From: Gemmatimonadales bacterium
GTDB lineage: Bacteria; Gemmatimonadota; Gemmatimonadetes; Gemmatimonadales; GWC2-71-9
Length of the DNA stretch: 64,000 bases
Assembly: GCA_025935995.1 (NCBI GenBank)
Contig: JAICUF010000001.1
Location: 22,484 to 86,483 of the forward strand
Direction of reading: 5' to 3'
In this document: positions 1 to 64,000 of the stretch, piece by piece
Layout of the letters: each line of letters starts with the position of its first letter
Numbering within the stretch: position 1 is the stretch's first letter
Made by a program: the position numbers and the translations under genes
The notes under the pieces: generated by a model
What the model was told of the DNA's origin: nothing
What the model saw: only the letters and a program-made list of their open reading frames with translations
Database searches by the model: none

Positions 1-654
1 CCGCGCACCGCCGCCGCGCCCGACGATGCAGACGTCCACGTCGGCGAGGCGGTTGACGAGGCCCAGCGCGCGTACCAGCTCCGCCTCCGCGCCCTCGCCC
101 TGCACCCGCGCCGCGACGACGGCGAGGCGGCTGCAGGGCCAGCGCCGGCGGATCACGATCGTGACGTCCCGGAGCGCCGCGCCGTCGAGGCTCGTCACCA
201 CCGCGACGCAGCGCGCAAAGGCCGGAATCGGCCGCTTCCGCGTCGTGTCGAAGAGCCCGTCGCGCTGGAGCGCCGCCTTCACCCGTTCCAGCTCCTGCTG
301 CTGCTGGCCGATTGCGCTGGTCGGGATGACCGCCGTCGCGATGAGGCGGAATTCCCCCTTCTCCTCCCAGAGTCCGGGCGTGCCGAGGACGTACACCTCG
401 GTCCCGTCCTCGGGGGGACGTCCCGCCTTCGCCGCCTGCTGCTTCCACATGCAGCAGCGCACCTGACTCTTCGCGTCCCGGAGCGTGAAGTACCAGTGTC
501 CGCTCGACCACGCCTTGCACTGGATGACCTCGCCCCGCACCCACACGGCACCGAGGTTCCGGTCGAGCAGGCGGCGGACGGCGGCCGTCACCTGCGAGAC
601 GGACCAGACATCCTGGGTCGGAACGGGCGTTTCGAGGGGCAGCAGCGTCGTCAT
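1..654 (-). CDS. xseA: Exodeoxyribonuclease VII large subunit, N-terminal part (gene runs off the left edge of the window)
   Basis: Absent from the supplied ORF track because it has no stop inside the window. Manual minus-strand translation from ATG at 652-654 gives MTTLLPLETPVPTQDVWSVSQVTAAVRRLLDRNLGAVWVRGEVIQCKAWSSGHWYFTLRDAKSQVRCCMWKQQA...RCVAVVTSLDGAALRDVTIVIRRRWP... The frame stays open to position 1. The OB-fold motif 'GE.....SGHWYFTL.D' and the 'V.TS..GAA.RD' motif are typical of XseA. folD-xseA adjacency is common. Confidence 0.85.
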   Translation of the reverse strand, partial: MTTLLPLETPVPTQDVWSVSQVTAAVRRLLDRNLGAVWVRGEVIQCKAWSSGHWYFTLRDAKSQVRCCMWKQQAAKAGRPPEDGTEVYVLGTPGLWEEKGEFRLIATAVIPTSAIGQQQQELERVKAALQRDGLFDTTRKRPIPAFARCVAVVTSLDGAALRDVTIVIRRRWPCSRLAVVAARVQGEGAEAELVRALGLVNRLADVDVCIVGRGGGAR

Positions 655-672
655 CGAAGGGTCGGCGGACGG

Positions 673-1560
673 CTAGCGCGCGTCCGCCTGCTCCATGGCC
701 TGAAGGGTGTTGCGCAGCAGCATGGCGATCGTCATGGGCCCCACGCCGCCCGGCACGGGCGTGATGGCCGACGCGCGCTCGGCGACCTCGGCAAAGGCGA
801 CATCGCCGGCGAGGCGATAGCCCCTGGGCGACGCGGCGTCATCCACCCGATTGATTCCGACGTCGACGACGACCGCCCCCGGCTGCACCATGTCTCCCGT
901 CACGAACTCCGGCTTGCCGATCGCCACGATGAGGATGTCGGCGGTGCGCGTGATGCCGGGGAGATCGCGCGAGCGCGAGTGGCAGACGGTGACGGTGGCG
1001 TTGCCGCCGGGCCCGTCCTGCATCAGCAGGTTCGCCATCGGACGGCCGACGATGGTGGACCGGCCGACGATCACGGCGTGCGCCCCCTTCGTCTCGATGC
1101 CCGAGCGCACCAGCATCTGCTGCACGCCGTATGGCGTGGCCGGCCGGAACGCCGTCGGGTCGCCGAGGACGAGCTTGCCGACGTTGACCGGATGGAACCC
1201 GTCCACGTCCTTCGCCGGGTCGATCCGGCGGAGCACCTTCTCGCTGTTGATCTGCCTGGGCAGCGGAAGCTGCACCAGCATGCCGTGGATCGCCGGGTCG
1301 GCATTCAGGCGGTCGATCACGGCGAGGAGCTCGCCTTCACTCGCCGTGGCCGGCAGGCGGATCGTCTCCGAATGCATCCCCGCCTCGCCGCACGCCTTGC
1401 CCTTGGAGCGCACGTAGACCTGGCTCGCCGGATCCTCGCCGACGAGGACCACGGCCAGCCCGGGCACCCGGCCGCTCCCCGCCAGCTCGCGCACGCGATC
1501 GGCGACTTCGGCGCGAATCTCCCGGCCGAGGGCCGCGCCGTCCAGCAGGCGTGCCGTCAC
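673..1560 (-). CDS. folD: Bifunctional 5,10-methylene-tetrahydrofolate dehydrogenase / methenyl-THF cyclohydrolase
   Basis: ORF 673..2088 trimmed to GTG at 1558-1560, which forms a GTGA overlap with the rny stop. Motifs [11 protein letters not shown]...[20 protein letters not shown]...GMLVQLPLP...[13 protein letters not shown]...[17 protein letters not shown]...[15 protein letters not shown]. The upstream part of the ORF is an Arg/Pro-rich artefact. Confidence 0.95.
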
Positions 1561-3134
1561 CGCGCGATGTCCACGGCGCGCGTCTCGCGAATCACGACGA
1601 CGCGGATCTGCCCCGGGTACTGGAGCTCGTTCTCGATCTTGCGGGCGATGGTCTCGGACAGCTGGGTCGCGGCGCCGTCGTCCACTTCGCTCGGCGTCAC
1701 GATGACGCGGATCTCGCGGCCCGCCTGGATGACGTTGCTCTTCTCGACGCCCGCGAACCCGTTCGCGATTTCCTCCAGTCGGGTGAGCCGCTTCACGTAG
1801 CTCTCGAAGGCTTCCCGTCGCGCGCCGGGCCGGGCGCCGCTGATCGCGTCGGCCGCCTGCACCAGGACCGACTCGGCGCTCTCGTGCGGGACGTCGTCGT
1901 GGTGGGCCTCGATGCAGTTGATCACGGGGGCGCTCTCGCCGTACTTCCGCGCCATCTCGACGCCGAGCTCGACGTGCGTGCCCTCGTGATCGTGCGTGAG
2001 CACCTTGCCGACATCGTGCAGGAGCCCGCCGCGCTTGGCCAGCGCGACGTCGAGGTGCAGCTCGGCCGCCATCATGCCGGCGAGCCACGCCACTTCCTTC
2101 GAATGGTCGAAGATGTTCTGGCCGTACGACGTGCGATACCGCATCCGGCCGATGAGCCGGATGAGCTCGGGGTGGAGCCCGTTCACGCCGGTCTCGAACG
2201 CCGCCTGCTCGCCCAGCTCGACCAGCTGCGCCTCGAGCTCCTTCTGCGACTTGGCGACGAGCTCCTCGATGCGGCCGGGATGAATCCTTCCGTCGACGAT
2301 CAGCGCCTCGAGCGAGCGGCGGGCCACCTCACGGCGGATGGGATCGAAGCAGGAGATCACCACCGTGTCGGGGGTGTCGTCGATGATCACGTCCACGCCG
2401 GTGGCGGTCTCGAACGCGCGGATGTTCCGCCCCTCGCGGCCGATGATCCGGCCCTTCATCTCGTCGTTGGGCAGCGTCACGGCCGCCACCGTCGTTTCGG
2501 CGGTGTGCTCGGCGGCGAGGCGCTGCGCCGCCATCGCGATGATGCGACGCGCCTCGCGATCGGCGCCCTTCCGTGCCTGCTCGCGGATGTCGCGCGCGAG
2601 GGCGGCGGCCTGGCTCCGCGCCTCGTCCTCGACGCGCTGGAGAATCTCGCGGCGGGCCTCCTCGGCGGTGAGCCCGGCGACCCGCTCGAGCCGCGCGCGC
2701 TGCTCCTGTCCCAGCCGCTCCAGCTCGGTCTCGCGCGTCCGCAGCGCCAGCTCGCGCTGCGCCAGCGTCTCCTCCCGGCGGCTGAACCCGCGGTCGCGCG
2801 TCTCGGCCTCCTCGAGCTTCCGGTCGAGCAGCCGTCCGCGATCCTCGATCCGCCGCTCCAGCCGCTCGAATTCCTCGCGGCGCCGCGCCAGATCGCGGTC
2901 GGCGTCCTCGCGCAGCTTGAGCGCCTCCATCTTGGCCGCGAGCTGCGCGCCCGTGCGCGCCGACTCGCTTTCGCGCGCGGCCTCGCCCCGCAGGCGATCG
3001 GCCTCCGCCTGCGCGGTCGCCAGGATCCCGGTGGCGGAGCGGCGCTGGGTGCGGGTGTACAGCAGGATGAATCCGAGCGCGACGGCGAGGCCGGCCGAGA
3101 GGCCGGCGATGAGCGCCAGAACGGTGTCGCTCAT
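1557..3134 (-). CDS. rny: Ribonuclease Y
   Basis: 525 aa. N-terminal membrane helix ([21 protein letters not shown]), long Glu/Arg coiled coil, KH domain ([15 protein letters not shown]) and HD domain (GGLLHDVGK...CIEAHHDD). This is the canonical RNase Y architecture. Confidence 0.95.
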
Positions 3135-3454
3135 TCGGGCGCGGACGCGGCGCGCGGGCGCGCCGGCCGCTTGGCCGGCGGCAGGAGCCGCGCGATCTCG
3201 TCCGCCGCGGCGTTGAGCCGGGTGGCGATCTCACGGTCGCCGCGCCGCGCCTGGAACAGCTCATCCGTGATGGCGAGCCCGGCCAGGATCGCCGCCTTGT
3301 GCGACTCCACCATCGGAAGCATGTCCTTCACCCGCTTGAGCGCCGCGTCCAGGTAGGCGGCCACCTCGCGGGTGTACTCCGGCGGCAGCTCGGAGCGGAC
3401 GGCGTATTCCTCGCCGCCGATCACCACGCGAACCGCGCTCTTCGGCGCCGTCAC
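3131..3454 (-). CDS. zapA: Cell division protein ZapA
   Basis: 107 aa from GTG 3452-3454, a GTGA overlap with the upstream stop. Sequence VTAPKSAVRVVIGGEEYAVRSELPPEYTREVAAYLDAALKRV...HKAAILAGLAITDELF is ZapA-like. The longer ORF 3131..3886 is a shadow extension. Confidence 0.8.
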   Translation of the reverse strand: MTAPKSAVRVVIGGEEYAVRSELPPEYTREVAAYLDAALKRVKDMLPMVESHKAAILAGLAITDELFQARRGDREIATRLNAAADEIARLLPPAKRPARPRAASAPE

Positions 3455-3765
3455 GGCGCCACCTCCGCGGCCTGCTCGAGGAACGATACGCGGCCCGCGA
3501 GCGCCTTCACGCGGTCCTTCGCCGTGTCGACCCGCTGGCGCAGCATCGCGTTCTCGGTTTCCAGCTCGATCAGCCGCTGCCGGGCCTGGCCCAGCTCGGG
3601 TCCCGCCGCGGCGCCCCCCAGGGAACGCATCTCCTGCAACTCGGCCTCGGCCTTGAGCGTGCGGCGGCGCCAGCCCGCCACCTCTTCCGAGAGGTGGCGG
3701 AGCAGCTTCTCCAGATCGTCGACGGCCTTGAGATCGGGACGTTCGTAGGTGTAGGACACGGTCAT
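3451..3765 (-). CDS. Small coiled-coil protein (ZapB-like; function inferred only from heptad character and position before zapA)
   Basis: 104 aa: MTVSYTYERPDLKAVDDLEKLLRHLSEEV...LIELETENAMLRQRVDTAKDRVKAL. ATGA overlap with the pheT stop and GTGA overlap with the zapA start. Confidence 0.6.
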   Translation of the reverse strand: MTVSYTYERPDLKAVDDLEKLLRHLSEEVAGWRRRTLKAEAELQEMRSLGGAAAGPELGQARQRLIELETENAMLRQRVDTAKDRVKALAGRVSFLEQAAEVAP

Positions 3766-6149
3766 CGCTCCGGCGCCGGGGCGCCCTGGTCGCGGCGGTG
3801 CACGCCAAGCTCGCGGTCGAGTACGCCAAGCAGGCGCGACTCCGCCCGGTCCACCTCGGGTGTTTCCAGTGTACGGTCCGTGGCACGGAAGGTCAGGTGG
3901 AACGTGACACTCCGGCGGCCCGCGGGCAAGTCGCCGCTCCGGTACTCGCCGGTGACCGCGACGGTCTCGAGGAGCGGCTCACCCGCAGCGCGCAGCGCGC
4001 CGACGACGCGCGCGGCGGGGAGCTCGTCGGGAACGAGGAGCGTGAGGTCGCGCCCCGCGGCCGGCGTGACCGGGAGCGGGCGATACGAGTGCGCGATCCG
4101 CGGGCCGATCGCGACGTCGAGCTCCAGCCCGAAGAGCGGCGCGGCCCAGGGCGGTGCATCGGCATCGAGGAGCGCGGCACGACCCTGTTCGCGGGCGGCG
4201 ACTCCCGCGACCCATCCTCCGTCGCCCGGCACGACCCCGGACCCGGGCGCCGCGAGCGCGCTCACCCGCTCGAACAGTCCCTTGAGGTCCCAGAGGTCGC
4301 AGTCGGTACGCGAGCCGTCGCTCCAGTGCGCCGGCGCGCGCGACCCGGTGATCGCCACCGCGACGCGGACCGTCTCCCGCGGCAAGCCGCCCGGCGTGCC
4401 CGGGGCGAAGACGGTACCGATCTCGAAGAGTCGGACGTCACGCACCTGCGCCGCCCAGTTGAGCTCCACGAGCCGGACCAGGCCCGGCAGGAGACTCGAT
4501 CGCAGGTGCCCTTCGGTGGCGGCGAGCGGGTTGAGGATGCGGACGCTCTCGCCCGCGGCGGCCGTCATGGGCAGCGCGGCGACCTCGAACAGTCCCTCCG
4601 CCACCAGCATCCGCCGGAGCTCCGCCGCCCGCGTGAAGGCAGGATCGTCGCGCTGCACGCCGGGCCGGGCCGGTCTGATCTCGTCCGGGATGGCGTCGTA
4701 GCCGTGCATTCGTGCCACTTCCTCGACCAGGTCGATCTCCGACGCCAGATCGGGCCGCCAGCCGGGGACGTCCACCGCGATCCGGCCGTCGTCGGGCTTG
4801 GAGACGACCGTGGCGCCGATGGCGACCAGGCAGCGCTCGATCTCACGCCAGGCAAGCTCGACGCCGAGCACCTGCGCCACGCGCGCGGGACGAAGGAAGA
4901 TGCGCGGCGGGTGCGTGACCGTCGGCCAGAGGTCGACCGGATCCGCGGCGAGCTCGCCGCCGGCGGTAAGCTGGATCAGCTCGACGCAGCGCCGGAGGGC
5001 CTCCGCGCCATTCCACCGGTCGACGCCGCGCTCGAACCGGAAACTCGCCTCGGTGCTGAGGCCAAGGGCGCGACGCGTCCGCCGGACGCCCGCCGGCTCG
5101 AACCAGGCGCACTCGAGGAACAGGTCCTTCGTCTCGGCCGACACCTCCGACCCGGCGCCGCCCATCACGCCGGCGATCCCGATCGCGCCGCCGCCGTCGG
5201 CGATCACGGTCATCGCATCGTCCAGCGCGCGATCCACGGCGTCGAGGGTCCGGACCCGCTCACCCGCATGCGCGCGCCGGGCCACGACCCTGGCGCCCCG
5301 CAGGGTCGCCAGATCGTACGCGTGCATCGGCTGGTTGAGCTCGAACATGACGTAGTTGGTCGCGTCGACCACGTTGTTGATCGAGCGCACGCCGACCGTC
5401 TCGAGGCGACGCGCGAGCCACGCTGGAGAGGGACCGACGCGGACGTCGCGCAGCACCGCGCCGAGGAAGCGGCCGCAGCCGTCCGGATCCTCGATGCTGA
5501 CGGTGACGCCGCCGGTGACCGCCGTCGTGCCGGAGCGGGCGGGCGCAGCCATGGTCGCGCCGATCGACCCGGGCAGCTGCGGCAAGCGGAACTGCACGCC
5601 GCAGGACGCCGCGAGCTCGCGGGCGATCCCCTTGTGCCCGAGGAGGTCGGGCCGGTTGGGCGTGACATCGAGCACGATCCGCGTGTCGGCCAGCGGCACG
5701 GCGGTGAGCAGGGGCGTGCCGGGAGCGGCCTCGGTGTCGAGCTCCCAGAGACCATGATGGTCGTCGCCGAGGCCGAGCTCGCGGGCGGAGCAGAGCATGC
5801 CTTCGGAGACTTCGCCGCGGAGCTTCCGCTTCTCGATCCGGAGCCCGCCCGGCAGCGTCGCGCCTACGGGGGCGAAGGGATAGCGGCGCCCCGCGGCGAC
5901 GTTCGGCGCGCCGCACACGACGTTGCGCCGGGTGCCGGAGCCGTCGTCCACCACGCAGACGCGGAGGCGGTCGGCGTTGGGATGCGGCGACGCCGATTCG
6001 ACCACGCCGACGACGATGTCGTCGAGCCCGGCGTGCAGCGGCACGACGGCGTCGGCCGGCGCGCCGAGGGATCCGAGTCGCGCGGCCACTTCCGACGGAT
6101 CGAGCGGGCGGCGGAGGAAATCGCTCAGCCAGGCGACCGAGACGTTCAT
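3762..6149 (-). CDS. pheT: Phenylalanine--tRNA ligase beta subunit
   Basis: ORF 3762..6395 trimmed to ATG 6147-6149, an ATGA overlap with the pheS stop. Sequence MNVSVAWLSDFLRRPLDPSEVAARL... with a tRNA-binding OB (HPNADRLRVCVVDDG), B3/4 and B5 regions and a C-terminal anticodon-binding domain. Confidence 0.95.
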   Translation of the reverse strand: MNVSVAWLSDFLRRPLDPSEVAARLGSLGAPADAVVPLHAGLDDIVVGVVESASPHPNADRLRVCVVDDGSGTRRNVVCGAPNVAAGRRYPFAPVGATLPGGLRIEKRKLRGEVSEGMLCSARELGLGDDHHGLWELDTEAAPGTPLLTAVPLADTRIVLDVTPNRPDLLGHKGIARELAASCGVQFRLPQLPGSIGATMAAPARSGTTAVTGGVTVSIEDPDGCGRFLGAVLRDVRVGPSPAWLARRLETVGVRSINNVVDATNYVMFELNQPMHAYDLATLRGARVVARRAHAGERVRTLDAVDRALDDAMTVIADGGGAIGIAGVMGGAGSEVSAETKDLFLECAWFEPAGVRRTRRALGLSTEASFRFERGVDRWNGAEALRRCVELIQLTAGGELAADPVDLWPTVTHPPRIFLRPARVAQVLGVELAWREIERCLVAIGATVVSKPDDGRIAVDVPGWRPDLASEIDLVEEVARMHGYDAIPDEIRPARPGVQRDDPAFTRAAELRRMLVAEGLFEVAALPMTAAAGESVRILNPLAATEGHLRSSLLPGLVRLVELNWAAQVRDVRLFEIGTVFAPGTPGGLPRETVRVAVAITGSRAPAHWSDGSRTDCDLWDLKGLFERVSALAAPGSGVVPGDGGWVAGVAAREQGRAALLDADAPPWAAPLFGLELDVAIGPRIAHSYRPLPVTPAAGRDLTLLVPDELPAARVVGALRAAGEPLLETVAVTGEYRSGDLPAGRRSVTFHLTFRATDRTLETPEVDRAESRLLGVLDRELGVHRRDQGAPAPER

Positions 6150-7216
6150 CGCCCACCTCCGGCGAGCTGGCCGAGGAAGCGCATGTCGCCCTCGTAGAGC
6201 AGCCGGATGTCGGGGATGCCGTAGCGGAGCATCGCGATCCGGTGGGGCCCCATGCCGAAGGCGAAGCCGGTGTAGCGCTCGGCATCCACGCCGCAGTTGC
6301 TCAGGACGTTCGGATGCACCATGCCGCAGCCGAGGATCTCCATCCAGCCCGTCCCCTTGCAGGCGGCGCACCCGCTCCCGCCGCATATCTGACATCCGAC
6401 ATCCATCTCGGCCGAGGGTTCCGTGAAGGGGAAGAACGACGGACGGAACCGCACCCTCGTGTCGGGCGCGAAGAAGCGGCGGGCGAAGTGGCCGAGCGTC
6501 GCCTTGAGATCGACAAAGGAGATCCCCTCGTCCACCGCCAGGCCCTCGAGCTGCGTGAAGGCGGGCGCATGCGACGCGTCGAAGGGATCGTTCCGGTAGG
6601 CGAGCCCCGGAATGACGACACGCACCGGCGGCCCCGACTCGAGCAGCGTCCGGATCTGCACCGGCGACGTGTGGGTCCGGAGGACGATGCGTCCGCCGCG
6701 CTCACCCGGCACCTCGGGAAGATCGAGGTACAGGGTGTCGTGCATGTCCATGGCCGGGTGATCGGGCGGGAAGTTGAGCGCGCCGAAGTTGTACCACTCG
6801 GTCTCCGCTTCCGGCCCCGTCGCCACGGCGAAGCCCAGCTCCCGGAAGATCTCCACGATCTCGGCGATGACGCGGGTGACGGGATGCTCGGCGCCGATCC
6901 AGCGGCCGCGCCCGGGCATCGTGAGGTCGATGCCAGCCGACTCCCGCCCGCGCCGCTCGGCCTCGAGGTCGGCGGCGCGCGCATCGAACGCGGCCTCGAA
7001 TTCCTGCTTGAGCTGGTTGACCTCGGCGCCGAATGCGCGGCGCGCCTCGGGATCGAGCGAGGGGAGGGTGCGGAGCAGCGCCGTCAGCTCCCCGCCCTTC
7101 CGGCCCAGCACCGCGATCCGCTCGGCGGCCAGCGCGGCCGCATCGAGCGAGCGCACGCGCGCAAGGCGCTCGCGGAGCGTCGAGAGGGCGGATCGATCGT
7201 GGCGCGGCTCGGTCAT
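6146..7216 (-). CDS. pheS: Phenylalanine--tRNA ligase alpha subunit
   Basis: Class II aaRS motifs: HPVTRVIAEIVEIFRELGF, FPPDHPAMDMHDTLY, LRTHTSPVQIR, FRPSFFPFTEPSAEMDV, GCGMVHPNVL, AFGMGPHRIAMLRYGI. Start set at ATG 7214-7216 (MTEPRHD...). The alternative ATG at 7261 lies inside a strong hairpin. Confidence 0.93.
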   Translation of the reverse strand: MTEPRHDRSALSTLRERLARVRSLDAAALAAERIAVLGRKGGELTALLRTLPSLDPEARRAFGAEVNQLKQEFEAAFDARAADLEAERRGRESAGIDLTMPGRGRWIGAEHPVTRVIAEIVEIFRELGFAVATGPEAETEWYNFGALNFPPDHPAMDMHDTLYLDLPEVPGERGGRIVLRTHTSPVQIRTLLESGPPVRVVIPGLAYRNDPFDASHAPAFTQLEGLAVDEGISFVDLKATLGHFARRFFAPDTRVRFRPSFFPFTEPSAEMDVGCQICGGSGCAACKGTGWMEILGCGMVHPNVLSNCGVDAERYTGFAFGMGPHRIAMLRYGIPDIRLLYEGDMRFLGQLAGGGR

Positions 7217-7247
7217 GGACGGCGAGGGCAGGAGGACGGATGCGCTC

Positions 7248-7276
7248 GGGGCTGCCTGCACCCGGCAGGCAGCCCC
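7248..7276. other. Perfect 11-bp stem-loop (GGGGCTGCCTG-N7-CAGGCAGCCCC) between rplT and pheS
   Basis: Read directly from the sequence. 7248-7258 pairs with 7266-7276. No U-tract follows on either strand, so it is not a classical intrinsic terminator. Confidence 0.6.
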
Positions 7277-7307
7277 GGAAGGTACCAGATCAGCCGCGCG
7301 GCGCGGC

Positions 7308-7664
7308 CTACGCCTCGGGACCCCGGGCCAGCTCGGCCAGCTTCCCGAAGGCTTCGAGGTCGTGGACGGCGAGGTCGGCGAGCACCTTGCGGTTCACGTC
7401 CACGCCCGCCGTCTTGAGCCCGGCCATCAGCCGGCTGTAGCTCAGGCCGTGCAGCCGCGCGGCGGCGTTGATGCGGGTGATCCAGAGCGCCCGGAACTCG
7501 CCCTTCTTCTTCCGGCGGTCGCGGTAGGCGTAGCGCATGCCGCGCTCGACCGTCTCCTTGGCCGCCTTGTACAGCTTGCTCCGGCCGCCGCGTGCGCCCT
7601 TGGCGGCTTCCATGATCTTCTTCTTCCGGGCGTGGTGGGCGACGCCGTTCTTTACGCGAGGCAT
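7308..7664 (-). CDS. rplT: 50S ribosomal protein L20
   Basis: 118 aa: [70 protein letters not shown]. Unmistakable L20. Confidence 0.97.
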
Positions 7665-7676
7665 GACAGTTTCCCC

Positions 7677-7871
7677 TTACGCCTGGAGGAGGCGGCTCAC
7701 GCGCGGGAAGTCAGCCGAGCTGACGACATCGCCCTTCTTGAGGCGATTCTTCCGCTTGCGCGTCTTCTTGGTCAGAATGTGGCTGTGGTTGGCGTGGAAG
7801 CGCTTGAGCTCCCCCGACCCCGTCTTCTTGAAGCGCTTCATGGCCGCGCGCTTCGTCTTCATCTTCGGCAT
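7677..7871 (-). CDS. rpmI: 50S ribosomal protein L35
   Basis: 64 aa: [44 protein letters not shown]. Sits between infC and rplT. Confidence 0.97.
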
Positions 7872-7896
7872 CGTCGCTCCTGATTGTGCGGACCGG

Positions 7897-8418
7897 TCAG
7901 CGCGGCCCCAGTACCATCGTCATGTTCTTGCCCTCGAGCTTCGCGTCCATCTCGACCTTGCCCACGTCGGCGAGGTCCGCCGCCACCCGGTCGAGGACCG
8001 CCTTGCCCAGCTCGATGTGCGCGATCTGTCGCCCGCGGAACATCATGGTCACCTTGACCTTGTTGCCCTCGCCCAGGAACTCGCGGGCGTGGCGGGTCTT
8101 GAAGTCGAAATCGTGATCGTCGATGCCCGGCCGATACTTCACTTCCTTCAGCAGAATCACGTGCTGCTTCTTCTTGGCCGCGCGTGCCGCCTTCGCCTCC
8201 TCGAACTTGAACTTGCCGTAGTCCATGATCTTGACCACGGGAGGCCGGGCGGTGGGCGCCACCTCCACCAGATCGAGCCCGCGCTCCTGGGCCGCCGCGA
8301 GGGCCTCCTCGATCGGCAGCACGCCCAGCTGTTCGCCATCCGCCGTGATCACCCGGACCGGGCTGATGCGGATCATTCGATTGATGCGGGTCCGCTTTTC
8401 GCGATCGTTAGTCGACAG
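7897..8418 (-). CDS. infC: Translation initiation factor IF-3 (probable non-ATG, CTG, start)
   Basis: Sequence ...[72 protein letters not shown]...[18 protein letters not shown]...[17 protein letters not shown] (8424-8428) lies 5 nt before in-frame CTG (8416-8418). The ORF-track ATG at 8451 sits inside a terminator hairpin. The next ATG (8376) would delete the conserved 'RIN' N-terminus. Confidence 0.85.
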
Positions 8419-8430
8419 TCGTACCTCCAG

Positions 8431-8471
8431 CCACAAAAAGAAAACGGACATCCGGAGCCCACCGGATGTCC
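8431..8471 (-). terminator. Intrinsic terminator / attenuator immediately upstream of the infC Shine-Dalgarno
   Basis: Minus strand reads GGACATCCGG-TGGGCT-CCGGATCTCC-type hairpin: a perfect 10-bp stem (8446-8455 / 8462-8471) followed by GTTTTCTTTTTGTGG. Confidence 0.7.
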
Positions 8472-8615
8472 GAGAACGATGGACGCCCGCCCGCAGGAAG
8501 GCCGTCCGCCAGTTGCCAGGACCCGGTCACGCTGCCTGCCGGCAGGCTCGAGGGTGGGACCGATGACCGCAGTCCGCTTGAACGGCGGGAAGTGTAGGCG
8601 CCGCCCCCGGATAAG

Positions 8616-9482
8616 TCAACGGTCGAGACGTATCTGCTTCCCCTCGGCGACGGCGCGGCCGAACGGGATGTCAGGGTCGTGCTCGAAGACGAGGAGCCAC
8701 CGCTCGCGCGCGGCGTCGGCGAGGAGGGCGCGCTTCGTCTCCAGGGTGCGGAGCGGCTCCAGATCGTAGCCCATGATCCAGGGAAGCCGGAGGTGGACGG
8801 CGGTCGGGATCAGATCGGCGACGAACGCCGCGGTGTCGCCGCCGCTCCGGACCAGCACCGCCTGATGGAAGGGCACGTGCCCCGGCGTCAGCCGGAGATG
8901 GATGCCCGGCAGGAACTCGCCGTCCTCCTCGACCAGCTGCCAGCGGCCCGCCTCGGCCACCGGCTCGAAGTTGGGCGCGAGATAGCTCGCGCGGGTGCGC
9001 TCGTTGGTGTGCCGGGCAAAGGCGAGCTCGTCGCGACGGACGACATAGGTGGCGTTGGGAAAGGAGAGCAGCGGCGGCCCGCCCGCCGGATCGAGCCGGG
9101 TGTTGCCGCCGGCGTGGTCGAAGTGGAGGTGGGTGTTGATGACCCAGCGCACGTCCGCCGGCGCGAAACCCGCCTGGGCCAGCGCATCCTCGAGCTGCGT
9201 CGCCCCGCGGAGGCCCGCGTTTTCCATCCCGTAGATGTCGCGGAAGGCGGCGTCGTCCTTGTTGCCCGCCCCGGTGTCCACGAGGACGAGCCCATCCGGA
9301 TGCTCGACCAGCAGACACCGCATGGCGAGACGGATGCGGTGACGCTCGTCGGGCGGCGCCTTCGTCTCCCAGAGGACGCGCGGAACCACGCCGAACATCG
9401 CGCCCCCGTCGAGGCGCTGGAGCCCCCCCTCGAGCGTGTGGCACCGCAGGTCGCCGATCGTGAAGGACTGGACCACCGTCAC
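8616..9482 (-). CDS. MBL-fold metallo-hydrolase
   Basis: Motifs VLVDTGAG...INTHLHFDHAGGN (HxHxDH)...TPGHVPFH...AFVADLIP. Start set at GTG 9480-9482, a GTGA overlap with the upstream stop. Confidence 0.85.
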   Translation of the reverse strand: MTVVQSFTIGDLRCHTLEGGLQRLDGGAMFGVVPRVLWETKAPPDERHRIRLAMRCLLVEHPDGLVLVDTGAGNKDDAAFRDIYGMENAGLRGATQLEDALAQAGFAPADVRWVINTHLHFDHAGGNTRLDPAGGPPLLSFPNATYVVRRDELAFARHTNERTRASYLAPNFEPVAEAGRWQLVEEDGEFLPGIHLRLTPGHVPFHQAVLVRSGGDTAAFVADLIPTAVHLRLPWIMGYDLEPLRTLETKRALLADAARERWLLVFEHDPDIPFGRAVAEGKQIRLDR

Positions 9483-10354
9483 GCGGGCCCCTCCGCGCAC
9501 GAGTCGGCGCGCGGCGGGCTGGGCGATGCCCGCCGCTTCCGCCGCCGCGTGCCGAGACTCGACTTCTGGAGCGCATCGAGATCCTGCAGGGTGCGCACGC
9601 CCTGCTCCCGCGCCCGGTCGAGCAGGTGCCCCAGCAGCTCCGCGGTGACCAGCGCGTCACCGGCCGCGCGGTGCCGCGCCATGTTCTCGAAACCAAAATG
9701 GTGGCACAGATTGTCGAGGCCGCAGGAGCGCACCTCGCGCACCAGCCGGCGCGCGAGGCGCACCGTGCAGAGCTGCGGGCCGTCGAGCGCGAGGTCCCGC
9801 GCGCGGCGGATCTCGGCGCAGACGAAGCCCCAGTCGAAGCGCGCGTTGTGCGCCACGAAGACGCGCCCGGCCAGCGCCGCCAGCACCTGATCCGCCACGT
9901 CGCGGAAGGTCGGCGCCTGACGCACCATTTCGTCGGTGATGTTGGTGATCGCGCAGATGGCGCGCGGAATGGGACGGCCGGGATTCACCAGCGTCTCGAA
10001 GACGACCTCGCGCCGGCTCCCGTGCACCACCGCGATCGCGATCTCCGTGACCCGGTCGGCGCCGTTGGCGCGCATGCCCGTCGTCTCGACGTCCACCACG
10101 GCGAACGCGCACTCCTCGAGGAGCGGCGACCCCTGCGCCTCCGCCAGCAGCGACCACCGGCCGTCGGGAAGCTGGCGCACGCGTGGATCGGCGCCGAGGA
10201 GCGCGAGCACCAGTCGCTCGGCGACGGTCGCCGGCGCTCCCGCCAGGTCGAGCACATCGCCGCAGACCTGCTGCGGGGCCGCCGGCCCGCCCCGCAGCAG
10301 CTCGAGCACCCGATCGATCAGCGTCCCGCGCGGATGCGGCGCGATCCCCGTCAT
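9479..10354 (-). CDS. DEDDh 3'-5' exonuclease (DNA polymerase III epsilon-like) with an N-terminal extension of about 80 aa
   Basis: ORF trimmed to ATG 10352-10354, an ATGA overlap with the arcA stop. Exo motifs FAVVDVETTG, VFVAHNARFDWGF, HRAAGDALVTA. Confidence 0.8.
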   Translation of the reverse strand: MTGIAPHPRGTLIDRVLELLRGGPAAPQQVCGDVLDLAGAPATVAERLVLALLGADPRVRQLPDGRWSLLAEAQGSPLLEECAFAVVDVETTGMRANGADRVTEIAIAVVHGSRREVVFETLVNPGRPIPRAICAITNITDEMVRQAPTFRDVADQVLAALAGRVFVAHNARFDWGFVCAEIRRARDLALDGPQLCTVRLARRLVREVRSCGLDNLCHHFGFENMARHRAAGDALVTAELLGHLLDRAREQGVRTLQDLDALQKSSLGTRRRKRRASPSPPRADSCAEGPA

Positions 10355-11583
10355 GCGTCCGCTCGCCGGAGCGGCAGCGTCATGCACCGGGGTCCCCCGC
10401 CCCCGCGCACCATCTCGGCGCCGAGAATCGTGATGACGGCCCGCTCGCCGGGCTTCACGGCGTCGTTTCCGGTGAGAAAATCGGTGGACGAGACGAGGCG
10501 GAAGCCGTGCGCCGCGAGCTCGGCCAGCGTCGCGTCGTTCCGGACGTAGCTGAGGATCTGCCCCGGCCGCACCGCGAGGAAGTTGCAGGCCGAGCTCCAC
10601 TGCTCGCGGTCCTGCGTGGTCCGGTGGCCGCCGCCCGCGAACACCGGCGCGAGGGGCAGTCCCACCTCCTCGAGCGCGGCGAACAGATTGGGCATCTCGC
10701 GGACGCCGTCGGTGCCGCGCCGCCGATGCAGCACCGCCAGGCGCTCGGCACCGATGAAGTACGGCGGGTAGACCACGCAGAGCTCGTGGTCGAGCTGGCT
10801 GAAGATCATGTCGAGGTGGATGGCGGTCGGCGCTTTCGGCATCACGATGACCAGTACGTCGGTCACGCGACCGCGCGAGAAGACGACGTCGCAGAGCTGA
10901 TCGAGCGCGGCGGGCGAGCTCCGCTCGCTGAAGCCGACGACGAGCAGGTCTTCCCGCAGGTGATGCACGTCCCCGCCCTCGAGGGTGTAGTTGCTCCGCC
11001 GCTCCTCCGAGCCGTCGTAGAGGATGCCGGCGTTCTCGAGCTCCGGGTGGAAGCGGAAGAGGGCCTTGATCAGCATCTCTTCGGTCCAGCGCACGCCGTA
11101 GCGCATCGACCCGACGACGGCATGATCGCCGATCACCATCCCGATGTCGCGCGGAAAGAAGAGGTTGGGGAGCGCCGGCAGCGCGTAGCCGACCTCGTTG
11201 AGCGCGCGCGAGATCGCTCCACTCTCCTCCTCCACGCCCTCGACGAGCATCGAGACGAGCTGGTCCGGCGGCAGGGCCGCGAGGCGCTGCGCGAGCGCGT
11301 CGGAGGGGATGACGTCCATGGTGCGCGAGATCAGGAAGTCGCGCGCCTCGGTCCCGGCCATGACCTCCACCAGCAGGTCCCGCACCTGATGCACGCGGCT
11401 GAACCGTTCGAGCACCGCGGCGAACTGCCGGTGCTCCCGCTGCGCGGCCTCGATCTCGATGATGTCGTCGTAGAGATAGTCCTCCCGGTTGCCGGGAGTG
11501 ACGGCCTCGAGCTCCCGCCCCGGCGTGTGGACCAGGACGGACTCGAGCTCGGCAATTTCGGACGTGACGTGGACGCGCGGCAT
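10351..11583 (-). CDS. arcA: Arginine deiminase
   Basis: 410 aa: MPRVHVTSEIAELESVLVHTPGRELE...NLFFPRDIGMVIGD...YTLEGGDV...TAIHLDMIFSQLD...CNFLAVRPGQILSY...AEMVRGGGGPRCMTLPLRR. The catalytic Cys context of guanidino-group-modifying enzymes is present. Confidence 0.88.
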   Translation of the reverse strand: MPRVHVTSEIAELESVLVHTPGRELEAVTPGNREDYLYDDIIEIEAAQREHRQFAAVLERFSRVHQVRDLLVEVMAGTEARDFLISRTMDVIPSDALAQRLAALPPDQLVSMLVEGVEEESGAISRALNEVGYALPALPNLFFPRDIGMVIGDHAVVGSMRYGVRWTEEMLIKALFRFHPELENAGILYDGSEERRSNYTLEGGDVHHLREDLLVVGFSERSSPAALDQLCDVVFSRGRVTDVLVIVMPKAPTAIHLDMIFSQLDHELCVVYPPYFIGAERLAVLHRRRGTDGVREMPNLFAALEEVGLPLAPVFAGGGHRTTQDREQWSSACNFLAVRPGQILSYVRNDATLAELAAHGFRLVSSTDFLTGNDAVKPGERAVITILGAEMVRGGGGPRCMTLPLRRADA

Positions 11584-11628
11584 GAGGACCGGAAAGCTAG
11601 CGGGGGCGGAGCGCCCGGGGCAGAGGCG

Positions 11629-12249
11629 TCAGCGGCTGGCGAGCGCGTAGCTCAGCGTCTCGAGCTCCAGGGCGAGGTTCACCGTCTTCACGACCACGTC
11701 CTCGGGCACCACCAGCTGTACCGGCGCAAAGTTGAGGATGGCCTTCACGCCGTGTCCCACCAGCCGGTCGGTGAGCGGCTGGGCCGCCTCCGCCGGCGTC
11801 ACCAGCACGGCCATGTCGATGCCGCCCTGGGGAAACTCCGATTCGAGCGTCGCGATGTCGAGAATCGTCAGGCCGTTCCACTCCCGGCCGATCTTGGCGG
11901 GATCCACGTCGAAGATCGCGACGATGTCGAACCCGCGCTGCCGGAACCCCCGATACTGCACCAGCGCGCTTCCGATCTTGCCGGCGCCGATCATGGCCAC
12001 GTTGTACCGGCGGGTGAGCCCCAGGATAGCCCGGAGGCGCTCGACCAGCTCGGGAACGGGATAGCCGAGCCCCCGCTTCCCGAACGACCCGAAGAACGAG
12101 AGATCCTTCCGCACCTGCGCCGAGGTGGTGCCCCCGCGGGATGCCAGCGATTCGGAGCTCACCGTCGCCATGCCCTGCCCCTCGAACTCCTCCAGGAAGC
12201 GGAGGTAGAGCGAGAGTCGGCGGATGGTGGATTCGGCAACTTTGCGCAT
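11629..12249 (-). CDS. rex: Redox-sensing transcriptional repressor Rex
   Basis: 206 aa: STIRRLSLYLRFLEEF...VSSESLASRGGTTSAQVRKDLSFFGSFGKRGLGYPV (winged helix), then VAMIGAGKIGSALV (Rossmann fold)...AILNFAP. Confidence 0.93.
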   Translation of the reverse strand: MRKVAESTIRRLSLYLRFLEEFEGQGMATVSSESLASRGGTTSAQVRKDLSFFGSFGKRGLGYPVPELVERLRAILGLTRRYNVAMIGAGKIGSALVQYRGFRQRGFDIVAIFDVDPAKIGREWNGLTILDIATLESEFPQGGIDMAVLVTPAEAAQPLTDRLVGHGVKAILNFAPVQLVVPEDVVVKTVNLALELETLSYALASR

Positions 12250-12258
12250 GGACCATTT

Positions 12259-12276
12259 TTGTGAAATGTTTCACAA
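12259..12276. promoter_or_regulatory. Rex operator (ROP) palindrome TTGTGAA-ATGT-TTCACAA
   Basis: Perfect match to the canonical Rex box TTGTGAA-N4-TTCACAA. It lies 10-27 nt upstream of the rex start codon (12249, minus strand). Confidence 0.8.
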
Positions 12277-12278
12277 AG

Positions 12279-13073
12279 CTAGTCCGCCTCCCAACCATCG
12301 TCAACGAGTATCGCGAGCAGTCGCGCGAGCGCGGCGGGCGCGACCGTCTCCACCCGCACGCCCTGGGCGATGCCTGCCCGCTCGAGCGCGGCGGCGGCGC
12401 GGTCGGCGGGCCAGCCGGTGAATTCCCGGACCCCGCGGAGCATCTGCTTCCGGCGATAGCCGAAGAGGCCGACCACCAGCGCGCGGAAGCTCCGGCCCGC
12501 CTCCGGCGGGATCAGCGGATGGTCGAGCGGAGTCAGGCGGATGACGGCCGAATCCACGCGCGGCGGCGGCACGAACGCGCCGGCGGGGATACCGAAGAGC
12601 CGCTCGACCCGCGCCACCGCCTGTACGCCCACGCTCAGCGCTCCGTACGCCTCCTCCCCCGCCCCTGCGGCCACGCGCGCCGCAACTTCCTCCTGCACGA
12701 GGAACACGACGCGAAGCGGGAGTGGCGCTTCGAGCGCCTTGTCGATGAGCGGCGACGTGATGTTGTAGGGAATGTTGCCCGCGATGATGAAGCGATCCGC
12801 GCCGGCGAGCGCATGCCAATCGAGCAGCAGGGCATCGCCTTCGGCAACGGTCACGGCGGGAAGCCGCGCGCGGAGCGGCCCCAGGAGGTCGGTGTCGCGC
12901 TCGATCGCGACGACGCGCGCGCCCGTGGCCACGAGCGCGGCGGTGAGGCCGCCGGGGCCGGGGCCGATCTCGAGCACGGTGTCGCCCGAGCCGGCGCCCG
13001 TGGCCGCGGCGATGCGGGCGAGGAGGCGCGGGTCGTGGAGAAAGTGCTGACCGAGCCGCCGCTTGGCGCGCAC
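12279..13073 (-). CDS. rsmA: 16S rRNA (adenine1518/1519-N6)-dimethyltransferase
   Basis: Motifs KRRLGQHFLHD...VLEIGPGPGGLT...GNIPYNITSPL...VFLVQEEVAARV. Start set at GTG 13071-13073, just after the upstream stop at 13079. Confidence 0.92.
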   Translation of the reverse strand: MRAKRRLGQHFLHDPRLLARIAAATGAGSGDTVLEIGPGPGGLTAALVATGARVVAIERDTDLLGPLRARLPAVTVAEGDALLLDWHALAGADRFIIAGNIPYNITSPLIDKALEAPLPLRVVFLVQEEVAARVAAGAGEEAYGALSVGVQAVARVERLFGIPAGAFVPPPRVDSAVIRLTPLDHPLIPPEAGRSFRALVVGLFGYRRKQMLRGVREFTGWPADRAAAALERAGIAQGVRVETVAPAALARLLAILVDDGWEAD

Positions 13074-13078
13074 CGGTA

Positions 13079-14641
13079 TCAGATCCGGAGGATGAGCAGC
13101 GTGCGGTCGTCGCGGGGGCCGGCGCTGAACTCCGCCACCTCGTCCATCACCGCGCGGACGATCGCGTCGGGATGCTCGGTCCGGCGCTCGGCCACGGCGG
13201 CGAGGAGGCGCGCCTCGCCGTACGCTTCGCCGTCGTCCCTGCGCGCCTCGATGAGGCCGTCGGTGCAGACGCAGAGCAGCTCGGAGCCCCGCGTCCAGCG
13301 AATGTCGCGCTGCTCGATGCTCGCGGCCGGCGCGAGGCCGAGGGGCGGAGCGGTGGCGGCGAGCCGCTGCGCGGGGCCCGAGCCCGGAATGCGCCAGGCC
13401 CACGCGTGGCCGGCGTTGGCGTAGCAGAGGCGGCCCGACTCGGGCTCGAAGACGCCGTAGAAGACGGTGAGGTACATCTCCGCCGTCGCGAGCTCGGTTT
13501 CGAGCCCGTCGAGCAGGGCCACGAGCGTCTCCTCGGGTGAGCTCGACGCCGCGGCATGGATGCCCGCCGCGGAGAGGACGAGCGCCATGACGAGCGCCGC
13601 GGAGAAGCCGTGGGACGCGACGTCGCCGACCATGACGCCGACCCGGCCGCGGCCGAGGCGGGAGAAGGTGTAGAAATCGCCGCCGACCGATTCGGCGGGC
13701 ACGCAGCGCGCGGCCACCTGCGCGTCACCCTGAAGCACCGAGGGGGACGGAAGGAGCCGGAGCTGCAGGTCATGGGCGAGCTCCAGCTCGCGACGAAGCC
13801 GCTGCTGCCGGCGATCGAGCTGCACGAGACGTGCATTCTCGATCGCGGCACCGATCTGGTTGGCGATCGCCCCGACGAGCTTCCGGTCGCCGTTGGTGAA
13901 GCGGTCGCCGCCGATGCGGTCGGTGAGATTGATGACGCCGACGCAGCGGCCGGGCCCGCCCGGACCCGAGTAGCAGATGGGCACGCTGAGGTAGGCCTCG
14001 CCCCGGTAGCCGCGGTCCTCGCCGCAGGTGCCCGTGTCGTCGGACGGATTGGCCGGATCGTGCGCGAGGATCCGGCGCTCGCGGAAGACGCGGGCGGCCA
14101 CCGAGCAGTCGTCGCCCACGGCGACGATCGCCTGGCCCGCGCTGTCGAAGCCGCGCTCCGCCACCGTCCGCAGGAGGCCGCCATCCTCCTCGAAGACCAT
14201 GATCGACGCGCGGCGCGCGCCGACGACGGCGCTCACGTCGCGCACGATGATCTCCGCCGCCTCCTCGAGGCTCACGGTACGGCCGAGGATCTCGCTGATG
14301 GCGTAGAGAAGATCGATCTCCTCGTAGCGGCTGGCCAGCTCCTCGGAGAGGAGGGCGCGTTCGCGGGCGGCATCGAGGACGATGCCGACGAGGGGGAGGA
14401 TGCGCCGGGCGGCATCCTCGGCGTCGGCGCCGCTCGCGGTGTCCACCTCCAGCCAGAAGGAGGGCGCGTCGGGCACCGGCAGCAGCCACGACGCACCGTC
14501 GGGGCCGGGCACGGGCGCCGTTCCCTGCGGCGCCTCGGGCGCGGCGCCCGGATCGGCGCCGGCCGCCAGCCGGAGGCGCGACCCGTCGGAACGCCAGAGG
14601 CGAACCGGCGCGCCGGCGAGCGCGCCGAGTCCCTCGAGCAT
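13079..14641 (-). CDS. GAF-domain PP2C (SpoIIE/RsbU-type) serine phosphatase
   Basis: 520 aa. The central GAF-like region is EIDLLYAISEILGRT...VGVINLTDR...AIANQIGAAIENARL. The C-terminal PP2C domain is ELELAHDLQLRLLP...VGGDFYTF...VMVGDVASHG...NAGH...LCVCTDGLIEA...DDRTLLILRI. Confidence 0.85.
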   Translation of the reverse strand: MLEGLGALAGAPVRLWRSDGSRLRLAAGADPGAAPEAPQGTAPVPGPDGASWLLPVPDAPSFWLEVDTASGADAEDAARRILPLVGIVLDAARERALLSEELASRYEEIDLLYAISEILGRTVSLEEAAEIIVRDVSAVVGARRASIMVFEEDGGLLRTVAERGFDSAGQAIVAVGDDCSVAARVFRERRILAHDPANPSDDTGTCGEDRGYRGEAYLSVPICYSGPGGPGRCVGVINLTDRIGGDRFTNGDRKLVGAIANQIGAAIENARLVQLDRRQQRLRRELELAHDLQLRLLPSPSVLQGDAQVAARCVPAESVGGDFYTFSRLGRGRVGVMVGDVASHGFSAALVMALVLSAAGIHAAASSSPEETLVALLDGLETELATAEMYLTVFYGVFEPESGRLCYANAGHAWAWRIPGSGPAQRLAATAPPLGLAPAASIEQRDIRWTRGSELLCVCTDGLIEARRDDGEAYGEARLLAAVAERRTEHPDAIVRAVMDEVAEFSAGPRDDRTLLILRI

Positions 14642-14655
14642 GTGGTCGAGGCGGC

Positions 14656-15120
14656 CTACCGGCGGCGCAGTGTCATGCAGATGGAGTTACCCCGGTCGTT
14701 GAATTCGACGGCGTCGGCGAGCTTGCGGATGAGAAAGAGGCCGCGGCCACCGGCGCCCTGGATGCCGTCCGGGCCCAGCGGCTCCGGCACGGCGTGGGGA
14801 TCGAAGCCCGCGCCCTCGTCGGTCACGTGGACGCGGATCGCGTCGGGCGCCAGCTCGACCCGCACCGACGCGCGCTTGTCCGCGTCCTCGTGATTGCCGC
14901 GCAGAATGGCGTTGGCGAGGGCCTCGGACAGCGCGACCTGCAGCCGGAAGCGCATCCGCTCCTCCACGGCCACGCCCGCGAAGCAGTGGCGCGCGACGAG
15001 CGCGACGGCCTCCTCGATGCATCCCACGTCGCTCGGCACGGAGACCGAGACGACGACATCGGGCCCCTCGCCGCCCGCGGCGGGGCGGCGGCGGACACAG
15101 AGTCGGAGCGGCGACGTCAT
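14656..15120 (-). CDS. Anti-sigma-factor-type serine kinase (RsbW/SpoIIAB-like HATPase)
   Basis: 154 aa. N-box LSEALANAILRGNH, G1 box VTDEGAGFD, G2 box GGRGLFLIRKLAD. Confidence 0.85.
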   Translation of the reverse strand: MTSPLRLCVRRRPAAGGEGPDVVVSVSVPSDVGCIEEAVALVARHCFAGVAVEERMRFRLQVALSEALANAILRGNHEDADKRASVRVELAPDAIRVHVTDEGAGFDPHAVPEPLGPDGIQGAGGRGLFLIRKLADAVEFNDRGNSICMTLRRR

Positions 15121-15129
15121 GGCGCCGCC

Positions 15130-15465
15130 CTAGAAGCCGGCGAGGGCCTGCGCGGGGCTGTCGGCGATCGAGAAGAGGCTGTCGAGCTTGGTGAGCTCGA
15201 AGAGCGAGCGGAGATCGTCGTTGAGGCCGGCGAGGCGCAGCTCGCCGCCCAGCTCGCGAACCTGTCGCGCGACGGTCACGAGCGCGCCGAGCCCGGAGGA
15301 GTCGATGTAGCCGGTATGGGAGAAGTCGAGGACGAAGCGGCGGTCGCCCGCGGCGAGCGCCCCCTGAATGAGCTCCTTGAGCTCGTGGCGGTTGCCCACG
15401 ATGAGCTGGCCGTCGCTCCGCACCACCACAACGCCGTTCTGCTGCCTGCTCTGCGTAAAGGCCAT
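15130..15465 (-). CDS. STAS-domain anti-anti-sigma factor (RsbV/SpoIIAA-like antagonist)
   Basis: 111 aa. The VLDFSHTGYIDSSGLGALV motif includes the conserved phosphorylatable Ser (DSSGLG). The start ATG shares one nucleotide with the pta stop (TGATG). Confidence 0.85.
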   Translation of the reverse strand: MAFTQSRQQNGVVVVRSDGQLIVGNRHELKELIQGALAAGDRRFVLDFSHTGYIDSSGLGALVTVARQVRELGGELRLAGLNDDLRSLFELTKLDSLFSIADSPAQALAGF

Positions 15466-16415
15466 CAGCCGACTCCCGGAAGTGCCGCTGGTTCGGTCTG
15501 CAGGGCCACCATCGCGGCCACCTCGACAATATCATCGACGCCCGCCCCCCGCGACAGGTCGGCCATCGGCCGCGCAAGACCCTGCAGGATGGGCCCGAGC
15601 GCGGCCGCTCCGGCGAGGCGCTGCACCAGCTTGTAGCCGATGTTGCCGGCATCGAGATCGGGAAAGACGAGCACGTTCGCCCGGCCCGCCAGCGGCGAGC
15701 CCGGCGATTTCCGCTCGGCCACCTCCGCGTCGAGCGCCGCGTCCACCTGGATCTCGCCATCGGACGCGATGCCGGGCGCGCTCTCGCGGAATCGCTCCGC
15801 CGCCTCCCGCACCTTGAGCACGCGGCCGCCGCCGGCGCTGCCGCGCGTCGAGTACGAGAGAAAGGCGACGCGCGGCTCGTCGCCCACTAGGCGGGCGCGG
15901 TCACGCGACGCGGCGAGGGCGATCTGCGCCAGCTGCTCCCCGGTGGGCTCGGGCACCACGGCGCAGTCGGTGAACGTGAGCACGTGATCCCCGTTGAGCA
16001 CGAGATAGAACGAGGAGCTCACCAGCGACACGCCGGGCGCCGTGCCGATGGCCCAGAGCGCCGCCCGGATCACCTCCGCCGTCGGCCGCGTCGCGCCGGC
16101 AACGCAGGCGTCGGCCTCCCCCAGCGCGACGAGCGCGGCGGCGAAGTTGAGCGGATCGGCGGCGAGGTCGAGGGCGTGGACACCATCGTGGACCTTCTCG
16201 GGCCGCCGCGAGCGGAGGAACTCGGCCACCCGCTGCAGGCGCGGATCGGCCCCGGGCGCGATCCCGTCGGGCCCGCCGATGAGGAGCGGCTCGGCGATCG
16301 CCTCCCCGCGGAGGCGCGCGGCTGCCGCGCGCACGCGGGGATCCTCGCCCTCGGCGAGCACGATGCGCGCGCGGCGCGCGGCGGCCCGGCGCAGCAGCTC
16401 CTGGCGGAAGCTCAT
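15465..16415 (-). CDS. pta: Phosphate acetyltransferase (short, PTA_PTB-domain-only form)
   Basis: ORF trimmed to ATG 16413-16415 (ATGA overlap). Sequence [32 protein letters not shown]...[18 protein letters not shown]...FLSYSTRGS...[10 protein letters not shown]...[22 protein letters not shown]...[10 protein letters not shown]. Confidence 0.88.
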
Positions 16416-16894
16416 GGCCGGAACCTCGCCGTGAGCGCGTCGGCGACGGACGCCGGCACCAGCCCCGAGACGTCGCCTCCGTAGCGCGCGACCTCGCGCA
16501 CGAGACTGGAGCTGAGGTAGGTGAGGTCCACCGCCGGCACCAGGAAGACCGTCTCGAGCGAGGGATGCAGCCGCCGGTTCATGAGCGCCATCTGGAACTC
16601 GTACTCGAAGTCGCTCACGGCCCGGAGGCCGCGGACGATCAGCGTCGCGCCGACGCGCACGGCGAATTCGGCCAGGAGCCCGTCGAACGACTCGAAGCTG
16701 ACGTTGGGCTCGTCCGGCACCGCGGCGCGCAGCATCGCGAGCCGCTCCTCGACGGCGAAGAGCGGCTGCTTGGCCGAGTTGACGGCCACGGCCACGATCA
16801 CCCGGTCGGCCAGGCGGAGACTCCGGCGAATGAGGTCCTCGTGTCCCCGCGTCGGCGGATCGAACGACCCCGGATAGATCGCGGTGCGTGTCAT
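16412..16894 (-). CDS. coaD: Pantetheine-phosphate adenylyltransferase
   Basis: 160 aa: [25 protein letters not shown]...[24 protein letters not shown]...TVFLVP...[16 protein letters not shown]. Confidence 0.95.
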
Positions 16895-17412
16895 GGCGCC
16901 TGGAGGAAGGTGAGGGCGGTATCGCCGTAGCGGCGGGTGTCGCCGCCGTCGAGCGCGAGGCCGGCCTCGTGCTCGACCGAAAGAATGCGCGCGAAGGGCG
17001 CCCGATGGAAGAGCGCGACGAGCCGCTCGGCCGCCTCCATGCCATAGGGCGGATCGGCGAAGGCGACGTCGTATGCGCCGCGCTCGAGACGGGCCGCGAA
17101 GCGCAGCGCGTCGCCGCGGTGCACCGTGGCTGCTTCGACGACGCCGAGCGCTTCGATGTTGGCGCGGAGCGCGCGGAGCGAGGGGTCGGCCAGCTCGACG
17201 AAGTCGGCGTGCACCGCCCCGCGCGAGAGCGCCTCGAGGCCCAGCGCGCCGGTGGCCGCGAAGAGATCGACGACGCGCGCGCCGGGGAGCGCGTCCGCGA
17301 GGATGCTCATCCAGGCCTCGCGGACGCGGTCGGCGGTGGGCCGCACGCGCCGATCCTTCGGGATCGCGAGCCGCCGGCCACCCAGCGTTCCCGCGATGAT
17401 GCGGAGGCTCAC
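16891..17412 (-). CDS. rsmD: 16S rRNA (guanine966-N2)-methyltransferase
   Basis: Motifs [13 protein letters not shown]...[15 protein letters not shown]...[20 protein letters not shown]...FADPPY. GTG start at 17410-17412 forms a GTGA overlap with the recJ stop. Confidence 0.85.
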
Positions 17413-19127
17413 CGCGGCTCGGCCGGGGTGAGGGCGCAGAGCCGCGCCTGCAGCGTCGTCGTCCCCTGCCACTCATTGCATTCGATCCGGAACGCGGCAT
17501 CCACCGGCGAGTCGCCCAGCCACGCGGCACGGTCGGCCAGATGAAAGCCGATCGCCGCGACGCGGCCATGCCCATCGTCGAGCAGGCCCTTCAGGTGGCC
17601 GTTCCGCAGGTGCGCGACCTCCACGAAGCGGACGCCGCGGACGCCGAACACCGGGCTGGGATTGCCCGAGCCGGACGGCTCGAGATGGCGGCAGAGCCGC
17701 TCCAGGTCGCGCGTGACCTCGGTGAGCGGCACGACCAGATCCACCCGCTGCTCCGGGCCCAGGTCCTCCGGCGCGAGCGCCTCGCGCGCGACGCGAGCGA
17801 AGCGGTCCCGGAATTCCTCGAGCCGGCTCCGGCGGATGGTGACGCCCGCCGCCATGTGATGCCCGCCGAAGCGCTCGAGCAGATCGCCGCACTCGGACAG
17901 CGCCGAGTGCAGGTTGAAGCGCGAGATGCTCCGGCCCGATCCCTTCCCGATCTCGCCGTCGAACGCGATCAGGAAGGTCGGCCGGCCATAGCGCTCCACC
18001 ACGCGCGACGCGACGATGCCGACGACGCCGGGATGCCAGCCCTCGCCCGTGAGCACGAGCCCCGCGTCCCGGCCGGGATCGCCCTGCTCCACCTGCTCCA
18101 GCGCCTCGTCGAGGATGCGCTGGTCCAGGGTCTGGCGCTCGGCATTCAGCGCGTCGAGCCGGCGCGCGAGCGCGCCGGCCTCCGCGGGGTCGGTCGAAAG
18201 CAGCAGGCGGAGGCCGTCGGCCGGATCGCCAATCCGCCCGGCGGCATTGAGGCGCGGCCCCAGCACGAAGCCGAGCTGGCCGGAGCGAATGTCGCGGCCG
18301 GCGTGGCCGGCCACCTCGATCAACGCGCGGAGCCCGGGCCAGCGGCTCTGCTGCAGCACCTTGAGACCATGCTTCACCAGGATCCGGTTCTCACCCACGA
18401 GCGGCACCACATCCGCCACCGTCGCGAGCGCCACGAGATCCAGCAGGTGGAACGGCAGATTTGCCGGGAGTCCGAGCAGCGGGGCCAGCGCCTGGACGAG
18501 CTTGAACGCGACGCCGGTGCCGCAGAGCTGGCTCAGCCCCGAATGGTCCTCGATCCGCTGCGGATCGACCACCGCCCGCGCGGCGGGCAGCACCGGTCCC
18601 GGTATGTGGTGATCGGTGACGACGACTCCGATGCCCGCCTCGGCCGCCGCGGCGACCGCCTCCACCGCGGTGATGCCGCAGTCGCAGGTGATGATGAGTG
18701 ACGCGCCGGCCGCGCGGGCGGCTGCGAGTCCGGCGGGGCCGAAGTCGTAGCCGTCCCGCAGTCGGTGGGGAATGAACGGCACCACGCGCGCGCCCGCGAT
18801 GCGAAGCGTCTGGGTCAGCAGCGCGGTCGCGCACTGGCCGTCCACGTCGTAGTCGCCGTGGACCATGACCGTGCGTCCGGCGGTGACCGCCTCCGCCACG
18901 GCGCGCGCGGCGTTGTCGAGATCGAAGAGCGACGATGGATCGGCCAGATCGGAGAGCGCGGGCTTCAGGAATCGGCGGGCGAGCTCGGGGGTCGCGTGGC
19001 CCCGCTGCACGAGGAGCGCGGCAAGCGCACGCGGCAGGCCAAGCTCGGACGAGAGCATGGCCACGGCGGCCGGGTCCGGCTCGGCGCACACCGCCCACCT
19101 GAGCTGCGGAGCGGGAAACGTGGTCAT
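17409..19127 (-). CDS. recJ: Single-stranded-DNA-specific exonuclease RecJ
   Basis: 572 aa. DHH motifs VMVHGDYDVDGQCA, IITCDCGI, VVVTDHH. DHHA1 motif GGHHMAAGVTI. Confidence 0.95.
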   Translation of the reverse strand: MTTFPAPQLRWAVCAEPDPAAVAMLSSELGLPRALAALLVQRGHATPELARRFLKPALSDLADPSSLFDLDNAARAVAEAVTAGRTVMVHGDYDVDGQCATALLTQTLRIAGARVVPFIPHRLRDGYDFGPAGLAAARAAGASLIITCDCGITAVEAVAAAAEAGIGVVVTDHHIPGPVLPAARAVVDPQRIEDHSGLSQLCGTGVAFKLVQALAPLLGLPANLPFHLLDLVALATVADVVPLVGENRILVKHGLKVLQQSRWPGLRALIEVAGHAGRDIRSGQLGFVLGPRLNAAGRIGDPADGLRLLLSTDPAEAGALARRLDALNAERQTLDQRILDEALEQVEQGDPGRDAGLVLTGEGWHPGVVGIVASRVVERYGRPTFLIAFDGEIGKGSGRSISRFNLHSALSECGDLLERFGGHHMAAGVTIRRSRLEEFRDRFARVAREALAPEDLGPEQRVDLVVPLTEVTRDLERLCRHLEPSGSGNPSPVFGVRGVRFVEVAHLRNGHLKGLLDDGHGRVAAIGFHLADRAAWLGDSPVDAAFRIECNEWQGTTTLQARLCALTPAEPR

Positions 19128-20959
19128 CCGCGGCCCGGCGGCCGGCGACGCGCCGAGGACCGGCGGTACATCCAGCGCTCGTAGGCCTGCGGAAATCGCT
19201 GCCGGATCTCCGCCTTGCGGCGCTGCATTTCATCCATGAGCTTGCCCTTTTCAACGTCAGTGCCCACAACGAGTTGCGATTTCAGCTTCAAGTATTCGAT
19301 GATGAGCGGCCGAGCGGCCAGCTTCTGCCACACGCCATCGAAGATCGACTGGATGTCCTGCGTCGCGAGCTCGTCCTGGCGGGCGCGGATGCGATCCCAC
19401 AGGCGAAAGGCGGGCTCCGACAGCTCGAGGTCGGTGCCGGGAATGAAGCGCTCTCCGTGCCCGAGCGCGACGCGGAAGAGCTCCTTCGCCGCCGGGGTAC
19501 GGATCCACGCGGGGTCGATCTGACGCCGGGCGAGGTCGAGCCACGGATCGCCGAGGAGCATGATGCGGAGCAGCTCCCATTCGGCGCGGGACGCGAGCGG
19601 CCTCTCGCGGACCGGCGCAACGCCGGTCGCCTCGACCGCGGCCTCCTCCGATGCCGCGGCGGGCGCGGCGCCGGCCCGGGCCGATTGCCGGGCGGCTTCC
19701 GCCTCGAGCACGCGCTTCTCCACGCCGGCCCGCTCCGCCACGCGGCTCAGGTACAGCTCGCGCGTGATCGGGTCCGCCGCGGCCCGGACGGTGGGCAGCA
19801 GCCGGTCGAGCGCCTCCCGGCGGTGCTCGATGTCCTCGAACCAGCCGCGACGCTCGAGCAGCTGGATCTTCCGCTCCAGCAGATCCACGGCGTCGGCGAG
19901 GATCGGCTCGAGCGCGCCGGCGCCGCCTTTCCGCACGAGTGAATCAGGATCCTCGCCCGGGGGCATGGTGGCGACCTTCACGCGGACCTCATGGCGCAGC
20001 AGCTCGTCGCCCGCGCGGAAGGTGGCCTTGAGGCCGGCCTGGTCGCTGTCGTAGAGCAGCGTCGCTCCCGGCGCATAGCGCTTGATGAGCGCCGCCTGCT
20101 CGTGCGTGAGCGCGGTACCGAGCGGCGCCACGACGTTTTCGAGGCCTGCCGCGACGAGCCGGATGACGTCGAAGTAGCCCTCGACCAGAATCACCGATTC
20201 CTCCCGGCGCATCGCGTGGCGGGCGGCGTGCAGGTTGTAGAGCGTCCGCCCCTTCCGGAAGATCTCGCTCTCGGGCGAGTTGAGGTACTTGGGCTCGCCC
20301 GGACCGAGGATGCGGCCGCCGAACGCGACGACACGGCCGCGCTGGTCGTGGATCGGGAAGATGAGCCGGCCCCGGAACCGCGCGACCATCGAGCCGTCCT
20401 CGCGCTTAGCCGCGAGGCCCGCGCGCAGCAGCACCGGATCGCCGATCCCGAGTGCGCGCATCGCGTCGAGCGAGGCGTTGCCGCGGGATGCGTAGCCGAG
20501 GAGCAGCGACGCCGACTGCTCCGGCGTGATCTCGCGGGACGCCAGGTACTCCCGCGCCGCGGCGGCCTCCGGCAGCTCGGCCAGCTGCCGGATGAACCAG
20601 TCGTGCGCCGCGGCCACGGCACCGTAAAGCGGCTCGTTCGGATCGGGCCCCGCCTGGGCGGCCCGCTCCGGGATCACGATACCCGAGCGCCGGGCGACAT
20701 CGCGTACCGCCGTCGGGTAGTCCATACCGAAACGCTTCATGAGGTAGGAGAAGACGTCGCCCGCCTCATGACACTTGTAGCAGTAGAAGAGCCCCTTCTT
20801 CGGAATGACGGCGAAGTTGCGGTTCTTCCCCCCGTGGAAGGGGCAGGGCCCGCGCCAGTCGGCGCCGGTGCGCTTGAGCTCGACGCTCTCGCCGATGATG
20901 CCGATGATGTCGGCGCTCTCGCGCACCTGCTCGATGACGTCCTCGGGGATCATGCTCAT
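19124..20959 (-). CDS. dnaG: DNA primase
   Basis: 611 aa. Zinc finger (CPFHGGKNRNFAVIPKKGLFYCYKCHEAGD), RNA polymerase core and TOPRIM (VILVEGYFDV...YDSDQAG). Confidence 0.95.
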   Translation of the reverse strand: MSMIPEDVIEQVRESADIIGIIGESVELKRTGADWRGPCPFHGGKNRNFAVIPKKGLFYCYKCHEAGDVFSYLMKRFGMDYPTAVRDVARRSGIVIPERAAQAGPDPNEPLYGAVAAAHDWFIRQLAELPEAAAAREYLASREITPEQSASLLLGYASRGNASLDAMRALGIGDPVLLRAGLAAKREDGSMVARFRGRLIFPIHDQRGRVVAFGGRILGPGEPKYLNSPESEIFRKGRTLYNLHAARHAMRREESVILVEGYFDVIRLVAAGLENVVAPLGTALTHEQAALIKRYAPGATLLYDSDQAGLKATFRAGDELLRHEVRVKVATMPPGEDPDSLVRKGGAGALEPILADAVDLLERKIQLLERRGWFEDIEHRREALDRLLPTVRAAADPITRELYLSRVAERAGVEKRVLEAEAARQSARAGAAPAAASEEAAVEATGVAPVRERPLASRAEWELLRIMLLGDPWLDLARRQIDPAWIRTPAAKELFRVALGHGERFIPGTDLELSEPAFRLWDRIRARQDELATQDIQSIFDGVWQKLAARPLIIEYLKLKSQLVVGTDVEKGKLMDEMQRRKAEIRQRFPQAYERWMYRRSSARRRPPGRG

Positions 20960-23415
20960 CCGGCGAGCTCGGCGATCGTGACGCCGGTGCCGCCCTGGCT
21001 GCGCGGCGCGAAGTCGAAGCCCCGCACCCGCCGGTCGGAGCCGAGGACGCGGCGGACGCGCTCGCGCACCACGCCCGTCCCCATGCCGTGGATGATCCGG
21101 AGGATGGGATACTCCGCCAGCACCGCGGCATCCACCGCGGCAAGCGTTGCCATCTCGGCCTCGTCGCCGGTCATGCCGCGGAGGTCGATCTCCATCCGGG
21201 CCTCCGGGCCGGCCGGGATCTCGGCGGGTGCGTGCCGCTCCGGCACCGGCGCCGCTGCCACCGGCGTCACCGCGCTCGGATCCACGACCATGCGCATCGC
21301 GCCGACGCGGACGACGAGCCGCCCATCGCTCCGCACCTCCAGCACCTCACCCGCGGAGCCCGCCGAGACGCGGACACGCTGGCCCGGCTCGATCCGGCCC
21401 ACGGCGATGTCGGCGGGCTCCACGTCCGCGTCCACCGCTTCGATGGCCTCACCCTCGCGGCGGATGCCTTCCTCCACCAGCCGACGCGCTTCGCGAGCGG
21501 CCGCGTCGTCGGCTGCCCCCTTCGCCGTGCCGAGCGCTTCCTCCACGCGTTGGCGGGCGTCGAGCAGGAATACGCGGGCCTGTTCGCGCGCCCGCCGCTC
21601 GGCCTCCTTTTCGCGGCGACGAAGGTCCGCCTCGCGCGCGGTCTGCGCCTCGTGCTGCGCGGTGAGCCGCGCGGCCAGCGCATCCGTATCGATGGTCCGC
21701 GCCTCGAGTGCGTCCGACTGCAGCGCGAGCTCGCGCTGCCGTGTCTCCACCGCCGCCAGCAGCGCATCGAGGTTCCGTTCCGCCTCGGGTACCCGCTGCC
21801 CGGCGTCTTCGATGACTTCCGCGGGCAGTCCCAGCCGCCGCGCGATCGCGAGGCCGTACGAGCGGCCCGGCACGCCCTTGAGGAAGCGGTAGGTCGGCGT
21901 GAGGGTCGCGGCATCGAACTGGAGCGACGCATTGACGACGCCCGGGACGCGCGCCGCGATCGTCTTGAGCGAGCCCAGGTGCGTGGTGGCGAGGGTCACG
22001 GTGCGCCGGCCGGTGAGCGACACCAGCACCGCCGCGGCGAGCGCGGCACCTTCGGCGGGATCGGTGCCGCTTCCGACTTCGTCGAGCAGCACGAGCGTCG
22101 CGTCGTCCGCCTCCGCCAGGATCCGGCCCAGCATCCGCACGTGAGCACTGAAGGTGGAGAGACTCGCGGCGATCGACTGCCGGTCGCCGATGTCGGCGAA
22201 GAAACGGGTGAAGACCGGCAGCGCGCTCCCGGCACTCAACGGAGCGACGATGCCGCTCTGCGCGAGCGCGGAGGCAAGAGCGACGGCCTTGAGGAGGACG
22301 GTCTTGCCGCCCGTGTTGGGCCCGCTCACGAGCAGCGTATGCTCGCCGGCGGGCAGCTCCAGGTCGAAGGGGATGACGGGATGGGATGCCGCGAGCAGCA
22401 GGGGGTGTCGGCCGTTCCGGACGACGAGCGCGGCCGGCGCGGCCGCAACAGCGGGCACCTCACCGGCCACCGCGACCATGTACCGGGCGCGGGCCACCGC
22501 ATCGTCCACCGCCACGCACATCTCGAGCGCGCCGCGGAGCGCCGGCCGGTCGGGGCGCAGCAGATCGGTCAGCTCCCGCAGCACCCGCAGCGTTTCCCGC
22601 TCCTCGGCGACCTCCGCCTCGCGGAGCGCGTTGCCCGACTCGACCGCCTCCGACGGCTCGATGAAGAGTGTGCCCTGGCTGCCCGACTCGTCGTGGATGA
22701 TCCCGCCGGGCCGGCTCCGCTGATCGCGGCGGACCGGAATGACGTAGCGGCCGTTCCGGACGGTGACGCTCGCGTCGCTCGACGACTCGATGCCCCGGAG
22801 GATGCCGTCGAGCTTCCGGAGGAGTCGCTGTCGCGCCACCTGCACGTCGCGGCGCGCCGCGGCGAGGGCGGGACTCGCAGTGTCGAGGAGATTGCCGTCG
22901 TCGTCCACCGACTGCTCCAGCCGGCGCTCGACGGCGCGGGCCGGCAGCTCGACCGCCAGGGCGGCGGCGCGGGGCGCGACCTCGGCCACCCGGCGGAGAT
23001 CGTCGCGCACGCGGCGCGCGGCGACCAGTAGCAGCCGGATGCCGGCGAGCTCCACGCCATCCAGCACGCTGCCCTCGATGCGAAGGCGCGCGAGCGCCGG
23101 ACCCACGTCGCGCACCGGCTCCGCCACCAGCTCGTCGCCGCGGCGGAAGAGAGCGGCGACCTCACCGGCGAGCGCCAGCTCGTCCCGGATCCACTCGACG
23201 TCGGCCACGGGCGTGCGCGCCCGGACGCGCGCCGCTCCCAGGGGTCCGGCGGCGTGGGCCGCGACCAGCTCGAGGACCGCGGGGAACTCGATCGTTTCGA
23301 GCGCATCCGCCACCGCCCCGGACGGAAGCTGCGCCGGCCGGGGGCGTGAAGCGAACGGGGTGCCGACCGTCTCGGTGGGCACCCCGTCCGGTGAGGGGAC
23401 CGCCTCGACGGTCAT
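20956..23415 (-). CDS. mutS2: Endonuclease MutS2 (MutS domain plus C-terminal Smr)
   Basis: 819 aa. Walker A LVSGPNTGGKT, then LLDEVGSGTDP. The C-terminal Smr is EIDLRGMTGDEA...LRIIHGMGTGVVR. Confidence 0.93.
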   Translation of the reverse strand: MTVEAVPSPDGVPTETVGTPFASRPRPAQLPSGAVADALETIEFPAVLELVAAHAAGPLGAARVRARTPVADVEWIRDELALAGEVAALFRRGDELVAEPVRDVGPALARLRIEGSVLDGVELAGIRLLLVAARRVRDDLRRVAEVAPRAAALAVELPARAVERRLEQSVDDDGNLLDTASPALAAARRDVQVARQRLLRKLDGILRGIESSSDASVTVRNGRYVIPVRRDQRSRPGGIIHDESGSQGTLFIEPSEAVESGNALREAEVAEERETLRVLRELTDLLRPDRPALRGALEMCVAVDDAVARARYMVAVAGEVPAVAAAPAALVVRNGRHPLLLAASHPVIPFDLELPAGEHTLLVSGPNTGGKTVLLKAVALASALAQSGIVAPLSAGSALPVFTRFFADIGDRQSIAASLSTFSAHVRMLGRILAEADDATLVLLDEVGSGTDPAEGAALAAAVLVSLTGRRTVTLATTHLGSLKTIAARVPGVVNASLQFDAATLTPTYRFLKGVPGRSYGLAIARRLGLPAEVIEDAGQRVPEAERNLDALLAAVETRQRELALQSDALEARTIDTDALAARLTAQHEAQTAREADLRRREKEAERRAREQARVFLLDARQRVEEALGTAKGAADDAAAREARRLVEEGIRREGEAIEAVDADVEPADIAVGRIEPGQRVRVSAGSAGEVLEVRSDGRLVVRVGAMRMVVDPSAVTPVAAAPVPERHAPAEIPAGPEARMEIDLRGMTGDEAEMATLAAVDAAVLAEYPILRIIHGMGTGVVRERVRRVLGSDRRVRGFDFAPRSQGGTGVTIAELAG

Positions 23416-23855
23416 CCGCCCTGCAGCTCCTCACGCACGATGCCGTTGATCACCTTTCCGTCGGCGCGCCCCTTGAACTGCGGGAGGACCTGCGCCATCA
23501 CCTTGCCGATGTCGCCGGCGCCGCCCGCGATCGCCGCGCGGACCGCCGCGCGGATGTCCGCGGGATCGGCGGCGGCCGGCAGAAATTCCTCGAGCACACG
23601 GATCTGACCCGTCTCGGCGGCGACGAGATCGGCGCGTCCGGCCTTCTCGTACTGCTCGACCGACTCGCGCCGGGTCTTGATCCCCTTGCGGAGTACCTCG
23701 ATGGTCTCGTCGTCGGTGACCGGTCGCCGAAGCTCGATCTGGCGGTTCTTGAGCGAGGCGAGAATGGTGCCCAGCACAAGGGTGCGCTCCTTGTTCTGCG
23801 CCTTGCGCGCCGCGTTCATCGCCGCCTGAATCTGCTCCGCCATCGTGGAAGACAA
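23412..23855 (-). CDS. yqeY: GatB/YqeY domain-containing protein
   Basis: 147 aa: ...MNAARKAQNKERTLVLGTILASLKNRQIE...TIEVLRKGIKTRRESVEQYEKAGRADLVAAE...LEEFLP...IGKVMAQVLPQFKGRADGKVIN. Confidence 0.85.
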   Translation of the reverse strand: MSSTMAEQIQAAMNAARKAQNKERTLVLGTILASLKNRQIELRRPVTDDETIEVLRKGIKTRRESVEQYEKAGRADLVAAETGQIRVLEEFLPAAADPADIRAAVRAAIAGGAGDIGKVMAQVLPQFKGRADGKVINGIVREELQGG

Positions 23856-23936
23856 ATGACCTCTTTTCTCACCGGTAACGGGTTGGCTGTCAACGATTTG
23901 CTAAGCTATCGGCCGCGCGGGGCCGGAGCAAGCGTG

Positions 23937-24296
23937 TCACCCGGGTGGCCAGCTCATCCGCCGGCCGCCGAGGAGATGCAGGTGCAGATGCGCGACGCTC
24001 TGCCCCGCGTCGGGGCCCGTGTTCGTCACCAGCCGGTAGCCTCCGGCGTCGAGGCCCAGCTCCGTCGCCACTTCCGCCGCGAACTGGAGCAGCCGGCCGA
24101 GCAGCGCCTCCCCTTCGGGGCCCGTCGCATCCCGCACCGCCCCGACGTGAGCCGACGGAATGACGAGCACGTGGGTCGGCGCGCGCGGATCGAGGTCACG
24201 AAACGCCACCGCATCGGGCGAGCGGCGGACCACCGTCGCCGGAATCTCTCCGGCGACGATCCGGCAGAAGATGCAGTCAGCCGCGGCCGAGCTCAT
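23937..24296 (-). CDS. Histidine triad (HIT) family nucleotide hydrolase
   Basis: 119 aa: CIFCRIVAGEIPA...AFRDLDPRAPTHVLVIP...GYRLVTNTGPDAGQSVAHLHLHLLGG. Confidence 0.9.
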   Translation of the reverse strand: MSSAAADCIFCRIVAGEIPATVVRRSPDAVAFRDLDPRAPTHVLVIPSAHVGAVRDATGPEGEALLGRLLQFAAEVATELGLDAGGYRLVTNTGPDAGQSVAHLHLHLLGGRRMSWPPG

Positions 24297-24999
24297 TCGC
24301 CTGCCTCCCTCGCGTGATCGCGATCCACGCCGCGGCGGCCACCGCGGCCGTCTCGAATCTCAGCACGTTGCCGCCCAGCCGCCGAGGCGTCCACCCCGCC
24401 GCGCGGAGCAGGTCGCGCTCGCGGTCCGCCAGACCGCCCTCGGGCCCGATCATGACCGCGGCCGGGATCGGTTCTTCCCCATCGGGCCAGTCCCCATCCG
24501 CGTCCGCCAGCCAGCGGGGGGAGCCGGCCGCGATCTCGGCGGCGGCCGGAAGGGGGAGGGGAAGATCGAGCATCGGCGCCCACGCGGCGCCGCTCTGCTT
24601 GATCACCTCGAGGGCGCGGCGCCGGAGCCGCGCGACGTGCCCCGCCCCGACACGCGTGGCGACGTTCGCCGAGCGCGCCGTCTCGACGGGCACGATCCGG
24701 GTGACGCCGAGCTCGGCCGCCTTCTCGACGAGCCAGCCGAAGCGGTCGCGGTCGCCCGCGGCGACGAGCAGGTCGAGGGCCGGCGCCGGCGGCTCGATCC
24801 GCGCGGTGACGACGCGAACCAGGGCATGCCGTGCCGTGCTCTCCAGCAGGATCGCCTCGCCGACGAGACCGGCGCCATCCCGAAGCTCCAGGTGCTCGCC
24901 CGGCTCGGCGCGGCGCACGCGGAGGTGATGCGCTTCCTCCGCGGGCAGCTCGAGGAGTGCGTCGGGGGCGGCGCCGCCCTCCGGGGCCAGGACGATCAT
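24277..24999 (-). CDS. rsmE: 16S rRNA (uracil1498-N3)-methyltransferase
   Basis: ORF trimmed to ATG 24997-24999 (ATGA overlap). Motifs HHLRVRR...DRFGWLVEKAAELGV..IVPV...MIGPEGGL...LGGNVLRFETAAVAA. Confidence 0.88.
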   Translation of the reverse strand: MIVLAPEGGAAPDALLELPAEEAHHLRVRRAEPGEHLELRDGAGLVGEAILLESTARHALVRVVTARIEPPAPALDLLVAAGDRDRFGWLVEKAAELGVTRIVPVETARSANVATRVGAGHVARLRRRALEVIKQSGAAWAPMLDLPLPLPAAAEIAAGSPRWLADADGDWPDGEEPIPAAVMIGPEGGLADRERDLLRAAGWTPRRLGGNVLRFETAAVAAAAWIAITRGRQANELGRG

Positions 25000-25820
25000 T
25001 GCCGCCGGGCCGCGACTCCCCACCACCCGGCATCGGTCACCTCGTCTTCGACCGCGAAGCCGGCGTCGAGGAGCACCGGCCGGAAGAGGGGTGCCTCGAC
25101 CTCCTCCATGCCCGAGAAGACGACGAGCCCGCCGGGCCGCGTGCCGGCCGCGATCGCGGGAATCAGGCGCACGTTCACGGTCCGGAGAATGTTGGAGAGC
25201 ACGAGATCGGCGGGGCCGGCGAGCGGGGCGAGCTCGGCGGCGTCCCCCTCGAGAAAACGTACCGCGCCGGCCACGACGTTGAGCTCCGCGTTCCGCGCAG
25301 CGACCACGTTCGACTCGGGGTCGAGCTCGACGCCGACCGCGTGCGCGGCGCCGAGCTTTACCGCGGCGATCGACAGGATCCCGCTGCCGCTTCCGAGGTC
25401 GGTGACCCGGTCGCCCGGACGAAGATGGCGCTCGAGCAGGGAGAGCGCCGCGCGCGTGGAGCCGTGTTCCCCGCTTCCGAAAGCACTCTCGGGGTCCAGG
25501 ACGACCGTGACCCCATCCGCCGGCGGAGCGAGCCAGGAGGGCGTCACCGTGAGCCGCCCGAATCGGCGCGCAGCGATGCCCTCGCGCCAGCGCGTGGTCC
25601 AGTCGACCGGGTCCAGCGGCCGGCGGCTCACGGTGACACCGCCGTTTCGCTCGTGCAGCTCGCGCAGCAGCCTGTCGGCGCCGGCTTCGTCGGCCGCGAA
25701 AGTGACGAGGGTGCCGTCGTCGCGCTCCTCGATGGCCTGCCCCGTACGCGCCACCAGCCAGGCGCCGACGGCGTCCCGCTCGGCCGCGGGGGGACGCACA
25801 TCGATCGCCCACCAGCTCAT
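24996..25820 (-). CDS. prmA: Ribosomal protein L11 methyltransferase
   Basis: 274 aa: DWTTRWREGIAARRFGRLTV.PSW...LDPESAFGSGEHGSTRAAL...VTDLGSGSGILSIAAVKLGA...NIL. Confidence 0.9.
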   Translation of the reverse strand: MSWWAIDVRPPAAERDAVGAWLVARTGQAIEERDDGTLVTFAADEAGADRLLRELHERNGGVTVSRRPLDPVDWTTRWREGIAARRFGRLTVTPSWLAPPADGVTVVLDPESAFGSGEHGSTRAALSLLERHLRPGDRVTDLGSGSGILSIAAVKLGAAHAVGVELDPESNVVAARNAELNVVAGAVRFLEGDAAELAPLAGPADLVLSNILRTVNVRLIPAIAAGTRPGGLVVFSGMEEVEAPLFRPVLLDAGFAVEDEVTDAGWWGVAARRQ

Positions 25821-26932
25821 GCGCCGAGCGCTTCCTTGAGGCGCGACCAGAAGCCGGAGCCGCGCTTCGGCGGCTCGCCCTCGATCAGCGCGAGCTGCCG
25901 GAAGAGGGCCACCTGCTCCTCGGTGAGCCGCTCTGGCGTCCAGACGTGGAGTCGCACATGGAGATCGCCGGTGCCCGACTGGTTCAAGTGCTTGAGCCCC
26001 TTCCCCTGCAGCGTGAGCGTGCTGCCCGTCTGCGTTCCGGCGGGGACCTTCAGCGTCTCGTCACCGTAGGGCGTGGGGACGACGAACTCGCCGCCGAGCG
26101 CCGCCTGCGAGAAGGAGAGCGCCATGTCGTAGACGAGGTCGTCGCCCTGCCGCTCGAAGCGCTCATCGTCCTTGATGTCGAGCATGACGAGCAGGTCGCC
26201 GTTGGGCCCGTTGCGCCGGCCGGCCGCACCCTGGCCCCGGAGGGTCAGGTAGTTGTTGGCCGACACGCCCGCGGGAATGTCCACGACGACGGTGCGATCG
26301 GCCCGCACGCGGCCTTCCCCGCGGCACACCTCGCAGCTCTCGCGCACCACCGTGCCCTCGCCGGCGCACGTGGGACACGGCGAGACGGAGACGAACTGCC
26401 CGAACACGCTGCGCGCGGCCCGTCGCACCTCGCCGCTGCCGCCGCAGGTCGAGCACTGGCTGGGCCGCGTGCCGGCCTTTGCGCCGGAGCCCTCACAGGC
26501 CTCGCACCGGTCAAAGCTCTTGAGCTTGACCGTGCGCTTCACCCCGGTCGCGACTTCCGCCAGGGTGAGCCGCACGTTCACGCGGATGTCCTGCCCGCGG
26601 CGGCTGTCGGTCTGCGCACGGGCGGCGCCGAAGATCGACTCGAACCCGCCGAAGTCGCGCATGAAGATGTTGAGCGCCTCGCTCAGGTCCACATGATGGA
26701 ACCCGCCCGCGGCCGAGCCGACGCCGGCCTTGCCGTAGCGGTCGTACATCGCCCGCTTCTCGGCATGGCAGAGGACCTCGTAGGCCTCGGTGATCTCCTT
26801 GAACTTCGCCTCGGCGCCGTCCTCGGGATTCCGGTCCGGATGGTACTGCATCGCCAGCCGGCGGTACGCCTTCTTGATGTCGGTCTCCGTGGCGTCGCGC
26901 GGCACGCCGAGGAGGGCGTAGTAGTCGCTCAC
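25817..26932 (-). CDS. dnaJ: Molecular chaperone DnaJ
   Basis: ORF trimmed to GTG 26930-26932, a GTGA overlap with the hrcA stop. J domain DYYALLGVPRDATETDIKKAYRRLAMQYHPDRN. Four CxxCxGxG zinc repeats (CEACEGSG, CSTCGGSG, CPTCAGEG, CEVCRGEG). Confidence 0.95.
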   Translation of the reverse strand: MSDYYALLGVPRDATETDIKKAYRRLAMQYHPDRNPEDGAEAKFKEITEAYEVLCHAEKRAMYDRYGKAGVGSAAGGFHHVDLSEALNIFMRDFGGFESIFGAARAQTDSRRGQDIRVNVRLTLAEVATGVKRTVKLKSFDRCEACEGSGAKAGTRPSQCSTCGGSGEVRRAARSVFGQFVSVSPCPTCAGEGTVVRESCEVCRGEGRVRADRTVVVDIPAGVSANNYLTLRGQGAAGRRNGPNGDLLVMLDIKDDERFERQGDDLVYDMALSFSQAALGGEFVVPTPYGDETLKVPAGTQTGSTLTLQGKGLKHLNQSGTGDLHVRLHVWTPERLTEEQVALFRQLALIEGEPPKRGSGFWSRLKEALGA

Positions 26933-27966
26933 TCGAGCAATCCTTCCACCAGCTGGCTCGTATGCTCCACCAGGCCGATGATCTTGTCGTAGGGCATGCG
27001 GGTCGGTCCGATCACGCCGATCACGCCGGCGAGCTCGCCGATGCGGTAGGAGGACGTGACCAGGGTGAGGTCGGCGAGGCGGGGATCGGTGTTCTCGCCG
27101 CCGATCGTGATCGAAAGCCCGGAGCGCCGGCGCGATTCGAGCGCCTGGCGGAGGAGGTCCCGCCGCTCGGTGAGCTGCAGAAGATTCCGCATCCGCGTGT
27201 TCGAGGCGAACTCGGGCTGGTCGGCGAGCATCTGCGCGCTGCTCAGGACCACGGCCGCGGGCTCCTCGGGCAGCTCGAAGATGCCGTCGCCTTCGGCGAT
27301 GAAGATGTTGAGCAGCTCGCGCACACCGGGGGACGGATCGGCATCGCGAAGGCGCTCGGGAAGGGTCGCCCGGATCTCGCGGAGCGTATGACCCGCGAGC
27401 CGCTCGTTCAGCAGCTGGGCGATCCGCTGCACCGCATCGGGCGCCACCGTCGCCGGCACCTGCACGAAGATGGTGCGCACCACGCCGCTTCGGAGGTTGA
27501 AGACGAGAAGCAGCCGATCGGAGCTCACGCGCACCAGCTCGAGGCGGTCGAGCACCACCGTTTCGAGTGCCGGGCCAACGGCCACGCCGAGCTCCTGCGT
27601 CAGCACGCCCAGCACCTGCGCCGCGCGATGGAGCACCTCGTCGACCACCGTCCGCGAGGCCTCGAGTCCGGCCTTGAGTGCCGTGCGCTCCTCGGCGCTC
27701 GGCGGCGAGCGGTGCATCATGTGATCCACGTAGACCCGGTAGGCGCGGTCGGTCGGCACCCGGCCGGCGGAGGTGTGCGGATGGAAGAGATAGCCGCGCT
27801 CCTCGAGCTCGCTCATGATGCTCCGGATGGTGGCGGACGACACGCCGAGCCCGAACCGGCGCGCGATGGTCTGGCTCCCCGCGGGCTCGGCCGTCTCCAC
27901 GTACGTCTGCACCACCGCCTCGAGAACTCGAAGCTGGCGATCGGTAAGCCGATCTGTCACGGACAT
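26929..27966 (-). CDS. hrcA: Heat-inducible transcription repressor HrcA
   Basis: 345 aa: LTDRQLRVLEAVVQTYVETAEPAGSQTIARRF.LGVSSATIRSIMSELEERGYLFHPHTSAGRVPTDRAYRVYVD. Confidence 0.93.
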   Translation of the reverse strand: MSVTDRLTDRQLRVLEAVVQTYVETAEPAGSQTIARRFGLGVSSATIRSIMSELEERGYLFHPHTSAGRVPTDRAYRVYVDHMMHRSPPSAEERTALKAGLEASRTVVDEVLHRAAQVLGVLTQELGVAVGPALETVVLDRLELVRVSSDRLLLVFNLRSGVVRTIFVQVPATVAPDAVQRIAQLLNERLAGHTLREIRATLPERLRDADPSPGVRELLNIFIAEGDGIFELPEEPAAVVLSSAQMLADQPEFASNTRMRNLLQLTERRDLLRQALESRRRSGLSITIGGENTDPRLADLTLVTSSYRIGELAGVIGVIGPTRMPYDKIIGLVEHTSQLVEGLLE

Positions 27967-27992
27967 GAAGCAAATTTAAGCTCGGCAACGCC

Positions 27993-29090
27993 TTAGGGCA
28001 AAGCGGCCGCCAGTGCGTCGAGCCGGAGCCAGCCCTCCGGCGTGAGTCGCGTCCGGTCGGAGGTCCGGGCCCAGCCGGCGGCCTCCCACGCGTCGCGAAT
28101 GCCGACGGGTAGGTCGTCCGGCTCGAGTCCGTCAATCGTGCGAAGGCCGAGATAGCGCCGCTCGAGCCGCAGCTGCCCGGCATCGAGGTCTTCCCGGCCG
28201 GCGACGGTCGAAATCCCCGACTCGACGGCGCGCTGCCAGGCCGGCCAGTCGCGGAGGTTCCACTGCCGTCCGGCGCCGAAGCCGCTGTGCGCCGCCGGGC
28301 CGAGGCCGATGAAGGGGGCACGACGCCAGTAGGCGCTGTTGTGACGCGCGCGGCGGCCGGGCCGCGCCGCGTTCGAGACCTCGTAGTGCTCGAGGCCCGC
28401 TGCGGTCATCCGCTCATGCGCGAGCAGGAACTCGCCGGCGTAGGCCTCGTCGTCGGCGGGCCGCACCTCGGCGCGATCGGTCCAGCGGGCCAGCGGGGTC
28501 CGAGGCTCGATCGTGAGACCGTAGAGCGACAGATGCTCCGGAGCGAGGGCGAGCGCGCGCTCGAGGTCGGCGCTCCACTCGCGGCGGAGGGAGCGCGGCA
28601 GGGCGAAGATGAGATCGAGCGAGATGTCGTCGATCCCCGCCGAGCGGAGCGCCGCCACCGCGGGCGATACCTGCGCGGCGGTGTGGGTGCGGTGCATCCA
28701 CTCGAGCACCGTCGGGTCGAATGACTGCACGCCGAGCGAGACGCGATTGACGCCGGCGGCAACCCAGGCGGCGGCCGCCGCCGGCGTGACGTCATCGGGA
28801 TTCGCTTCGAGAGTCGTTTCGGCCGCGGGCGAGACGGCGCGCTCCGCCGCGATGCCGGCGAGGATCGCCGCAACGGCGGCGGGGTCGAGCCGCGACGGCG
28901 TCCCGCCGCCCAGGTAGATCGTCTCGACCGTGGGCGAGTCTTCCCATGCCGGATGCGCCTGCCACCCGCGCCACTCCGCGAGGAGCGCCGCCGCGAAAGA
29001 CGCCGACGGAACCTCGCGGCGCACCGCGATGGCGAAGTCGCAATAGCTGCAGCGGCGCGCGCAGAAGGGAACGTGGATGTAGATGTGCAC
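27993..29090 (-). CDS. hemW: Radical SAM heme chaperone HemW (HemN-like, oxygen-independent coproporphyrinogen oxidase family)
   Basis: 365 aa: IYIHVPFCARRCSYCDF (CxxxCxxC)...YLGGGTPS...NRVSLGVQSF...DLIFALP...HLSLYGLTIE...YEVSN. Confidence 0.88.
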   Translation of the reverse strand: MHIYIHVPFCARRCSYCDFAIAVRREVPSASFAAALLAEWRGWQAHPAWEDSPTVETIYLGGGTPSRLDPAAVAAILAGIAAERAVSPAAETTLEANPDDVTPAAAAAWVAAGVNRVSLGVQSFDPTVLEWMHRTHTAAQVSPAVAALRSAGIDDISLDLIFALPRSLRREWSADLERALALAPEHLSLYGLTIEPRTPLARWTDRAEVRPADDEAYAGEFLLAHERMTAAGLEHYEVSNAARPGRRARHNSAYWRRAPFIGLGPAAHSGFGAGRQWNLRDWPAWQRAVESGISTVAGREDLDAGQLRLERRYLGLRTIDGLEPDDLPVGIRDAWEAAGWARTSDRTRLTPEGWLRLDALAAALP

Positions 29091-29104
29091 CGCTCAAATA
29101 TGCA

Positions 29105-30211
29105 TCAGCGCCGGAAGACCTGACCCGGCTCCTGCCGCACGACGCCGCGCACCTCGAGCGACGACAGCACGGCGAGCAGCGCCGACACCGGCCGGTCGCT
29201 CCGCAGCGCGAGGTCGTCGAGCTGCAGCGCGTCGCCGCCGATGAGGGAGGCGACCGAGCGCTCGTCGTCGCTGAGATCGGCGGGGAGCGGCTCGGTCGAC
29301 GGGTCCGGCACGGCGGCGGGGCGGGCCCGGGCCGGCGGCGCCGAGATCTCGGGGTAGAACGCGAGAAGGTCGTCGGGCTCGAGCAGCGGCGTGGCGCCCT
29401 CGCGGAGGAGCCGGTTGGTCCCGACCGAGACGCGGCTCGTGATGGCACCCGGCACCGCCATGACCTCCCGGCCCTGCTGCAAGGCCGAGTCGACGGTGAT
29501 GAGCGTGCCCGAGCCCGCCGCCGCCTCGATCACGACGGTGACGCGCGCGAGCCCGCTGATGAGCCGGTTCCGCCGGGGAAAGCTGCCGGCGTTCGGGCGC
29601 TCGCCCGGCCCGAACTCGGTGAGGAGAAGCCCGCCGGCCTTCATGCGATCGTAGAGCGCGCGATTGGCCGACGGATAGACGACGCCGAGCCCGTTGCCCA
29701 GCACGCCGGCAGACGCACCGCCGGCGTCGAGCGCGGCTGCGTGGGCGGCGGCGTCGAGGCCGCGCGCCATCCCGCTCACGACCACGAGCCCCGCATCCGC
29801 CGCCCGCGCCGCGACGAGACGGCAGACGGTGGCACCGTACGCCGAATGATCGCGGCTCCCGACGATGGCGACCGCTGGCCGTTCGAGGAGGGACAGGTCG
29901 CCCGCGGTGAAGAGGAGCATCGGCGCCGCGGGAATCTCCCGGAGCGCCGCCGGGAACCGCGCGTCGAAGGTGGTGAGCACCGAGCCCCCCAGCGCCGCCG
30001 TCCGCTCAAGGAGCCGCGCGGCGTCGGCCCGGGACGCGGCACGCACCGCGCTGGCGGTGGCACGGGAAAAACCGGGCAGGGAGCACAAAAACGCGAACGG
30101 CGCCGAGAAGGCGCCGTCCGGAGTGCCGCAGGCATCGAGGAGGGTTCGGAGCCGCGCGGGCCCGATCCCGGGGGCCAGCGCCAGCGCCGTGAACCCGTCG
30201 AGATCATCCAC
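29105..30211 (-). CDS. dprA: DNA-processing protein DprA
   Basis: 368 aa: VAIVGSRDHSAYG...VVVSGMARGLDAAAHAAAL...GASAGVLGNGLGVVYP..N..L...LLTEF.PGERPNAGSFPRRNRLISGL...VVIEAAAGSGTLITV. GTG start. Confidence 0.9.
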   Translation of the reverse strand: MDDLDGFTALALAPGIGPARLRTLLDACGTPDGAFSAPFAFLCSLPGFSRATASAVRAASRADAARLLERTAALGGSVLTTFDARFPAALREIPAAPMLLFTAGDLSLLERPAVAIVGSRDHSAYGATVCRLVAARAADAGLVVVSGMARGLDAAAHAAALDAGGASAGVLGNGLGVVYPSANRALYDRMKAGGLLLTEFGPGERPNAGSFPRRNRLISGLARVTVVIEAAAGSGTLITVDSALQQGREVMAVPGAITSRVSVGTNRLLREGATPLLEPDDLLAFYPEISAPPARARPAAVPDPSTEPLPADLSDDERSVASLIGGDALQLDDLALRSDRPVSALLAVLSSLEVRGVVRQEPGQVFRR

Positions 30212-31259
30212 CGTCGCCCTCGGCGTCGGCCGCCGGCTCCGCGTCGAGCTCCCACGCGGCCGCCGCCTGGTGCGGTCCGCGCGCGGTCTCGACGAACTCC
30301 CACAGGTATTCCTTCAGCTCATCGATTCCCCGGCCGGTGGCGCTCGAGATCGCGATGACGCCGCTCGAATCCGGCGCGGTGAGCGACGGCAGCGGCGCGT
30401 CGGCCTCCAGCAGGTCACGCTTGGTGAGGATCACGACGTGTGCGCGCGCGTGAAGCGCCCCGCTGTAGGCGCCGACCTCCGCGCGGAGCGAGTCGTAGAC
30501 CGTCTGCGGATCCGGGGCGTCCAGCGGAACGAGGAACGCCAGCACGCGCGTGCGCTCGACGTGCTGCAGGAACCGGAGTCCCAGTCCCTTTCCCTCGTGG
30601 GCGCCCGCGATGATCCCGGGAATGTCGGCGACGACGAACGAGCGGTGGCCGCTCAGCCCGACGACACCCAGGTTCGGCTCGAGCGTGGTGAAGGGATAGT
30701 CGGCGATCCGTGGCCTGGCGGCGGAGATGACGCTGAGGAGCGTGCTCTTGCCGGCGTTGGGTTCGCCCACGAGGCCGACGTCGGCCAGGAGCCGCAGCAC
30801 CAGCTCGATCTGCCGGTCCTCCCCTTCCTCACCCGGCTCCCATTCGCGCGGCGCCTGATGCGTGGGAGACGTGAACCGCAGGTTGCCCCGGCCGCCCCGG
30901 CCGCCGCGCGCGACGCGGATGGTGTCGCCCGGCTTCAGCACCTCGCCGACGGGCTCGCCGGTCGCGGCATCGTAGATGGTGGTGCCGGGCGGCACGGGCA
31001 GGTAGACGTCGTCGCTCGAGCGGCCGGTCATGTTCTTGCCCTTGCCATGCTCGGCGCGCTCCGCCTTCCAGACGGTACGATAGCGGTAGTCGAGGAGGGT
31101 GGTGAGGTTGTCATCGGCCCGCACGAAGATGCTTCCGCCCCGACCGCCGTCGCCGCCGTCGGGACCGCCCTTGGGCTTGTGCTTGAAGCGCGCGAAGGAG
31201 CAGGCTCCGGACCCGCCGGTGCCTGCCACCACGCGCACCACCGCGCGATCGATGAACAT
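30204..31259 (-). CDS. obg: GTPase Obg/CgtA
   Basis: ORF trimmed to ATG 31257-31259. Sequence MFIDRAVVRVVAGTGGSGACSFARFKHKPKGGPDGGDGGRGGSIF...VARGGRGGRGN...ADVGLVGEPNAGKSTLL...YPFTTL.PNLGVV...ADIPG. Confidence 0.95.
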   Translation of the reverse strand: MFIDRAVVRVVAGTGGSGACSFARFKHKPKGGPDGGDGGRGGSIFVRADDNLTTLLDYRYRTVWKAERAEHGKGKNMTGRSSDDVYLPVPPGTTIYDAATGEPVGEVLKPGDTIRVARGGRGGRGNLRFTSPTHQAPREWEPGEEGEDRQIELVLRLLADVGLVGEPNAGKSTLLSVISAARPRIADYPFTTLEPNLGVVGLSGHRSFVVADIPGIIAGAHEGKGLGLRFLQHVERTRVLAFLVPLDAPDPQTVYDSLRAEVGAYSGALHARAHVVILTKRDLLEADAPLPSLTAPDSSGVIAISSATGRGIDELKEYLWEFVETARGPHQAAAAWELDAEPAADAEGDGG

Positions 31260-31903
31260 CAGCCGTTCGGTCCCCAGCCCTCCCGCACGCTGCGCCAGAG
31301 CTCCTTGACCTTCTTCCACTGGTCGAACGACAGGAGCGGGTTGACCACCGAGAGCACGCCTTCGATCTGGCCGAAGCTCGCGCCGGCATGCAGCGAGCCG
31401 CGGAGATGCGAATGCAGCTGGCGCGGCGCCTCGAGGACGGCGGTCTGCGCCACGGTGCAGAGCTCGCGGCGCATGAGGTCCAGCCCGGGGCGCGCGAGCG
31501 TGCGGCCGTACCCCTCGGTGATCATCCATCCGTCGATGGCTGGGTGGAGCTCGCGGGTGTTGTCGCGGAGCTTGCGGTAGTTGTCGCCATAGACCAGCCG
31601 GCAGGTCTCCTCGCCGCGCCGGGACCATTCCGGCCAGCGCTCGTAGTTCGTATCCTCGTCCTCCCGGGGCGCGGGGACCCCGGAAAACTTCCGCCAGGCG
31701 CCGAAGGCGATCAGGGCACGCGGATATCCCACCATGAGGATCGACTGGAGGAGCAGCTCCTCGACCCACTCGACCGGCACCTGCGAGCTCCGGAGCGGCG
31801 ACACGCGCTCCCGCAGCTCCGGCTCGTATCCCTGGGCGATCGCCGCGGCGAAGCGGACGAGATCGCGTGTCTGCGGATCGAGACTGTCCTGTCGTGCCAT
31901 CAC
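31259..31903 (-). CDS. Carboxymuconolactone decarboxylase (AhpD-like) family protein
   Basis: 214 aa. Two CMD-like helical repeats (TRDLVRFAAAIAQG..., RRELCTVAQTAVLEAPRQLHSHLRGSLHAGASFGQIEGVL). No CxxC motif. Family-level call only. Confidence 0.55.
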   Translation of the reverse strand: MMARQDSLDPQTRDLVRFAAAIAQGYEPELRERVSPLRSSQVPVEWVEELLLQSILMVGYPRALIAFGAWRKFSGVPAPREDEDTNYERWPEWSRRGEETCRLVYGDNYRKLRDNTRELHPAIDGWMITEGYGRTLARPGLDLMRRELCTVAQTAVLEAPRQLHSHLRGSLHAGASFGQIEGVLSVVNPLLSFDQWKKVKELWRSVREGWGPNG

Positions 31904-31948
31904 GTTACCTCGGAGAAGTCGTTCCGCCGCATCGTTTCACCGCCGCGG

Positions 31949-32950
31949 CTACCGAAACTGCAGCGCGCCGGCGGACCGGAGCACGCCCGTCACCTCGCCG
32001 CGCGTGTTGCGAACGGGTGCGGGATCGAACGAGGCGACCGTCGCCAGGCGGTCGAGCGCCGGGCGATCGAAGCGCTCGAGGAGCCGCGTCAGCATACCCA
32101 CGAGCGCCGCGTTCGCCGCCCGCGTCTCCCCGCTCTCCACCTTGAGCGTGAGGCCGAGGCCGAGCGCCGGCAGCGCCGCGCTGTAGACCCCCTCCGCGCC
32201 GATCTTGGCGATCGCGCCGGCCGGTGCCGATTCCATGAGGACGGTGCAAAGGCGTCCCGTGCCGGCGATGAGGAACGGATGCGCCGCCATCGCGTCCCGG
32301 AGGCGCCGCGCCGCCGGGTCCGTGCTCACGCCGAACCGGGCCCACGCGAGCGCCATCGCCGAAAGCGGCAAGGCGAAGCAGACGGTAGTGCAGCCGTCGA
32401 CCCCCGTGGCGATGGCCTGCCGCGCGACGCCGGTCCAGGCGGCGACTGCGTCGAGGATCCGCTCCTGCACCGGATGGCCCGCGCGCTCGTAGCCGGCGAG
32501 CGGCCACCCGTGCGTCCGTGCGAGCCCGAGCATGCCGGCGTGCTTGCCGGAGCAGTTGCTCCAGAGTGGCGTGAGCGTCGTGTCTTCGCGGGCCACCTGT
32601 GCGGCGACCGCGGCGCCGAGCGGCACGTGCGGTCCGCAGGCGAGATCGGACTCCGCCACGCCCAGCCGCTCGAGGAATCGGCGGGCGACCTCGCGGTGCG
32701 CCGGCTCGCTCGAGTGGGAGGCGCAGGCCAGCGCCAGCTCCTCGTCGCCGAGTCCGAAGCGGTCGGCGCCGCCGTCGGCGACCAGCGGCATCGCCTGGAA
32801 CGGCTTCGCGGCGGAGCGCCAGAACGTCACGAGCTCCGGTTCCCCTGCGCTCGCGACGATCCCGCCATCGGCATCGACCACGGCGGCCGACACCCGGAAG
32901 GTCGACTCGGTCAGCTCGCCGCGCGTGAGCTCGATGCGGAAGTCGTTCAT
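31949..32950 (-). CDS. Asparaginase II (Rhizobium AnsA-type) family protein
   Basis: 333 aa: FWRSAAKPFQA.P......LALACASHSSEP.H......L.CGPH....SNCSGKHAGMLGLAR...GVDGCT....IAKIGAEGV. Confidence 0.7.
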   Translation of the reverse strand: MNDFRIELTRGELTESTFRVSAAVVDADGGIVASAGEPELVTFWRSAAKPFQAMPLVADGGADRFGLGDEELALACASHSSEPAHREVARRFLERLGVAESDLACGPHVPLGAAVAAQVAREDTTLTPLWSNCSGKHAGMLGLARTHGWPLAGYERAGHPVQERILDAVAAWTGVARQAIATGVDGCTTVCFALPLSAMALAWARFGVSTDPAARRLRDAMAAHPFLIAGTGRLCTVLMESAPAGAIAKIGAEGVYSAALPALGLGLTLKVESGETRAANAALVGMLTRLLERFDRPALDRLATVASFDPAPVRNTRGEVTGVLRSAGALQFR

Positions 32951-33031
32951 CGCCCCGGAAGATAAGGCCGGCCCGCACAGTTCTCACCTTCAGCTTCTCG
33001 GCCCCGGCGGCGACCGTTACCTTTCCCGCCC

Positions 33032-34552
33032 ATGCCCTTCCGCATCTCGGCGCTGGTGACCGGAGCGCTCCTGGCCGGCGCGGCGCCGCGGCTGCTCGCG
33101 CAGGCGACCCCGTACGTTCCGCTGGACGACCCCCGTCTCCCGATCTTCGAGCACCTCGTCACCCGCGGCGACGTCGCCGATCCCTCGCCGTTCGTCCGCC
33201 CGTTTCTTCGAGCCGATGCCGTGCGCGCCCTCGCCGCCGCCGACACCGCGCCGGCGACGCCAAGCGGGCGGCTGGTGCATGAGCTCCGGCGCGCGTGGGC
33301 GGCACCGGACACCCTGAGCTGGTACGACGTGGGCGTGCGGGCCGGCGCGCAGGCGTACAGCCACGCGCGGCGCGATCCGCTGCATCCGGCGGGAAAGCGC
33401 GGCGCGAGTCCCTACGGCGAGGCGACGCTCGCGGCCGGCTTCGGCCCGATCGTGCTGGTCTCGCGGCCGGCGATCGAGCCCCGCCTCTCGCGCGACGCCG
33501 ACTGGACCGGGCGGCAGGGGCTCGACGTGACGGCACGGCTCGTCGAGGGATACGCGAGCGTGCAGACGCGGTTCGCGCGGATCAGCTACGGCCAGCTCGA
33601 TCGGAACTGGGGGCCGGTCGGCCTGCCGGGCATTCCGCTCAGCAACATCGGCTACGAGCGCGAAGGCCTCGCGCTCGACCTCGGATCGCGCACCGTGCGG
33701 CTCACCGCCCTCGCCACCGACCTGCACGACGCGCCCGACACCACCGGCGCCATCGCGCACCGGTACTACTTCGTGCACCGTCTGGGCGTCCGCCTCACGC
33801 ACCGCTTCGAGGCCGGACTCTGGGAGAGCATCGTCGTGGCGGGCGTCGGCCGGAACTTCGAGAACCGCTACCGGAATCCGGTCTCCCTCGGCTACCTCAC
33901 GAACACGATCGGTCTCGGCGCCGAAGGCAACAACGAGATGCTCGGCGTCGACCTGCACTGGCGCGCCATCGGGCGCACGCTGCTGGAGGCGCAGCTCGCG
34001 CTCGACGACTACTACTATCAGCGGCGCTACGAGAACCGCGATCGCTACGCGTTCACGCTCGCGGCCTCCGGACCGGCGGGAAGCCGCGCCGCCTGGCGCG
34101 CGTTCTACTCGCAGGTGTCGAGCCTCGCGCTCCGCACGTTCAACCCGACCGAGAATTTCACCGATGGGGGCGTGGGACTCGGCCGGAACTACAGCGACAA
34201 CGACCAGCTCACGCTGACCGTGAGCCTCCCCGCGGGCGTCCACTGGCTGCTCACGCCGGAGCTCACGCTCCTCCGCCAGGGTGAGGGCGCGATCGACGCG
34301 CCGTACCCGGTGTTCGGCTCGGCGGAGCTTCAGTCGACGCCCACGCTGTTCATCGGCACGGTCGAGCGCACCTGGCGCGCGGCGATCGGCATCACGGGCC
34401 GGCAGGGGCCCGTGGATCTGACGGCGAACGCCGGCTTCCATCACGTGGTGAACGCGGGGCACGAGGCGGGGCAGTCGCTCAACCGCTTCGAGGGCCGGCT
34501 CCAGCTCACGATCGGCATCTCCCGCCGCGGCGCGCTCGGCGTGGGGGACTGA
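33032..34552 (+). CDS. Secreted beta-barrel outer-membrane protein, Wzi (capsule assembly)-like, paralog 1
   Basis: 506 aa. Signal peptide MPFRISALVTGALLAGAAPRLLAQA. The rest has alternating beta-strand character and an 'RNWGP' motif reminiscent of Wzi-family barrels. Family assignment is from memory of motifs only. Confidence 0.5.
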   Translation: MPFRISALVTGALLAGAAPRLLAQATPYVPLDDPRLPIFEHLVTRGDVADPSPFVRPFLRADAVRALAAADTAPATPSGRLVHELRRAWAAPDTLSWYDVGVRAGAQAYSHARRDPLHPAGKRGASPYGEATLAAGFGPIVLVSRPAIEPRLSRDADWTGRQGLDVTARLVEGYASVQTRFARISYGQLDRNWGPVGLPGIPLSNIGYEREGLALDLGSRTVRLTALATDLHDAPDTTGAIAHRYYFVHRLGVRLTHRFEAGLWESIVVAGVGRNFENRYRNPVSLGYLTNTIGLGAEGNNEMLGVDLHWRAIGRTLLEAQLALDDYYYQRRYENRDRYAFTLAASGPAGSRAAWRAFYSQVSSLALRTFNPTENFTDGGVGLGRNYSDNDQLTLTVSLPAGVHWLLTPELTLLRQGEGAIDAPYPVFGSAELQSTPTLFIGTVERTWRAAIGITGRQGPVDLTANAGFHHVVNAGHEAGQSLNRFEGRLQLTIGISRRGALGVGD

Positions 34553-36093
34553 TGCGCTGCGCCCGGCCCGCGGCGGCGGCCGCGCTGATGCTCATCGCGG
34601 CGGCGCCCGCGCGCGTGACGGCCCAGGAGCGCGATGCCACCCGCCCCCCCTCGCCGTTCGTCTCGCTCGACGATCCGGAGCTGCCCCTCTTCGAGCATCT
34701 GGTGGCGCGCGGGGACGTGGACGATCCGTCGCCGTTCGTGCGGCCCTTCCGGCGCAGTGACGCCGTCCGCGTGCTCGCCACGGCCGACTCCGCCCATCCG
34801 GGCAACCCCGCGATCGCGCACCTGCTCGGCTACTTCGCCGATCCGGCGGAACGGCAATGGTGGCGCGCCGGTGTTCAGGCAGGCGGCGAGGCCTACACGC
34901 ACGCCCGCCGGGATCCGCTGCGTCCCGCGGGCGCGGGCGACGTGACGGCGTACGGGGAGATCCGGCTCGAGGCGGCGGCGGGACCAGTCGTGGCCGTGAG
35001 CCGGCTCCTCGATCAGCCACGCATCCAGCGCGATCCGGACTGGACCGGCATCCAGCGCGGCGTGCCCAACATCCTCTGCTGCGGCTGGCGGTACCCCGAC
35101 GCCTACCTCGACCTCGTGCTCGGCCCGGCCAGCGTCTTCTACGGCCAGACGGCGCGCAACTGGGGACCATGGGGGATTCCGGGCATCGGCGTGAGCGACG
35201 AAGGCTACCCGCGACCTGAATTCAGCTTCGCGCTTCGCACCCGCGATCTCGGCCTTCAGGCGATCGCGAGCCAGCTGGAGGACCAGGAGGATAGCACCGG
35301 CGCGCTGGTGCACCGCTACTTCTTCGCGCACCGCCTGGACGTGCGCGCCACCCGACGCCTTCAGTTCGGGCTCTGGGAGACGACGGTGATCGCGGGCCAC
35401 GAGCGCGACTTCGATGCGCGCTACCGGAACCCGCTCACCCTTGGTGTTCTCGCGAACCTCTACGGGTTTGCCGATCGGGGAAACATGCTGGTGGGACTCG
35501 ATGCGCGGTGGCGCGCAGCACAGGCACTCGCGGTCGAGCTGCAGGTTGCGCTGGACGACATCGCGAACCGGTCGAGCGCCGAAGGCCATCCGAGCCGGTA
35601 CGCGTTCACCGCCGGGCTCACCGGGGCGCTGGGCCCGCGCGCGGGGTGGCGCGCGCACTACACGCAGGCCTCGAGTCTCGCCTTCCGCACGTTCAATCCG
35701 CAGGAGAACCTGACCGACGCGGGCGTGGGACTGGGCCGGAACGCCGACGACTACGACCAAGTGACGGCGATGCTCACGCTGCCGGTTCGCGGGCGGTGGC
35801 TCCTGAGCCCGGAGCTGACGCTGCTGCGCCAGGGGGAGGGGCGGATCGATGATCCCTATCCCGGAACCCGCGCCGCCCGCCTCGCGACGCCCGCGCTCTT
35901 CATCGGAACCGTGGAGCGGACCTGGCGGGTCGCGCTCGGCCTCAGCGGCCGCGAGGGGCCGCTCCGGATCTCCGCGAGCGGGGGGTATCACCACGTGATG
36001 AATGCGGAGAACCAGGCGGGAGTGCGCGACGACCGCTTCGAGGGACGCGTGCTCGTCACGCTCGGCGCGGAACGATCGGGAGCACTGCGGTAG
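34552..36093 (+). CDS. Secreted beta-barrel outer-membrane protein, Wzi-like, paralog 2 (tandem duplicate)
   Basis: 513 aa. Signal peptide MRCARPAAAAALMLIAAAPARVTAQ. Collinear with paralog 1, for example LDDPELPLFEHLVARGDVDDPSPFVRPF, HRYFFAHRL, TPELTLLRQGEG, LFIGTVERTWR. The start overlaps the paralog-1 stop by 1 nt (TGATG). Confidence 0.5.
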   Translation: MRCARPAAAAALMLIAAAPARVTAQERDATRPPSPFVSLDDPELPLFEHLVARGDVDDPSPFVRPFRRSDAVRVLATADSAHPGNPAIAHLLGYFADPAERQWWRAGVQAGGEAYTHARRDPLRPAGAGDVTAYGEIRLEAAAGPVVAVSRLLDQPRIQRDPDWTGIQRGVPNILCCGWRYPDAYLDLVLGPASVFYGQTARNWGPWGIPGIGVSDEGYPRPEFSFALRTRDLGLQAIASQLEDQEDSTGALVHRYFFAHRLDVRATRRLQFGLWETTVIAGHERDFDARYRNPLTLGVLANLYGFADRGNMLVGLDARWRAAQALAVELQVALDDIANRSSAEGHPSRYAFTAGLTGALGPRAGWRAHYTQASSLAFRTFNPQENLTDAGVGLGRNADDYDQVTAMLTLPVRGRWLLSPELTLLRQGEGRIDDPYPGTRAARLATPALFIGTVERTWRVALGLSGREGPLRISASGGYHHVMNAENQAGVRDDRFEGRVLVTLGAERSGALR

Positions 36094-36100
36094 CGCGGCC

Positions 36101-36129
36101 TTGTCCCGCGACGATGCCTCGCTTAAAAT
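36101..36129 (+). promoter_or_regulatory. Candidate sigma70-type promoter for tRNA-Val (TTGTCC-N17-TAAAAT)
   Basis: -35 TTGTCC at 36101-36106, a 17-nt spacer, and -10 TAAAAT at 36124-36129. This A/T hexamer is conspicuous in a GC-rich background. tRNA position 1 lies 17 nt downstream. Confidence 0.4.
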
Positions 36130-36145
36130 CCCGCTCCCGGCAATC

Positions 36146-36219
36146 GGGCGATTAGCTCAGCTGGTTAGAGCGCGCGCCTCACATGCGCGAGGTCGGGGGT
36201 TCGATCCCCTCATCGCCCA
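36146..36219 (+). tRNA. tRNA-Val (anticodon CAC)
   Basis: Hand-folded cloverleaf: GGGCGAT TA GCTC AGCTGGTTA GAGC G CGCGC CTCACAT GCGCG AGGTC GGGGG TTCGATC CCCTC ATCGCCC A. All four stems pair. CCA is not encoded. Confidence 0.92.
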
Positions 36220-36234
36220 TCGAGCTGAACTGAA

Positions 36235-36260
36235 GCCCCGCACGCACGTGCGGGGCTTTG
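36235..36260. terminator. Intrinsic terminator hairpin after tRNA-Val (possibly bidirectional)
   Basis: GCCCCGCAC-GCAC-GTGCGGGGC is a perfect 9-bp stem, followed by TTTG on the plus strand. It also abuts the stop of the convergent receiver gene at 36261. Confidence 0.65.
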
Positions 36261-36686
36261 TCATGCCGCCCCGCTGAGGCTGGCGGCCGCGGGCCTCAGG
36301 GGCGCATCCGGCTGCGAGCTCGTCAGGGTGCGCACGCAGTCGATGAGCTCCGCCGCCGTGAACGGCTCGGTCAGGGTGGGGATGTCCGAGGGAAGCCCCG
36401 CGTGGCGGTGGGTGTCGATATGCAGGATCGACAACGCGGGATGCCGTGCGCGAACACCGGCGATCAGCGCGACGCTGTTCAGTCCGTCAACGTGCGTGTT
36501 CAGAATCAGGAGCGTGATGTCGGGCAGCTGGGCACAGAGCTCGACCGCGGCCTGGCCATCGTAGGCCTGGAATACCCGGTAGCCTTCCATCCGGAGCACC
36601 CCGGAGACCGAGACGAGGATCGGATTCGAGTCGAGCACGATGATGCGCGCCCCGTTGGGGAGCGCCGCAGAACTCCGGGAAGACAC
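36261..36686 (-). CDS. Stand-alone degenerate (pseudo-)receiver domain protein
   Basis: C-terminal 141 aa of ORF 36261..37616, taken from in-frame GTG 36684-36686. CheY-like fold pattern ARIIVLDSNPIL...ITLLILNTHVDGLN...SILHIDTH...LTEPFTAAEL. The acceptor Asp position reads Asn and the conserved Lys reads Glu. The start codon is uncertain. Confidence 0.65.
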   Translation of the reverse strand: MSSRSSAALPNGARIIVLDSNPILVSVSGVLRMEGYRVFQAYDGQAAVELCAQLPDITLLILNTHVDGLNSVALIAGVRARHPALSILHIDTHRHAGLPSDIPTLTEPFTAAELIDCVRTLTSSQPDAPLRPAAASLSGAA

Positions 36687-36751
36687 GTTGGACCTTGGAT
36701 CCGGCGGGGGACAGCCGGAAGTGGCAATGTAGCGGGACCGCGGAAGGCGAA

Positions 36752-36783
36752 CTGCAGGTGCAGGGGGGCGTCTGCACCTGCAG
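36752..36783. repeat. Perfect 12-bp inverted repeat CTGCAGGTGCAG-N8-CTGCACCTGCAG in the channel/receiver intergenic region
   Basis: Read directly: 36752-36763 is the exact reverse complement of 36772-36783. Confidence 0.85.
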
Positions 36784-36838
36784 GCAATATACCACCTTCC
36801 GGCCCCCCGCGTGCGGCGGGCGACTCCGCCGCCGACGC

Positions 36839-37651
36839 TCAGGCTCCCGCCGTTCCCCGCCCCGCCCCATCCGTCAGCGGCCTGAGCTGATCCCGGAGCG
36901 CCGCGATCTCCTGACGCAACGCCTCGATGCTCTTCTGGCCGGCCACGTCGGCATCGGGGCTGTCCGCGTCGCGGTCCACGAAGAATGATGCGAGCGAGGC
37001 CGTCACGTACCCGAGGATGGTGAACGCGTAGATGGACAGGAGGAGACAGAGCGCCCGCCCCTCGACTGTGCGCGGCCAGTACTCGGATCCCATCGTGGTC
37101 ATGATCATCGCCGTCCACCAGAGCGCCGCGCCGTAGTCGTGGATTCCGCCGCCGGCGACGCCGGACTCGAAGGCGTACATGCCGGCCGCACCGCCGAAGA
37201 TCACGAGCACGGTGAGGATGAGGACGTACGCCAGCCCGCGCCGCCCCATGCTCCGCCGGAGCGCGTTCATCCCCCGGTTGAGTGACCCGATCACCCGGAC
37301 GAGCCGGAAGCCGCGCGCCCCCGCGGCGATCCGCGCCAGACGTGCGACCCGAAGCACGCGCAGGACCCGCAGCGCCGGCACGAGCAGGGAGAGCGCACCG
37401 AGCCAGTTCCGCCTGAGGAACTGGCGCTTGTCGGGCGCGATGGTCAGGCGGATGGCGAAGTCGGCGATGAAGATGACCCAGATGAGGGTCGAGAGCGTCG
37501 CGAGGAGGCCGTTGAGCCCCTTCGTGAGGTCGAGCACGAGGAGCCCGAGCCAGATGAAGCCGAGCACCTGCATCGGCACCTCGAGCCAATCCTCGAGCTC
37601 CGCGAGGAGGGCCCACCGCTCGGGCTGCGCGTCGTTGTTCACGTCCGGCAC
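36839..37651 (-). CDS. Voltage-gated-type tetrameric cation channel subunit (Ion_trans family) with a non-canonical pore signature
   Basis: About 270 aa from GTG 37649-37651. S4-like helix LRVLRVLRVARLARIAAGARGFRLVRV has Arg at every third position. Pore helix and filter read ALWWTAMIMTTMGSEYWP. S6 is LCLLLSIYAFTILGYVTASLASFF. The C-terminal coiled coil is SIEALRQEIAALRDQL. Confidence 0.72.
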   Translation of the reverse strand: MPDVNNDAQPERWALLAELEDWLEVPMQVLGFIWLGLLVLDLTKGLNGLLATLSTLIWVIFIADFAIRLTIAPDKRQFLRRNWLGALSLLVPALRVLRVLRVARLARIAAGARGFRLVRVIGSLNRGMNALRRSMGRRGLAYVLILTVLVIFGGAAGMYAFESGVAGGGIHDYGAALWWTAMIMTTMGSEYWPRTVEGRALCLLLSIYAFTILGYVTASLASFFVDRDADSPDADVAGQKSIEALRQEIAALRDQLRPLTDGAGRGTAGA

Positions 37652-37715
37652 CGTCCGCTCCCTGAAGTTGGTGCTCCAGGCTAGCGGCGGGCCGCGCGTC
37701 ACGGCGTGAGGGCCG

Positions 37716-39620
37716 TCACGGGCGCTGAGGAAGCCGCTGGATCGCGGCGAGCAGGTCGGACGGAGCGAACGGCTTCTGGATGAACGCCTCATCCGCCGGA
37801 AGGAGACCCTGCCGAATGATCTCGTCGTTCGTGTATCCGCTCATGAAGAGCATCGGCACGCCGGGCCAGCGCTCGCGGATCTGGATCGCGAGCTCGCTCC
37901 CGCCCATGCGCGGCATGATCACGTCCGAGACCACCGCGGTGACGCCGCCGTGCAGGCGCTCCATCACCCCGAGCGCCTGGTGCCCGTCGCCGGCAGCCTC
38001 GACGCGGTAGCCCGCCTGCATGAGGCCGCGCTGCAGCAGCGAGGCGACCATCGGCTCGTCCTCGACCAGCAGTATCGTCCCCAGCGCACCCGCCGCCGCC
38101 GGACGGCGCTCGATACGGGGCGGCGTCGGCGCCTCCGGGAGCCGCGGCAGCTGGATGGTGAACGTCGCTCCGCGTCCCGGCTCGCTCGCCGCCCAGATGT
38201 AACCGTCGGACTGCTTTACCATCCCGAACACGGTGGAAAGCCCGAGCCCTGTGCCTTCTCCGACGCCCTTCGTGGTGAAGAACGGCTCGAAGACCCGCTC
38301 GAGCGTGCGCGTATCCATGCCGACACCCGTGTCCTGCACATCGATCTGCACGTACGGACCGCGCCGGATGGCGATCTCCGGATAGCGCCGGGCCGTGGCC
38401 TCATTGAGCTCCACGACCGAAGTCCGGATGGTCAGCGTGCCGCCGTTCGGCATCGCGTCGCGGGCGTTGAGGGCGAGGTTCACGAGCACCTGCTCGAGGC
38501 CCACCGGGTCCACCATCACCCAGTCGCCGGCGGCCGCGGCGTCGACCCGCAGCTCGCGTCCCGCGCCGAGCAGGCGGCCGAGGGTCCCGGCGAGCGACCG
38601 AAGCACCGCCTTCACCTCCGTCGGGCGCGGCTGCATCACCTGCCGCCGGCTGAAGGTGAGGAGTTGCCGCGCCACCTCCGCCGAACGCGCCGCCGCGTGG
38701 TGAATTCCCTCGATCTCGGCGCGGGCCTCCGGGTCCGCCTCGGCGCGCTGGAGCGCGAATTCCGCGTTCGCGAGGATCACGGTCATCATGTTGTTCACTT
38801 CGTGCGCCACGCCACCGGCGAGCCGGCCGGTGGACTCGAGCTGGAGCGCCCGGCGGGCGCGCTCGTCGGCGAGGCGCTCCCGGGTGAGGTCGGTCACGAC
38901 GCAGACCACGTCGCCTCCGCCGTGCCGCTCCGCCGCCATCGGAACGACGCTGAAGCGAAGCCACCGGTCATTGAGCTCGAGTCGGGCCGTGTCCCCCCCA
39001 CCGGGAAGGCGGAGCACCGGCGGCTCGGCGGAGAGCTCGGCACCGGGGATGAGGTCGGCGACGCATGCCGTATCGGCGGCCCCCGCGTCGAGGCCGAGCA
39101 GCTTGAGGAAGGCGCGGTTGTGCCGCGTGATCCGCCCCGCGGCGTCGGCGATGCAGACGCCCTCCCCGATCGCGTCGAAGGCGGCGCTCCAGTCGCGCGC
39201 GAGGGCGTTGGCCTGACGCTCCGCGCCGCGGGCCCGGAGGAGCGCGCGGACACTCGCCACCATCACCGGCGGATCGATCGGATGCGTGAGGTAGCCGTCG
39301 GCGCCGTTGTCGAGGCCGCGTACCTTGCTATCGGCGCCGGTGAAGCTGGCGGAGATGTGCAGAATGGGGATGTCCGCCGTGCGCGGATCCTGCCGGAGCC
39401 GCCGCGTCACCTCGAAGCCGCTGATGTCCGGCAGCCGCACGTCGAGAATGATCAGGTCCGGCTCGTCGGCGACGGCACCGGCCAGCGCGTCCTGGCCGGT
39501 GGCGGCCTCCGTGACCCGGAAGTCGTTCGCCTGCAGGTGGCGGGAGACGGCGTAGCGGTTCGCATCGGTATCGTCGACCACGAGGATGCGGGCGCCGTGA
39601 GTGGGATGCAGATCAGCCAT
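37716..39620 (-). CDS. Hybrid sensor histidine kinase (REC-PAS-HisKA-HATPase-REC)
   Basis: 634 aa. N-terminal REC is RILVVDDTDANR...LIILDVRLPD...ILHISAS. PAS is WSAAFDAIGEGVCIADAAGRITRHNRAF. H-box is GGVAHEVNNMMTVI. HATPase motifs are NLALNARDAM...DTGVGMD...GTGLGLS. C-terminal REC is ILLVEDE...VVSDVIMP...FMSGY...QKPF. Confidence 0.9.
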   Translation of the reverse strand: MADLHPTHGARILVVDDTDANRYAVSRHLQANDFRVTEAATGQDALAGAVADEPDLIILDVRLPDISGFEVTRRLRQDPRTADIPILHISASFTGADSKVRGLDNGADGYLTHPIDPPVMVASVRALLRARGAERQANALARDWSAAFDAIGEGVCIADAAGRITRHNRAFLKLLGLDAGAADTACVADLIPGAELSAEPPVLRLPGGGDTARLELNDRWLRFSVVPMAAERHGGGDVVCVVTDLTRERLADERARRALQLESTGRLAGGVAHEVNNMMTVILANAEFALQRAEADPEARAEIEGIHHAAARSAEVARQLLTFSRRQVMQPRPTEVKAVLRSLAGTLGRLLGAGRELRVDAAAAGDWVMVDPVGLEQVLVNLALNARDAMPNGGTLTIRTSVVELNEATARRYPEIAIRRGPYVQIDVQDTGVGMDTRTLERVFEPFFTTKGVGEGTGLGLSTVFGMVKQSDGYIWAASEPGRGATFTIQLPRLPEAPTPPRIERRPAAAGALGTILLVEDEPMVASLLQRGLMQAGYRVEAAGDGHQALGVMERLHGGVTAVVSDVIMPRMGGSELAIQIRERWPGVPMLFMSGYTNDEIIRQGLLPADEAFIQKPFAPSDLLAAIQRLPQRP

Positions 39621-41001
39621 CGTCGCTCGTGGGGCCGGTCGCGGCCGGTTTGGCGGGAGATTCCTCTTCCGGACACTGCCGCGGGATCCTGAGGATGAAG
39701 GTCGAGCCGATGCCCGGCTCGCTCACCGCGGACAGCGACCCCCCCAGCAGCGCAGCCAGCTTCCGCGAGAGCGGCAGACCGAGGCCCGTGCCAGCGCTGC
39801 GCCGCTGGAGCGGGCTGTCCACCTGGGCGTACTCCTCGAAGATGCGCTCGAGGTCGTCGGGGGCGATGCCGATCCCCGTATCCGCCACGGCCAGGGTCAC
39901 CATGTCCGGCGCCTCGTCGTACGCCGCCGTCACGCGGATCTCGCCGTGCGGCGTGAACCGGATCGCGTTGCTCACGAGATTCCGGAGCACCTGCGACAGC
40001 TTGCCCTCGTCGCTGCACATGCGCCACGGCCAGTCGGGCTGATCCACCGTCAGCGTCACCGCGTCGCCGGTGATCAACGGCCGCGCCATGCCGCGGAGCG
40101 CGCCGAGCAGCTCGGCCACAGTGAACTCGGTCACCCGGAGCACGGTCTTCCCGGCCTCGATCCGCGCGAGATCGAGCAGGTCGTTCACCATGTCACTCAG
40201 GGTGACCGCGGCGCTCTGGATCAGCCGGACCTGATGCTCCTGGCTCGCGGTGAGATCCCCGTCCATGCGGTCCAGCAGCAGGCGCGTGAGGTTCCGGATC
40301 GCGTTGAGCGGCGTCCGGAGCTCGTGGCTTATCCCCGAGAGAAAGTTCGACTTGAGCTCCGAGGCCCGCCCGAGCTGCAGGGCCCGGTCGTCGAGCTCGG
40401 CGTACAGTGCCAGAACGCCGCGATTGGTCTCTGCCAGCTCACCGTTGAGGCGCTCGATCTCGAGCTGCTTCGACCGGAGATCCTCCAGTGCGAGGAGCAG
40501 CTCGCGATTGCGGATCCGGAGTTCGCCCAGTGGATCGGGTGGCGCGGCAGCGGCGATGCTGCGGCCGATCTCCTCGAGGCGCTGGGCGGAGAGCCCGGGA
40601 CATTCGGGCGGCGGCGCCTTCGCGAGGGTCACCGTCGTTCCGCCGTCGCCCGTCGCAAACTCCACGCGGTCCATGAGCCGCCGCGCCGAGAAAATGCCGA
40701 GGCCCGGGCCCGCGGGCGATTGCCAGCGGCCTTCGAGCACCGCCGGGAGATCGGCGATCCCGGGACCCCGATCAGTCACGCGAATGACGCAGGTGCCGTC
40801 AGGGGCCACGGCGTAATGCAGCTCGCCGCCGCCACCGTGCTCACACGCGTTGCGCGCGATCTCGGATACGGCCGCACCGATGCGGACCTGATCCTGGGCT
40901 TCGTATCCCAGCAGGGCAGCGAGCTGGCGAGCCTCCTGGCGGATGCGGACGACGTCCTGGGCATCGCGCATGCTGGTAGAGTGAAGAATGGTTTCGTTCA
41001 T
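39613..41001 (-). CDS. Histidine kinase with an N-terminal RsbT/RsbW-like HATPase module
   Basis: ORF trimmed to ATG 40999-41001, an ATGA overlap with the upstream stop. The N-terminus DVVRIRQEARQLA...RIGAAVSEIARNACEHGGGGE...VTDRGPGI is paralogous to RsbT. A coiled coil follows. HisKA is FLSGISHELRTPLNAI. HATPase motifs are NLVSNAIRFT...DTGIGI...GTGLGLPLS. Confidence 0.85.
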   Translation of the reverse strand: MNETILHSTSMRDAQDVVRIRQEARQLAALLGYEAQDQVRIGAAVSEIARNACEHGGGGELHYAVAPDGTCVIRVTDRGPGIADLPAVLEGRWQSPAGPGLGIFSARRLMDRVEFATGDGGTTVTLAKAPPPECPGLSAQRLEEIGRSIAAAAPPDPLGELRIRNRELLLALEDLRSKQLEIERLNGELAETNRGVLALYAELDDRALQLGRASELKSNFLSGISHELRTPLNAIRNLTRLLLDRMDGDLTASQEHQVRLIQSAAVTLSDMVNDLLDLARIEAGKTVLRVTEFTVAELLGALRGMARPLITGDAVTLTVDQPDWPWRMCSDEGKLSQVLRNLVSNAIRFTPHGEIRVTAAYDEAPDMVTLAVADTGIGIAPDDLERIFEEYAQVDSPLQRRSAGTGLGLPLSRKLAALLGGSLSAVSEPGIGSTFILRIPRQCPEEESPAKPAATGPTSDDG

Positions 41002-42047
41002 GCGGCCCGGCAGACCAGAACCGAGGCGTCGTCGCGTCCCCGGCTGAAGTCGCGATAGAGGAGCCCGGCGACGATGGCGGGGTCGCGGCGCAGGACGCCT
41101 GGATAGCCGTCGGTCTTCCAGTGCGTGGTGAGGCCATCCGATGTCAGCACCAGCTCGGCGCCCACCGGACAGGGGTATGACACTTCCTGAATGCGACCGC
41201 CGTGAAGCCCCACGATCCCGTTCTGGGACACCAGGGTTCTGCTGCCCGCGTCGGAGAGGATGCGTGCCGTGATGTTTCCGACCCCTGCGAACCGAAGCCC
41301 GGTCCCGCCGCCACCGATCTGCGCGACGGCGGCCGCGGCGCCGCGGGTGGACCGAATCCCCTGGTGGAGGCGCTCGAGCAACTCCGCGGGCCCGCGCGCC
41401 AGCGCGGCCTGTTCGGTGAAGATGGCCATGGCAAGGTCCGCCGCTTCCGCGGCGCCGGGACCGTGTCCCAGCCCGTCGACGAGGAGCGCGCTGGTCCCGG
41501 CGTCGTGCTCGACCACCGCCCAGCCGTCGCCGCAGAGCGATTCCCCGGCCACGGGAATGGCAAGCGCGCCGATCACGGGGCCCGCGGCCGGTACACCGCC
41601 GGCCCACACGCGCGCGACCACCGCCGTCCCCTGGCCGGCGGCCGAGAAGATGTCGAACGCATGCGCCACACGCCGCGCCGCGCCGAGGCCGGTCCCCATC
41701 GTGCCGCCGGTGGAAAAGCCGTCCCGAAAGCAGCCGGCCAGATCGCGCATGCCAGGGCCCCGGTCGAGGCAGAGCACCTCGACGCCGCGGGACGGCCCGT
41801 GGCTGAGCGCCCGCAGCACCACCTCCCCGCCCCCGCCGTGCCGCACCACGTTCGTGCCCAGCTCATTGACCACGATGCCCAGCATTCCTATCTCCTCGGA
41901 CCCGAGCCCGAGGCGGGAGGCCAGCGCAGCGGCGGTCCGGCGTGCCTGTCCCACGCCGCTCGGGTCCGCGAGCGACACCACCGTGGACCGCGAGGACGGG
42001 CTGCCGGGGTCCCGGTCAGGACTACCGCCAGCGAACGGCGTCGACAC
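40998..42047 (-). CDS. RsbT/RsbW-like HATPase module fused to a PP2C (SpoIIE/RsbX-type) phosphatase
   Basis: 349 aa. The N-terminus is VGQARRTAAALASRLG...LGIVVNELGTNVVRHGGGGE...LDRGPGM...GTGLGAARR. The C-terminus is GESLCGDGW...LLVDGLGHGPGAAEA...VGNI...LVLTSDGL. The GTG start at 42047 is assumed and overlaps rsbT by 26 nt. The GTG at 41981 is an alternative. Confidence 0.8.
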   Translation of the reverse strand: MSTPFAGGSPDRDPGSPSSRSTVVSLADPSGVGQARRTAAALASRLGLGSEEIGMLGIVVNELGTNVVRHGGGGEVVLRALSHGPSRGVEVLCLDRGPGMRDLAGCFRDGFSTGGTMGTGLGAARRVAHAFDIFSAAGQGTAVVARVWAGGVPAAGPVIGALAIPVAGESLCGDGWAVVEHDAGTSALLVDGLGHGPGAAEAADLAMAIFTEQAALARGPAELLERLHQGIRSTRGAAAAVAQIGGGGTGLRFAGVGNITARILSDAGSRTLVSQNGIVGLHGGRIQEVSYPCPVGAELVLTSDGLTTHWKTDGYPGVLRRDPAIVAGLLYRDFSRGRDDASVLVCRAA

Positions 42048-42426
42048 GCGTGCCCTTCCCCGGCCTGGACTCGATACGGAGGTCGTTCATGAGGCGACGC
42101 GCGCCCCCGAGGCCGAGGCCGAGCCCATGGCCGGTGGTGTAGCCGTCGCGAAGCGCGAGCTCGATATCCGGAATGCCCGGCCCCTCGTCCTCGAACAGCA
42201 TGCGGAGCCCGGTGCGCCCGGGCTCCGTGAGCAGCTCGATGGTGGCCCGCCCGCCACCGCCATAGTCGAGTGTATTGCGCGCGAGCTCGCTCGCGGCCGT
42301 CACGATCCGCGTCTGGTCCACGAGGTTGAATCCGGCCTCCTGGGCCCGTGTGCGCACCAGCTGGCGGACGGCGACGACATCACTCGCGCTTCGGACCGCC
42401 AGCGCATCAGTCCGCTGGACCGGCAT
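42022..42426 (-). CDS. rsbT: Stressosome serine/threonine kinase RsbT
   Basis: 134 aa: VRSASDVVAVRQLVRTRAQEAGFNLVDQTRIVTAASELARNTLDYGGGG...FEDEGPGIPD...GHGLGLGLGGARRLMND. Confidence 0.85.
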   Translation of the reverse strand: MPVQRTDALAVRSASDVVAVRQLVRTRAQEAGFNLVDQTRIVTAASELARNTLDYGGGGRATIELLTEPGRTGLRMLFEDEGPGIPDIELALRDGYTTGHGLGLGLGGARRLMNDLRIESRPGKGTRVDAVRWR

Positions 42427-42826
42427 CCAAGCCCTCGTCCGCGGCGGACGGTTGGTCCAGCTCCCCGGCGGCGTGGAGGACCGCGCGCAGGAGAAGCATG
42501 CCCCGCTCCACGGTCAGCGCGGTGCGGACACCGGGCAGGTCGAGCCCCAGCTCCACCAGCGTGATCGCCACCGCCGGCTGCATCCCCGTCACCACGGTCT
42601 GTGCGTCCAGGATGCGGGCCATGGCGGCGATGTTCGCGATCATCCGGCCGATGAACGAATCGACCATCTCGAGCGCGGAGATGTCGATCAGCACGCCGCG
42701 GGCGCCCGTCTCGGTGATGCGCGCGGTCAGGTCGTCCTGCAGCGCGAGCGCGAGCCGGTCATGCATGTCCACCTGGATCGTGACCAGGAGGAACCGGCCC
42801 ATCTTGAGGATCGGAATGCGCTCCAT
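42407..42826 (-). CDS. rsbS: Stressosome STAS protein RsbS
   Basis: 139 aa: IPILKMGRFLLVTIQVDMHD......GVLIDISALEMVDSFIGRMI...MARILDAQTVVTGMQPAVAITLVELG. The conserved Ser in the VDSF context is present. Confidence 0.85.
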   Translation of the reverse strand: MERIPILKMGRFLLVTIQVDMHDRLALALQDDLTARITETGARGVLIDISALEMVDSFIGRMIANIAAMARILDAQTVVTGMQPAVAITLVELGLDLPGVRTALTVERGMLLLRAVLHAAGELDQPSAADEGLDAGPAD

Positions 42827-42830
42827 GGGT

Positions 42831-43697
42831 TCAGGCCCGCTCGGATCCGGTGGCGCGTCCGAGGGCGTGCCCGGTGCGGCGAAGCGCCAGGCGGAAGGCG
42901 TCGGCCAGGGTGGCCTTCGTATCCACGTTGGTCAGGTCGACGCCAAGATGGACGATCGTGGCCGCAATCTGGGGTCGGATCCCGCTGATGATGCATTCGG
43001 CGCCCATCAACCGCGCGGCGGTGACGGTCTTGATGAGGTGCTGGGCGACGAGGGTGTCCACCGTCGGCACGCCGGTGATGTCGATGATGGCCACCTCCGC
43101 GCCGGTCTGCACGATGCGCTGGAGGAGCGACTCCATGACGACCTGCGTCCGCGCGCTGTCGAGGGTGCCGATCATCGGGAGGGCGAGGATGCCGTCCCAC
43201 AGCTTCACCACGGGCGTCGAGAGCTCGAGCATCTCCTCCTGCTGGCGGGCGATGATGCGCTCGCGTGCCTCGAGAGCCACGGAGGTGGTGTAGAGCGCCA
43301 GCTCGTCGATCAGCGTCGTCATCGACCAGAGCTCGGCGGCGAACCGGGTTGCGTCGCCACTCCGCTGCTGCAGCCGGCCCAGCAGCGCCTGCTTGAGCGA
43401 GAGCACGAACGTCGCCGTGTCAACGGGCGTGAATCCCTGCGCGGCCCGCGAGGAGGAAATCCCCGCCAGGAACTGCCGGACCGCGTGCCACGCGGCCCCG
43501 TCACGAGCTGATCCCGCGTTGACGGCCGCAGCGAGGAGATCGAGAAACTGGCTCGACTGATCCTGCAGCTCGGAGGGCTGCATCAGGTCGGGGCGCGCGG
43601 CGCCGCCGGCCATCTGATCCTGTATCCAGGCCTTGAGGACGTCGCCGCGGTCCTGGTCGAGGACGGTGGCGAGGACGGATGGCTGGCTGGGGGGCAT
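42831..43697 (-). CDS. rsbR: Stressosome sensor RsbR (N-terminal RsbR_N-type sensory domain plus C-terminal STAS)
   Basis: ORF trimmed to ATG 43695-43697 (MPPSQPSVLATVLDQDRGDVLKAWIQ...). The C-terminus ELSTPVVKLWDGILALPMIGTLDSARTQVVMESLL...VAIIDITGVPTVDTLVAQHLIK...GAECIISGIRPQIAATIVHLGVDL aligns almost residue-for-residue with B. subtilis RsbRA as I remember it. Confidence 0.85.
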   Translation of the reverse strand: MPPSQPSVLATVLDQDRGDVLKAWIQDQMAGGAARPDLMQPSELQDQSSQFLDLLAAAVNAGSARDGAAWHAVRQFLAGISSSRAAQGFTPVDTATFVLSLKQALLGRLQQRSGDATRFAAELWSMTTLIDELALYTTSVALEARERIIARQQEEMLELSTPVVKLWDGILALPMIGTLDSARTQVVMESLLQRIVQTGAEVAIIDITGVPTVDTLVAQHLIKTVTAARLMGAECIISGIRPQIAATIVHLGVDLTNVDTKATLADAFRLALRRTGHALGRATGSERA

Positions 43698-43752
43698 GAA
43701 CGCCTCGGAACGTGAACGATGAGGGGGATCGGCGGCGCAAATCGGGAGCGGA

Positions 43753-43781
43753 AAGTTAGGAGGTCCCGATCGAGGCGGCAA
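43753..43781 (-). promoter_or_regulatory. Weak candidate promoter for the rsbR operon (TTGCCG-N17-TAACTT on the minus strand)
   Basis: Hexamers were read on the reverse complement, about 55 nt upstream of the rsbR ATG. This is pattern match only, in a 164-bp region divergent with murB. Confidence 0.25.
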
Positions 43782-43861
43782 CTGCGCCGACGCGGGCTTC
43801 CACCCCTTGGCCCCCGCCCCGCCCCATGCGATTCTAGAGGGCCTTCATCCCGGACCCATCG

Positions 43862-44800
43862 GTGCCGCGAACCGCTTCAGCGCATCTGCCCGGCCTCGAC
43901 CGCTCGCGTCTCGAGCGGAACGTCGCCCTGGCCCCCTACACGACCTTCCGGATCGGCGGTCCGGCGGATCTCTTCTATACGACCACCAGTGCGGACGACC
44001 TCGCCGAGGCCATCCTCGCCGCGCGCGCCGCGGAACTGCCGTTCTTCGTCCTCGGCCTGGGCGCCAACATTCTGGTGGGCGACGGCGGCTTCCGCGGGCT
44101 CGTCATCCGGAATAGCGCCGCACGGCGGGGCTGGGCGGAGGGAGGGATTCTTCGCGCCGAGAGCGGCGCTGTCATGCAGGACCTCGTGCTCGAGTCGGCG
44201 CAGCTCGGCTGGTCTGGACTGGAACACTACATCGGGATCCCGAGCACGGTCGGCGGCGCGATCTGGCAGAACCTGCACTTTCTCTCCCCCGCCCCGGACC
44301 GCGACCGCACCATGTTCATCGCCGACGTCTTCGAGTCGTGCGAGATCCTCTCGGCCGAAGGCGAGCGGACGACCGTCGGCGCCGACTACGTCCGCTTCGG
44401 CTACGACGACAGCGTCTTCCACCACCGCGCCGACTATGTCCTCGGCGCGACCTTCCGCCTCGCGCCGAGCCATCCCGACATCCTGCACAGGATCCATCAG
44501 GAGAATCTGAGCTGGCGCGGCGCGCGTCACCCCTGGCTTGCCATCCATCCGAGCGCGGGATCGATCTTCCGGAAGATCGAGGGCGTCGGCGCCGGACGCC
44601 TGGTGGATCAGTGCGGCCTGAAGGGGGCGACGATCGGCGGCGCGCAGATCTCCCACCTGCACGCCAACATCATCATCAACCTGGGGGGGGCGACCGCCGC
44701 CGACGTGCGCGCCCTCATCGCGCTGGCGCAGCGCGCGGTGGAAGCGAAGTTCGGGCAGCGGCTGGTGCCCGAGATCGGATTCGTCGGCGAGTTCGCCTGA
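43862..44800 (+). CDS. murB: UDP-N-acetylenolpyruvoylglucosamine reductase
   Basis: 312 aa: LAPYTTFRIGGPADLF...FVLGLGANILVGDGGFRGLVI...GIPSTVGGAIWQNLH...PSAGSIFR.......AGRLVDQCGLKG...GGAQIS..HANIIIN. Confidence 0.93.
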   Translation: MPRTASAHLPGLDRSRLERNVALAPYTTFRIGGPADLFYTTTSADDLAEAILAARAAELPFFVLGLGANILVGDGGFRGLVIRNSAARRGWAEGGILRAESGAVMQDLVLESAQLGWSGLEHYIGIPSTVGGAIWQNLHFLSPAPDRDRTMFIADVFESCEILSAEGERTTVGADYVRFGYDDSVFHHRADYVLGATFRLAPSHPDILHRIHQENLSWRGARHPWLAIHPSAGSIFRKIEGVGAGRLVDQCGLKGATIGGAQISHLHANIIINLGGATAADVRALIALAQRAVEAKFGQRLVPEIGFVGEFA

Positions 44801-44812
44801 GCGCGTTCCGCG

Positions 44813-45712
44813 CTAGACCGCCTCGAAAACGATGCGGTAGTGGTCGAGGAGCTCGCGCTCGAAGGCGAGACCGTTGGCGCTGACGCCCGAGGCGAAGGCC
44901 GTCCGGAAGTCCGCGCTGCTGAGGAACCGCGGCAGCAGGGCGGCCTTCGCGGCGAGCTTGCGCCAGCCGAAGCGCGCAAACCGGAGTCGCCACTGCCGGA
45001 TCGTCTCGATGTAGTCGAGCCGCCCGCTGCTGCTGGAGACGACGCGGAAGAAGGGGGCGGCGGTCCGCACCAGCTGGTCGTGGCCCGACGGGAGCCACGA
45101 GCCGGGAAACTGCGCCCGGAGGAGGGCGAGTACGTGGGCGTTGGAGCCCCGCGGCGCATCGAGCCGGATCTCCCCGGGCGCGATCATGTGCCGGCCGAAG
45201 ACCATCGTCTGGAGGTAGAACCGCTCGCCCGGCCGCAGCGTCGTCCGCACGTTGCCGAAGAGTCGGCCGTAGACCTGGTCCTGGCGGCCCGCGGCAAAGT
45301 CGTCTTCCGAGCAGAAGTGCTCGAACGCCCCCAGGCTCGCGACGGCGTCGAAGGGCCCGAACGTCTCGCGCGTGACGGCCCGCGCGTCGGCGACGTGGAC
45401 GTCGAGCCCGTTTCGCCGGCAGGCCGCGGCCTGACCCCGCGACAGCGTGACTCCCACGCCCTCCGCCCCGAGCTCCCGCACGCGGCTCAGCAGGGGGCCC
45501 CAGCCGCAGCCCAGGTCCAGCACGCGAGAGCCCCGGCGAATGCCGAGGCTCTCGATGATGAAATCGTGCTTGCGGCGCTGGGCCGCTTCGAGCGACAGCG
45601 AAAAGTCGCCGTCGTACCTCGCGCCGCTGAAGTCCGCCATCTCGCCGAGACTCAGGCGGAACAACCGGTCGATCAGCGTGTACGTGAAGTCGAGGTCGCG
45701 CGCCGTGGCCAT
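44813..45712 (-). CDS. Cyclopropane-fatty-acyl-phospholipid synthase family SAM-dependent methyltransferase
   Basis: 299 aa: YDGDFSLSLEAAQRRKHDFIIESLGIRRGSRVLDLGCGWGPLL...GVTLS..Q......SLGAFEHF........YIETIRQWR.RF. This is a CMAS-family pattern. Confidence 0.78.
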   Translation of the reverse strand: MATARDLDFTYTLIDRLFRLSLGEMADFSGARYDGDFSLSLEAAQRRKHDFIIESLGIRRGSRVLDLGCGWGPLLSRVRELGAEGVGVTLSRGQAAACRRNGLDVHVADARAVTRETFGPFDAVASLGAFEHFCSEDDFAAGRQDQVYGRLFGNVRTTLRPGERFYLQTMVFGRHMIAPGEIRLDAPRGSNAHVLALLRAQFPGSWLPSGHDQLVRTAAPFFRVVSSSSGRLDYIETIRQWRLRFARFGWRKLAAKAALLPRFLSSADFRTAFASGVSANGLAFERELLDHYRIVFEAV

Positions 45713-45755
45713 TTCGCAAGAATCGCGGGGCCGCGGCGCAATCGCAACCCGGCCC

Positions 45756-46403
45756 TCATCCCCTCCGGAACAGCTCCGCCCGCCCCGTCGTCTGAGAGTA
45801 GGAGGGGTTGAGCACCTTGTACCATGTGGTCGCGCGGTCGTACGTGTCGGCCTTCCGCTTGGCCACGATGCCCTCCAGATCCAGCTTCTCCGTCGCCTTG
45901 AAGAGCGCGACGCCGTCGCGGTCGATGGTGAGCACCTTCATGACGTGCGCGGTATTGGCCGGCACGGCGAGGTCGAGGAACTGCTTCCGCCGCTCGAGCG
46001 GCAGCCCGCGGAGATCCTGCCCGTCCAGCCAGAGCACGTCGAAGACGGCGTAGGCGACGGTGCTGGTCCGGCGCATGAGCTCCCGGAAGCTGGGACGGCC
46101 GTTCCGGTCGAGCGCGACCACTTCGCCGTCGAGGATGGCGTCGCGCACGTCGAGCTGCTCGCGGAGAATCATGCGCAGCTCGTCGAACCGGTCGAACTCG
46201 CTATCGCGTCGGGAGCGGAGGGTGCAGCCATCACGCGTCAGGTAGGCGAGACCGCGGAAGCCGTCGTACTTGGGCTCGAAGAGCCAGGCGGGATCGTCGA
46301 ACGCGTCGGGCCGGCGCACCGGCGCGATCGGATCGACGTGGGGCAGCTCGACCGCGGGCCGGCGCGCTCGCCGCCGGAGCACGCGGTGGATACGTGGGGA
46401 CAT
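45756..46403 (-). CDS. ATP-dependent DNA ligase, nucleotidyltransferase (adenylation) domain only, with no OB-fold domain
   Basis: 215 aa from ATG 46401-46403, with a strong SD GAGGAG upstream. Motif I WLFEPKYDGFRG, motif III ILDGEVVAL, motif IIIa YAVFDVLWLDG, motif IV LEGIVAKR, motif V TWYKVLN. The protein ends about 15 aa after motif V. Confidence 0.7.
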   Translation of the reverse strand: MSPRIHRVLRRRARRPAVELPHVDPIAPVRRPDAFDDPAWLFEPKYDGFRGLAYLTRDGCTLRSRRDSEFDRFDELRMILREQLDVRDAILDGEVVALDRNGRPSFRELMRRTSTVAYAVFDVLWLDGQDLRGLPLERRKQFLDLAVPANTAHVMKVLTIDRDGVALFKATEKLDLEGIVAKRKADTYDRATTWYKVLNPSYSQTTGRAELFRRG

Positions 46404-46559
46404 GCGGACTCCTCGACCACGGTGATGGCCTGGAGCCCTCCCCACGAGGAGGGCGGGTGCACTCTCCTCGGGAGTATGCGGGCGGACGACGGGTTTGTCT
46501 AGCGCGACCCGGCAGGGACCGGATGCGACGGGAGCGCGGCGTACCGGACTGCGGCGGAG

Positions 46560-46633
46560 TGGCCCCTGTGGGATTCGAACCCACGACCTGACGATTATGA
46601 GTCGTTTGCTCTAACCGACTGAGCTAAGGGGCC
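46560..46633 (-). tRNA. tRNA with CAT anticodon; elongator type, probably tRNA-Ile2 (lysidine-modified) rather than tRNA-Met
   Basis: Reverse complement folds as GGCCCCT TA GCTC AGTCGGTTA GAGC A AACGA CTCATAA TCGTC AGGTC GTGGG TTCGAAT CCCAC AGGGGCC A. It is not an initiator, because there is no GGG/CCC anticodon stem. The acceptor stem GGCCCCT and the D-arm closely match E. coli ileX as I recall it. Confidence 0.88.
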
Positions 46634-46653
46634 CGTTGCGCCAATATATCCGG

Positions 46654-47799
46654 TCACGCGGCGTGTCGCCCCGGCCCGCCGGCGAGTGCCGCGACGCGGT
46701 CGGCGATCTCGAGGGCGCTCGTGAGCCCGGGCGATTCGATGCCGATCAGGTTCACCCACCCGGGGAGGCCGCGCGCCGACTCCTCCGCGATCACGAAATC
46801 CGGCGACACCGCGGGATCGGGGAGAATGCGGCGAGCGCGGATGCCCGCCAGATCCGGATGAAGTTCCTCCGCGGCGACCGAGGGGAGGTACCGGCGGGCA
46901 CCCTCGACGAACCGCTCGGTGCGGCCGGGATCCACCGAGTAGTCGAGGCGCCGATCGGGCAGAAACTCGACGTCCGGGCCAAGCCGGATCCCGCCGGAGA
47001 GATCGATCGTCACATGCGTGCCGAGGCCCGCGAGACCGGCGTGCGGCACCGGGTAGACCAGATGGCGAATACGGCCACGCCACGAATCCGCCAGGCGCAA
47101 ATAGCTTCCCTTCACATAGCGGAGCCGATAGCCGAGCGCATCGATGTCGAGCCCCATCCCGCCGGCCACCTGATCGGCGGCGAGCCCGGCGGCATTGACC
47201 ACGACGCCGGCTTGCACCTCGCCATCCGCTCCGGCCGGATCGCGGAACCGGACGCGATAGCCCCGAGGCGTGGGCTCCGCGGCCAGGTATTCATGCCCCC
47301 ACGCGAGCACGGCATCATCATCGGCCGCGGCATCGGCGAGACTCCGCATGAATCCGTGCGAATCGACGATGCCGGTGTCGGGCGAATAGAGCGCGCCCAC
47401 GGCGCGCACGAGCGGCTCGGCCTCCCGCAGCTCGTCGAGCGTCGCGCGGCGCAGGGCGGTCACGCCGTTCGCGTGGCCGCGGCGGTGGATGTCGTCCAGC
47501 ACCGCATCCTCATCGGCCGACACCGCGACGATGAATTTGCCGAGCCGCCGCGCTTCGACGCCGTTCGCGGCACACCACGCGTAGAGACTCCGGTTCCCGG
47601 CGACCGAGAACGTGGCCTTGAGCGAGCCGGTCGGGTAGTAGATCCCGGCGTGCACCACCTCGCTGTTCCGGCTGCTGGCCTCGCGACCGAAGGACGGATG
47701 CCGCTCCAGCAGCACGACGGACCGGCCGCCCCGGGCAAGCCGCATCGCCACGGCGAGGCCGACGACCCCACCCCCCACGACGACGGCGTCGCTCCGCAT
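46654..47799 (-). CDS. FAD-dependent oxidoreductase (DAO family; L-2-hydroxyglutarate/glycerol-3-phosphate oxidase-like)
   Basis: 381 aa: DAVVVGGGVVGLAVAMRLARGGRSVVLLER (GxGxxG)...SSRNSEVVHAGIYY...NLIGIESPGLTSAL. Confidence 0.75.
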   Translation of the reverse strand: MRSDAVVVGGGVVGLAVAMRLARGGRSVVLLERHPSFGREASSRNSEVVHAGIYYPTGSLKATFSVAGNRSLYAWCAANGVEARRLGKFIVAVSADEDAVLDDIHRRGHANGVTALRRATLDELREAEPLVRAVGALYSPDTGIVDSHGFMRSLADAAADDDAVLAWGHEYLAAEPTPRGYRVRFRDPAGADGEVQAGVVVNAAGLAADQVAGGMGLDIDALGYRLRYVKGSYLRLADSWRGRIRHLVYPVPHAGLAGLGTHVTIDLSGGIRLGPDVEFLPDRRLDYSVDPGRTERFVEGARRYLPSVAAEELHPDLAGIRARRILPDPAVSPDFVIAEESARGLPGWVNLIGIESPGLTSALEIADRVAALAGGPGRHAA

Positions 47800-47800
47800 G

Positions 47801-49666
47801 CTACATGAACTTCCGGAGCCACACCTCGAAGCAGAGGAGCGACCAGATGAGGAGCCGGTGGTTCCGGCGCGCGGCGGTGTGCTCGTCGATCACGCCCGCG
47901 ACGAACGCGGGATCGAGGAAGGCGCGGTACCGCGCCTGGGGGCTCGAGAGGAGCCGGCGAATGTAGTCGAGGCTTTCGCCGCGGTACCACGAATCGTACG
48001 GGCCGCTGAAGCCCTGCTTCCGCCGCTCGGCGATCTCCCGCGGAATCAGTCGTCCCATCGCCTTCCGGAGCACCGTCTTCCCCTCGGAGGACTCCCGCCA
48101 GCGCTGCCGCTTCACGATGTCGTCCTCGTCGATCGCCCCCTGCATGAGCGACCCCTCGACCTTGTAGCGGACCGGCACGCGCATGGCGAACTCGACCAGC
48201 CGGTCATCGAGAAAGGGGACGCGGCTCTCGAGCCCGTGGGCCATGCTCACCTTGTCCTCCACCACGAGGAGGCCGTGCAGGAAGGTCTTCGCCTCGAAGT
48301 AGAGGGAATGATTGATGTAGTCCTCGCTCGATGCGAGGGCGATCGGGTGGCGGTCGAAGACGCTCCGGAAGACGTCGAACGTCGAATGCCCCGAGAGGCG
48401 CCGCGCCACGTCGGGGCGGAAGAGCCGGGCCTTGTCCTCGTCGGCCACGAGGCGCTGCCAGAAGGCGTAGTAGTTCCGGAAGTATTCGTCGGCGGAGCGG
48501 CTGCCGGCCACCTGGTAGTAGCGCCAGGGATAGCCGCCGAAGAGCTCGTCGCCGCCGGCGCCGGACAGGACGACCTTCACGAAGCGGCTCGCGAGCCGCG
48601 CCACGTAGTAGTTGGGATACGACTGGCCGACTCTGAGATCCTCGAGGTGCCAGATCAGGTCGCCCATCACCTGCTCCATGTCGCCGGCGTGGAGCACGAC
48701 CTCGTAGTGCTCCGTCTTGAAGCGGTGCGCCATCATCTCCGCCGGCAGCCGCTCGTCGAAGCCGAGCTCGATGCCGGATGCGGAGGTGAGATCGAACCCG
48801 GCGGTGAAGGAGTGGATGCGGCCCAGGTGACTCGACGCGATCGCGGTGAGCGAGCCCGAATCCATCCCGCCGCTCAGGTAGCTCCCGACCGGCACGTCGC
48901 TCACCAGCTGGCGGACGGCCGCACCGCTGAAGCAGCGGAACAGCTCGTCCACGCATTCCTCTTCGGTGATCGCCAGCGGGTCCGAGCCGAACCGGTAGTC
49001 CCAGTATGGCACCGGCGCGCCCACCCGGCCGTTCTCGACCGTCAGCGTATGCCCGGGCTGGAGGAGCCGTACCCCCTCGAAGAGGGTCTCGTCGGTGAAG
49101 ATGTTCTGAAAGGTGAAGTACTGATGCAGCGCCGGCAGCGACACGTCGCGACGGAAGCCCGGCACGGTGAGGAGCGCCTTGATCTCCGACGCGAAGGCGA
49201 AGCGCGTGCCGTCGGTCCAGTAGTAGAGGGGCTTGATGCCGTAGCGGTCGCGCGCGAGGACGAGGCGCCGCGCCGCCGGCTCCCACACGGCGAAGGCGAA
49301 CATGCCGTTGAGCCGGTCGAGCGATGCGGGCCCCCACTCGCGCCAGGCCTCGAGGAGCACTTCGGTGTCGCAGGTGGAGCGGAAGCGGTGGCCGCGCGCG
49401 AGGAGATCGGCCCGGAGCTCCTGGTAGTTGTAGATCTCGCCGTTGTAGACGAGCGCCGCGCCGCCGTCGGGCGCGAGCATGGGCTGGTGGCCGCCGGAGG
49501 AGAGATCGATGATCGCGAGCCGGCGGTGGCCCAGGCCGGCCGAGCCGTCGGTCCAGTGACCTTCGCCGTCGGGGCCGCGATGCGCGATCGCGTCGGTCAT
49601 CCGCTTCAGGGTCTCGCGGGCGACCGGCTCGCCGCGCAGGTGGATCACGCCCGCGAGGCCGCACAT
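47801..49666 (-). CDS. asnB: Asparagine synthase (glutamine-hydrolysing) family amidotransferase, paralog 1
   Basis: ORF trimmed to ATG 49664-49666. Sequence MCGLAGVIHL... (Ntn Cys2)...GHRRLAIIDLSSGGHQPM...VYNGEIYNYQELR...DTEVLL...LNGMFAFAVW...SGGMDSGSL (PP-loop). Confidence 0.9.
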   Translation of the reverse strand: MCGLAGVIHLRGEPVARETLKRMTDAIAHRGPDGEGHWTDGSAGLGHRRLAIIDLSSGGHQPMLAPDGGAALVYNGEIYNYQELRADLLARGHRFRSTCDTEVLLEAWREWGPASLDRLNGMFAFAVWEPAARRLVLARDRYGIKPLYYWTDGTRFAFASEIKALLTVPGFRRDVSLPALHQYFTFQNIFTDETLFEGVRLLQPGHTLTVENGRVGAPVPYWDYRFGSDPLAITEEECVDELFRCFSGAAVRQLVSDVPVGSYLSGGMDSGSLTAIASSHLGRIHSFTAGFDLTSASGIELGFDERLPAEMMAHRFKTEHYEVVLHAGDMEQVMGDLIWHLEDLRVGQSYPNYYVARLASRFVKVVLSGAGGDELFGGYPWRYYQVAGSRSADEYFRNYYAFWQRLVADEDKARLFRPDVARRLSGHSTFDVFRSVFDRHPIALASSEDYINHSLYFEAKTFLHGLLVVEDKVSMAHGLESRVPFLDDRLVEFAMRVPVRYKVEGSLMQGAIDEDDIVKRQRWRESSEGKTVLRKAMGRLIPREIAERRKQGFSGPYDSWYRGESLDYIRRLLSSPQARYRAFLDPAFVAGVIDEHTAARRNHRLLIWSLLCFEVWLRKFM

Positions 49667-50670
49667 CAGCCGGTGCGGGCCTCGGCGGCGCGGATGCGCG
49701 ACGCCACCGCCTCCTTGTGCCCCTCGCGCCAGGCGATGAGCCGGCGAAGGCCTTCTTCCACGGGCGTCCGCGCCCGGAACCCGAGATCGCGCGCCGCCGC
49801 CTCGGTGAACCCCACGCGGCGCGTCACGAAGGTCTGGCCGGCGGGCTCGTAGCGGATCCCCAGGTGCTCGCTGCCCGTGAGCCGGAGCAGCATCTCGCAG
49901 ATTTCCCGGATCGTGGTCTCGACGCCGGCGCCGACGTTGTAGCACCGGTCGGTGGCGTCGGAGCCTGCGGCCAGCACGTTGCAGTCGGCCGCGTCCTCGA
50001 CGTAGATGAAGTCGTACGACTGCGTGCCGTCGCCGTAGACGATGGGCGGCTCGCCCCGGTCGATCCGATCGAGGATCTTCATCACGACGGCGACGTACGC
50101 GCCCATGTAGTCCTGCCGCGGCCCGTAGATGTTCATGTAGCGGAGGCCGACGTAGTCGAGGCCGTAGCGGTGGTGGTAGGCACGCGCCATGTGCTCGCCG
50201 GCGATCTTGGTGGCGCCGTAGAACGTGCGGTTGTTGTACGGGTGGTCCTCCGTCATCGGCACTTCGAGCGCGTCCCCGTAGACCGAGGCGGAGGACGAGT
50301 ACACGAGCTTCCGCACGCCCCGGAGCCGGCAGGCCTCGAGCACGTTGAAGGTGCCGCGGATGTTCACCTCGAAGGCCGACTGCGGATACTCGTGGCAGTG
50401 GAGCAGCCAGAGCGCCGCGAGGTGGAACACGACGTCGGTCTTCTCCAGCGCCTTCTGGAGGATGTCGGTGTGCAGGATATCGCCGCCCAGCTCGAAGACC
50501 CGCACGCGCGGGTCCTGGAGCGCGGCGTCGAGGTTGCCGATCGTCCCCCGCGTGAAGTTGTCGTAGACGACGATCTCGGCGACGTCCTCCCGGGTCAGCC
50601 GGTCCACGACGTGCGACCCGATGAGGCCCGCCCCGCCCACCACCACCACCCGCGCGCCACGCAGATCCAT
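49666..50670 (-). CDS. NAD-dependent sugar-nucleotide epimerase/dehydratase (extended SDR)
   Basis: 334 aa: VVVVGGAGLIGSH...VFHLAA...SSSASVYG...YGATKIAGE (YxxxK)...RYMNIYGPRQ. Confidence 0.85.
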   Translation of the reverse strand: MDLRGARVVVVGGAGLIGSHVVDRLTREDVAEIVVYDNFTRGTIGNLDAALQDPRVRVFELGGDILHTDILQKALEKTDVVFHLAALWLLHCHEYPQSAFEVNIRGTFNVLEACRLRGVRKLVYSSSASVYGDALEVPMTEDHPYNNRTFYGATKIAGEHMARAYHHRYGLDYVGLRYMNIYGPRQDYMGAYVAVVMKILDRIDRGEPPIVYGDGTQSYDFIYVEDAADCNVLAAGSDATDRCYNVGAGVETTIREICEMLLRLTGSEHLGIRYEPAGQTFVTRRVGFTEAAARDLGFRARTPVEEGLRRLIAWREGHKEAVASRIRAAEARTG

Positions 50671-50686
50671 GTGTCTCCCCGGTCGG

Positions 50687-51739
50687 TTAATGGCTGGGCT
50701 TCCGGCACCGGTACGAGAGCCCGGCGTCGCCCACGTCCTCGTGCAGCGTCTCCAGTCCCGCCGCGGCGATCCACTCGCGGATCTCGCCGGGGCGGTACCG
50801 ATAGGCGGTGACGGGACGGTACCAGTCGTAGTTCGTCATCACGTTCGTTTCCCAGTCCCAGTCGGCGTTGTAGAAGCACTTGAAGACGTTCCAGTAGAGC
50901 CAGCGCTGCACATCGAAGCGCCCCGCCGCGATGCCGAGCTCGGGAATGGCGACCGGGACATCCATCGTGAGCCCCTGCTCCGTCAGCGCCTGCCCGAAGC
51001 GGGTGAGCGCCTCGGAGAGGCGGAGCGCCTCGGGCTCCGACATCCGCGTCGCGAGCGACCGCAGATGATCGTCGGCGAACTCCCGGATCGGTCCCTTCAC
51101 CTTGTACACGTAGAACGCGAGCACGCCGCCGGGCCGCACCCGCGAGACGAGATGCTCGAAGCTCGCGCGGGGATCGAAGGTGTGGTGCAGCACCTGGTCG
51201 CAGGCGACGTAGTCGAAGAACTCGGGCGGGAACGGCAGGTTGGCGAGGTCGGCCTGCGCGAGGAGAAGTCGGGCGTGCGGCCCGACGTTCCGGGCCGCCG
51301 CGTCGACGGCGGTCGAGATGTCCACGCCGGCCACGAGGCCCGGCGCGTGGGCGAGATACCACGCCACGTCCCGGCCGACGCCGCAACCGGCGTCGAGCAC
51401 GCGCTGCTGGTCGCCCAGAAAGGCCGCGAATTCCGCCTCGTCGCGCCAGCCGTAGCGCTGGAGATACCAGCGGTGGTGGAAGTCACGGGTGGCGGCGTCG
51501 TGGCCGAAGGTGTCCACCCGGGCCCACTTGGTGGAGAAGGTGTCGCCGGTCGCGGCCTGCTCCGCGGGAAGCGCGCCGTCCCCGACGAATCGGGCGACGC
51601 CCTCCTCCACCGGATAGGACCGCCCACTCTCCGATTCGAGGCGGAGCGGCGGCCCGGGCACGACGCGCAGCGGCGTTCCGGTCCCCGGTTCGACCAGCTG
51701 TTCGAGCAGCCCGACCGCCTCCGGCGCCTCAGCGCGCAT
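50687..51739 (-). CDS. Class I SAM-dependent methyltransferase with a Trm112-like N-terminal segment and a Trp-rich C-terminal extension
   Basis: 350 aa. SAM motif I is VLDAGCGVGRD. Also ...FDYVACDQVLHH...RPGGVLAFYVY. The N-terminus is LLEQLVEPGTGTPL....SYPVEEGVARFV. The C-terminus is WLYWNVFKCFYNADWDWETNVMTNYDWYRP. It ends in TAA, a stop I saw only rarely among the called CDS. Confidence 0.75.
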   Translation of the reverse strand: MRAEAPEAVGLLEQLVEPGTGTPLRVVPGPPLRLESESGRSYPVEEGVARFVGDGALPAEQAATGDTFSTKWARVDTFGHDAATRDFHHRWYLQRYGWRDEAEFAAFLGDQQRVLDAGCGVGRDVAWYLAHAPGLVAGVDISTAVDAAARNVGPHARLLLAQADLANLPFPPEFFDYVACDQVLHHTFDPRASFEHLVSRVRPGGVLAFYVYKVKGPIREFADDHLRSLATRMSEPEALRLSEALTRFGQALTEQGLTMDVPVAIPELGIAAGRFDVQRWLYWNVFKCFYNADWDWETNVMTNYDWYRPVTAYRYRPGEIREWIAAAGLETLHEDVGDAGLSYRCRKPSH

Positions 51740-52940
51740 CCGCCGTCCGGAATGCCTGCGTGAGGTGATGGATCAGGCGCTCGACGACGCGGTCCTGCTC
51801 CTCGTCGGTCATGCCGGCATAGAGGGGGAGCGTGAGGGAGAGCTGGTCTCCGGCCCACGCCCCCGGGAGGTCCATCGGCCGGTAGCCGAAGGTGCGTGCG
51901 TAATAGTCGAGGGCGTGCACGGCGTGCGTGCCCTGGCGGGTGGCGATCCGCTCCTCCTCGAGCGCGTGCATCACCTGGTTCCGGACCGCGTTCCCGCGGG
52001 CGATTTCGGCTTCGTCCAGTCCGTCGGTCTCGAGGCGGCACACGTACGACTGGTAGGAATGGCGGTGGCCTTCCGGCTCGATGGGTGGAATCAGGCCCGC
52101 GACGCCCGCCAGGAGCACGTCGTACCGCTTCGCGCGGGCGATGCGGTCGGCCAGAATGCCCGGGAGCTTGCCGAGCTGCGCCACGCCGACGGCGGCCTGC
52201 AGGTCGGTCATGCGGTAGTTGTAGCCGACCTTGTCGAAAACGGGCAGCAGCGCGGCGCCGCGGGCTCCGTGCCGCGCGTGGTCCGACTTCGAGGCGCCAT
52301 GATCGCGGAGCGAGCGTGCACGCCGCGCCTTGCCCGGGTCGGATGTGGTGTACATCCCGCCCTCGCCGGTGGTGATGGCCTTCCGCGGATGGAACGAGAA
52401 GGCGCCGCCGCCGCCGAAGGTGCCCACATGCCGCCCGCAGTACAGGGTGCCGAGGGCGCAGGCCGCGTCCTCCACCACCGCGAGCGACCGCCGCCGCGCG
52501 ACATCGAGGATCGAGCCCATCTCCGCGGCGAGCCCGAAGAGGTGGACCGGCATGACGGCGCGGGTCCGCGGCGTCCGCCGTCGCTCGACCTCCTCCGCCG
52601 TGATATTGAACGTGACGGGCGAGACGTCCGCCAGCACGGGCGTGGCGCCGCAGTAGATCACCGCGTTGGCCGAGGCGACCCAGGTGAACGCCGGCACGAT
52701 CACTTCGTCGCCCGGGCCGACTCCTTCGGCGAGGAGCGCGAGGTGCAGACCGGTGGTGCACGAGGTGCAGGCGACCGCCTCGGGCAGGCCGGTGAAGTGA
52801 CGGAACCCGTCCTCGAACGCCGCGACCTGCGGTCCCTGCACCACCCAGCCCGAGGCGAGCACCGCGGCGACGGCCTGTGCCTCGGCCTCATCGAAGATGG
52901 CGCGGGTGATCGGGATGGGCGGCGGCCGATGATCGGTCAT
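51729..52940 (-). CDS. DegT/DnrJ/EryC1/StrS family sugar aminotransferase (PLP-dependent)
   Basis: ORF trimmed to ATG 52938-52940. Sequence GPQVAAFEDGF...AVACTSCTTGLHLAL...DEVIVPAFTWVASANAV...PVHLFG...VVEDAACALG...AFSFHPRKAITTGEGGM (the PLP Lys)...NYRMTDLQAAVG. Confidence 0.9.
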   Translation of the reverse strand: MTDHRPPPIPITRAIFDEAEAQAVAAVLASGWVVQGPQVAAFEDGFRHFTGLPEAVACTSCTTGLHLALLAEGVGPGDEVIVPAFTWVASANAVIYCGATPVLADVSPVTFNITAEEVERRRTPRTRAVMPVHLFGLAAEMGSILDVARRRSLAVVEDAACALGTLYCGRHVGTFGGGGAFSFHPRKAITTGEGGMYTTSDPGKARRARSLRDHGASKSDHARHGARGAALLPVFDKVGYNYRMTDLQAAVGVAQLGKLPGILADRIARAKRYDVLLAGVAGLIPPIEPEGHRHSYQSYVCRLETDGLDEAEIARGNAVRNQVMHALEEERIATRQGTHAVHALDYYARTFGYRPMDLPGAWAGDQLSLTLPLYAGMTDEEQDRVVERLIHHLTQAFRTADAR

Positions 52941-53515
52941 GGTGCGTCCGCGTAGATGAGGGAGACGTCGGCGCCGCTCACTTCGACGCGACCGACCACC
53001 CGGCAGGGCGTGCCGTAGGCGATGGCGTAGTCGGGCAGGTCGCGGTTCACGAGCGAGTGGGCGCCGACGAGGCAATGCCGCCCGATGCTCACGCCGCTCG
53101 TCACGATGCTGCACGGGCCGAGGTAGCAGTGGTCGCCGATCACGACCGGGGCGCGGTCGTACGGCGCGCGGCCGCCCGACAACGCCCAGCGCACCGAATC
53201 GTGGGTGTAGATCTGCACACCGGCCGAGATGCTGCACGTCGCGCCGATCCGGAGGCCGCCGGAGCCGTCCAGCACGGTGCCCGGTCCGATCCAGGTTCCC
53301 TCGCCAACCTCGACATCGCCGAGCACGAGCGACTGGTCGTAGATGCTGCTGCCGGGGCCGAAGCCCAGGTCGCGCGCCCGCTCCCATCGGTCCACGACGT
53401 AATCGGCGAGCGGAAGCGACCGCTGCCACCGCTCGCGTACTTCGACCGAGCGCGCGGCGTGCAGGGCGCGCAACGCGGTGAGGAGGTCCTGCGGCGCGCC
53501 GCCGGCCGGCGTCAC
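52937..53515 (-). CDS. Left-handed beta-helix (hexapeptide-repeat) acetyltransferase
   Basis: 192 aa from GTG 53513-53515, a GTGA overlap with the wzx stop. Hexapeptide repeats are VGEGTWIGPGTVLDG..LRIGATCSISAGVQIY...VVIGDHCYLGPCSIVTSGVSIGRHCLVGAHSLV. Confidence 0.8.
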   Translation of the reverse strand: MTPAGGAPQDLLTALRALHAARSVEVRERWQRSLPLADYVVDRWERARDLGFGPGSSIYDQSLVLGDVEVGEGTWIGPGTVLDGSGGLRIGATCSISAGVQIYTHDSVRWALSGGRAPYDRAPVVIGDHCYLGPCSIVTSGVSIGRHCLVGAHSLVNRDLPDYAIAYGTPCRVVGRVEVSGADVSLIYADAP

Positions 53516-54969
53516 GGGACCGCGCCGCCCCGCGCCAGCAGCCGCGCCCGCTCGGCCGGCTCCAGCACGCCGAAGAGCAGCCAGGCCGCGAACGCCGCCG
53601 CGAGCCCGAGCTGGGCCGCCGCGACGGCACCGAGCGACCAGCCGGGCACGGCGCGTCCCGCGAGCACGGCGACGGCGGCGGCAACCAGCATCACCAGCAC
53701 TCCACGGATGAAGGGATACGGAATCGGATGGACCCGCTGCGAGAGGAGCGCCATGCAGGCGACCGCGGCGGCCTGCCCCAGGCAGTTGGCCCAGGCGATC
53801 GCGATCGGCGGCGCGCCGCGGGCGAGGAAGACCAGGTTGAGCACGACCGTCGTGCCCACGCCGACGCCGTAGGCCACCAGATTGTGCAGCGACTTCCCCT
53901 CGAACAGTGAGCCCATCGCCACCACGAAGAACACCGCGCCGAGGCCGGTCGAGAGCGCCAGCGGGCCCACGAATATAGCCGCGCCGGCATAGGCGGGCGT
54001 AGCCGCATAGCGCGCGATGACCGGCGCGGCGCACACAAGCCCCAGAGTGAGAAACCCCGCCACGCCGCAGATCAGCAGGAAGACCCGGCCGAACATCTGC
54101 GGCTTGTCCTCGGCCGCGCGTTGGGAGAAGGCGAACGGCTGCCACGCGGCCTGGAACCCGGTGAGGATCAGGCCGGCGAGCGCCGCGATCTTCTGGCCCA
54201 TGCCGTAGACGCCCGCATCGGCGAGGCTGTGCGCCTGAACAAGGAAGAGCCGGTCGAGCGAGGGAATGAGGTTGCTCGCCACCGCGATGGCGGCGAACGG
54301 GAGGCCCACCGCGAGCATCTGCCGGGCGACGCCCCCGCTCCAGCGCGCGCGGAGAAGGTCCCGCGCCGCGACCATCGCGGCCAGCGCCCCGATGGCCTGG
54401 CCGGCAAGGTTCGCGGCGAAGAGCCCGATGAGCCCCCAATCCGTGTGGAAGGCCACGAACCACGAGAGCCCGATGGTGAGCGCCGCCGAGCCGAGCGCGA
54501 TGCAGACATAGGCGGCGCGGCGGAACGCCCACTGCAGGACGCTCAGCGCATAGATGAGCACGGCGGAGAAGGGCGCGCTCGCCACCGCCCACGCGATCTC
54601 GCGCGCGTACTGCGGGGTGCCGAGCAGGATGCGGCTGGTGAGCGACGGAGCCGCCAGCACCACCGCCGTGACGACGAGGGCCGCCCCGGCGACCATGCGG
54701 AGCCCGATGCCCGCGGTCTCGCCGAGCCGTGCCTCGTCGGCACGGGTCGCGTCCCGTGTGGCGATGATGATGACGGAGGAGTTGAGCCCGAGCACCGCCA
54801 GCACGGCGAGGACGTACACGTACACGCCCGCGGCGTCGTAGGCGCCGAAGACCTCGACGGGAAAGGCTCGCGCGACGACCGGGACGAGCAGGATCTTGAC
54901 GATGCGGTTGACCGCCCCGGCGACGCCGTAGACCAGCGAGTCCTTGAGGAGGAAGGAGAGCCGTCGCAC
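53512..54969 (-). CDS. wzx: Oligosaccharide flippase (Wzx / MOP-superfamily polysaccharide biosynthesis protein)
   Basis: 485 aa. Roughly 12-14 hydrophobic helices. The N-terminus LLKDSLVYGVAGAVNRIVKILLVPVVARAF is typical of Wzx/RfbX-type flippases. Confidence 0.78.
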   Translation of the reverse strand: MRRLSFLLKDSLVYGVAGAVNRIVKILLVPVVARAFPVEVFGAYDAAGVYVYVLAVLAVLGLNSSVIIIATRDATRADEARLGETAGIGLRMVAGAALVVTAVVLAAPSLTSRILLGTPQYAREIAWAVASAPFSAVLIYALSVLQWAFRRAAYVCIALGSAALTIGLSWFVAFHTDWGLIGLFAANLAGQAIGALAAMVAARDLLRARWSGGVARQMLAVGLPFAAIAVASNLIPSLDRLFLVQAHSLADAGVYGMGQKIAALAGLILTGFQAAWQPFAFSQRAAEDKPQMFGRVFLLICGVAGFLTLGLVCAAPVIARYAATPAYAGAAIFVGPLALSTGLGAVFFVVAMGSLFEGKSLHNLVAYGVGVGTTVVLNLVFLARGAPPIAIAWANCLGQAAAVACMALLSQRVHPIPYPFIRGVLVMLVAAAVAVLAGRAVPGWSLGAVAAAQLGLAAAFAAWLLFGVLEPAERARLLARGGAVP

Positions 54970-55002
54970 GGCGACAAGTCTAAGCGCGGCCCGGGCCGGT
55001 CG

Positions 55003-56589
55003 CTACGCGCCGTTCAGGTCGTACACCGTGAAGCGGGCGTTCTCGAAGAGGACCGGCAGATCGTCGAGCGCGTAGGGCGGCGCGCCGGGCGGGGCGGATG
55101 GCAGGAGGGGCGTTTCCACCAGGACGAACCGCGCACCGTGCTCGCGCCGCCAGGCCTCGCGGTCCGGCACCGGCCACGGGTACGCCGTGAAGATGCGATC
55201 GTAGTCGCGGTACCACACGCTTCCATCGTTGCTCACGAGGAAGCGCAGCTCGAGCTCCGGCGCGAGGACGTAGGCGCTGTACCAGGGCACCGGGACGACG
55301 ACGCTTGCCGCCGGAACGGTCGCGAGGAACCTCCGCAGCTCCTGCATCTCCGGCCCGACCCCGCGCCGGCTGTTCCACCGCTGCCGCGCGATCGAGTAGG
55401 CGAGCGCGGGAAGCTGGAGCAGCGCGTAGACGACGACGATCGTCGTGCGATCGATCCCCGGCGCCAGGAGCCCGATGCCGGCGAGGACGCTGACCGCGGC
55501 CACCGCGTACTCCGGGTACCGCTCCGCCTCGCCGAGAAACCGGACGGAGCGGAGCGAGGTCACCACGAACGGAGCCAGCGGAGCCGCGGCCCACGCCACG
55601 AGCCAGCGGTGCCAGCCGTGGGCCCCGCTGTGCCAGGCGGGGTACGCGCCGGCCGTGATCGCCACCATCACGCCGATCCAGAGGACGTTCCGGAGGACGA
55701 ACTGCAGGATGGTATTGTGCTCCGCGGCCCGCGCGAAGTCGGCCAGCGCCGAGCGGTCGGCCGGGTGACGGAGCACCGCCGCCAACGTCCGCCCGAGGAG
55801 CGGCCAGTCGTTGCGGTCCCGAAGCGCCGAATGCTCGTGCTGGATGCGGCGCCGGAAAATGAGGAGGTGGCGGATGTGCGCGGCGAGCACGTGCCGGTAG
55901 CGGCCGCCCGACAGCACGAAGGCGGCGGCGAACGCGAGCGGCGGCAGCGCAAGCGGCAGCCAGCGTCCCGCGCCGAATGCAATGAGCGGGGCCGTGAAGA
56001 CCAGGGCCTGCGCCGCGAACTTGCTCGAGAGCAGCAGAAATCCGCCCGCGAGCGCCGCGACCGCGAGGGCCGGCCAGCCGCCACCCGAGAGCGCGGCGAC
56101 GGCGGCTGCGACGAGCGCCATCGAATAGAGGAGCTCGCCCAGCGGACGCGGCGTGATCTCGTAGGCGCGGGGCCCGATCCCCACCACGAGCAGCGCGGGC
56201 GAGGTCGCGAAGAGGAGGCCGGCGGCCAGCGCGGCGCCGCCGCGGCTCGCGCCCGCAAGGGCCAGGGGTGCCACCATGCCCGCCAGCACCGCCACCAGCG
56301 CCGTGTGCGCGCCGTCGATCAGCGCTGTCGGCAGCGGCGGCACCGCGCGAAGCACGCGCTCCGGCAGGAGCGCGAGCAGCCAGTGGTAGCCCCAGGGATA
56401 GGTCTGCCGCTCGTCGAGGTGCATGGCCTCGACGCGCGGCGGCATCCGCATCCGGTTGCGGCGGATCTCCCGGCGCAGGAGCAGATGGTACCCGCTGTCC
56501 ATCGAGTGACGGCGCCACCGGAGGCCCGGCACGAGGCGCACGACCGCGCCCGTCACGACCGTCGCCACGACCGACGTCCACAGCTCCAC
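55003..56589 (-). CDS. Polytopic inner-membrane protein of unknown family with a soluble C-terminal domain (GT-C-like?)
   Basis: About 528 aa from GTG 56587-56589, preceded by SD GGGAGGA. At least 10 hydrophobic helices, a first-loop 'LDERQTYPWGYHW' motif, and a non-membrane C-terminal domain of about 130 aa (VVVPVPWYSAYVL...FTVYDLNGA). I recognise no family signature. Confidence 0.55.
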   Translation of the reverse strand: MELWTSVVATVVTGAVVRLVPGLRWRRHSMDSGYHLLLRREIRRNRMRMPPRVEAMHLDERQTYPWGYHWLLALLPERVLRAVPPLPTALIDGAHTALVAVLAGMVAPLALAGASRGGAALAAGLLFATSPALLVVGIGPRAYEITPRPLGELLYSMALVAAAVAALSGGGWPALAVAALAGGFLLLSSKFAAQALVFTAPLIAFGAGRWLPLALPPLAFAAAFVLSGGRYRHVLAAHIRHLLIFRRRIQHEHSALRDRNDWPLLGRTLAAVLRHPADRSALADFARAAEHNTILQFVLRNVLWIGVMVAITAGAYPAWHSGAHGWHRWLVAWAAAPLAPFVVTSLRSVRFLGEAERYPEYAVAAVSVLAGIGLLAPGIDRTTIVVVYALLQLPALAYSIARQRWNSRRGVGPEMQELRRFLATVPAASVVVPVPWYSAYVLAPELELRFLVSNDGSVWYRDYDRIFTAYPWPVPDREAWRREHGARFVLVETPLLPSAPPGAPPYALDDLPVLFENARFTVYDLNGA

Positions 56590-56614
56590 GCATTCCTCCC
56601 TTGACGGCACATCG

Positions 56615-57685
56615 GTGGCGCGCGACGTTTCGCGCTCCATGAACCCAGCCGCGGGACCCATCGCCGAGCCGGCCGAGCCGCCGCGACAGACCTCCCTGCT
56701 CCGCGTCGCCGCGGCAGTCGCCGCGCGCTGGCGCCTCATCGCGCTGTGCGGCCTCCTCGGCGGCGCCGTCGCCGCCACGTGGGCGCTGCTCGCACACCCG
56801 CGCTACCGCGCCACCGCGAAGTTCGCCCTCGAAGAGCGCACCCTGAACCCTGGCGCCGCCGGCGGCCTCGCCGCACTGGCCGGACAGCTCGGCGCGGGAA
56901 CGCTGGGCGGCACGCGGTCGCTCCAGTTCTATGCCGACGTGCTGGTCGGCCGCGACGTGCTCACCCGCGTGGCCCTGGACTCGTTCGCCGACCCCGCGGA
57001 CCGCGCACGGCGGCTGCCGCTCATCGACATCCTGCACATCGGCGGCGCCGACAGCGCGCACCGCATCAGCAACGCGGTCGACTTCCTGTCGGCCAAGGCG
57101 GTCGGCACGACGACCAACGACCGTACCGGCACCATCACCCTCAACGTCACCCTGCCCGACGCGCAGCTGGCGGCCGACGTCGCGCAGCGGCTCTACGCCC
57201 ACCTCGAGCAGTTCAACTTCGAGACCCGCCGCTCTGCCGCCTCCGAGCGGCGCCGCTTCGCCGAGCGCGCCGTCGCCGGCTCCCGCGCCGAGCTGACGCA
57301 GGCCGAGGGGGCGCTGCGCGCCTTCCTCGAAGCGAACCGGGCCGGGGTGAACGATATCCCCCGTCTCGCCTTCCAGCGCGAGCGCCTGAACCGCCGGATC
57401 GAGCTCCTCACCGACGAGTACGGCCGCCTGTCGCGCGAGCTGCAGGATGCGCAGATCGACGAAGTGCGCGATACTCCCGTCTTCACGCTGGTGCAGGCGC
57501 CCGTCGCGCCGGTCTACCGCGACTTTCCGCGGCGCACCCGGATGACGATCACGGGGGCCGTCCTCGCGGCCGCCCTCGCCGTCGCCTGGGCGGCGTTCAG
57601 GGCAACGGGCTGGTCGGTGCGGGAGCTGGATCCCGCGGGGTACCAGCAGTTCCGCTCGTCCCTCCGGCGCCGACCCTCCCGCTAG
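56615..57685 (+). CDS. Polysaccharide co-polymerase / chain-length determinant (Wzz-like, PCP family)
   Basis: 356 aa. N-terminal TM helix RWRLIALCGLLGGAVAATWALLA followed by YRATAKFALEE. A long coiled periplasmic region follows. The C-terminal TM helix is MTITGAVLAAALAVAWAAF. The start is GTG 56615 or ATG 56639. Confidence 0.65.
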   Translation: MARDVSRSMNPAAGPIAEPAEPPRQTSLLRVAAAVAARWRLIALCGLLGGAVAATWALLAHPRYRATAKFALEERTLNPGAAGGLAALAGQLGAGTLGGTRSLQFYADVLVGRDVLTRVALDSFADPADRARRLPLIDILHIGGADSAHRISNAVDFLSAKAVGTTTNDRTGTITLNVTLPDAQLAADVAQRLYAHLEQFNFETRRSAASERRRFAERAVAGSRAELTQAEGALRAFLEANRAGVNDIPRLAFQRERLNRRIELLTDEYGRLSRELQDAQIDEVRDTPVFTLVQAPVAPVYRDFPRRTRMTITGAVLAAALAVAWAAFRATGWSVRELDPAGYQQFRSSLRRRPSR

Positions 57686-59267
57686 CCCCGCTCCCGCCGG
57701 CCAGCGTCACCAGCGCGAGCGTCACGACCGCCGCGGTGACGTCGGGCTGCTCGAAGTAGCTGTCGAAGATTCCCAGCACCACCAGGAACGGCACGGCGAA
57801 CCCGAGCGTGGCCCCGGCGGCGCGCACGCGGAGCTCCGCTTCGGTGTCGCGCCACCGGCGGAAGCCCGCGCGCGCGAGCAGCCCCAGGAAGATCGCGACG
57901 ACCGCCGAGCCGGCGATGCCGTACTCCCCCACGATGCCGATGACGCTGCTGAACGGATTCGTGAGCGCGCCGCTCCGGAACTGCGCGGTGGCCACGATGT
58001 CGGCCGTGTACAGGTCGTACGCGACCGAGCGATAGGCGGGTGACGTCCACGACGGGATGAAGTCGGGCAGCCGCTGGGCTTCCTTGAAGAGCACGTCGGT
58101 GGCGCGGATCGTCGCCGCGCGCGTGGCGTAGCTGCCGGGGCCGTAGCCGATCCAGGTGTCGAGATCGCCGCGGCCCAGGAGCTGGCCGGTCCGGAGCACG
58201 AGCTGCACCTTCGGGTTGATCTTGGCCAGCACGATGTAGGGACGCCACAGCCCGTCGATGACGATGCGGGCCGCGCGCACGGCCAGCACCGGGCCCACCG
58301 TCACGGCGACGATGAGCGCGCCCCACCCCAGGAAGCGGCGCCACCGTCGCGCGAGGGCCGGCCATACCACGGCGGCACCGAAGATGAGCCCCGGCGGAAC
58401 GGCCGACAGGATCACGTGCTTCGAGTCGGTCATGAGGAAGACGAAGACGACGACCGCCAGGAGGCCCGCGTGCGTCCGTTTCCGCGCGCCGACGTTGAGC
58501 GCCACCAGGAAGACGGCGAACAGCATGAGCGCGATCCCCAGGTGGTGCGCGCTCGGCGTGCTGCCCGACGTGAGATCGGACGCTTCGCCGGCCGCGAGGA
58601 AATTCCGGATCAGCGCGACGCGCGTCACCTGCAGCGGGATCAGCGGCACGCTGTACGCTTCGGGCATGCCGGCCGTGATCGGCTTGATGAGCGCGGGGGC
58701 CAGCTGGGACGCGGCGAGTGCCGCTGCCGTCACGACGATGGCGCCGATCTCGCCCGCGCTCCACGCCGCGGCGCGCGCGACGAAGAGGAGGAGCCACGGC
58801 GCGAGGAAGGTGAGCGTGAAGACCGGGAGCGACCAGAGGTCGGTCTGGTCCCCGAGGTTCGCGAGCCAGCTCGTGAGCGTCCAGAGGAGGACGGCGAGCA
58901 GTGCCCAGTCGAGCGCGTCGAGCGGCCGCACGATGCGCGCTCCGCCGTACACCAGGACGAAGTAGCCCAGCGAGAGGAGATAGGCCACGAACCCGATCTC
59001 GGCCGAGGGCAGATACGCGGTGACGAGGGGAAGCAGGACGAGGAGCCGCGTACGCCCCGAGAGGACGATGCACGCCGCGGCGGCCAGCAGCACCGGCAGT
59101 GCCACGCCGAGGGGCATCGTGGCGAGCTGCACGTTGGGATACGCGACGACACCGATGAGGAGCGCCGGCACCGTCAGGATGAGCGCCAGACGGCGCCATC
59201 CGGGGCCGATCGGATCGGCCCCGCGGTCGCGCGGCGCCGCCGCTCCGTCGATCGGGACCGCCGTCAC
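57597..59267 (-). CDS. O-antigen polymerase/ligase-like (Wzy-type) polytopic membrane protein
   Basis: About 556 aa with at least 10 helices and a large loop containing GYGPGSYATRA. The position between the GT and Wzz fits a Wzy role. Start set at GTG 59265-59267, a GTGA overlap with the GT4 stop. The ORF-track start is 59276. Confidence 0.55.
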   Translation of the reverse strand: MTAVPIDGAAAPRDRGADPIGPGWRRLALILTVPALLIGVVAYPNVQLATMPLGVALPVLLAAAACIVLSGRTRLLVLLPLVTAYLPSAEIGFVAYLLSLGYFVLVYGGARIVRPLDALDWALLAVLLWTLTSWLANLGDQTDLWSLPVFTLTFLAPWLLLFVARAAAWSAGEIGAIVVTAAALAASQLAPALIKPITAGMPEAYSVPLIPLQVTRVALIRNFLAAGEASDLTSGSTPSAHHLGIALMLFAVFLVALNVGARKRTHAGLLAVVVFVFLMTDSKHVILSAVPPGLIFGAAVVWPALARRWRRFLGWGALIVAVTVGPVLAVRAARIVIDGLWRPYIVLAKINPKVQLVLRTGQLLGRGDLDTWIGYGPGSYATRAATIRATDVLFKEAQRLPDFIPSWTSPAYRSVAYDLYTADIVATAQFRSGALTNPFSSVIGIVGEYGIAGSAVVAIFLGLLARAGFRRWRDTEAELRVRAAGATLGFAVPFLVVLGIFDSYFEQPDVTAAVVTLALVTLAGGSGASGRVGAGGTSGTAGTPRDPAPAPTSPLP

Positions 59268-60256
59268 GTGAGGCACGCGCGGTAGATGTCGAGCAGCCGG
59301 CGCACCATCGCCTCCGAGGTATACCGATCGGGGAGGAGTGACGGACGGAGATCGGGCGCGGGCGGCAGGGCGGCCACGGCGTCGGCCAGGCGGGGCGGAT
59401 CACGCGGCACGATGGCGCCCATGGCCGCGCGATCGATCACTTCCGGCACATCCCCGACCCGGACACTCACCACCGGCACGCCGCACGCGAGCGCCTCCTT
59501 GGCCACGTTGGGCGCGCCTTCGCTGTCCGAGGTGACGAGCAGGCAGTCGGCGGCACGGTAGTGCCAGGGCATGTCGTCGGCAGGCACCGACCGCGCCACC
59601 AGCAGGTGCGGCGCGCGACCCCGGCGCACGAGCTCGTCGCGGACCGCCTCGGCGAGGTCGAGCCGCTTGCTCGCCTGCCCCGCGCTGTTGACGAAGGCGA
59701 CGACCAGGCCTTCGGCCGGCAGGCCCAGCCGCGCCCGCGCCTCCGCTCGCGAGCCCGGGGCGAAGAGCCGGGTGTCCACACCGTTGGGAAGCACATCGCA
59801 CTTCGCGCGCGCGGCCGGGGAGAGCCGCCGCCGCATCGCTTCGCTCTTGACGATCACCCGGCGCGCGAGGGCGGCGAAGAGCTGGGTGACGCCGATGCCG
59901 AGGGTGCTCTTGAGGGTCCGTCCTCCCCGGCCGTCGGCCTGGCCGTTGATGTCGTCGCCGCACAGGGTGACGAGATACGGCGCGCCCGCGAAGGCCGCCG
60001 CCAGCGGCGTGTATCCATAGTGGCAGTGCACGAGCGCCGGCCGGAACTCCCGCACGGCGCGCATCACGCGCCGGCGGCCCACGAAGTAGTCCCCCTCCCC
60101 GCGGTCCGCCGCGATCACCTCGAGCGCCATGTCCACGCCCGCGGCGCGCATCGCCTCCACCTGGCGACGCACGAAGATCCCGAAATACGGCCGCGTCGGA
60201 GACGGATACATGTTGGTGACTGCGAGCACACGGAGCGGCGCCTCCGCTCCGCTCAT
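59264..60256 (-). CDS. Glycosyltransferase family 4 (GT-B fold)
   Basis: ORF trimmed to ATG 60254-60256. Sequence LRVLAVTNMYPSPTRPYFGIFVRRQVEAM...LPNGVDTRLF...LLVTSDSEGAPNVAKEALACGVPVVS..VGD, which carries the EX7E-like motif. Confidence 0.85.
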   Translation of the reverse strand: MSGAEAPLRVLAVTNMYPSPTRPYFGIFVRRQVEAMRAAGVDMALEVIAADRGEGDYFVGRRRVMRAVREFRPALVHCHYGYTPLAAAFAGAPYLVTLCGDDINGQADGRGGRTLKSTLGIGVTQLFAALARRVIVKSEAMRRRLSPAARAKCDVLPNGVDTRLFAPGSRAEARARLGLPAEGLVVAFVNSAGQASKRLDLAEAVRDELVRRGRAPHLLVARSVPADDMPWHYRAADCLLVTSDSEGAPNVAKEALACGVPVVSVRVGDVPEVIDRAAMGAIVPRDPPRLADAVAALPPAPDLRPSLLPDRYTSEAMVRRLLDIYRACLT

Positions 60257-62163
60257 GCCGCGACCGCCGCCCCCGCGCGGGCAACCGGCAGCGGCTCGGC
60301 GGCCGGCCAGCGGCGTTCGAGCACCACCGCCGCCCAGACGCCGAGGCAGAGGAGCGACCAGAGTCGGGTGCCGTGATCCGCGCCGGCCGTGTGCTCGGCG
60401 TACACCCGGCGGGCAGCCGCGGGATCGATCATCGCCGCCATCGCCGTATCCCGCCGGAAGACGAACTCCTCGAGCGCACCTGCCAGCGGTCCCCGCATCC
60501 AGCCGCTCACCGGCACGCCGAAGCCGGTCTTCTGGCGGTGCAGCACTTCCCGGGGAAGGAGTCGCGCCACCAGCGGGCGCAGCAGCGCCTTGAGCTGCCC
60601 GCCGGGAAACGCCGTCGCCTCGGGAAGGCTCAACGCAAACTCGACGACGTCCACGTCGAGGAACGGCGACCGCGCCTCCAGGGATGCGGCCATCGTCGCG
60701 GTGTCCACCTTCGGGAGGTAGTCGTTCGGGAGGTAGGTCTCGAAGAAGGTGCGACGGAGCGCATCGGCATCGGGCAGCGCGCGGAAGCGATCCAGTCGCT
60801 CGGCGTAGATGTGCTCGGCCCGATGCCCCGCAACGGGGCCTCGCAGGAGCTCCGCGCGGGCGCGCGGGCCGAAGCCCATCCGGTTCCGGTAGCTGTCCCT
60901 GATCGGCTCCGCCCCGTACTCGAAGAGCGCGCCGGCTCGGCGAAGCCAGCCCTCGCGCGTCGCTCCGCTGGTGGCGTTGCGGAGCAGACGGCGCACGGGA
61001 GCCGGCGTCCATCGCCGGTAGCGCTGGCCCAGCCGCACCCCCCGGAAGGTCGCATATCCGAAGAAGGCCTCGTCCCCGCCGTCGCCCGTGAGCGCGACCG
61101 TGATCTCGCGCCGCGCGGCGCGGGCCACGTCGTACGACGGCAGGATCGAAGAGTCGCCGAACGGCTCGCCCAGCTCCGCGAGGAGCATGGGGAGCGGCGC
61201 GGCGGAGAGCGCCGGGACTTCCACGAGCCGATGCTCCAGACCGTAGCGTGCCGCGACAAGCGCGGCTACCGATCGCTCATCGTAGCCCGAGCCCGCGGTC
61301 CCGGCCGTCACCGCAACGAGTCGGCCCTCGTGCTCCTCCGCCGCGAGGGCCGCCACCAGGCTCGAGTCGAACCCCGCGCTCAGGAAGAGGCCGAGCGGCA
61401 CGTCGCTTTCGAGCCGGCGGCGCACCGCCTGCCGGAGCAGGCGCTCCAGCTCGATCGCGGCGTCGCCCGCCGGCATTGCCGGATCGGCCGGCGCAGCGGG
61501 CACCTGCCAGAACCTCCCGGTGCGCACGGCGCCGGCCCGCCACTCGAGGAATCCGCCGGGCGGCAGCTTCTCCACGCCCTCGAGCATCGCGTGCTCGAAC
61601 GGCACGACGGTGTGACCGAGATAGCAGTCGAGCGCGCTCCGGCTCACCGGGGGCGCGTGCTCGAGCATGGGAAGCAGCGCGCCCACGGTCGACGCGAAGG
61701 CGATGCGGTCGGGCGAAAGCGCATAGGCGAGCGGCTTCTTGCCCAGCGGATCCCGGGCGAGCACCAGCCGGCGCTCGTCGGGATGCCAGAATGCCGCGGC
61801 GAACATGCCGCGAAGCCGCGCGAAGACGTCGGGGCCCCATGCCTCGTACCCCGCGAGGAGCACTTCGGTGTCGGAGCGGGTGACGAAGTGCCGGCCCGCC
61901 GCCTCGAGGTCCGCCCTCAGCTCCCGGAAATTGTAGATCTCGCCGTTGTACACGACGACGACGCGCGTGCGCTCGCTGGTCATCGGCTGGTCCGCGCGCT
62001 CGGAGAGATCGAGCACGCGGAGCCGGCAGTGGACGAGCGCGCACGGCCCCTCGCGCCACTCGTGGCGCGCGTCCGGCCCGCGATGGCTCAGCGCCGCCGC
62101 GACGTCAGCGAGCGACGCCGGCGCCCCGCGACGAAGATCGACCACACCCCCGAAGCCGCACAT
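60253..62163 (-). CDS. asnB: Asparagine synthase family amidotransferase, paralog 2
   Basis: ORF trimmed to ATG 62161-62163. Sequence MCGFGGVVDL...HCRLRVLDLSERADQPM...VYNGEIYNFRELR...DTEVLL...LRGMFAAAFW...LSAGFDSSLV. Confidence 0.9.
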   Translation of the reverse strand: MCGFGGVVDLRRGAPASLADVAAALSHRGPDARHEWREGPCALVHCRLRVLDLSERADQPMTSERTRVVVVYNGEIYNFRELRADLEAAGRHFVTRSDTEVLLAGYEAWGPDVFARLRGMFAAAFWHPDERRLVLARDPLGKKPLAYALSPDRIAFASTVGALLPMLEHAPPVSRSALDCYLGHTVVPFEHAMLEGVEKLPPGGFLEWRAGAVRTGRFWQVPAAPADPAMPAGDAAIELERLLRQAVRRRLESDVPLGLFLSAGFDSSLVAALAAEEHEGRLVAVTAGTAGSGYDERSVAALVAARYGLEHRLVEVPALSAAPLPMLLAELGEPFGDSSILPSYDVARAARREITVALTGDGGDEAFFGYATFRGVRLGQRYRRWTPAPVRRLLRNATSGATREGWLRRAGALFEYGAEPIRDSYRNRMGFGPRARAELLRGPVAGHRAEHIYAERLDRFRALPDADALRRTFFETYLPNDYLPKVDTATMAASLEARSPFLDVDVVEFALSLPEATAFPGGQLKALLRPLVARLLPREVLHRQKTGFGVPVSGWMRGPLAGALEEFVFRRDTAMAAMIDPAAARRVYAEHTAGADHGTRLWSLLCLGVWAAVVLERRWPAAEPLPVARAGAAVAA

Positions 62164-64000
62164 CAGCCGGCCGCCCGAAGCGCCGCCGGCGCCGCCGCCG
62201 CGCCGTCCAGCGACCTGAGCCAGGTCTCGAGCACGTAGAGTGAGAGGAGCTGCCGCGGCCGCGACCGGCCCCCGTCGCGCACGGCAGTGAGAAGCCCGGT
62301 GACGGCGTCGCCGGCGAGCAGGTCCGGAATCCGCGCGTCGCGGCCGGTGAGATACGCGGGTGCGTCGCGTTCGACCCACGACGCGAACCAGCGATCGAGC
62401 GGTGTCGAGAACCCGAGTTTCCGGCCCAGCCGGCCGCGCGGCCCGAGCAGACTCGGCCGCAGCTCGGCGGGAATCAGCGGCGCGACGGCGCGCCGGTAGA
62501 GCCACTTCCGCTCCCCCAGCGCGGAGACCTTGTAGCGGCTCGGCATCCGCTCCAGCAGCGCGAGGAGCTCGAGATCGAGGAAGGGGACCCTGAGCTCGAC
62601 CGAGGAACGCATCGACGTGCGGTCGGCTACGGTGAGCAGGTCGTCCGCGAGCGAAAGCCGCGCATCGGCGATGAGCAGCCGATTGAGGGAATCATCGTCC
62701 GGTCCGTCCGGGAGCCAGCGGCGAACCGGGTCCACCAGCGCCGAGGGATCGAGCGACGCACGGCTCAGCGCCACGGCCTCCGCGGGTCCGAACACCGCCA
62801 GCGTCTCCGCGAATCGCTCCGCCTCTCCCCCGGCGGCCGCCAGGCGCCGCGCCCGCGCGACGCGATCACTGGACGCGAACCGCTCCGGCAGGTGCGCGAG
62901 CAGGGGCGACGCGGCGTGGAGCGCGCCGGCCCACCGCTCCGCCGTGTGCCGGGGATAGCCGCCGAGCGGCTCGTCGGCTCCCTGGCCCGTGAGCACCACC
63001 TTGTGGGTCCGCGCCACCCGCTCGCAGAGGAGATCGAGGAGCAGCACCCCCGAGTTGGCGACCGGCTCACCCAGCGAGGCGATCTGCGCGGGCCAGCGCG
63101 CGAGATACTCGGCCTCGGATACGGCAACCGTCTCGAGCGGAACGCCCAGTGCATCCGCCGCCGCTCGCGCGGCGCCAAGCTCATCGGGCGCGCCCGGATC
63201 GCTGAAACCGATCGCGAATGCCTGCGGAGCCGCGGGCAGTCCATCGCGCATGAGGCCGGTCACGACCGTCGAGTCGACGCCGCCGGAGAGGAGCGAGCCC
63301 ACCGGCACGTCCGACATGAGCTGGCGGCGGACCGCAGCCCGGAGCCCGCCCCGGATCGCCTCTTCCCATCCCCGCCCGGTGTCCGGCACGGTTGCCGGCG
63401 CGAACCGCGGCGTGAACGCACGGAAGACCGGCGTGGCGGCCGGCGCCGCGAGCGACAGGCTGCAGCAATGTCCCGGCGGCACCTTCCATGTGTTCCGGAA
63501 GATCGTCGCGGGAGCGGGAATGAAGCGGTACACGAGATACTGCCCGACCGCATCCTCCCGGATCGTCTCGTCGGCCAGTCCCGCCGCGCGCGCGGCGCTC
63601 AGCTCGCTCGCGAACCAGGTGGTGCCGTCCCTGTGCCCGACATAGAGCGGCTTGGCGCCGACGGGGTCGCGCGCGAGCCAGACCCGTCCGTCCCCGCCAT
63701 CGCGCCCGTCGAACAGCGCGAAGGCGTAGATCCCGTTCAGCCGCTCGAGCACCCCCGGCCCCCACTCCTCCCACCCGTGGACGATGACCTCCGTGTCGGC
63801 ACGCGAACGGAAGCGGTGGCCGGCGCGCTCCAGCTCGGCCCGGAGCGTCAGGTGATTGTAGATCTCGCCGTTGTAGACCAGCCAGACCGAGCTGTCCTCG
63901 TTGCTCATCGGCTGGTCGCCGCCGGCGAGGTCCACGATGCTGAGCCGCCGGTGCCCGAGCGCACCGAGTCGATCCGCGAGGAAGCGGCAGCCGGCGCCGT
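62163..64000 (-). CDS. asnB: Asparagine synthase family amidotransferase, paralog 3 (N-terminus beyond the right edge of the window)
   Basis: The frame stays open upstream of the ORF-track start. Codons before 63935 read ...LGHRRLSIVDLAGGDQPM, the conserved GATase-2 segment. So the Cys2 start lies outside the window. Also ...VYNGEIYNHLTLR...DTEVIV...LNGIYAFALF...LSGGVDSTVV. Confidence 0.87.
   Translation of the reverse strand, partial: GAGCRFLADRLGALGHRRLSIVDLAGGDQPMSNEDSSVWLVYNGEIYNHLTLRAELERAGHRFRSRADTEVIVHGWEEWGPGVLERLNGIYAFALFDGRDGGDGRVWLARDPVGAKPLYVGHRDGTTWFASELSAARAAGLADETIREDAVGQYLVYRFIPAPATIFRNTWKVPPGHCCSLSLAAPAATPVFRAFTPRFAPATVPDTGRGWEEAIRGGLRAAVRRQLMSDVPVGSLLSGGVDSTVVTGLMRDGLPAAPQAFAIGFSDPGAPDELGAARAAADALGVPLETVAVSEAEYLARWPAQIASLGEPVANSGVLLLDLLCERVARTHKVVLTGQGADEPLGGYPRHTAERWAGALHAASPLLAHLPERFASSDRVARARRLAAAGGEAERFAETLAVFGPAEAVALSRASLDPSALVDPVRRWLPDGPDDDSLNRLLIADARLSLADDLLTVADRTSMRSSVELRVPFLDLELLALLERMPSRYKVSALGERKWLYRRAVAPLIPAELRPSLLGPRGRLGRKLGFSTPLDRWFASWVERDAPAYLTGRDARIPDLLAGDAVTGLLTAVRDGGRSRPRQLLSLYVLETWLRSLDGAAAAPAALRAAG

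Follow-up and report, generated by a model that had tools for sequence, protein, structure and literature searches.

A probable six-gene stressosome-type operon with two-component output in a Gemmatimonadales bacterium, followed by a channel gene and a pseudo-receiver gene added in its own lineage

Introduction

Stressosome modules are known with and without a sigma factor as their output. Minimal rsbRSTX modules with non-sigma outputs are recorded for Vibrio vulnificus, Vibrio brasiliensis and Moorella thermoacetica (survey of Pane-Farre et al. 2005, as cited in PMC9237108). The locus described here lies in a window, the whole stretch of DNA analysed, of 64,000 nucleotides, and it resembles these modules in that the genes for RsbR, RsbS and RsbT are directly followed by one for an RsbX-type PP2C phosphatase and then by closely spaced or overlapping two-component genes, with no sigB, rsbU, rsbV or rsbW in the operon. 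Alignment of its RsbR and RsbS with the proteins of known structure from Vibrio, Listeria and Moorella shows the phospho-sites to be kept. The differences lie in the sensor and output parts. The sensor domain is RsbRD_N and not a globin as in the minimal Vibrio-type modules, the RsbX-type phosphatase has an RsbT-like kinase domain at its N-terminus whereas that of Vibrio-type modules is described as single-domain (PMC9237108), the first output kinase carries an RsbT-like domain where minimal rsbRSTX modules have an RsbU_N domain or none, and, unlike the minimal Vibrio-type modules, the operon has no GGDEF output. RsbR, RsbS and RsbT are also homologous to those of the sigma-B stressosome of Bacillus subtilis and Listeria (rsbRSTUVW-sigB-rsbX), but RsbU, RsbV, RsbW and SigB are missing from the operon and its output would pass through histidine kinases.

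A second comparison is offered by SypE of Vibrio fischeri, an RsbW-like kinase with a PP2C domain, whose target is SypA, a STAS protein (cited in PMC3999984). SypE and the phosphatase of the present locus (KinPP2C) both place an RsbW/RsbT-type serine kinase and a PP2C in one polypeptide encoded beside its STAS substrates. SypE, however, carries a receiver domain at its centre and works with one RsbV-like STAS protein rather than with a stressosome. The PP2C of KinPP2C, in contrast, is closest to RsbX and MtX.

Genes and domains of the locus

Eight co-directional minus-strand open reading frames lie where the earlier note had placed them, and GC3 frame plots back the coding of each. The domains given for them are matched by Pfam profile search, with the Response_reg match of the last gene below the cut-off. 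The genes, in the order of transcription, and the elements at the operon end are:

42831–43697, minus strand: RsbR-type co-antagonist with RsbRD_N sensor domain and STAS domain (Pfam, phmmer, site alignment)
42407–42826, minus strand: RsbS-type single-STAS scaffold protein (Pfam STAS, phmmer)
42022–42426, minus strand: RsbT-type GHKL serine kinase (Pfam; N, G1 and G2 boxes in the motif alignment)
40998–42047, minus strand: KinPP2C, RsbT-like kinase domain fused to an RsbX-type PP2C (Pfam HATPase_c_2 and SpoIIE)
39613–41001, minus strand: KinHK, RsbT-like kinase domain, coiled coil and HisKA-HATPase_c (Pfam HATPase_c_2, HisKA, HATPase_c)
37716–39620, minus strand: HybHK, REC-PAS-HisKA-HATPase_c-REC hybrid kinase, with which the conserved six-gene operon ends (Pfam)
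36839–37651, minus strand: six-TM voltage-gated-type channel, 64 nt after the HybHK stop (Pfam Ion_trans)
36752–36783, minus strand: 12-bp hairpin in the channel-to-receiver spacer (sequence, fold)
36261–36686, minus strand: pREC, stand-alone Asp-less pseudo-receiver (Pfam, AF2, Foldseek, alignments)
36233–36258: GC-rich hairpin in the interval from the pREC stop codon to the tRNA-Val 3' end (sequence)
36146–36219, plus strand: tRNA-Val(CAC), convergent on the operon end (ARAGORN; Rfam tRNA, 67 bits)

The coordinates bear out the tight linkage of the first six genes, which are joined by a 4-nt gap and then by overlaps of 20, 26, 4 and 8 nt. After HybHK the gaps are 64 nt to the channel gene and 152 nt from there to the receiver gene.

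The assignment of the first three genes withstands profile searching (RsbRD_N plus STAS; STAS; HATPase_c/HATPase_c_2). RsbR has an RsbRD_N domain (79 bits, 4e-22) and a STAS domain (54 bits, 2e-14), and phmmer matches it to Vibrio RsbR (7o0i_B, 4e-34) and Listeria RsbR (7.5e-32). Its phosphorylatable residues by alignment are S181, T215 and T247 (site numbering of RsbR and RsbS from PMC9237128). Both threonines that the earlier note had likened to those of B. subtilis RsbRA are present, T215 in 'GVPTVDT' being the equivalent of Lm T209 and Bs T205, and T247 in 'PQIAATIV' that of Lm T241 and Bs T237. The latter, however, is the more recently described phospho-site, as opposed to the classical T171 (PMC9237128), and the equivalent of the classical Bs T171/T175 is Ser181, within 'GTLDSAR'. 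RsbS (STAS, 33.5 bits) matches Listeria RsbS (6qcm_A, 4e-31), B. subtilis RsbS (6jhk, 2e-30) and Moorella MtS (2vy9), and it keeps the serine of 'VDSF', S57, which aligns with Listeria S56 and B. subtilis S59. RsbT has HATPase_c (49 bits) and HATPase_c_2 (34.5 bits) matches and has SpoIIAB as its closest solved relative (2e-5).

The best matches of the PP2C half of KinPP2C are Moorella MtX (3zt9, 5e-13) and B. subtilis RsbX (3w40, 2.5e-6), and its N-terminal domain can be aligned with RsbT; the protein is presumed to be the feedback phosphatase. KinHK, presumed to be the first output kinase, has at least 7999 homologues. Among the matches listed, the three-domain core is present in 120 of 120, a C-terminal receiver is found as well in 3 of the 120, and the alignment of homologues shows N51, D77/G79/G81 and H226 to be invariant. 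ATP-binding motifs are intact in all three RsbT-type kinase domains (RsbT and the N-termini of KinPP2C and KinHK), the H-box is canonical in both histidine kinases and so is the C-terminal receiver of HybHK. In loci L081, L085, L174 and L176 the gene next after KinHK encodes a HybHK orthologue (62–91% identity).

Conservation of the six-gene operon

Genes 1–6 are a conserved unit across Gemmatimonadota lineages. The same order occurs in four other lineages, whose neighbourhoods differ, though L081 is syntenic with the window on both sides. The cluster ends with HybHK in all four and is followed by an unrelated 83-aa ORF (L174/L175), a convergent hydrolase gene (L176/L177), a convergent HhH-GPD gene (JGI 3300043331) or, in L081, tRNA-Val directly, 50 nt on, with convergent 510/507-aa genes, asparaginase II, Obg and DprA beyond it as in the window. 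Three MAGs carry a five-gene version: L002 (actinobacterial), L003 (Gemmatimonadaceae) and L001 (unclassified). Neither the channel nor pREC gives a tblastn match in any of the four module-bearing lineages outside the clade, and both are missing from every more distant module-bearing locus with sequence past HybHK, L081 included, a small sample of four lineages.

The earlier note had counted the voltage-gated-type channel and the acceptor-less receiver as parts of the system, to be given up if relatives lacked them beside the block. The full eight-gene neighbourhood proved not to be conserved, and the linkage is confined to near-identical relatives. Its core reading, an RsbR-RsbS-RsbT module of stressosome type with a PP2C phosphatase, is upheld by the tight overlaps and by the gene order kept in four other lineages, and a two-component rather than a sigma-B output is supported as a reading. 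The functional unit is thus probably the six genes at 37716–43697 on the minus strand, which would make up an RsbR-RsbS-RsbT-RsbX module of stressosome type with two-component output, and the channel and the Asp-less receiver lie outside it.

The channel and the pseudo-receiver

The channel (Pfam Ion_trans, 40 bits; cut-off 25) belongs by its features to the prokaryotic six-TM channels of the KvAP and NaChBac-like size class. The family alignment shows about 270 aa, an S4 segment in which every third residue is arginine, a pore loop with the motif TTMGSEYWP and a C-terminal coiled coil. The pore signatures of K+ channels and of BacNaV are TVGYG and TLESW, respectively, and the motif here is neither. 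The family of the channel is ubiquitous in Gemmatimonadota and is normally sited elsewhere, unlinked to signalling operons. It is linked to the module only in L085–L087 and L092 (89–93% channel identity). In a metagenome scan the hybrid kinase was upstream in 1 of 80 channel loci (L092, 89% identity); the other 79 (49–63% identity), 47 of them with 1 kb or more of sequence upstream, gave no match to RsbR, RsbS, RsbT or KinPP2C, and the module is absent from four homologue loci looked up separately. Other contexts of channel homologues are a Na/H exchanger with TrkA_N, DLH with Pkinase, and a CLC channel with HPP.

pREC resembles other atypical response regulators in having a CheY-like fold in which the acceptor Asp, along with the Thr/Ser and Lys, is replaced, and it differs from them in being a stand-alone protein of about 110–140 aa from a small unannotated family. 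Its Response_reg match is 21.3 bits, under the 30.2 cut-off; the AlphaFold2 model (pLDDT 78) has (beta-alpha)5 topology, and Foldseek matches it to CheY-like receivers with probability 1.00 and a target-normalised TM of about 0.8 for single-domain receivers. Alignments show the acceptor Asp replaced by Asn, the Thr/Ser by Asp and the Lys by Glu, in agreement with the earlier description of an acceptor-less receiver. A dN/dS of 0.19 against L085 indicates a real gene. Close homologues number only 7 among 5.8 billion proteins; the family comprises about 80 clusters at E<=1e-10, and its aligned members share an 'LNT' motif. Its relatives L172 and L173 (~62% identity) adjoin neither a channel nor a kinase. 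pREC follows the channel in L085–L087 and is absent from L092, where the channel is present, and from L081.

A system of all eight genes, in which the channel would serve for membrane-potential input or output and the receiver would link the kinases or act as a decoy for them, has some evidence in its favour: a common strand with short spacers, purifying selection on both added genes, an arrangement preserved in L085–L087, and best matches of pREC outside its own family to the C-terminal receiver of HybHK (26–28% identity). The 64-nt spacer before the channel is conserved in the clade and carries a GGAG ribosome-binding site, and no convincing terminator or promoter was found in it. Such a system is nevertheless unlikely, because both genes occur with the block only in the closest relatives (at least 89% channel identity). 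The linkage is absent in the four other module-bearing lineages, one of them fully syntenic, L092 has the channel without pREC, and homologues of both sit in unrelated contexts. Separate expression of pREC is further hinted at by the sequence before it, where a strong hairpin is conserved and a -10-like element is found. The 12-bp stem shows one compensatory change relative to L085, the whole-spacer fold has z = -3.97, and the hairpin is preceded by TGGTATATT (36786–36794), a possible extended -10. No support was found for the channel taking part in stressosome signalling. Since the channel is 93% identical within the clade (dN/dS 0.075) and its spacer is as described, it is possible that operon read-through co-transcribes it in the window's lineage, where it may have a lineage-specific functional link to the operon.

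Output of the module

The statement that the window has neither a sigma factor nor an anti-sigma pair stands for the first part, no sigma factor having been found among the 61 ORFs called and scanned. The second part fails, as a partner-switching trio is present at 13079–15465:

15130–15465: STAS anti-sigma antagonist, 111 aa (TIGR00377, 68 bits, above cut-off)
14656–15120: RsbW-like HATPase_c_2 protein
13079–14641: GAF-PP2C phosphatase

Released RsbT or KinPP2C could act on this trio and so control a sigma factor encoded elsewhere, and in some species the partner-switching pair is indeed encoded away from its sigma factor (PMC3999984). This route is very unlikely, however, since the trio lies ~21 kb from the locus end with housekeeping genes (HrcA, DnaJ, MutS2, DnaG, RecJ) between, its phosphatase bears a GAF domain and not RsbU_N, no sigma factor was found among the ORFs scanned in the window, and the conserved neighbours of the module are two kinases fused into the operon.

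With a two-component output, the STAS domains of RsbR and RsbS would form a scaffold holding RsbT, and a signal at the RsbRD_N domain would lead RsbT to phosphorylate RsbS and RsbR. KinPP2C would reset this phosphorylation in the manner of RsbX and SypE. KinHK would be controlled at or by the scaffold through its RsbT-like N-terminal domain, autophosphorylate and pass the phosphate to a receiver of HybHK, which may take a second input via its PAS domain and relay onward to a partner not encoded at the locus. That an interaction of RsbT with the output kinase could not be demonstrated in Vibrio (PMC9237108) counts against this mechanism.

The tRNA-Val site and the operon end

The channel and pREC are recent additions found only in the closest relatives, apparently inserted in separate steps, within a narrow lineage, between the HybHK stop and the convergent tRNA-Val, which marks the site where extra genes accumulated. 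In L092 a 42-nt repeat of the tRNA-Val 3' half brackets a 670-nt insert; the channel is outside this insert, as the repeat comes after it. That both genes are passenger DNA of a small integrative element at tRNA-Val, unrelated to the operon, fits their position between the operon end and the tRNA 3' end and the integration signature of the L092 direct repeat, but it is most improbable given the location of that repeat, the host-like GC and GC3, and the lack in the window of a tRNA-derived repeat around either gene and of an integrase. The divergence of the channel from outside homologues (66–68%) matches that of the core genes (62–73%), which points to a native gene that has moved rather than to foreign DNA.

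The GC-rich hairpin at 36233–36258 has a counterpart in the same position in L085, L092 and L081 and overlaps a sub-threshold Rfam match to Acido-Lenti-1; it is likely a bidirectional terminator that closes the operon.

Gene Organization of the Locus

The locus consists of eight co-directional genes on the minus strand, in a window with a GC content of ~72%. The ORF listing and GC3 frame analysis agree with the gene coordinates proposed in an earlier note on this DNA, and Pfam searches recover the domain content that it had assigned to all eight. Its junctions were also correct: a 4-nt gap is followed by overlaps of 20, 26, 4 and 8 nt and then by gaps of 64 and 152 nt. All homologues with source names are from Gemmatimonadota/Gemmatimonadales.

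Genes of the locus and their Pfam domains
42831-43697, minus strand, RsbR: RsbRD_N and STAS
42407-42826, minus strand, RsbS: STAS
42022-42426, minus strand, RsbT: HATPase_c / HATPase_c_2
40998-42047, minus strand, KinPP2C (RsbT-like domain fused to a PP2C phosphatase): HATPase_c_2 and SpoIIE
39613-41001, minus strand, KinHK (RsbT-like domain fused to a histidine kinase): HATPase_c_2, HisKA and HATPase_c
37716-39620, minus strand, HybHK (hybrid kinase): REC-PAS-HisKA-HATPase_c-REC
36839-37651, minus strand, channel (six-TM voltage-gated type): Ion_trans, 40 bits
36261-36686, minus strand, pREC (pseudo-receiver): Response_reg (PF00072), 21.3 bits, below the gathering cut-off of 30.2 bits

The Stressosome Core

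RsbR has the N-terminal sensor and C-terminal STAS domain found in stressosomes (RsbRD_N 79 bits, STAS 54 bits) and in phmmer comparisons matches solved chains from Vibrio (7o0i_B, 4e-34) and Listeria (7.5e-32) over nearly its full length. RsbS, a single-STAS protein as in stressosomes, matches the RsbS proteins of Listeria, B. subtilis and Moorella at 4e-31 to 2e-26. RsbT (134 aa) keeps the N, G1 and G2 boxes and its gene directly follows rsbS with a 20-nt overlap; its nearest solved sequence is only SpoIIAB (2e-5). The profile and phmmer comparisons thus back the RsbR, RsbS and RsbT assignments.

The phospho-sites of Listeria and B. subtilis RsbR and S56 of Listeria RsbS have been named previously (PMC9237128). 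The serine of the RsbS "VDSF" motif is retained: S57 in "MVDSFI" aligns with "FIDSFI" of Listeria (S56) and "MIDSFI" of B. subtilis (S59). In RsbR, alignment in the Listeria numbering places T215 ("GVPTVDT") at T209 of Listeria and T205 of B. subtilis, and T247 ("PQIAATIV") at T241 and T237, respectively. Both motifs singled out in the earlier note are therefore conserved, but "PQIAATIV" is the T237 site and not the classical T171 site. The latter (B. subtilis T171, Listeria T175) is occupied by Ser181 in "GTLDSAR". By alignment, RsbR has the expected phospho-sites, and Ser181 at the T171 position would remain phosphorylatable.

The PP2C half of KinPP2C has its top matches in Moorella MtX (3zt9, 5e-13) and B. 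subtilis RsbX (3w40, 2.5e-6) and is therefore of the RsbX type. It adjoins rsbT and carries an extra kinase-like domain fused to its N-terminus. The core is a stressosome module of the RSTX type with two-component genes attached, and it is real and conserved.

Modules of rsbRSTX without sigB have been described in many phyla, with outputs of the two-component, c-di-GMP or PP2C kind encoded after them (PMC9237108, PMC4976288); the class is therefore known, as the earlier note had said of the core. The present module differs from those described in the RsbRD_N sensor domain of its RsbR and in the RsbT-like domain joined to its RsbX-type phosphatase. In its output kinase, an RsbT-like domain stands in the place taken by RsbU_N in some other systems. 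The nearest analogue of KinPP2C is SypE, in which an RsbW-like kinase and a PP2C domain act on a STAS protein (PMC3999984). A search for stressosome together with Gemmatimonadetes found no literature on stressosomes of Gemmatimonadota; it did not cover the Pane-Farre 2005 survey, a possible source on RsbT-like fusions.

RsbT-like Fusions and Histidine Kinases

KinPP2C and KinHK each begin with a domain paralogous to RsbT, and both domains keep the N box (E..N), a GGGG stretch, G1 (DxGPG) and G2. The core of six genes, from RsbR to HybHK, encodes in this way three kinase domains of the RsbT type, all with intact motifs for ATP binding: one free, one fused to the phosphatase and one fused to the histidine kinase. 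The H-box of KinHK is canonical (SHELRTP, with H226 invariant), and fusions of the KinHK type are very widespread, with at least 7999 homologues in the protein search. HybHK has the H-box AHEVNN and a canonical C-terminal receiver. In its N-terminal receiver, which retains the acceptor Asp and Ser, a His replaces the usual conserved Lys ("GYLTHP") in all five orthologues compared.

In Vibrio, work on the stressosome did not demonstrate a connection from RsbT to the kinase downstream of it (PMC9237108); the RsbT-like fusions to the phosphatase and the output kinase offer a testable hypothesis for this link. The RsbR/RsbS STAS scaffold would serve as the docking site, and perhaps as a phosphorylation target, of the phosphatase and the output histidine kinase themselves, in place of their activation by released RsbT. 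We regard this as an unlikely but specific proposal; if true, such docking would amount to a stressosome-tethered two-component kinase. The six-gene core may depart from the Bacillus and Vibrio paradigms. A weaker addition is that the channel may have been captured into the transcript in one lineage, which would couple its expression to that of the stressosome. What remains of interest in the locus are the core's three RsbT-type domains and not the channel.

Conservation of Six Genes, Not Eight

The census of the module combined look-ups of contigs encoding homologues (of KinHK, for example) with a metagenome scan. A scan of genome contigs with the KinHK alignment keyed on the generic HisKA peptide [ST]HELRTPLN, and the module was present in three of the 80 matches listed (L001-L003). 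The more distant loci bearing the module are followed by different genes.

Distant module-bearing loci, with KinHK identity to the window and the sequence that follows
L081: KinHK 65%; tRNA-Val 50 nt after HybHK
L174/L175: KinHK 67%; complete six-gene set, with an 83-aa ORF and unrelated genes behind it
L176/L177: KinHK 64%; complete six-gene set, with a convergent hydrolase gene behind it
JGI 3300043331: KinHK 60%; complete six-gene set, with a convergent HhH-GPD gene behind it

In L174-L177, tblastn confirmed each of the six genes as an orthologue of its counterpart in the window (51–89% identity). The L081 contig begins inside KinPP2C and covers its 3' part, KinHK and HybHK at 61–73% identity; beyond tRNA-Val it has a convergent pair of paralogues (510 and 507 aa), asparaginase II, CMD, Obg and DprA, matching the window, with which it is fully syntenic on both sides. 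Neither the channel nor pREC has a tblastn match in any of these four loci. A five-gene version (RsbR-S-T-KinPP2C-KinHK) occurs in three MAGs. In L001 (unclassified) and L002 (Trebonia) a receiver-containing gene comes next; none was detected behind the five genes of L003 (Gemmatimonadaceae).

Only the close relatives L085/L086 showed the full eight-gene arrangement, with 93% identity to the window for the channel and 80% for pREC. L087 is a short contig that holds the channel-pREC pair only, and L092 has the channel without pREC. The claim that channel and receiver stay beside the RsbRST-kinase block in relatives does not hold: both are absent from L081, L174/L175, L176/L177 and JGI 3300043331, and their linkage is confined to L085-L087, with the channel alone in L092. 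The conserved unit is six genes, to which the channel and pREC are lineage-specific additions, and an eight-gene "system" is therefore not supported. The coupling of a channel and a dead receiver to a stressosome, which made the locus look special, is unsupported and not worth pursuing as a conserved system.

The Channel

The channel belongs to the voltage-gated superfamily (PF00520, cut-off 25 bits), with regularly spaced Arg residues in S4 (LRVLRVLRVARLARI) and, as in its family, a C-terminal coiled coil. The family is large in Gemmatimonadota, with 4041 matches at E ≤ 1e-5. Most positions of the pore motif TTMGSEYWP (WWTAMIMTTMGSEYWP) are identical in 14 homologues of 58–93% identity, T185, T186, G188, Y191, W192 and P193 being invariant in these 14 family members. 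The canonical K+ selectivity filter T-V-G-Y-G is not present in the motif, which appears to combine a K+-type "TTxG" start with a BacNaV-like "E-x-W" and has no GYG.

A metagenome scan for channel homologues gave 80 loci, and in only one of them, L092 (channel identity 89%), does a HybHK orthologue lie upstream of the channel. No match to RsbR, RsbS, RsbT or KinPP2C was found in the other 79 (49–63% identity), including 47 whose upstream sequence extends for 1 kb or more. Generic, unrelated histidine kinases near the channel in L157, L164 and L145/L146 are too few to carry meaning. Elsewhere the channel has other neighbours.

Contexts of channel homologues
L088: Na/H exchanger, TrkA_N and MscS
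L089: DLH hydrolase and Ser/Thr kinase
L178: CLC channel and HPP; at 68% the closest homologue outside the clade among the contexts looked up

The channel compares with homologues outside the clade at 66–68%, and the core genes compare between lineages at 62–73%; this similar divergence suggests that the channel is a native gene that was relocated rather than foreign DNA.

The Pseudo-Receiver

The structure of pREC predicted by AF2 (pLDDT 78, pTM 0.73) has the CheY-like (βα)5 fold, and Foldseek retrieves receivers at probability 1.00, with TM-scores of ~0.7 when normalised to the query and ~0.8 against single-domain targets. It had been described as an acceptor-less receiver, which is the case: the acceptor Asp is replaced by Asn, Thr/Ser by Asp and Lys by Glu. 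A word-indexed search gave only seven close homologues, and an exhaustive HMMER search gave a wider family of small stand-alone proteins in ~80 clusters at 50% identity (E ≤ 1e-10). The acceptor position holds Asn in each of six close homologues and in 14 of 15 wider-family sequences aligned; the same fraction of the latter reads "LNT" there. The family (relatives P0248-P0279) is unannotated, and in the members aligned "LHIG" replaces the Thr/Ser motif. Two relatives with 62% identity (L172, L173) have no channel or kinase adjoining them. That pREC is a decayed pseudogene was rejected, given a dN/dS of 0.19 against L085 and the retention of this Asn substitution in the wider family. pREC is a real gene.

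Transcription Signals and the tRNA-Val Flank

No minus-strand consensus promoter or terminator was found at 35900-44100, a negative that is uninformative for a phylum at 70% GC and without an established promoter consensus. The 64-nt spacer between HybHK and the channel is conserved, with GGAG ahead of a GTG start and modest structure (z = -2.8), and read-through from the operon into the channel is plausible on these features. The 152-nt spacer between the channel and pREC folds as a whole with z = -3.97. It has an AT-rich TGGTATATT at 36786-36794, then a hairpin at 36752-36783 (minus strand) with a perfect 12-bp stem and an 8-nt loop, in which L085 has one compensatory stem change. This hairpin may belong to a 5' leader or act as a terminator, and the spacer features are compatible with separate control of pREC, without proving it.

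The operon converges on tRNA-Val(CAC) (36146-36219, plus strand), with a GC-rich hairpin (36233-36258) between them. The equivalent hairpin and tRNA come after HybHK in L081, after the channel and an insert in L092, and, in both the window and L085, after pREC. The insert of L092, 670 nt long, lies between the copies of a 42-nt direct repeat derived from the 3' half of the tRNA (1176-1217 and 1846-1887), an att-like footprint of integration at tRNA-Val. From the differing genes before tRNA-Val across relatives and this footprint, genes thus appear to be gained and lost in the gap between operon and tRNA. The channel and pREC were apparently acquired in separate steps. A mobile-element origin of the two was considered and rejected, as the window has no tRNA-derived repeat or integrase and the composition is host-like.

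Rfam searches over the locus gave only the tRNA and one sub-threshold match to the Acido-Lenti-1 sRNA (36236-36281, plus strand; 32.8 bits against a gathering threshold of 37, E = 1.5e-4, full model length). This match overlaps the hairpin between the pREC stop codon and the tRNA-Val 3' end and is probably just a terminator hairpin.

The Sigma Route and the Rest of the Window

No match to the sigma70 family was found among the 61 called ORFs of the window and none adjoins the module. No rsbU-rsbV-rsbW-sigB set that would mark a sigma-B-type output lies beside it either. The earlier note had excluded both a sigma factor and an anti-sigma pair from the window; the first part stands, but a STAS/RsbW-like pair lies in the partner-switching trio at 13079-15465.

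Genes of the partner-switching trio
15130-15465, minus strand, STAS anti-sigma antagonist, 111 aa (TIGR00377, 68 bits, above cut-off)
14656-15120, minus strand, RsbW-like HATPase_c_2 protein, 154 aa
13079-14641, minus strand, GAF-PP2C phosphatase, 520 aa

The trio sits between pta and ksgA-like genes with no sigma gene alongside. It is ~21 kb from the stressosome locus, with housekeeping genes in between, and a link between the two is unlikely.

On the other side of tRNA-Val are two tandem paralogues on the plus strand (33032-34552 and 34552-36093; 506 and 513 aa, ~50% mutual identity). They have one weak match to Wzi (capsule assembly) and otherwise none in Pfam, and the pair is kept in all syntenic relatives. 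A polysaccharide-biosynthesis cluster at 47801-63998 contains three asparagine-synthase paralogues (47801-49666, 60253-62163 and 62163-63998) together with DegT aminotransferase, epimerase, flippase, Wzz and glycosyltransferase genes.

Follow-up and report, generated by a model that had tools for sequence, protein, structure and literature searches.

An RsbRST(X) operon from a Gemmatimonadales bacterium with RsbT-like modules on its phosphatase and histidine kinase

The window analysed here, a 64,000-nucleotide stretch from a Gemmatimonadales bacterium, harbors a stressosome-type operon in which an RsbT-like module occurs three times: as free-standing RsbT, at the N-terminus of an RsbX-type phosphatase (X_N) and at the N-terminus of a histidine kinase (HK_N). 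Sequence comparisons support X_N and HK_N as genuine paralogues of the RsbT switch kinase, beyond a resemblance of the Bergerat fold. Fusion of the switch kinase to effectors may allow phosphatase and histidine kinase to dock directly on the RsbR/RsbS core, with a bearing on both kinase gating and reset; we give this reading a probability of about 0.45. RSTX stressosome modules are already known, and what appears to be new is the presence of RsbT-like fusions on the RsbX-type phosphatase and on the output histidine kinase.

Organization and occurrence of the operon

The three reading frames singled out by a first-pass annotation (RsbT, the PP2C fusion and the histidine kinase fusion) lie where it had placed them on the minus strand (Table 1). 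The likely start of RsbR is the ATG at 43697, although the mechanical ORF reaches a TTG at 43781. Pfam locates HATPase_c_2 at residues 16-129 of RsbT, at 27-146 of the PP2C fusion, whose SpoIIE/PP2C domain spans 183-314, and at 14-128 of the histidine kinase, ahead of HisKA (217-284) and HATPase_c (331-441). The genes overlap start-to-stop in ATGA-type junctions, and the rsbT start overlaps the rsbS stop, which fits a single operon. The hybrid kinase is the next phosphorelay step after the histidine kinase, and a gene of this type is also found 3′ of the histidine kinase gene at loci in other phyla. No RsbU_N domain is detected by Pfam in any operon protein (the histidine kinase linker was searched up to E 10), and the operon contains no RsbU, RsbV, RsbW or sigma-B, nor any sigma factor or single-domain anti-anti-sigma factor.

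Table 1. Features of the stressosome-type operon, in window positions; residue numbers refer to the encoded protein.
Feature	Position	Strand	Description
Stressosome-type operon	37716-43697	minus	RsbR, RsbS, RsbT, RsbT-like+PP2C, RsbT-like+HisKA+HATPase_c histidine kinase, REC-PAS-HK-REC hybrid kinase
RsbR	42831..43697	minus	RsbRD_N sensor domain and STAS (Pfam RsbRD_N 5e-22, STAS 3e-14)
RsbS	42407..42826	minus	one STAS domain (Pfam STAS), scaffold protein
RsbT	42022..42426	minus	free-standing switch Ser/Thr kinase, 134 aa; HATPase_c and HATPase_c_2 (Pfam)
PP2C fusion, complete gene	40998-42047	minus	349 aa; RsbT-like module and RsbX-type PP2C
X_N (RsbT-like module, phosphatase N-terminus)	41598..41990	minus	residues ~20-150; HATPase_c_2 1e-11
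RsbX-type PP2C domain	41001..41576	minus	residues ~158-349 of the PP2C fusion
Histidine kinase fusion, complete gene	39613-41001	minus	462 aa
HK_N (RsbT-like module)	40612..41001	minus	histidine kinase residues 1-130; HATPase_c_2 3e-20
Histidine kinase linker	40357..40611	minus	short helix, then single long helix entering DHp; invariant motif ELAETNRGVLALYAELD
Histidine kinase catalytic core	39613..40356	minus	HisKA 1.4e-18 and HATPase_c 1.6e-39 (Pfam); H226 in SHELRTP
Hybrid kinase	37716..39620	minus	REC-PAS-HisKA-HATPase_c-REC (Pfam); start overlaps histidine kinase stop

RsbR, RsbS, RsbT and an RsbX-type PP2C, the protein components of a stressosome RsbRST(X) module, are all present. RsbS and its B. 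subtilis counterpart (reference sequence verified) have 46% identity; Ser57, placed opposite B. subtilis Ser59 in the alignment, is the same residue in 75/75 loci. In RsbR, the phospho-acceptor motifs LDS (S181) and VDT (T215) do not vary across 72-74 of the 75 related loci. The best PDB sequence matches of the PP2C domain are MtX (3ZT9, 4.6e-13) and RsbX (3W40, 2.5e-6), Foldseek gives a TM of 0.90 to 3ZT9, and the metal-binding aspartates D174, D191, D304, D339 and D340 are invariant; judged by sequence and fold, the domain is RsbX/MtX-like. Compared with the PDB chains of RsbX (199 aa) and MtX (193 aa), the fusion has one more domain, at its N-terminus. Its AF2 model (pLDDT 90.6, pTM 0.90) shows the two domains packed together, joined by a linker of ~9 residues. 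The histidine kinase has a HisKA H-box with an invariant H226 and a HATPase_c domain, and the catalytic residues of both enzymes are intact. In its AF2 model helix 157-244 runs unbroken into the H-box, and the RsbT-like domain occupies the position of a sensor domain. The linker holds no Pfam domain; its motif is invariant and occurs in exactly one copy per locus (80/80 loci).

A genome scan, one genome per species, gives at least 540 matches, in hundreds of species and many phyla. Among the best 80 of these (at least 540) loci, 75 are collinear in the order RsbR-RsbS-RsbT-phosphatase-histidine kinase; they come from Gemmatimonadota, Acidobacteriota, Cyanobacteria, Proteobacteria, Planctomycetota, Nitrospira and other groups, and the remaining loci are interrupted by contig ends. 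Of the 75, 72 have an unbroken phosphatase fusion and all have the histidine kinase fusion (75/75), and a separate rsbT gene is present in 75/75. Residues 1-215 of the histidine kinase match 232 clusters (50% identity) at E<=1e-30. On this distribution of sequences the cassette is old and common rather than a local quirk. Its presence in cultivable hosts (Bradyrhizobium, Janthinobacterium, Pseudoduganella, Calothrix, Cylindrospermum) makes genetics feasible; no functional study of it was found in the searchable literature.

Relationship of the fused modules to RsbT

The collinear N-terminal pattern from which a common module had been proposed is seen in a MAFFT alignment of the three modules. 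BLASTP gives 40% identity between RsbT and HK_N (E 2e-20), 32% between RsbT and X_N (E 7e-12) and 29% between X_N and HK_N (E 2e-13). The same modules reach E 1e-4 to ~1 against the canonical catalytic domains of the operon's two histidine kinases, and E 6e-7 to no match against the fourth HATPase_c_2 protein of the window (14656-15120, W-like). The operon's RsbT is about 50% identical to that of B. subtilis (48-50%, E 8e-42) and has the same partner-binding R19 and R23. Family HMMs, each made from 75 orthologues of X_N or of HK_N, give B. subtilis RsbT 104 bits (X_N family) and 128 bits (HK_N family); the corresponding scores are 26 and 47 for SpoIIAB, 22 and 25 for RsbW, and 8 and 15 for the remaining HATPase_c_2 protein of the window. 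Cross scores between the X_N and HK_N families are 57-61 bits. The order is thus B. subtilis RsbT, window RsbT, the other module, and then SpoIIAB, RsbW and the W-like protein. Mean distances and an NJ tree, both with reference sequences checked as exact, group all three modules with B. subtilis RsbT, apart from RsbW, SpoIIAB and the histidine kinase catalytic domains (bootstrap 66%); the RsbT clade has 93% support and the X_N clade 94%. SpoIIAB and RsbW share with the modules the fold, the N, G1 and G2 boxes and a conserved arginine, but are clearly farther from them than RsbT is. In SpoIIAB this arginine, which we take to be R20, aligns with R19 of B. subtilis RsbT. The three modules are therefore closer to one another than to unrelated HATPases, at a similarity that lies far beyond chance and exceeds the generic Bergerat/GHKL level by BLASTP, HMMs and tree alike. 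RsbT proper is free-standing and switches between the stressosome and an RsbU_N effector; because X_N and HK_N are each part of an effector protein (in 72/75 and 75/75 loci, respectively) and RsbU_N is absent from the locus, they are better called RsbT paralogues.

The first-pass annotation had described a serial duplication followed by fusion to different effectors. Duplication and fusion are borne out, and the occurrence of one module with different effectors is real and conserved, but the layout is ancient and spread over many phyla, which speaks against a recent or local event. Nor is a chain of duplications favoured: X_N and HK_N are each nearer to RsbT than to each other, which favours two duplications of RsbT with the fused modules as independent offshoots of an RsbT-like ancestor. 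Among the three outputs that had been proposed (none, PP2C, histidine kinase), the first two need correcting: the module with no effector is ordinary free RsbT, and the PP2C, as an RsbX-type reset phosphatase, is not an alternative output.

Conserved residues and possible roles of the modules

Residue conservation (76 sequences per family, B. subtilis RsbT numbering) is strict at E45, N49, D78, G80, G82, G101, G103 and R19, each at 100% in the RsbT, X_N and HK_N families, while R109 is conserved at 97%, 100% and 93%, respectively. Both fused modules have an intact N-box (E45, N49), G1 box (D78-x-G-x-G) and G2 box. In their own numbering, E62, N66, D95, G97, G99 and R36 of X_N are invariant, and R21, R25, E47, N51, D77, G79 and G81 of HK_N are conserved. 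All three modules thus retain what ATP binding and phosphotransfer require, along with the conserved arginine through which kinases of this family contact their STAS partner. They differ on the partner-binding helix. R23 is present in 100% of RsbT and 93% of HK_N sequences and is lost from X_N, and position 24 varies even among the free RsbT proteins of the cassette family; in B. subtilis RsbT the partner-binding interface includes R19, R23 and N24, according to a passage of PMC12143880 citing Hardwick (2007). HK_N shares D14, V16, Q20, Q36, S44 and R48 with RsbT and appears to retain its partner-binding α1 surface. The α1 face of X_N differs from that of RsbT yet is conserved internally (S13, G16, E17, R19, R20), so that X_N may have a binding target different from the RsbT site.

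This distinct face, together with N, G1 and G2 boxes and a catalytic glutamate complete at 100% in all three families, would also suit a division of labour, in which each of the three invariant acceptors (RsbS S57, RsbR S181 and RsbR T215) would be the target of its own kinase among RsbT, X_N and HK_N, and the modules would serve mainly to tune or adapt the core by their catalysis rather than to sequester or release effectors. We regard such a division as quite unlikely. In B. subtilis T205 is likewise a phosphosite with its own regulatory meaning, but a single RsbT phosphorylates it as well as S59 and T171. The differing regulatory meaning of S59 and T171 (PMC7522486) supports a division; the match of three kinases to three sites may nevertheless be coincidence, and why HK_N should stand where a sensor would, at the head of a long signalling helix, is left unexplained.

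Very unlikely, in our judgement, is an uncoupling of the fused modules from the stressosome, with the gene neighbourhood as their sole tie to RsbRST and the modules acting in cis as nucleotide-binding domains (for energy or ATP/ADP sensing) or as dimerisation domains of the phosphatase and histidine kinase. Nucleotide-binding residues are indeed their most conserved feature, and HATPase_c_2-PP2C fusions occur in unrelated systems. Mycobacterium tuberculosis Rv1364c (PAS-PP2C-RsbW-like kinase-STAS, PDB 3KE6), which HK_N matches weakly (E 6e-4), unites a PP2C with a HATPase_c_2 Ser kinase in a single chain, but with the domain order reversed, an RsbW-like kinase, STAS in cis and neither stressosome core nor histidine kinase. 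PP2C-STYK fusions have also been noted (PMC9239204). Against uncoupling stand the strict collinearity with RsbR-RsbS-RsbT across phyla (75/75), the overlapping start and stop codons, the retention of Arg19 and, in HK_N, apparently of the full RsbT α1 surface, and the co-variation of all parts as one cassette.

Mean identity across loci is 76% for RsbS, 75% for the RsbR STAS domain, 59% for RsbT, 53% for HK_N and 43% for X_N. So constrained a STAS core is consistent with one surface serving several partners, but could stem from other causes, such as the constraints of icosahedral core assembly. The earlier suggestion of an RsbR/RsbS hub holding three partners is plausible: Arg19 and intact nucleotide-binding motifs are present in all three modules and the α1 surface of RsbT apparently in HK_N, though the α1 face of X_N has diverged.

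A possible link between stressosome and phosphorelay

Under direct docking, the cassette would combine RsbR-RsbS-RsbT-RsbX with a two-component output, one copy of RsbT sitting on the RsbX-type phosphatase and another joined to the output histidine kinase through a helical linker of ~90 residues. The fused domains would be STAS-docking modules, probably catalytically competent. HK_N would act like RsbT, resting on the RsbR/RsbS core and being freed or repositioned once stimulus-driven STAS phosphorylation occurs; given the continuous coiled coil from HK_N to DHp, its binding and release could switch histidine autophosphorylation and start the His-Asp relay to the hybrid kinase. The covalent link would stand in for a partner switch to an RsbU_N-type receptor. 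X_N would bring the PP2C to its phospho-STAS substrates and so reset the system, and free RsbT would stay on to govern occupancy of the core, either as its main kinase or in competition with the others. Counting against docking, mirror-tree correlations of the STAS core with the individual modules (raw 0.58-0.60) do not exceed those with the catalytic domains. The divergent α1 face of X_N speaks against it too, as do the retention of free RsbT at every locus, by which the fused copies are no substitute for it, and the loss from HK_N of D92 (Gly in 90%), a residue that RsbT employs at the RsbU linker, so that HK_N is not merely RsbT plus a tail. A kinase and a phosphatase for the same substrate in one protein also amount to an apparent futile cycle unless regulated, which likewise argues against it. 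The stronger form, in which RsbR/RsbS is a platform common to three paralogous kinases and docking of the RsbT-derived head on the STAS lattice gates histidine autophosphorylation via a coiled coil of 60-90 residues, is doubtful.

The fused domains might instead receive free RsbT rather than the STAS core, by pairing of paralogues and/or by RsbT gripping the TNRGV linker helix, which we consider unlikely. GHKL anti-sigma kinases dimerise and offer a model for the pairing, but we know of no documented heterodimerisation of RsbT-type kinases. Released RsbT would rigidify the coiled coil of the histidine kinase, much like the RsbU linker is stiffened by RsbT in B. subtilis, and the single long AF2 helix from module to DHp has the geometry of linker-mediated activation. 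Free RsbT is present in 75/75 loci and holds D92 (98%), which in B. subtilis contacts Arg91 of the RsbU linker (PMC12143880), and the invariant linker motif ELAETNRGVLALYAELD contains an arginine. However, no RsbU_N-like domain is found, a mere docking pad would give no reason to expect E45, N49, D78 and the glycine boxes to be so strictly kept, and the phosphatase, with its packed domains, has no comparable linker.

Stressosomes, in which RsbR and RsbS assemble into a pseudo-icosahedral core that sequesters RsbT, are widespread outside Bacillales. The operon resembles the B. subtilis stressosome in its RsbR (there with a non-haem globin N-domain and STAS), RsbS, RsbT and RsbX-type PP2C, and differs from that pathway in that RsbX and the output enzyme each bear an RsbT paralogue, a His-Asp phosphorelay serves as output, and RsbU, RsbV, RsbW, sigma-B and RsbU_N are missing. 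Also similar are the minimal RSTX modules VvRsbRSTX-D1-D2 of Vibrio vulnificus and MtR/S/T/X/G of Moorella thermoacetica, which have two-component or c-di-GMP outputs: here too rsbX directly follows rsbT, a two-component system is the presumed output, and the PP2C is nearest MtX (3ZT9). The operon's RsbR, however, has an RsbRD_N domain instead of their haem globin, and their RsbX is by description a single-domain PP2C (PMC9237108; the 3ZT9 chain has 193 aa). The MtG output has RsbU_N and VvD1 has no recognised RsbT receptor, whereas phosphatase and histidine kinase of this operon both bear an RsbT-like domain. Most downstream signalling proteins of stressosomes lack RsbU_N, an interaction between Vibrio RsbT and D1 was not detected, and the route of RsbT to two-component outputs without RsbU_N has been left open (Heinz et al., 2022, PMC9237108).

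For this large group of systems the cassette family suggests a testable answer, namely that the effector would carry its own receptor for the core, in the form of a built-in RsbT copy. Its three paralogous modules, with their graded divergence of the partner helix, form a natural set for mapping the determinants of STAS-kinase specificity. If docking is true, Ser/Thr partner switching and a His-Asp phosphorelay would be combined in one megadalton complex that needs no RsbU_N adaptor, which would give stressosomes a general, as yet unstudied, way of driving two-component outputs.

The operon and its surroundings

The operon encodes the STAS core (RsbR and RsbS), the free switch kinase RsbT, a phosphatase (protein X), a histidine kinase (HK) and a hybrid kinase; X and HK each begin with an RsbT-like HATPase_c_2 module, X_N and HK_N. 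The first-pass annotation had placed RsbT and the two fusion genes correctly. The window has a G+C content of ~72% along its whole length and its best protein matches are to Gemmatimonadota. Recent horizontal acquisition of the operon is rejected because its composition (GC ~0.70-0.72) equals that of its surroundings. Scanning for promoters and terminators between 36500 and 44200 yielded no signal exceeding shuffled expectation. Long ORFs run antisense to the operon on the plus strand (e.g., 485 aa at 39601-41058), fitting the stop-codon-poor 72% G+C composition.

Among the neighbors, the RsbW-like and GAF-PP2C genes (13079-15120) resemble a second, separate partner-switching pair, with no STAS gene seen adjoining. 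The receiver-like ORF has Asn in place of the acceptor Asp and is followed by a G+C-rich hairpin adjoining tRNA-Val (36146-36219).

Features of the operon and its neighborhood in the window
Feature	Position	Strand	Description
GAF-PP2C protein	13079-14641	minus	520 aa; RsbW-like gene directly upstream
RsbW-like HATPase_c_2 protein	14656-15120	minus	154 aa; 33% identity to B. subtilis RsbW
Small degenerate receiver-like ORF	~36261-36685	minus	Pfam Response_reg 20.9 bits, under cutoff
Ion_trans family protein	36839-37792	minus	Directly downstream of hybrid kinase; mechanical ORF overlaps kinase stop
Six-gene operon	43697 to 37716	minus	Gene starts and stops overlapping or abutting
RsbR (gene 1)		minus	RsbRD_N and STAS
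RsbS (gene 2)		minus	STAS
RsbT (gene 3)	42022-42426	minus	134 aa
Phosphatase X (gene 4)	40998-42047	minus	349 aa; HATPase_c_2, then PP2C/SpoIIE
Histidine kinase HK (gene 5)	39613-41001	minus	462 aa; HATPase_c_2, HisKA, HATPase_c
HK linker helix, module to DHp	40357-40611	minus	HK residues 131-215; invariant motif ELAETNRGVLALYAELD near 40428
Hybrid kinase (gene 6)		minus	634 aa; REC-PAS-HisKA-HATPase_c-REC
ATP-dependent DNA ligase	45756-46445		229-aa ORF, adenylation domain only; adjoins tRNA-Met
tRNA-Met	46559-46633	minus	

Relationship and spread of the three RsbT-like modules

In pairwise BLASTP, RsbT matches HK_N with 40% identity (E = 2e-20) and X_N with 32% (E = 7e-12), while X_N and HK_N share 29% (E = 2e-13). 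The canonical catalytic domains in the operon's two histidine kinases match the three modules with E-values from 1e-4 to ~1. The fourth HATPase_c_2 protein of the window, which served as internal control and in-genome outgroup, is like B. subtilis RsbW (E = 4e-14) and has little or no match to the three modules. Profile HMMs were built from 75 orthologues of each fused module; the reference sequences of B. subtilis RsbT, RsbW, SpoIIAB and RsbS were each the exact database entry. The X_N profile scores B. subtilis RsbT at 104 bits, the RsbT of the window at 90, HK_N at 57, SpoIIAB at 26, RsbW at 22 and the RsbW-like protein at 8; with the HK_N profile the values are 128, 116, 61 (for X_N), 47, 25 and 15, giving an identical ranking of the references. 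Generic Bergerat-fold similarity is rejected by the BLASTP and the HMM scores as the cause of the likeness, which is not limited to the motifs of that fold. The RsbT-like identity proposed earlier for all three modules is thus borne out, and X_N and HK_N are RsbT paralogues.

When one genome per species was scanned using an alignment of HK homologues as the query, at least 540 matches were confirmed. The best 80 of these (loci L001-L080) belong to Gemmatimonadota, Acidobacteriota, Cyanobacteria (Nostocales, Microcoleus, Calothrix), Planctomycetota, Nitrospira, Alpha-, Beta-, Gamma- and Deltaproteobacteria, Spirochaetes, Methylomirabilia and others; Myxococcota (Archangium) are represented among the phosphatase homologues. 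All components occur in the same order (RsbR-RsbS-RsbT-X-HK) in 75 of the 80 loci, the other five being cut by contig ends. RsbT is a separate gene in each of the 75 complete loci, and a single ORF joins the RsbT-like module to the HK in all 75 and to the PP2C in 72, the three exceptions resembling frameshifts. In most lineages the HK measures ~585-730 aa and has one receiver domain, or two, at its C-terminus; these are missing from the Gemmatimonadales version, including that of the window. A REC-(PAS)-HK(-REC) hybrid kinase follows the HK in the loci scanned. Exhaustive searching with HK residues 1-215 gave 232 clusters (50% identity) at E ≤ 1e-30 and 1516 at E ≤ 1e-10. Among the best 150 representatives, ten whose length or match position was unusual were scanned with Pfam; all ten are HKs, some of them carrying a GAF insertion, and none joins the module plus linker to another effector. 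In the HK variants P0345, P0450 and P0351 a GAF domain is inserted between the module plus linker and HisKA.

The breadth and collinearity of these loci mark the cassette as a conserved family and exclude local duplication as its origin. By HMM scores, X_N and HK_N are each nearer to RsbT than to one another, and at least as near to B. subtilis RsbT as to the RsbT of their own operon. Descent of the two modules from an RsbT-like ancestor as separate, ancient offshoots fits better than a serial chain. Of the serial duplication put forward in the first-pass annotation, the duplication and fusion of an RsbT-like module can be retained; the local serial chain is given up, as the family is conserved and each fused module is nearest to RsbT. 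NJ bootstrapping groups RsbT and B. subtilis RsbT with X_N in 58% of replicates and with HK_N in 31%, and recovers HK_N as monophyletic in just 50%. The branching order among the three is not resolved by this method, and therefore no claim is made as to which duplication came first.

Kinase residues, effector enzymes and linker

For each module, 76 sequences were aligned to B. subtilis RsbT, whose numbering is used here. The N-box residues E45 and N49, the G1-box residues D78, G80 and G82 and the G2 glycines G101 and G103 are present at 100% in all three families; D78 is the kinase-dead position. R109 reaches 93-100% across the families, and G123 and T124 are nearly fully conserved. Neither X_N nor HK_N is a decayed pseudokinase. 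The acceptors RsbS Ser57, RsbR S181 and RsbR T215 are invariant, T215 corresponding to B. subtilis T205. Ser57 and S181 occupy the positions of B. subtilis S59 and T171 (PMC7522486). Three kinases might serve three acceptor sites, a division of labor that we consider distinctly unlikely.

Arg19 is found at 100% in the RsbT, X_N and HK_N families and also occurs in RsbW and SpoIIAB. Hardwick et al. reportedly found that RsbU and the stressosome engage overlapping surfaces of RsbT. The interface through which B. subtilis RsbT binds its partners includes R19, R23 and N24 (PMC12143880, citing Hardwick et al. 2007). HK_N keeps the α1/α2 surface of RsbT (D14, V16, R19, Q20, R23, Q36, S44 and R48, each ≥85%). 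X_N differs here, with a conserved α1 face of its own (S13, G16, E17, A18, R19, R20) and R23 lost. The lid motif D92-G93-(Y/F)-(S/T)-T is common to RsbT and X_N, and position 92 of HK_N is Gly; the D92 of B. subtilis RsbT contacts Arg91 in the linker of RsbU (PMC12143880).

The PP2C domain is of the RsbX type. Among PDB sequences it matches Moorella MtX best (3ZT9, 4.6e-13), followed by B. subtilis RsbX (3W40); in fold, 3ZT9 is again the closest match (TM 0.90), and the metal-binding aspartates are invariant. In the confident AF2 model of the whole protein (pLDDT 90.6, pTM 0.90) only about nine residues separate the domains, which suggests a compact two-domain enzyme. RsbX is described as a single-domain PP2C (PMC9237108), whereas the phosphatase here has an added RsbT-like N-terminal domain. 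PP2C fused to a HATPase_c_2 kinase is a recognized architecture (PMC9239204), also seen in Rv1364c (PDB 3KE6), and the phosphatase is already annotated by NCBI as 'ATP-binding SpoIIE family protein phosphatase'. The link between stressosome RSTX modules and two-component outputs goes back to Pane-Farre et al. 2005 (cited in PMC10014275 and PMC9237108), so that neither the parts nor the general frame is new. Full-text literature searches turned up neither a description nor a test of RsbT-paralogous domains on RsbX or on the output HK; Quin et al. 2012 or Pane-Farre et al. 2005 may mention them.

The AF2 model of HK (pLDDT 84.5) contains the RsbT-like domain (residues 1-128), a short helix (139-152) and a single continuous helix (157-244) that turns into helix 1 of the DHp, the dimerization helices bearing the phospho-acceptor H226. 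The predicted layout thus puts the module at the usual sensor-domain position. Such fused modules might act as cis-regulatory nucleotide sensors, which we regard as very improbable. The linker has no Pfam match, and no RsbU_N-like domain is present in it or in the PP2C protein. Its motif ELAETNRGVLALYAELD occurs exactly once per locus in 80 of 80 related loci, always in HK, and a second copy (TNRGV) is absent from 1.5 Mb of these loci. Possible roles for the motif are contact with RsbT and setting a signaling-helix register. Most non-Bacillus systems lack a known RsbT receptor (PMC9237108). That free RsbT binds a paralogous domain or the linker is doubtful.

Proposed docking of the fused modules on the STAS core

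In B. subtilis, the RsbR/RsbS core holds RsbT; on stress, RsbT phosphorylates the core, departs and activates RsbU via RsbU_N and the linker. In other stressosomes, RsbU_N is found on diguanylate cyclases or kinases (PMC12143880). The simplest reading of the present cassette, to which we assign a probability of about 45%, is a switch kinase fused to its own effectors and docking on the STAS core. HK_N would dock in the manner of RsbT, its binding and release being set by STAS phosphorylation and gating the HK via the coiled coil. X_N would carry the reset phosphatase to its substrate, and free RsbT would stay the principal or a competing kinase. Binding of RsbT to a paralogous domain or linker and the use of three kinases could both coexist with this docking model.

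Mean identity across phyla is 75-76% for the RsbS and RsbR STAS domains (42407-43247 in the window), 59% for RsbT, 53% for HK_N and 43% for X_N, and all non-STAS components of the cassette fall within 38-59% in the 80 loci. Compared with B. subtilis, RsbS (46% identity) and RsbT (~50%) of this family have diverged about equally. The unusual STAS constraint is circumstantially in keeping with a surface serving several partners. Co-variation analysis does not tell docking and its rivals apart: both the raw and the partial mirror-tree correlations of the STAS core with the individual modules are alike throughout (0.3-0.6) and single out no mechanism. With this cassette, the acknowledged question of how stressosomes gain access to two-component outputs becomes directly testable.

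Follow-up and report, generated by a model that had tools for sequence, protein, structure and literature searches.

The window analysed here, a stretch of 64,000 nucleotides from an uncultured Gemmatimonadales bacterium, ends within a polysaccharide gene cluster that continues into the flanking sequence. Genes were called from a third-position GC frame plot together with open reading frames and then scanned against Pfam and NCBIfam; the assembly comprises 2.86 Mb and is 87% complete (13% of the genome missing). The features are as follows, positions beyond 64,000 being window-equivalent coordinates in the flank.

46559..46633, minus strand: tRNA with CAT anticodon (ARAGORN), left boundary of the cluster
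46654..47799, minus strand: g1, DAO-family FAD-dependent oxidoreductase, L-2-hydroxyglutarate oxidase-like (PF01266, 5e-54); last gene of the operon
47801..49666, minus strand: AsnB1, 621 aa (start MCGLAG; PP-loop SGGMDS; E. coli Glu348 replaced by Ala)
49666..50670, minus strand: g3, SDR of UDP-HexNAc(A) 4-epimerase type (PF01370; motifs SSSASVYG and YGATK)
50687..51739, minus strand: g4, class I SAM methyltransferase, about 350 aa, Trm112-like N-terminus (Methyltransf_11/25/23)
51729..52940, minus strand: g5, first DegT-family sugar aminotransferase (DegT1; PF01041, 4e-109)
52937..53515, minus strand: g6, first left-handed beta-helix (LbH) sugar N-acetyltransferase (Hexapep)
53512..54969, minus strand: g7, Wzx flippase (Polysacc_synt, Polysacc_synt_3; about 12 or more hydrophobic segments)
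55003..56589, minus strand: g8, predicted membrane glycosyltransferase with a GT-C fold, from an uncharacterised family (AF2 and Foldseek)
56639..57685, plus strand: g9, Wzz-like polysaccharide co-polymerase (PF02706, 1e-6; two TM helices, kinase domain absent)
57597..59276, minus strand: g10, Wzy/WaaL-superfamily membrane protein (by structural match)
59264..60256, minus strand: g11, GT4 glycosyltransferase 'a' (Glyco_trans_1_4, Glyco_transf_4), overlapping the AsnB2 stop
60253..62163, minus strand: AsnB2, 636 aa (start MCGFGG; PP-loop SAGFDS; Glu348 replaced by Asp)
62163..64000 in the window, start at 64097, minus strand: AsnB3, 644 aa, start MCGIAG, Gln at the Glu348 position
64100-65206, minus strand: WecB/WbpI-like 2-epimerase (WecB model 199 bits, cut-off 210)
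65292-66500, plus strand: GT4b (Pfam/NCBIfam scan)
66488-67624, minus strand: DegT2 (Pfam/NCBIfam scan)
67713-68885, minus strand: CE4-like lipoprotein (Pfam/NCBIfam scan)
68903-69415, minus strand: LbH2 (Pfam/NCBIfam scan)
69415-70455, minus strand: GFO/IDH/MocA 3-dehydrogenase (best match UDP-GlcNAc 3-dehydrogenase)
70478-72124, minus strand: Bac_transf priming transferase (TIGR03025 332 bits, cut-off 296)
72243-73400, minus strand: GT4c (Pfam/NCBIfam scan)
73424-74578, plus strand: GT4d (Pfam/NCBIfam scan)
74612-77134, plus strand: Wza-like exporter (Poly_export and five SLBB domains), followed by hflX

Taken as a whole, the cluster is a complete and fairly ordinary gene set for a surface sugar polymer. 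It spans about 30.5 kb and 23 genes, with the tRNA at one boundary and hflX at the other. To the left of the tRNA lie a DNA ligase fragment, a CMAS-type methyltransferase, MurB and stressosome genes, all unrelated to the cluster. Completeness follows from a 141-bp overlap between the end of the contig (C220) and contig C83 of the same assembly, from the Pfam and NCBIfam matches in the flank and from the identical gene order present on a single contig in a genome of the same genus (G004:C143). The arrangement with three AsnB genes is also kept in four other Gemmatimonadales MAGs. A priming transferase, Wzx, a candidate Wzy, a PCP (Wzz) and an OPX (Wza), the components by which a Wzx/Wzy-dependent pathway is recognised, are encoded together.

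The original prediction, made from the window alone, had described three full-length AsnB-family amidotransferases, two of them with a visible Cys start, in one minus-strand polysaccharide cluster, accompanied by FAD oxidoreductase, SDR, methyltransferase, DegT, LbH, Wzx, Wzz-like, Wzy-like and GT4 proteins, and all of this is borne out by the ORF calls and the family scans. It had also remarked on a single glycosyltransferase and on the lack of a priming transferase and of Wza, which is literally true of the window, but the flank supplies three GT4 enzymes, Bac_transf and the Wza-like exporter. The apparent shortage arises because the window and the contig end where they do, and the puzzle of missing glycosyltransferases dissolves as an artefact of that boundary, the window itself also hiding the predicted GT-C enzyme g8. 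An ordinary complement of glycosyltransferases to the right had been named beforehand as one half of what would count against the prediction, and the rightward extension found precisely this; the other half, clustering of the paralogs with housekeeping asparagine synthetases, was not seen when the phylogeny was run, and the AsnB proteins stand as glycan-locus enzymes.

Two membrane proteins could be placed only through their modelled structures. For g8, which falls among about 814 homologous clusters, no sequence match was found in Pfam, NCBIfam or the PDB. Its AF2 model (pLDDT 95.4, pTM 0.95) retrieved GT-C enzymes at every one of Foldseek ranks 1-28, including STT3, AglB, PglB, ArnT, DPY19 and AftA, and Asp31 in the first periplasmic loop is invariant. 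With both the membrane fold and the acidic first-loop residue present, the model assigns g8 to the GT-C glycosyltransferase superfamily, replacing the earlier label of an unknown polytopic membrane protein. Similarly, g10 matched no family in Pfam, NCBIfam or PDB sequences, and each of its 81 homologs is annotated as hypothetical. The sole significant structural match of its AF2 model (pLDDT 85.7) is WaaL (7TPG, E 2.4e-4), with FtsW next, and g10 is probably the polymerase (Wzy).

The oxidoreductase g1 scores 228 bits against the L-2-hydroxyglutarate oxidase model NF008726 (cut-off 299), has 3DME and Drosophila L2HGDH (8W75) as its best PDB matches and keeps its position in related loci L004 and L005. 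The SDR g3 is 90-98% identical in related loci, its closest solved structures being the UDP-GlcNAc 4-epimerases 6DNT, WbgU and WbpP. A methyltransferase equal in size to g4, in one case with a Trm112p match, adjoins AsnB1-type genes in other phyla. The best NCBIfam matches of g5, PseC and ArnB, are both below cut-off, as are those of g6 to the NeuD/PglB/VioB and WcaF families. GT4 'a' (g11) lies next to AsnB2 even in the rearranged related locus L006. Considering the flank as well, family-level analogues of WbpB, WbpE, WbpD and WbpI of the Wbp/Wlb set are present, all below the equivalog cut-offs; WbpA is absent from the assembly.

AsnB1-3 match the C-terminal PF00733 (Asn_synthase; 1e-64 to 1e-89) and the N-terminal GATase_6/GATase_7 (GATase_7 at 1e-40 to 1e-48) domains over their full length, placing them in the AsnB family. 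No other full-length PF00733 gene occurs in the 2.86-Mb assembly, and the three lie inside 17 kb; since this arrangement is moreover kept in the four MAGs, the clustering goes beyond chance. Pairwise identity is about 32% and each paralog has its own conserved orthologs, the pattern of old paralogs as judged by sequence. AsnB1 orthologs in related loci are 75-89% identical, and the AsnB1 family is very large, with identities of at least 60% across phyla. Of 301 Gemmatimonadota genomes, 11 have an AsnB3 ortholog, in each case amid glycan genes.

All three paralogs and their orthologs retain Cys1, Arg49, Asn74, Gly75, Glu76, Asp98 and the PP-loop. Where E. coli AsnB has Glu348, the paralogs carry Ala, Asp or Gln, invariant among the orthologs of each; the TTIR segment is likewise replaced. 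We take Glu348 and the Thr-Thr-x-Arg segment to be synthetase-site residues for beta-aspartyl-AMP formation in the E. coli enzyme. Given that the glutaminase residues and PP-loop are retained while Glu348 and TTIR are replaced, AsnB1-3 are most likely active amidotransferases without specificity for aspartate.

Phylogenetically, AsnB1, AsnB2 and AsnB3 each fall in a clade of their own (100/100), away from E. coli AsnB. AsnB2 groups with WbqG at moderate support (83/83); the backbone is not resolved, nor are the positions of AsnB1 and AsnB3 relative to WbqG. The signature EPF[AG]DSS...GD[AG]GDE is common to AsnB2 and E. coli O121 WbqG, and AsnB2 appears to be the most WbqG/WbpS-like paralog. 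The synthetase-site signature of AsnB1 is unlike that of any characterised enzyme, WbqG included, so that its acceptor is the least certain of the three. In all eight contexts examined outside the lineage, AsnB1-type genes are found in O-antigen-like loci among SDR, DegT, methyltransferase and N-acyltransferase genes. This cassette (SDR, DegT, methyltransferase, AsnB, N-acyltransferase), conserved across phyla, is the aspect of greatest interest.

By analogy with the O-antigen loci of Bordetella, Pseudomonas and E. coli, the paralogs most likely turn acidic sugars into amides. The WbpB/E/D/I-like set, the WbpP-like epimerase and the two DegT and two LbH genes indicate that the polymer is probably of the N-acetylated amino-sugar type and contains uronamides. 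We consider it likely, taking both parts jointly, that this uronamide reading holds and that the locus is a complete Wzx/Wzy-dependent one for surface polysaccharide (O-antigen or EPS), its left two-thirds lying in the window.

The analysis shows which genes are present, the folds assigned to them, their catalytic residues, their conservation and their ties to context genes; substrates and step order we infer. The Bac_transf phosphoglycosyltransferase would begin the repeat unit on undecaprenyl phosphate, the four GT4 enzymes would extend it and Wzx would flip it, polymerisation then falling to the Wzy/WaaL-like g10 with the Wzz-like co-polymerase. The GT-C enzyme g8 may add or transfer a sugar on the periplasmic side, the CE4-like lipoprotein would trim acetyl groups and the Wza-like protein would export the polymer. 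The sugars would be N-acetylated di- or tri-amino hexoses and hexuronic acids from two gene sets, one WbpB/E/D/I-like (3-dehydrogenase, DegT, LbH, 2-epimerase), the other comprising the WbpP-like epimerase, DegT, LbH and methyltransferase. As g3 is epimerase-like, the supply of keto-sugar for DegT1 is unaccounted for, a point against this explanation. AsnB1-3 would act as class-II glutamine amidotransferases in which glutamine is hydrolysed at the N-terminal Cys and the released ammonia passes through a channel to the PP-loop domain, where a sugar carboxylate would be adenylated and converted to the carboxamide. The carboxylate concerned is most likely C-6 of an N-acetyl-hexosaminuronic acid linked to a nucleotide. 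Acceptors presumably differ, AsnB2 being WbqG/WbpS-like, the AsnB3 type being tied to WecB/WecC-type genes and AsnB1 belonging to a sugar-tailoring cassette.

The amidated, N-acetylated amino-sugar polymer of the original prediction thus gains from the glycan-locus character of the AsnB proteins, the fitting gene sets and the three-gene precedents, but one expected enzyme is missing: no UDP-sugar 6-dehydrogenase was found in the cluster or in the 87% complete assembly. Of 41 relatives, 39 carry a conserved pair of dehydrogenases (Ugd-like plus HexNAc-type), and the 14-kb region that bears the dehydrogenases in the same-genus genome is wholly absent from the assembly, which is consistent with its lying in the missing 13% of the genome without proving it. 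Among the relatives, genes for AsnB proteins bearing the AsnB3-type motif stand immediately before WecC-like 6-dehydrogenases, and on an Agrobacterium plasmid a TviB dehydrogenase gene and an epimerase gene lie upstream of an AsnB1-type gene.

The lack of a 6-dehydrogenase from cluster and assembly would also suit amidation of carboxylates other than C-6 (an amino-acid or dicarboxylic N-acyl substituent, lactyl or pyruvyl), in which case uronamides would not be required; the differences among the three synthetase sites, and between the AsnB1 and WbqG signatures, point the same way. We regard this as unlikely. The cluster lacks genes that could attach such substituents, none being found for a pyruvyl transferase or for FemAB/VimA-type, ATP-grasp or acyl-CoA ligase proteins, the AsnB genes of relatives and of the Agrobacterium plasmid repeatedly adjoin HexNAc 6-dehydrogenases, and the characterised AsnB homologues of glycan loci all yield uronamides (PMC7468200, citing King 2010).

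It is very improbable that one or more of the AsnB proteins, most plausibly AsnB1, is a housekeeping asparagine synthetase or a meso-DAP amidotransferase (LtsA, B. subtilis AsnB-like) merely sited here. The assembly has no other full-length AsnB-family gene, which would suit such a role; against it, relatives carry between zero and five AsnB copies, and the five of 41 with none include three that are 97-98% complete. Although all three proteins pass the generic 'asparagine synthase' cut-off of TIGR01536, they reach 290, 222 and 243 bits against NF006949 (E. coli-type AsnB), whose cut-off is 499, and Glu348 and TTIR are replaced. The unusually high conservation of AsnB1 across phyla (at least 60% identity) speaks for the housekeeping reading, the glycan contexts at all eight loci examined outside the lineage against it, as does the translational coupling of all three genes to glycan genes.

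The exosortase link raised by the original prediction, under which this would be an EPS system of the XrtA/PEP-CTERM type (where several AsnB-like genes are usual), is scarcely credible, for although TIGR03108 is the first or second NCBIfam match of each paralog, the Wza-like protein and priming transferase give sub-threshold matches to XrtA-system models and an AsnB gene in one relative (G037) adjoins a TIGR03087-like glycosyltransferase, the 87% complete assembly has no match to exosortase PF09721, tblastn with canonical XrtA locus proteins found no XrtA, FemAB, XrtA deacetylase, PCP or export homolog in it, the TIGR03108 scores (462, 417 and 365 bits) fall far below the cut-off of 816.9 and bona fide XrtA amidotransferases form a separate clade. 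XrtA amidotransferases do share the domain architecture of AsnB1-3, an EPFADSS...GDGGDE motif similar to that of AsnB2 and an EPS-locus setting with Wza-like exporter, PCP and deacetylase; the cluster here differs in its sub-cut-off scores, its lack of exosortase and FemAB and its separate clades.

Among characterised enzymes, WbpS (P. aeruginosa O6), WbqG (E. coli O121) and PGN_1234 (P. gingivalis) are, like AsnB1-3, AsnB-family proteins with an N-terminal Cys, encoded within Wzx/Wzy O-antigen loci near wzy and GT4 genes. The present cluster also has a WbpP/WbqB-like epimerase and family-level analogues of the Wbp-type B/E/D/I set. WbpS (PGN_1234) amidates 2,3-diNAc-GlcA within the Wbp locus (PMC7468200). 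Those loci hold one such gene each, in contrast to three here, the identity of AsnB1-3 to WbqG is only 29-32%, and O121 has a 6-dehydrogenase within the locus whereas this cluster has none. WbqG, which is experimentally required for the uronamide, is named only as a generic 'asparagine synthase' by PGAP.

Three such amidotransferases in one locus are already known, from Bordetella wbm and Rubrivivax psc1. The uronamide O-antigen locus wbm of B. bronchiseptica and B. parapertussis, likened here by its published description, has three glutamine-dependent amidotransferase genes, wbmC, wbmI and wbmZ (PMC2615507), and, as here, several SDRs (WbmF/G/H, PMC2279256), aminotransferases, N-acyl or formyl transferases and a methyltransferase. 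Its product, built from 2,3-diacetamido-hexuronic acid and the corresponding uronamide and carrying a 2,3,4-triamino-hexuronamide cap, is a further likeness to the polymer predicted here. Once assembled, the wbm polymer is altered in the periplasm by the deamidase WbmE, a part that here would putatively fall to the CE4-like lipoprotein. Export differs, by ABC transporter rather than Wzx/Wzy/Wzz/Wza, as does the phylum. In the EPS cluster psc1 of Rubrivivax gelatinosus three wbpS-like genes are likewise scattered with GT4 genes, wzx, wzy and a polysaccharide deacetylase (PMC3684757), although that locus spans 75 kb, includes exosortase-type (FemAB) components and other sugar-precursor genes, heptose among them, and belongs to Betaproteobacteria. 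It is syntenic in Thauera MZ1T and Rhodoferax, and transposon insertions in two of its wbpS-like genes alter biofilm or colony phenotype (PMC3684757).

At the 72% G+C of the window, ORF lists on their own were unusable as gene calls, and genes were instead called from a frame plot of third-position GC (GC3) together with ORFs, followed by checks against Pfam and NCBIfam. Every gene listed in the original prediction was recovered in its place. Each of the three AsnB-family glutamine amidotransferase paralogs of the cluster (AsnB1-3) comprises a class-II glutaminase domain and an Asn_synthase PP-loop domain, both full length. These are the only full-length family members in the 2.86-Mb source assembly (a 222-contig MAG, 87% complete), so that their clustering within 17 kb is not a matter of chance.

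Features of the cluster within the window and beyond its end
46654-47799, minus strand: g1, FAD enzyme resembling L-2-hydroxyglutarate oxidase/dehydrogenase, last gene of the operon
47801-49666, minus strand: AsnB1, 621 aa, start MCGLAG
60253-62163, minus strand: AsnB2, 636 aa, start MCGFGG
62163 onward, minus strand: AsnB3, 644 aa, its MCGIAG start read on the contig 97 nt past the window end
Beyond the window: WecB/WbpI-like non-hydrolysing 2-epimerase
Beyond the window: three further GT4 genes
Beyond the window: second DegT and second LbH
Locus L001 1753-2925 (67713-68885 in window coordinates carried on past the end), minus strand: h3, lipoprotein of 390 aa with CE4 deacetylase motifs
Locus L001 3455-4495, minus strand: GFO/IDH/MocA oxidoreductase (GFO), best match UDP-GlcNAc 3-dehydrogenase
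Beyond the window: Bac_transf/EPS_sugtrans priming transferase, the only one in the genome
Beyond the window: Wza-like exporter, 840 aa, five SLBB domains

The final 141 nt of the contig bearing the window (C220, on which the window occupies 22484-86483) are identical to the initial 141 nt of a second contig (C83), and the GT4 gene spanning this joint is full length, at 402 aa. The complete order is found on a single contig of a same-genus genome, where it runs HflX, Wza, GT4d, GT4c, priming transferase, GFO, LbH2, h3, DegT2, GT4b, WecB, AsnB3, AsnB2, GT4a, Wzy, Wzz, g8, Wzx, LbH1, DegT1, methyltransferase, SDR, AsnB1 and the DAO-family oxidoreductase. From the contig overlap and this shared order, the full cluster extends over ~30.5 kb and 23 genes, between a tRNA and hflX. 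The originally described combination of a single glycosyltransferase with neither priming enzyme nor exporter is thus an artefact of the window edge, since the extended flank supplies three more GT4 genes, the priming transferase and the Wza-like exporter. With the apparent anomaly removed, glycosyltransferases, priming enzyme and exporter make up a normal set. The flank also encodes h3, whose signal sequence (ending LLAGC) and CE4-like motifs (RVDDC and HSRYH, with a sub-threshold Polysacc_deac_1 match) indicate that it is probably a periplasmic deacetylase working on the polymer after export. The contig of locus L004 (JBLMWC010000143.1) is syntenic with the Gemmatimonadales locus, its proteins being 72-95% identical, and taxonomic placement puts its genome in the same genus; the GenBank title of the record, 'Bacillota bacterium MAG294', probably carries a taxonomic error.

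For h3, for the polytopic membrane protein g8 and for the Wzy-like protein g10, nothing useful came from PDB sequence search or from Pfam at E-values up to 10; g8 had no match in any sequence library searched and no Pfam or NCBIfam model. The g8 gene (55003-56589, minus strand) represents a family of about 814 homologous clusters, each of ~520 aa. Its AlphaFold model, built with 112 sequences, is of very high confidence (pLDDT 95.4), and structural matches 1 to 28 are all GT-C glycosyltransferases, STT3, AglB, PglB, ArnT, DPY19, AftA, ALG9 and EmbB among them, the best being oligosaccharyltransferases and ArnT. Asp31, which lies in the first periplasmic loop, is invariant, and the protein also carries a GEAERY motif and ends in a small periplasmic domain. 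Judged by its modelled fold, g8 is a GT-C glycosyltransferase, so that another glycosyltransferase lay hidden in the window and a family of ~800 clusters lacking a Pfam model takes its place among the GT-C enzymes. A GT-C gene (PMT_2, locus L038) is also carried by an AsnB1-type locus of another phylum. The g10 model (pLDDT 85.7) bears out the Wzy-like assignment, its sole significant structural match being the O-antigen ligase WaaL, with FtsW as a weak second, which puts it in the Wzy/WaaL superfamily. The Wzz-like (plus strand) and Wzy-like (minus strand) ORFs are convergent, with an 89-nt overlap of their 3' ends at 57597-57685, and the Wzy-like protein has a low-complexity tail (Gly/Ser/Thr/Pro) modelled with low confidence.

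AsnB1, AsnB2 and AsnB3 share only ~32-34% identity, and each has its own ortholog in four related MAGs at 51-89% identity. In maximum-likelihood trees, whose references were only E. coli AsnB, the E. coli O121 homologue WbqG and two exosortase A (XrtA) amidotransferases, each paralog forms a 100/100 clade, separate both from E. coli AsnB and from the bona fide XrtA-system enzymes. The paralogs accordingly stand apart from housekeeping AsnB, as had been anticipated. Cys1, Arg49, Asn74, Gly75, Glu76, Asp98 and the PP-loop, residues whose functional roles we take to be those of the AsnB literature, are retained in all three. The position of E. coli Glu348 in the synthetase site is occupied by Ala in AsnB1, Asp in AsnB2 and Gln in AsnB3, each fixed among the orthologs of that paralog; the TTIR segment of E. 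coli AsnB has not been kept.

Across 41 relatives, a genome carries between 0 and 5 copies of the family, and in about ten genomes two or three copies lie near each other on one contig; the absence of the family from three relatives that are 97-98% complete shows it to be accessory in the lineage. A strict pairing of AsnB3 with WecB across the phylum was refuted, the neighbours of AsnB3 varying between GT4b-like, GT4a-like, WecB, DegT and Wzy genes. Four of 11 AsnB3-type matches in other Gemmatimonadota genomes (L024, L025, L027 and L030) contain one in-frame TGA, which may reflect alignment overrun past the true C-terminal stop or may mark pseudogenes. The third AsnB-like gene in the glycan region of one relative (L013 11074-12924, on G025:C1) has no N-terminal Cys, beginning MGFVV, and is very divergent (tree branch length 4.6); it may be a glutaminase-dead family member.

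Amidation of uronic acids presupposes their supply, and no nucleotide-sugar 6-dehydrogenase was found in the 87% complete source assembly. An adjacent pair of such enzymes, one Ugd/TuaD-like and one of WecC/TviB HexNAc type, is conserved in 39 of the 41 relatives, including all same-genus genomes at least 80% complete, where it adjoins another GFO-DegT-LbH set. No gene of that 14-kb region has a counterpart in the source assembly, so that the 13% of the genome still missing probably accounts for the lack of a dehydrogenase, and a reading of this lack as evidence against uronamides was given up. This core operon of Ugd-like, HexNAc 6-dehydrogenase, GFO/IDH/MocA, DegT and LbH genes (G004:C150:5768-11291, locus L007, and 38 others) constitutes a second WbpA/B/E/D-like set that lies away from the variable locus and may supply lipid A or core sugars. 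Several relatives have an AsnB gene immediately ahead of an extra WecC-like dehydrogenase, and the products of these AsnB genes share the AsnB3 site signature EPVA..G...GQG[GA]DE. WbqG groups with the AsnB2 clade at moderate support (83/83), and it shares 32% identity and the signature EPF[AG]DSS...GD[AG]GDE with AsnB2. In the E. coli O121:H19 genome WbqG, named by PGAP only as 'asparagine synthase', has wzy on one side and two GT4 genes on the other, and a TviB dehydrogenase and an epimerase open the locus. According to the account of King 2010 given in PMC7468200, WbqG is necessary for GalNAcAN formation.

The suggested connection with exosortase-associated loci fails. The 87% complete source assembly yielded neither an exosortase nor a FemAB gene nor an XrtA deacetylase, all three paralogs score below 60% of the TIGR03108 cut-off, and the canonical XrtA loci compared look different from the source cluster.

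The AsnB1 group is very large, with more than 8000 matching sequences and at least 60% identity across Acidobacteriota, Nitrospirota, Armatimonadota and other phyla. Eight contexts outside the lineage were compared, namely seven metagenomic or MAG contigs (two near-identical) and one Agrobacterium plasmid. An SDR of ~328 aa accompanies the AsnB1-type gene in all eight and a DegT was called nearby in seven; a ~350-aa methyltransferase and an LbH or formyl N-acyltransferase are usually present too, and export is by Wzm/Wzt or Wzx. On the plasmid, the genes just upstream encode a TviB dehydrogenase and an epimerase. AsnB1 of the source cluster is set among the same five genes, the cassette members being the SDR (~328 aa), DegT (~390 aa), a Trm112-type methyltransferase (~350 aa), AsnB (~625 aa) and the N-acyltransferase. 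Between related loci the SDR shows 90-98% identity, and that of the source cluster (g3) resembles 4-epimerases, not 4,6-dehydratases.

Since the Bordetella O-chain cap is a 2,3,4-triamino-2,3,4-trideoxy-galacturonamide (PMC2615507), the cassette may plausibly make a 4-amino hexuronamide, and its product would be a similar 2,3,4-triamino-2,3,4-trideoxy sugar. By this analogy C-6 amidation would come first and permit oxidation and transamination at C-4, because the 4-keto form of a uronic acid would be lost to decarboxylation, as happens in ArnA or UXS, whereas the amide would shield a 4-keto uronamide from that fate. Recycling of a by-product might be provided for as well: WbpB-type 3-dehydrogenases regenerate NAD+ by converting 2-oxoglutarate to D-2-hydroxyglutarate, whose removal aids LPS synthesis (PMC8651671), and g1 could recycle 2-hydroxyglutarate from the GFO/IDH/MocA dehydrogenase of the locus as a possible locus-encoded oxidase partner. 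We keep this last idea as a side note, g1 being L-type and the WbpB product D-2-hydroxyglutarate, a stereochemistry not obviously matching. The complete proposal, in which AsnB1 would be no generic WbpS but the hallmark of an uncharacterised cross-phylum sugar-tailoring cassette for a 4-amino hexuronamide, the polymer would bear three chemically distinct carboxamide sugars and be further modified by g8, and g1 would recycle 2-hydroxyglutarate, is put forward tentatively and seems to us rather unlikely to hold in full.

The phylum of the Gemmatimonadales is abundant in soil and, to our knowledge, its envelope glycans are unstudied; a literature search on Gemmatimonas polysaccharide chemistry gave nothing relevant. 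The present annotation is the first reasonably complete one of a surface-polysaccharide locus in Gemmatimonadales. Read from its genes, the locus supports the expectation of an amidated, N-acetylated amino-sugar polymer, predicted here to be of low charge and heavily modified in both respects. The parts worth following up are the g8 GT-C family and the AsnB1 cassette, whose five genes, conserved across phyla, make a good target for enzymology.

The locus itself belongs to a known type, found here in an under-studied phylum, and the literature already describes glycan loci with three AsnB-type amidotransferases. Three known systems come near it. In Porphyromonas gingivalis, WbpS amidates the Wbp pathway product (PMC7468200). 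The Rubrivivax psc1 cluster contains three wbpS-like genes (PMC3684757), and the Bordetella wbm locus, whose polymer consists of 2,3-diacetamido-galacturonic acid and its uronamide, has, as here, three glutamine-dependent amidotransferases, wbmC, wbmI and wbmZ (PMC2615507).
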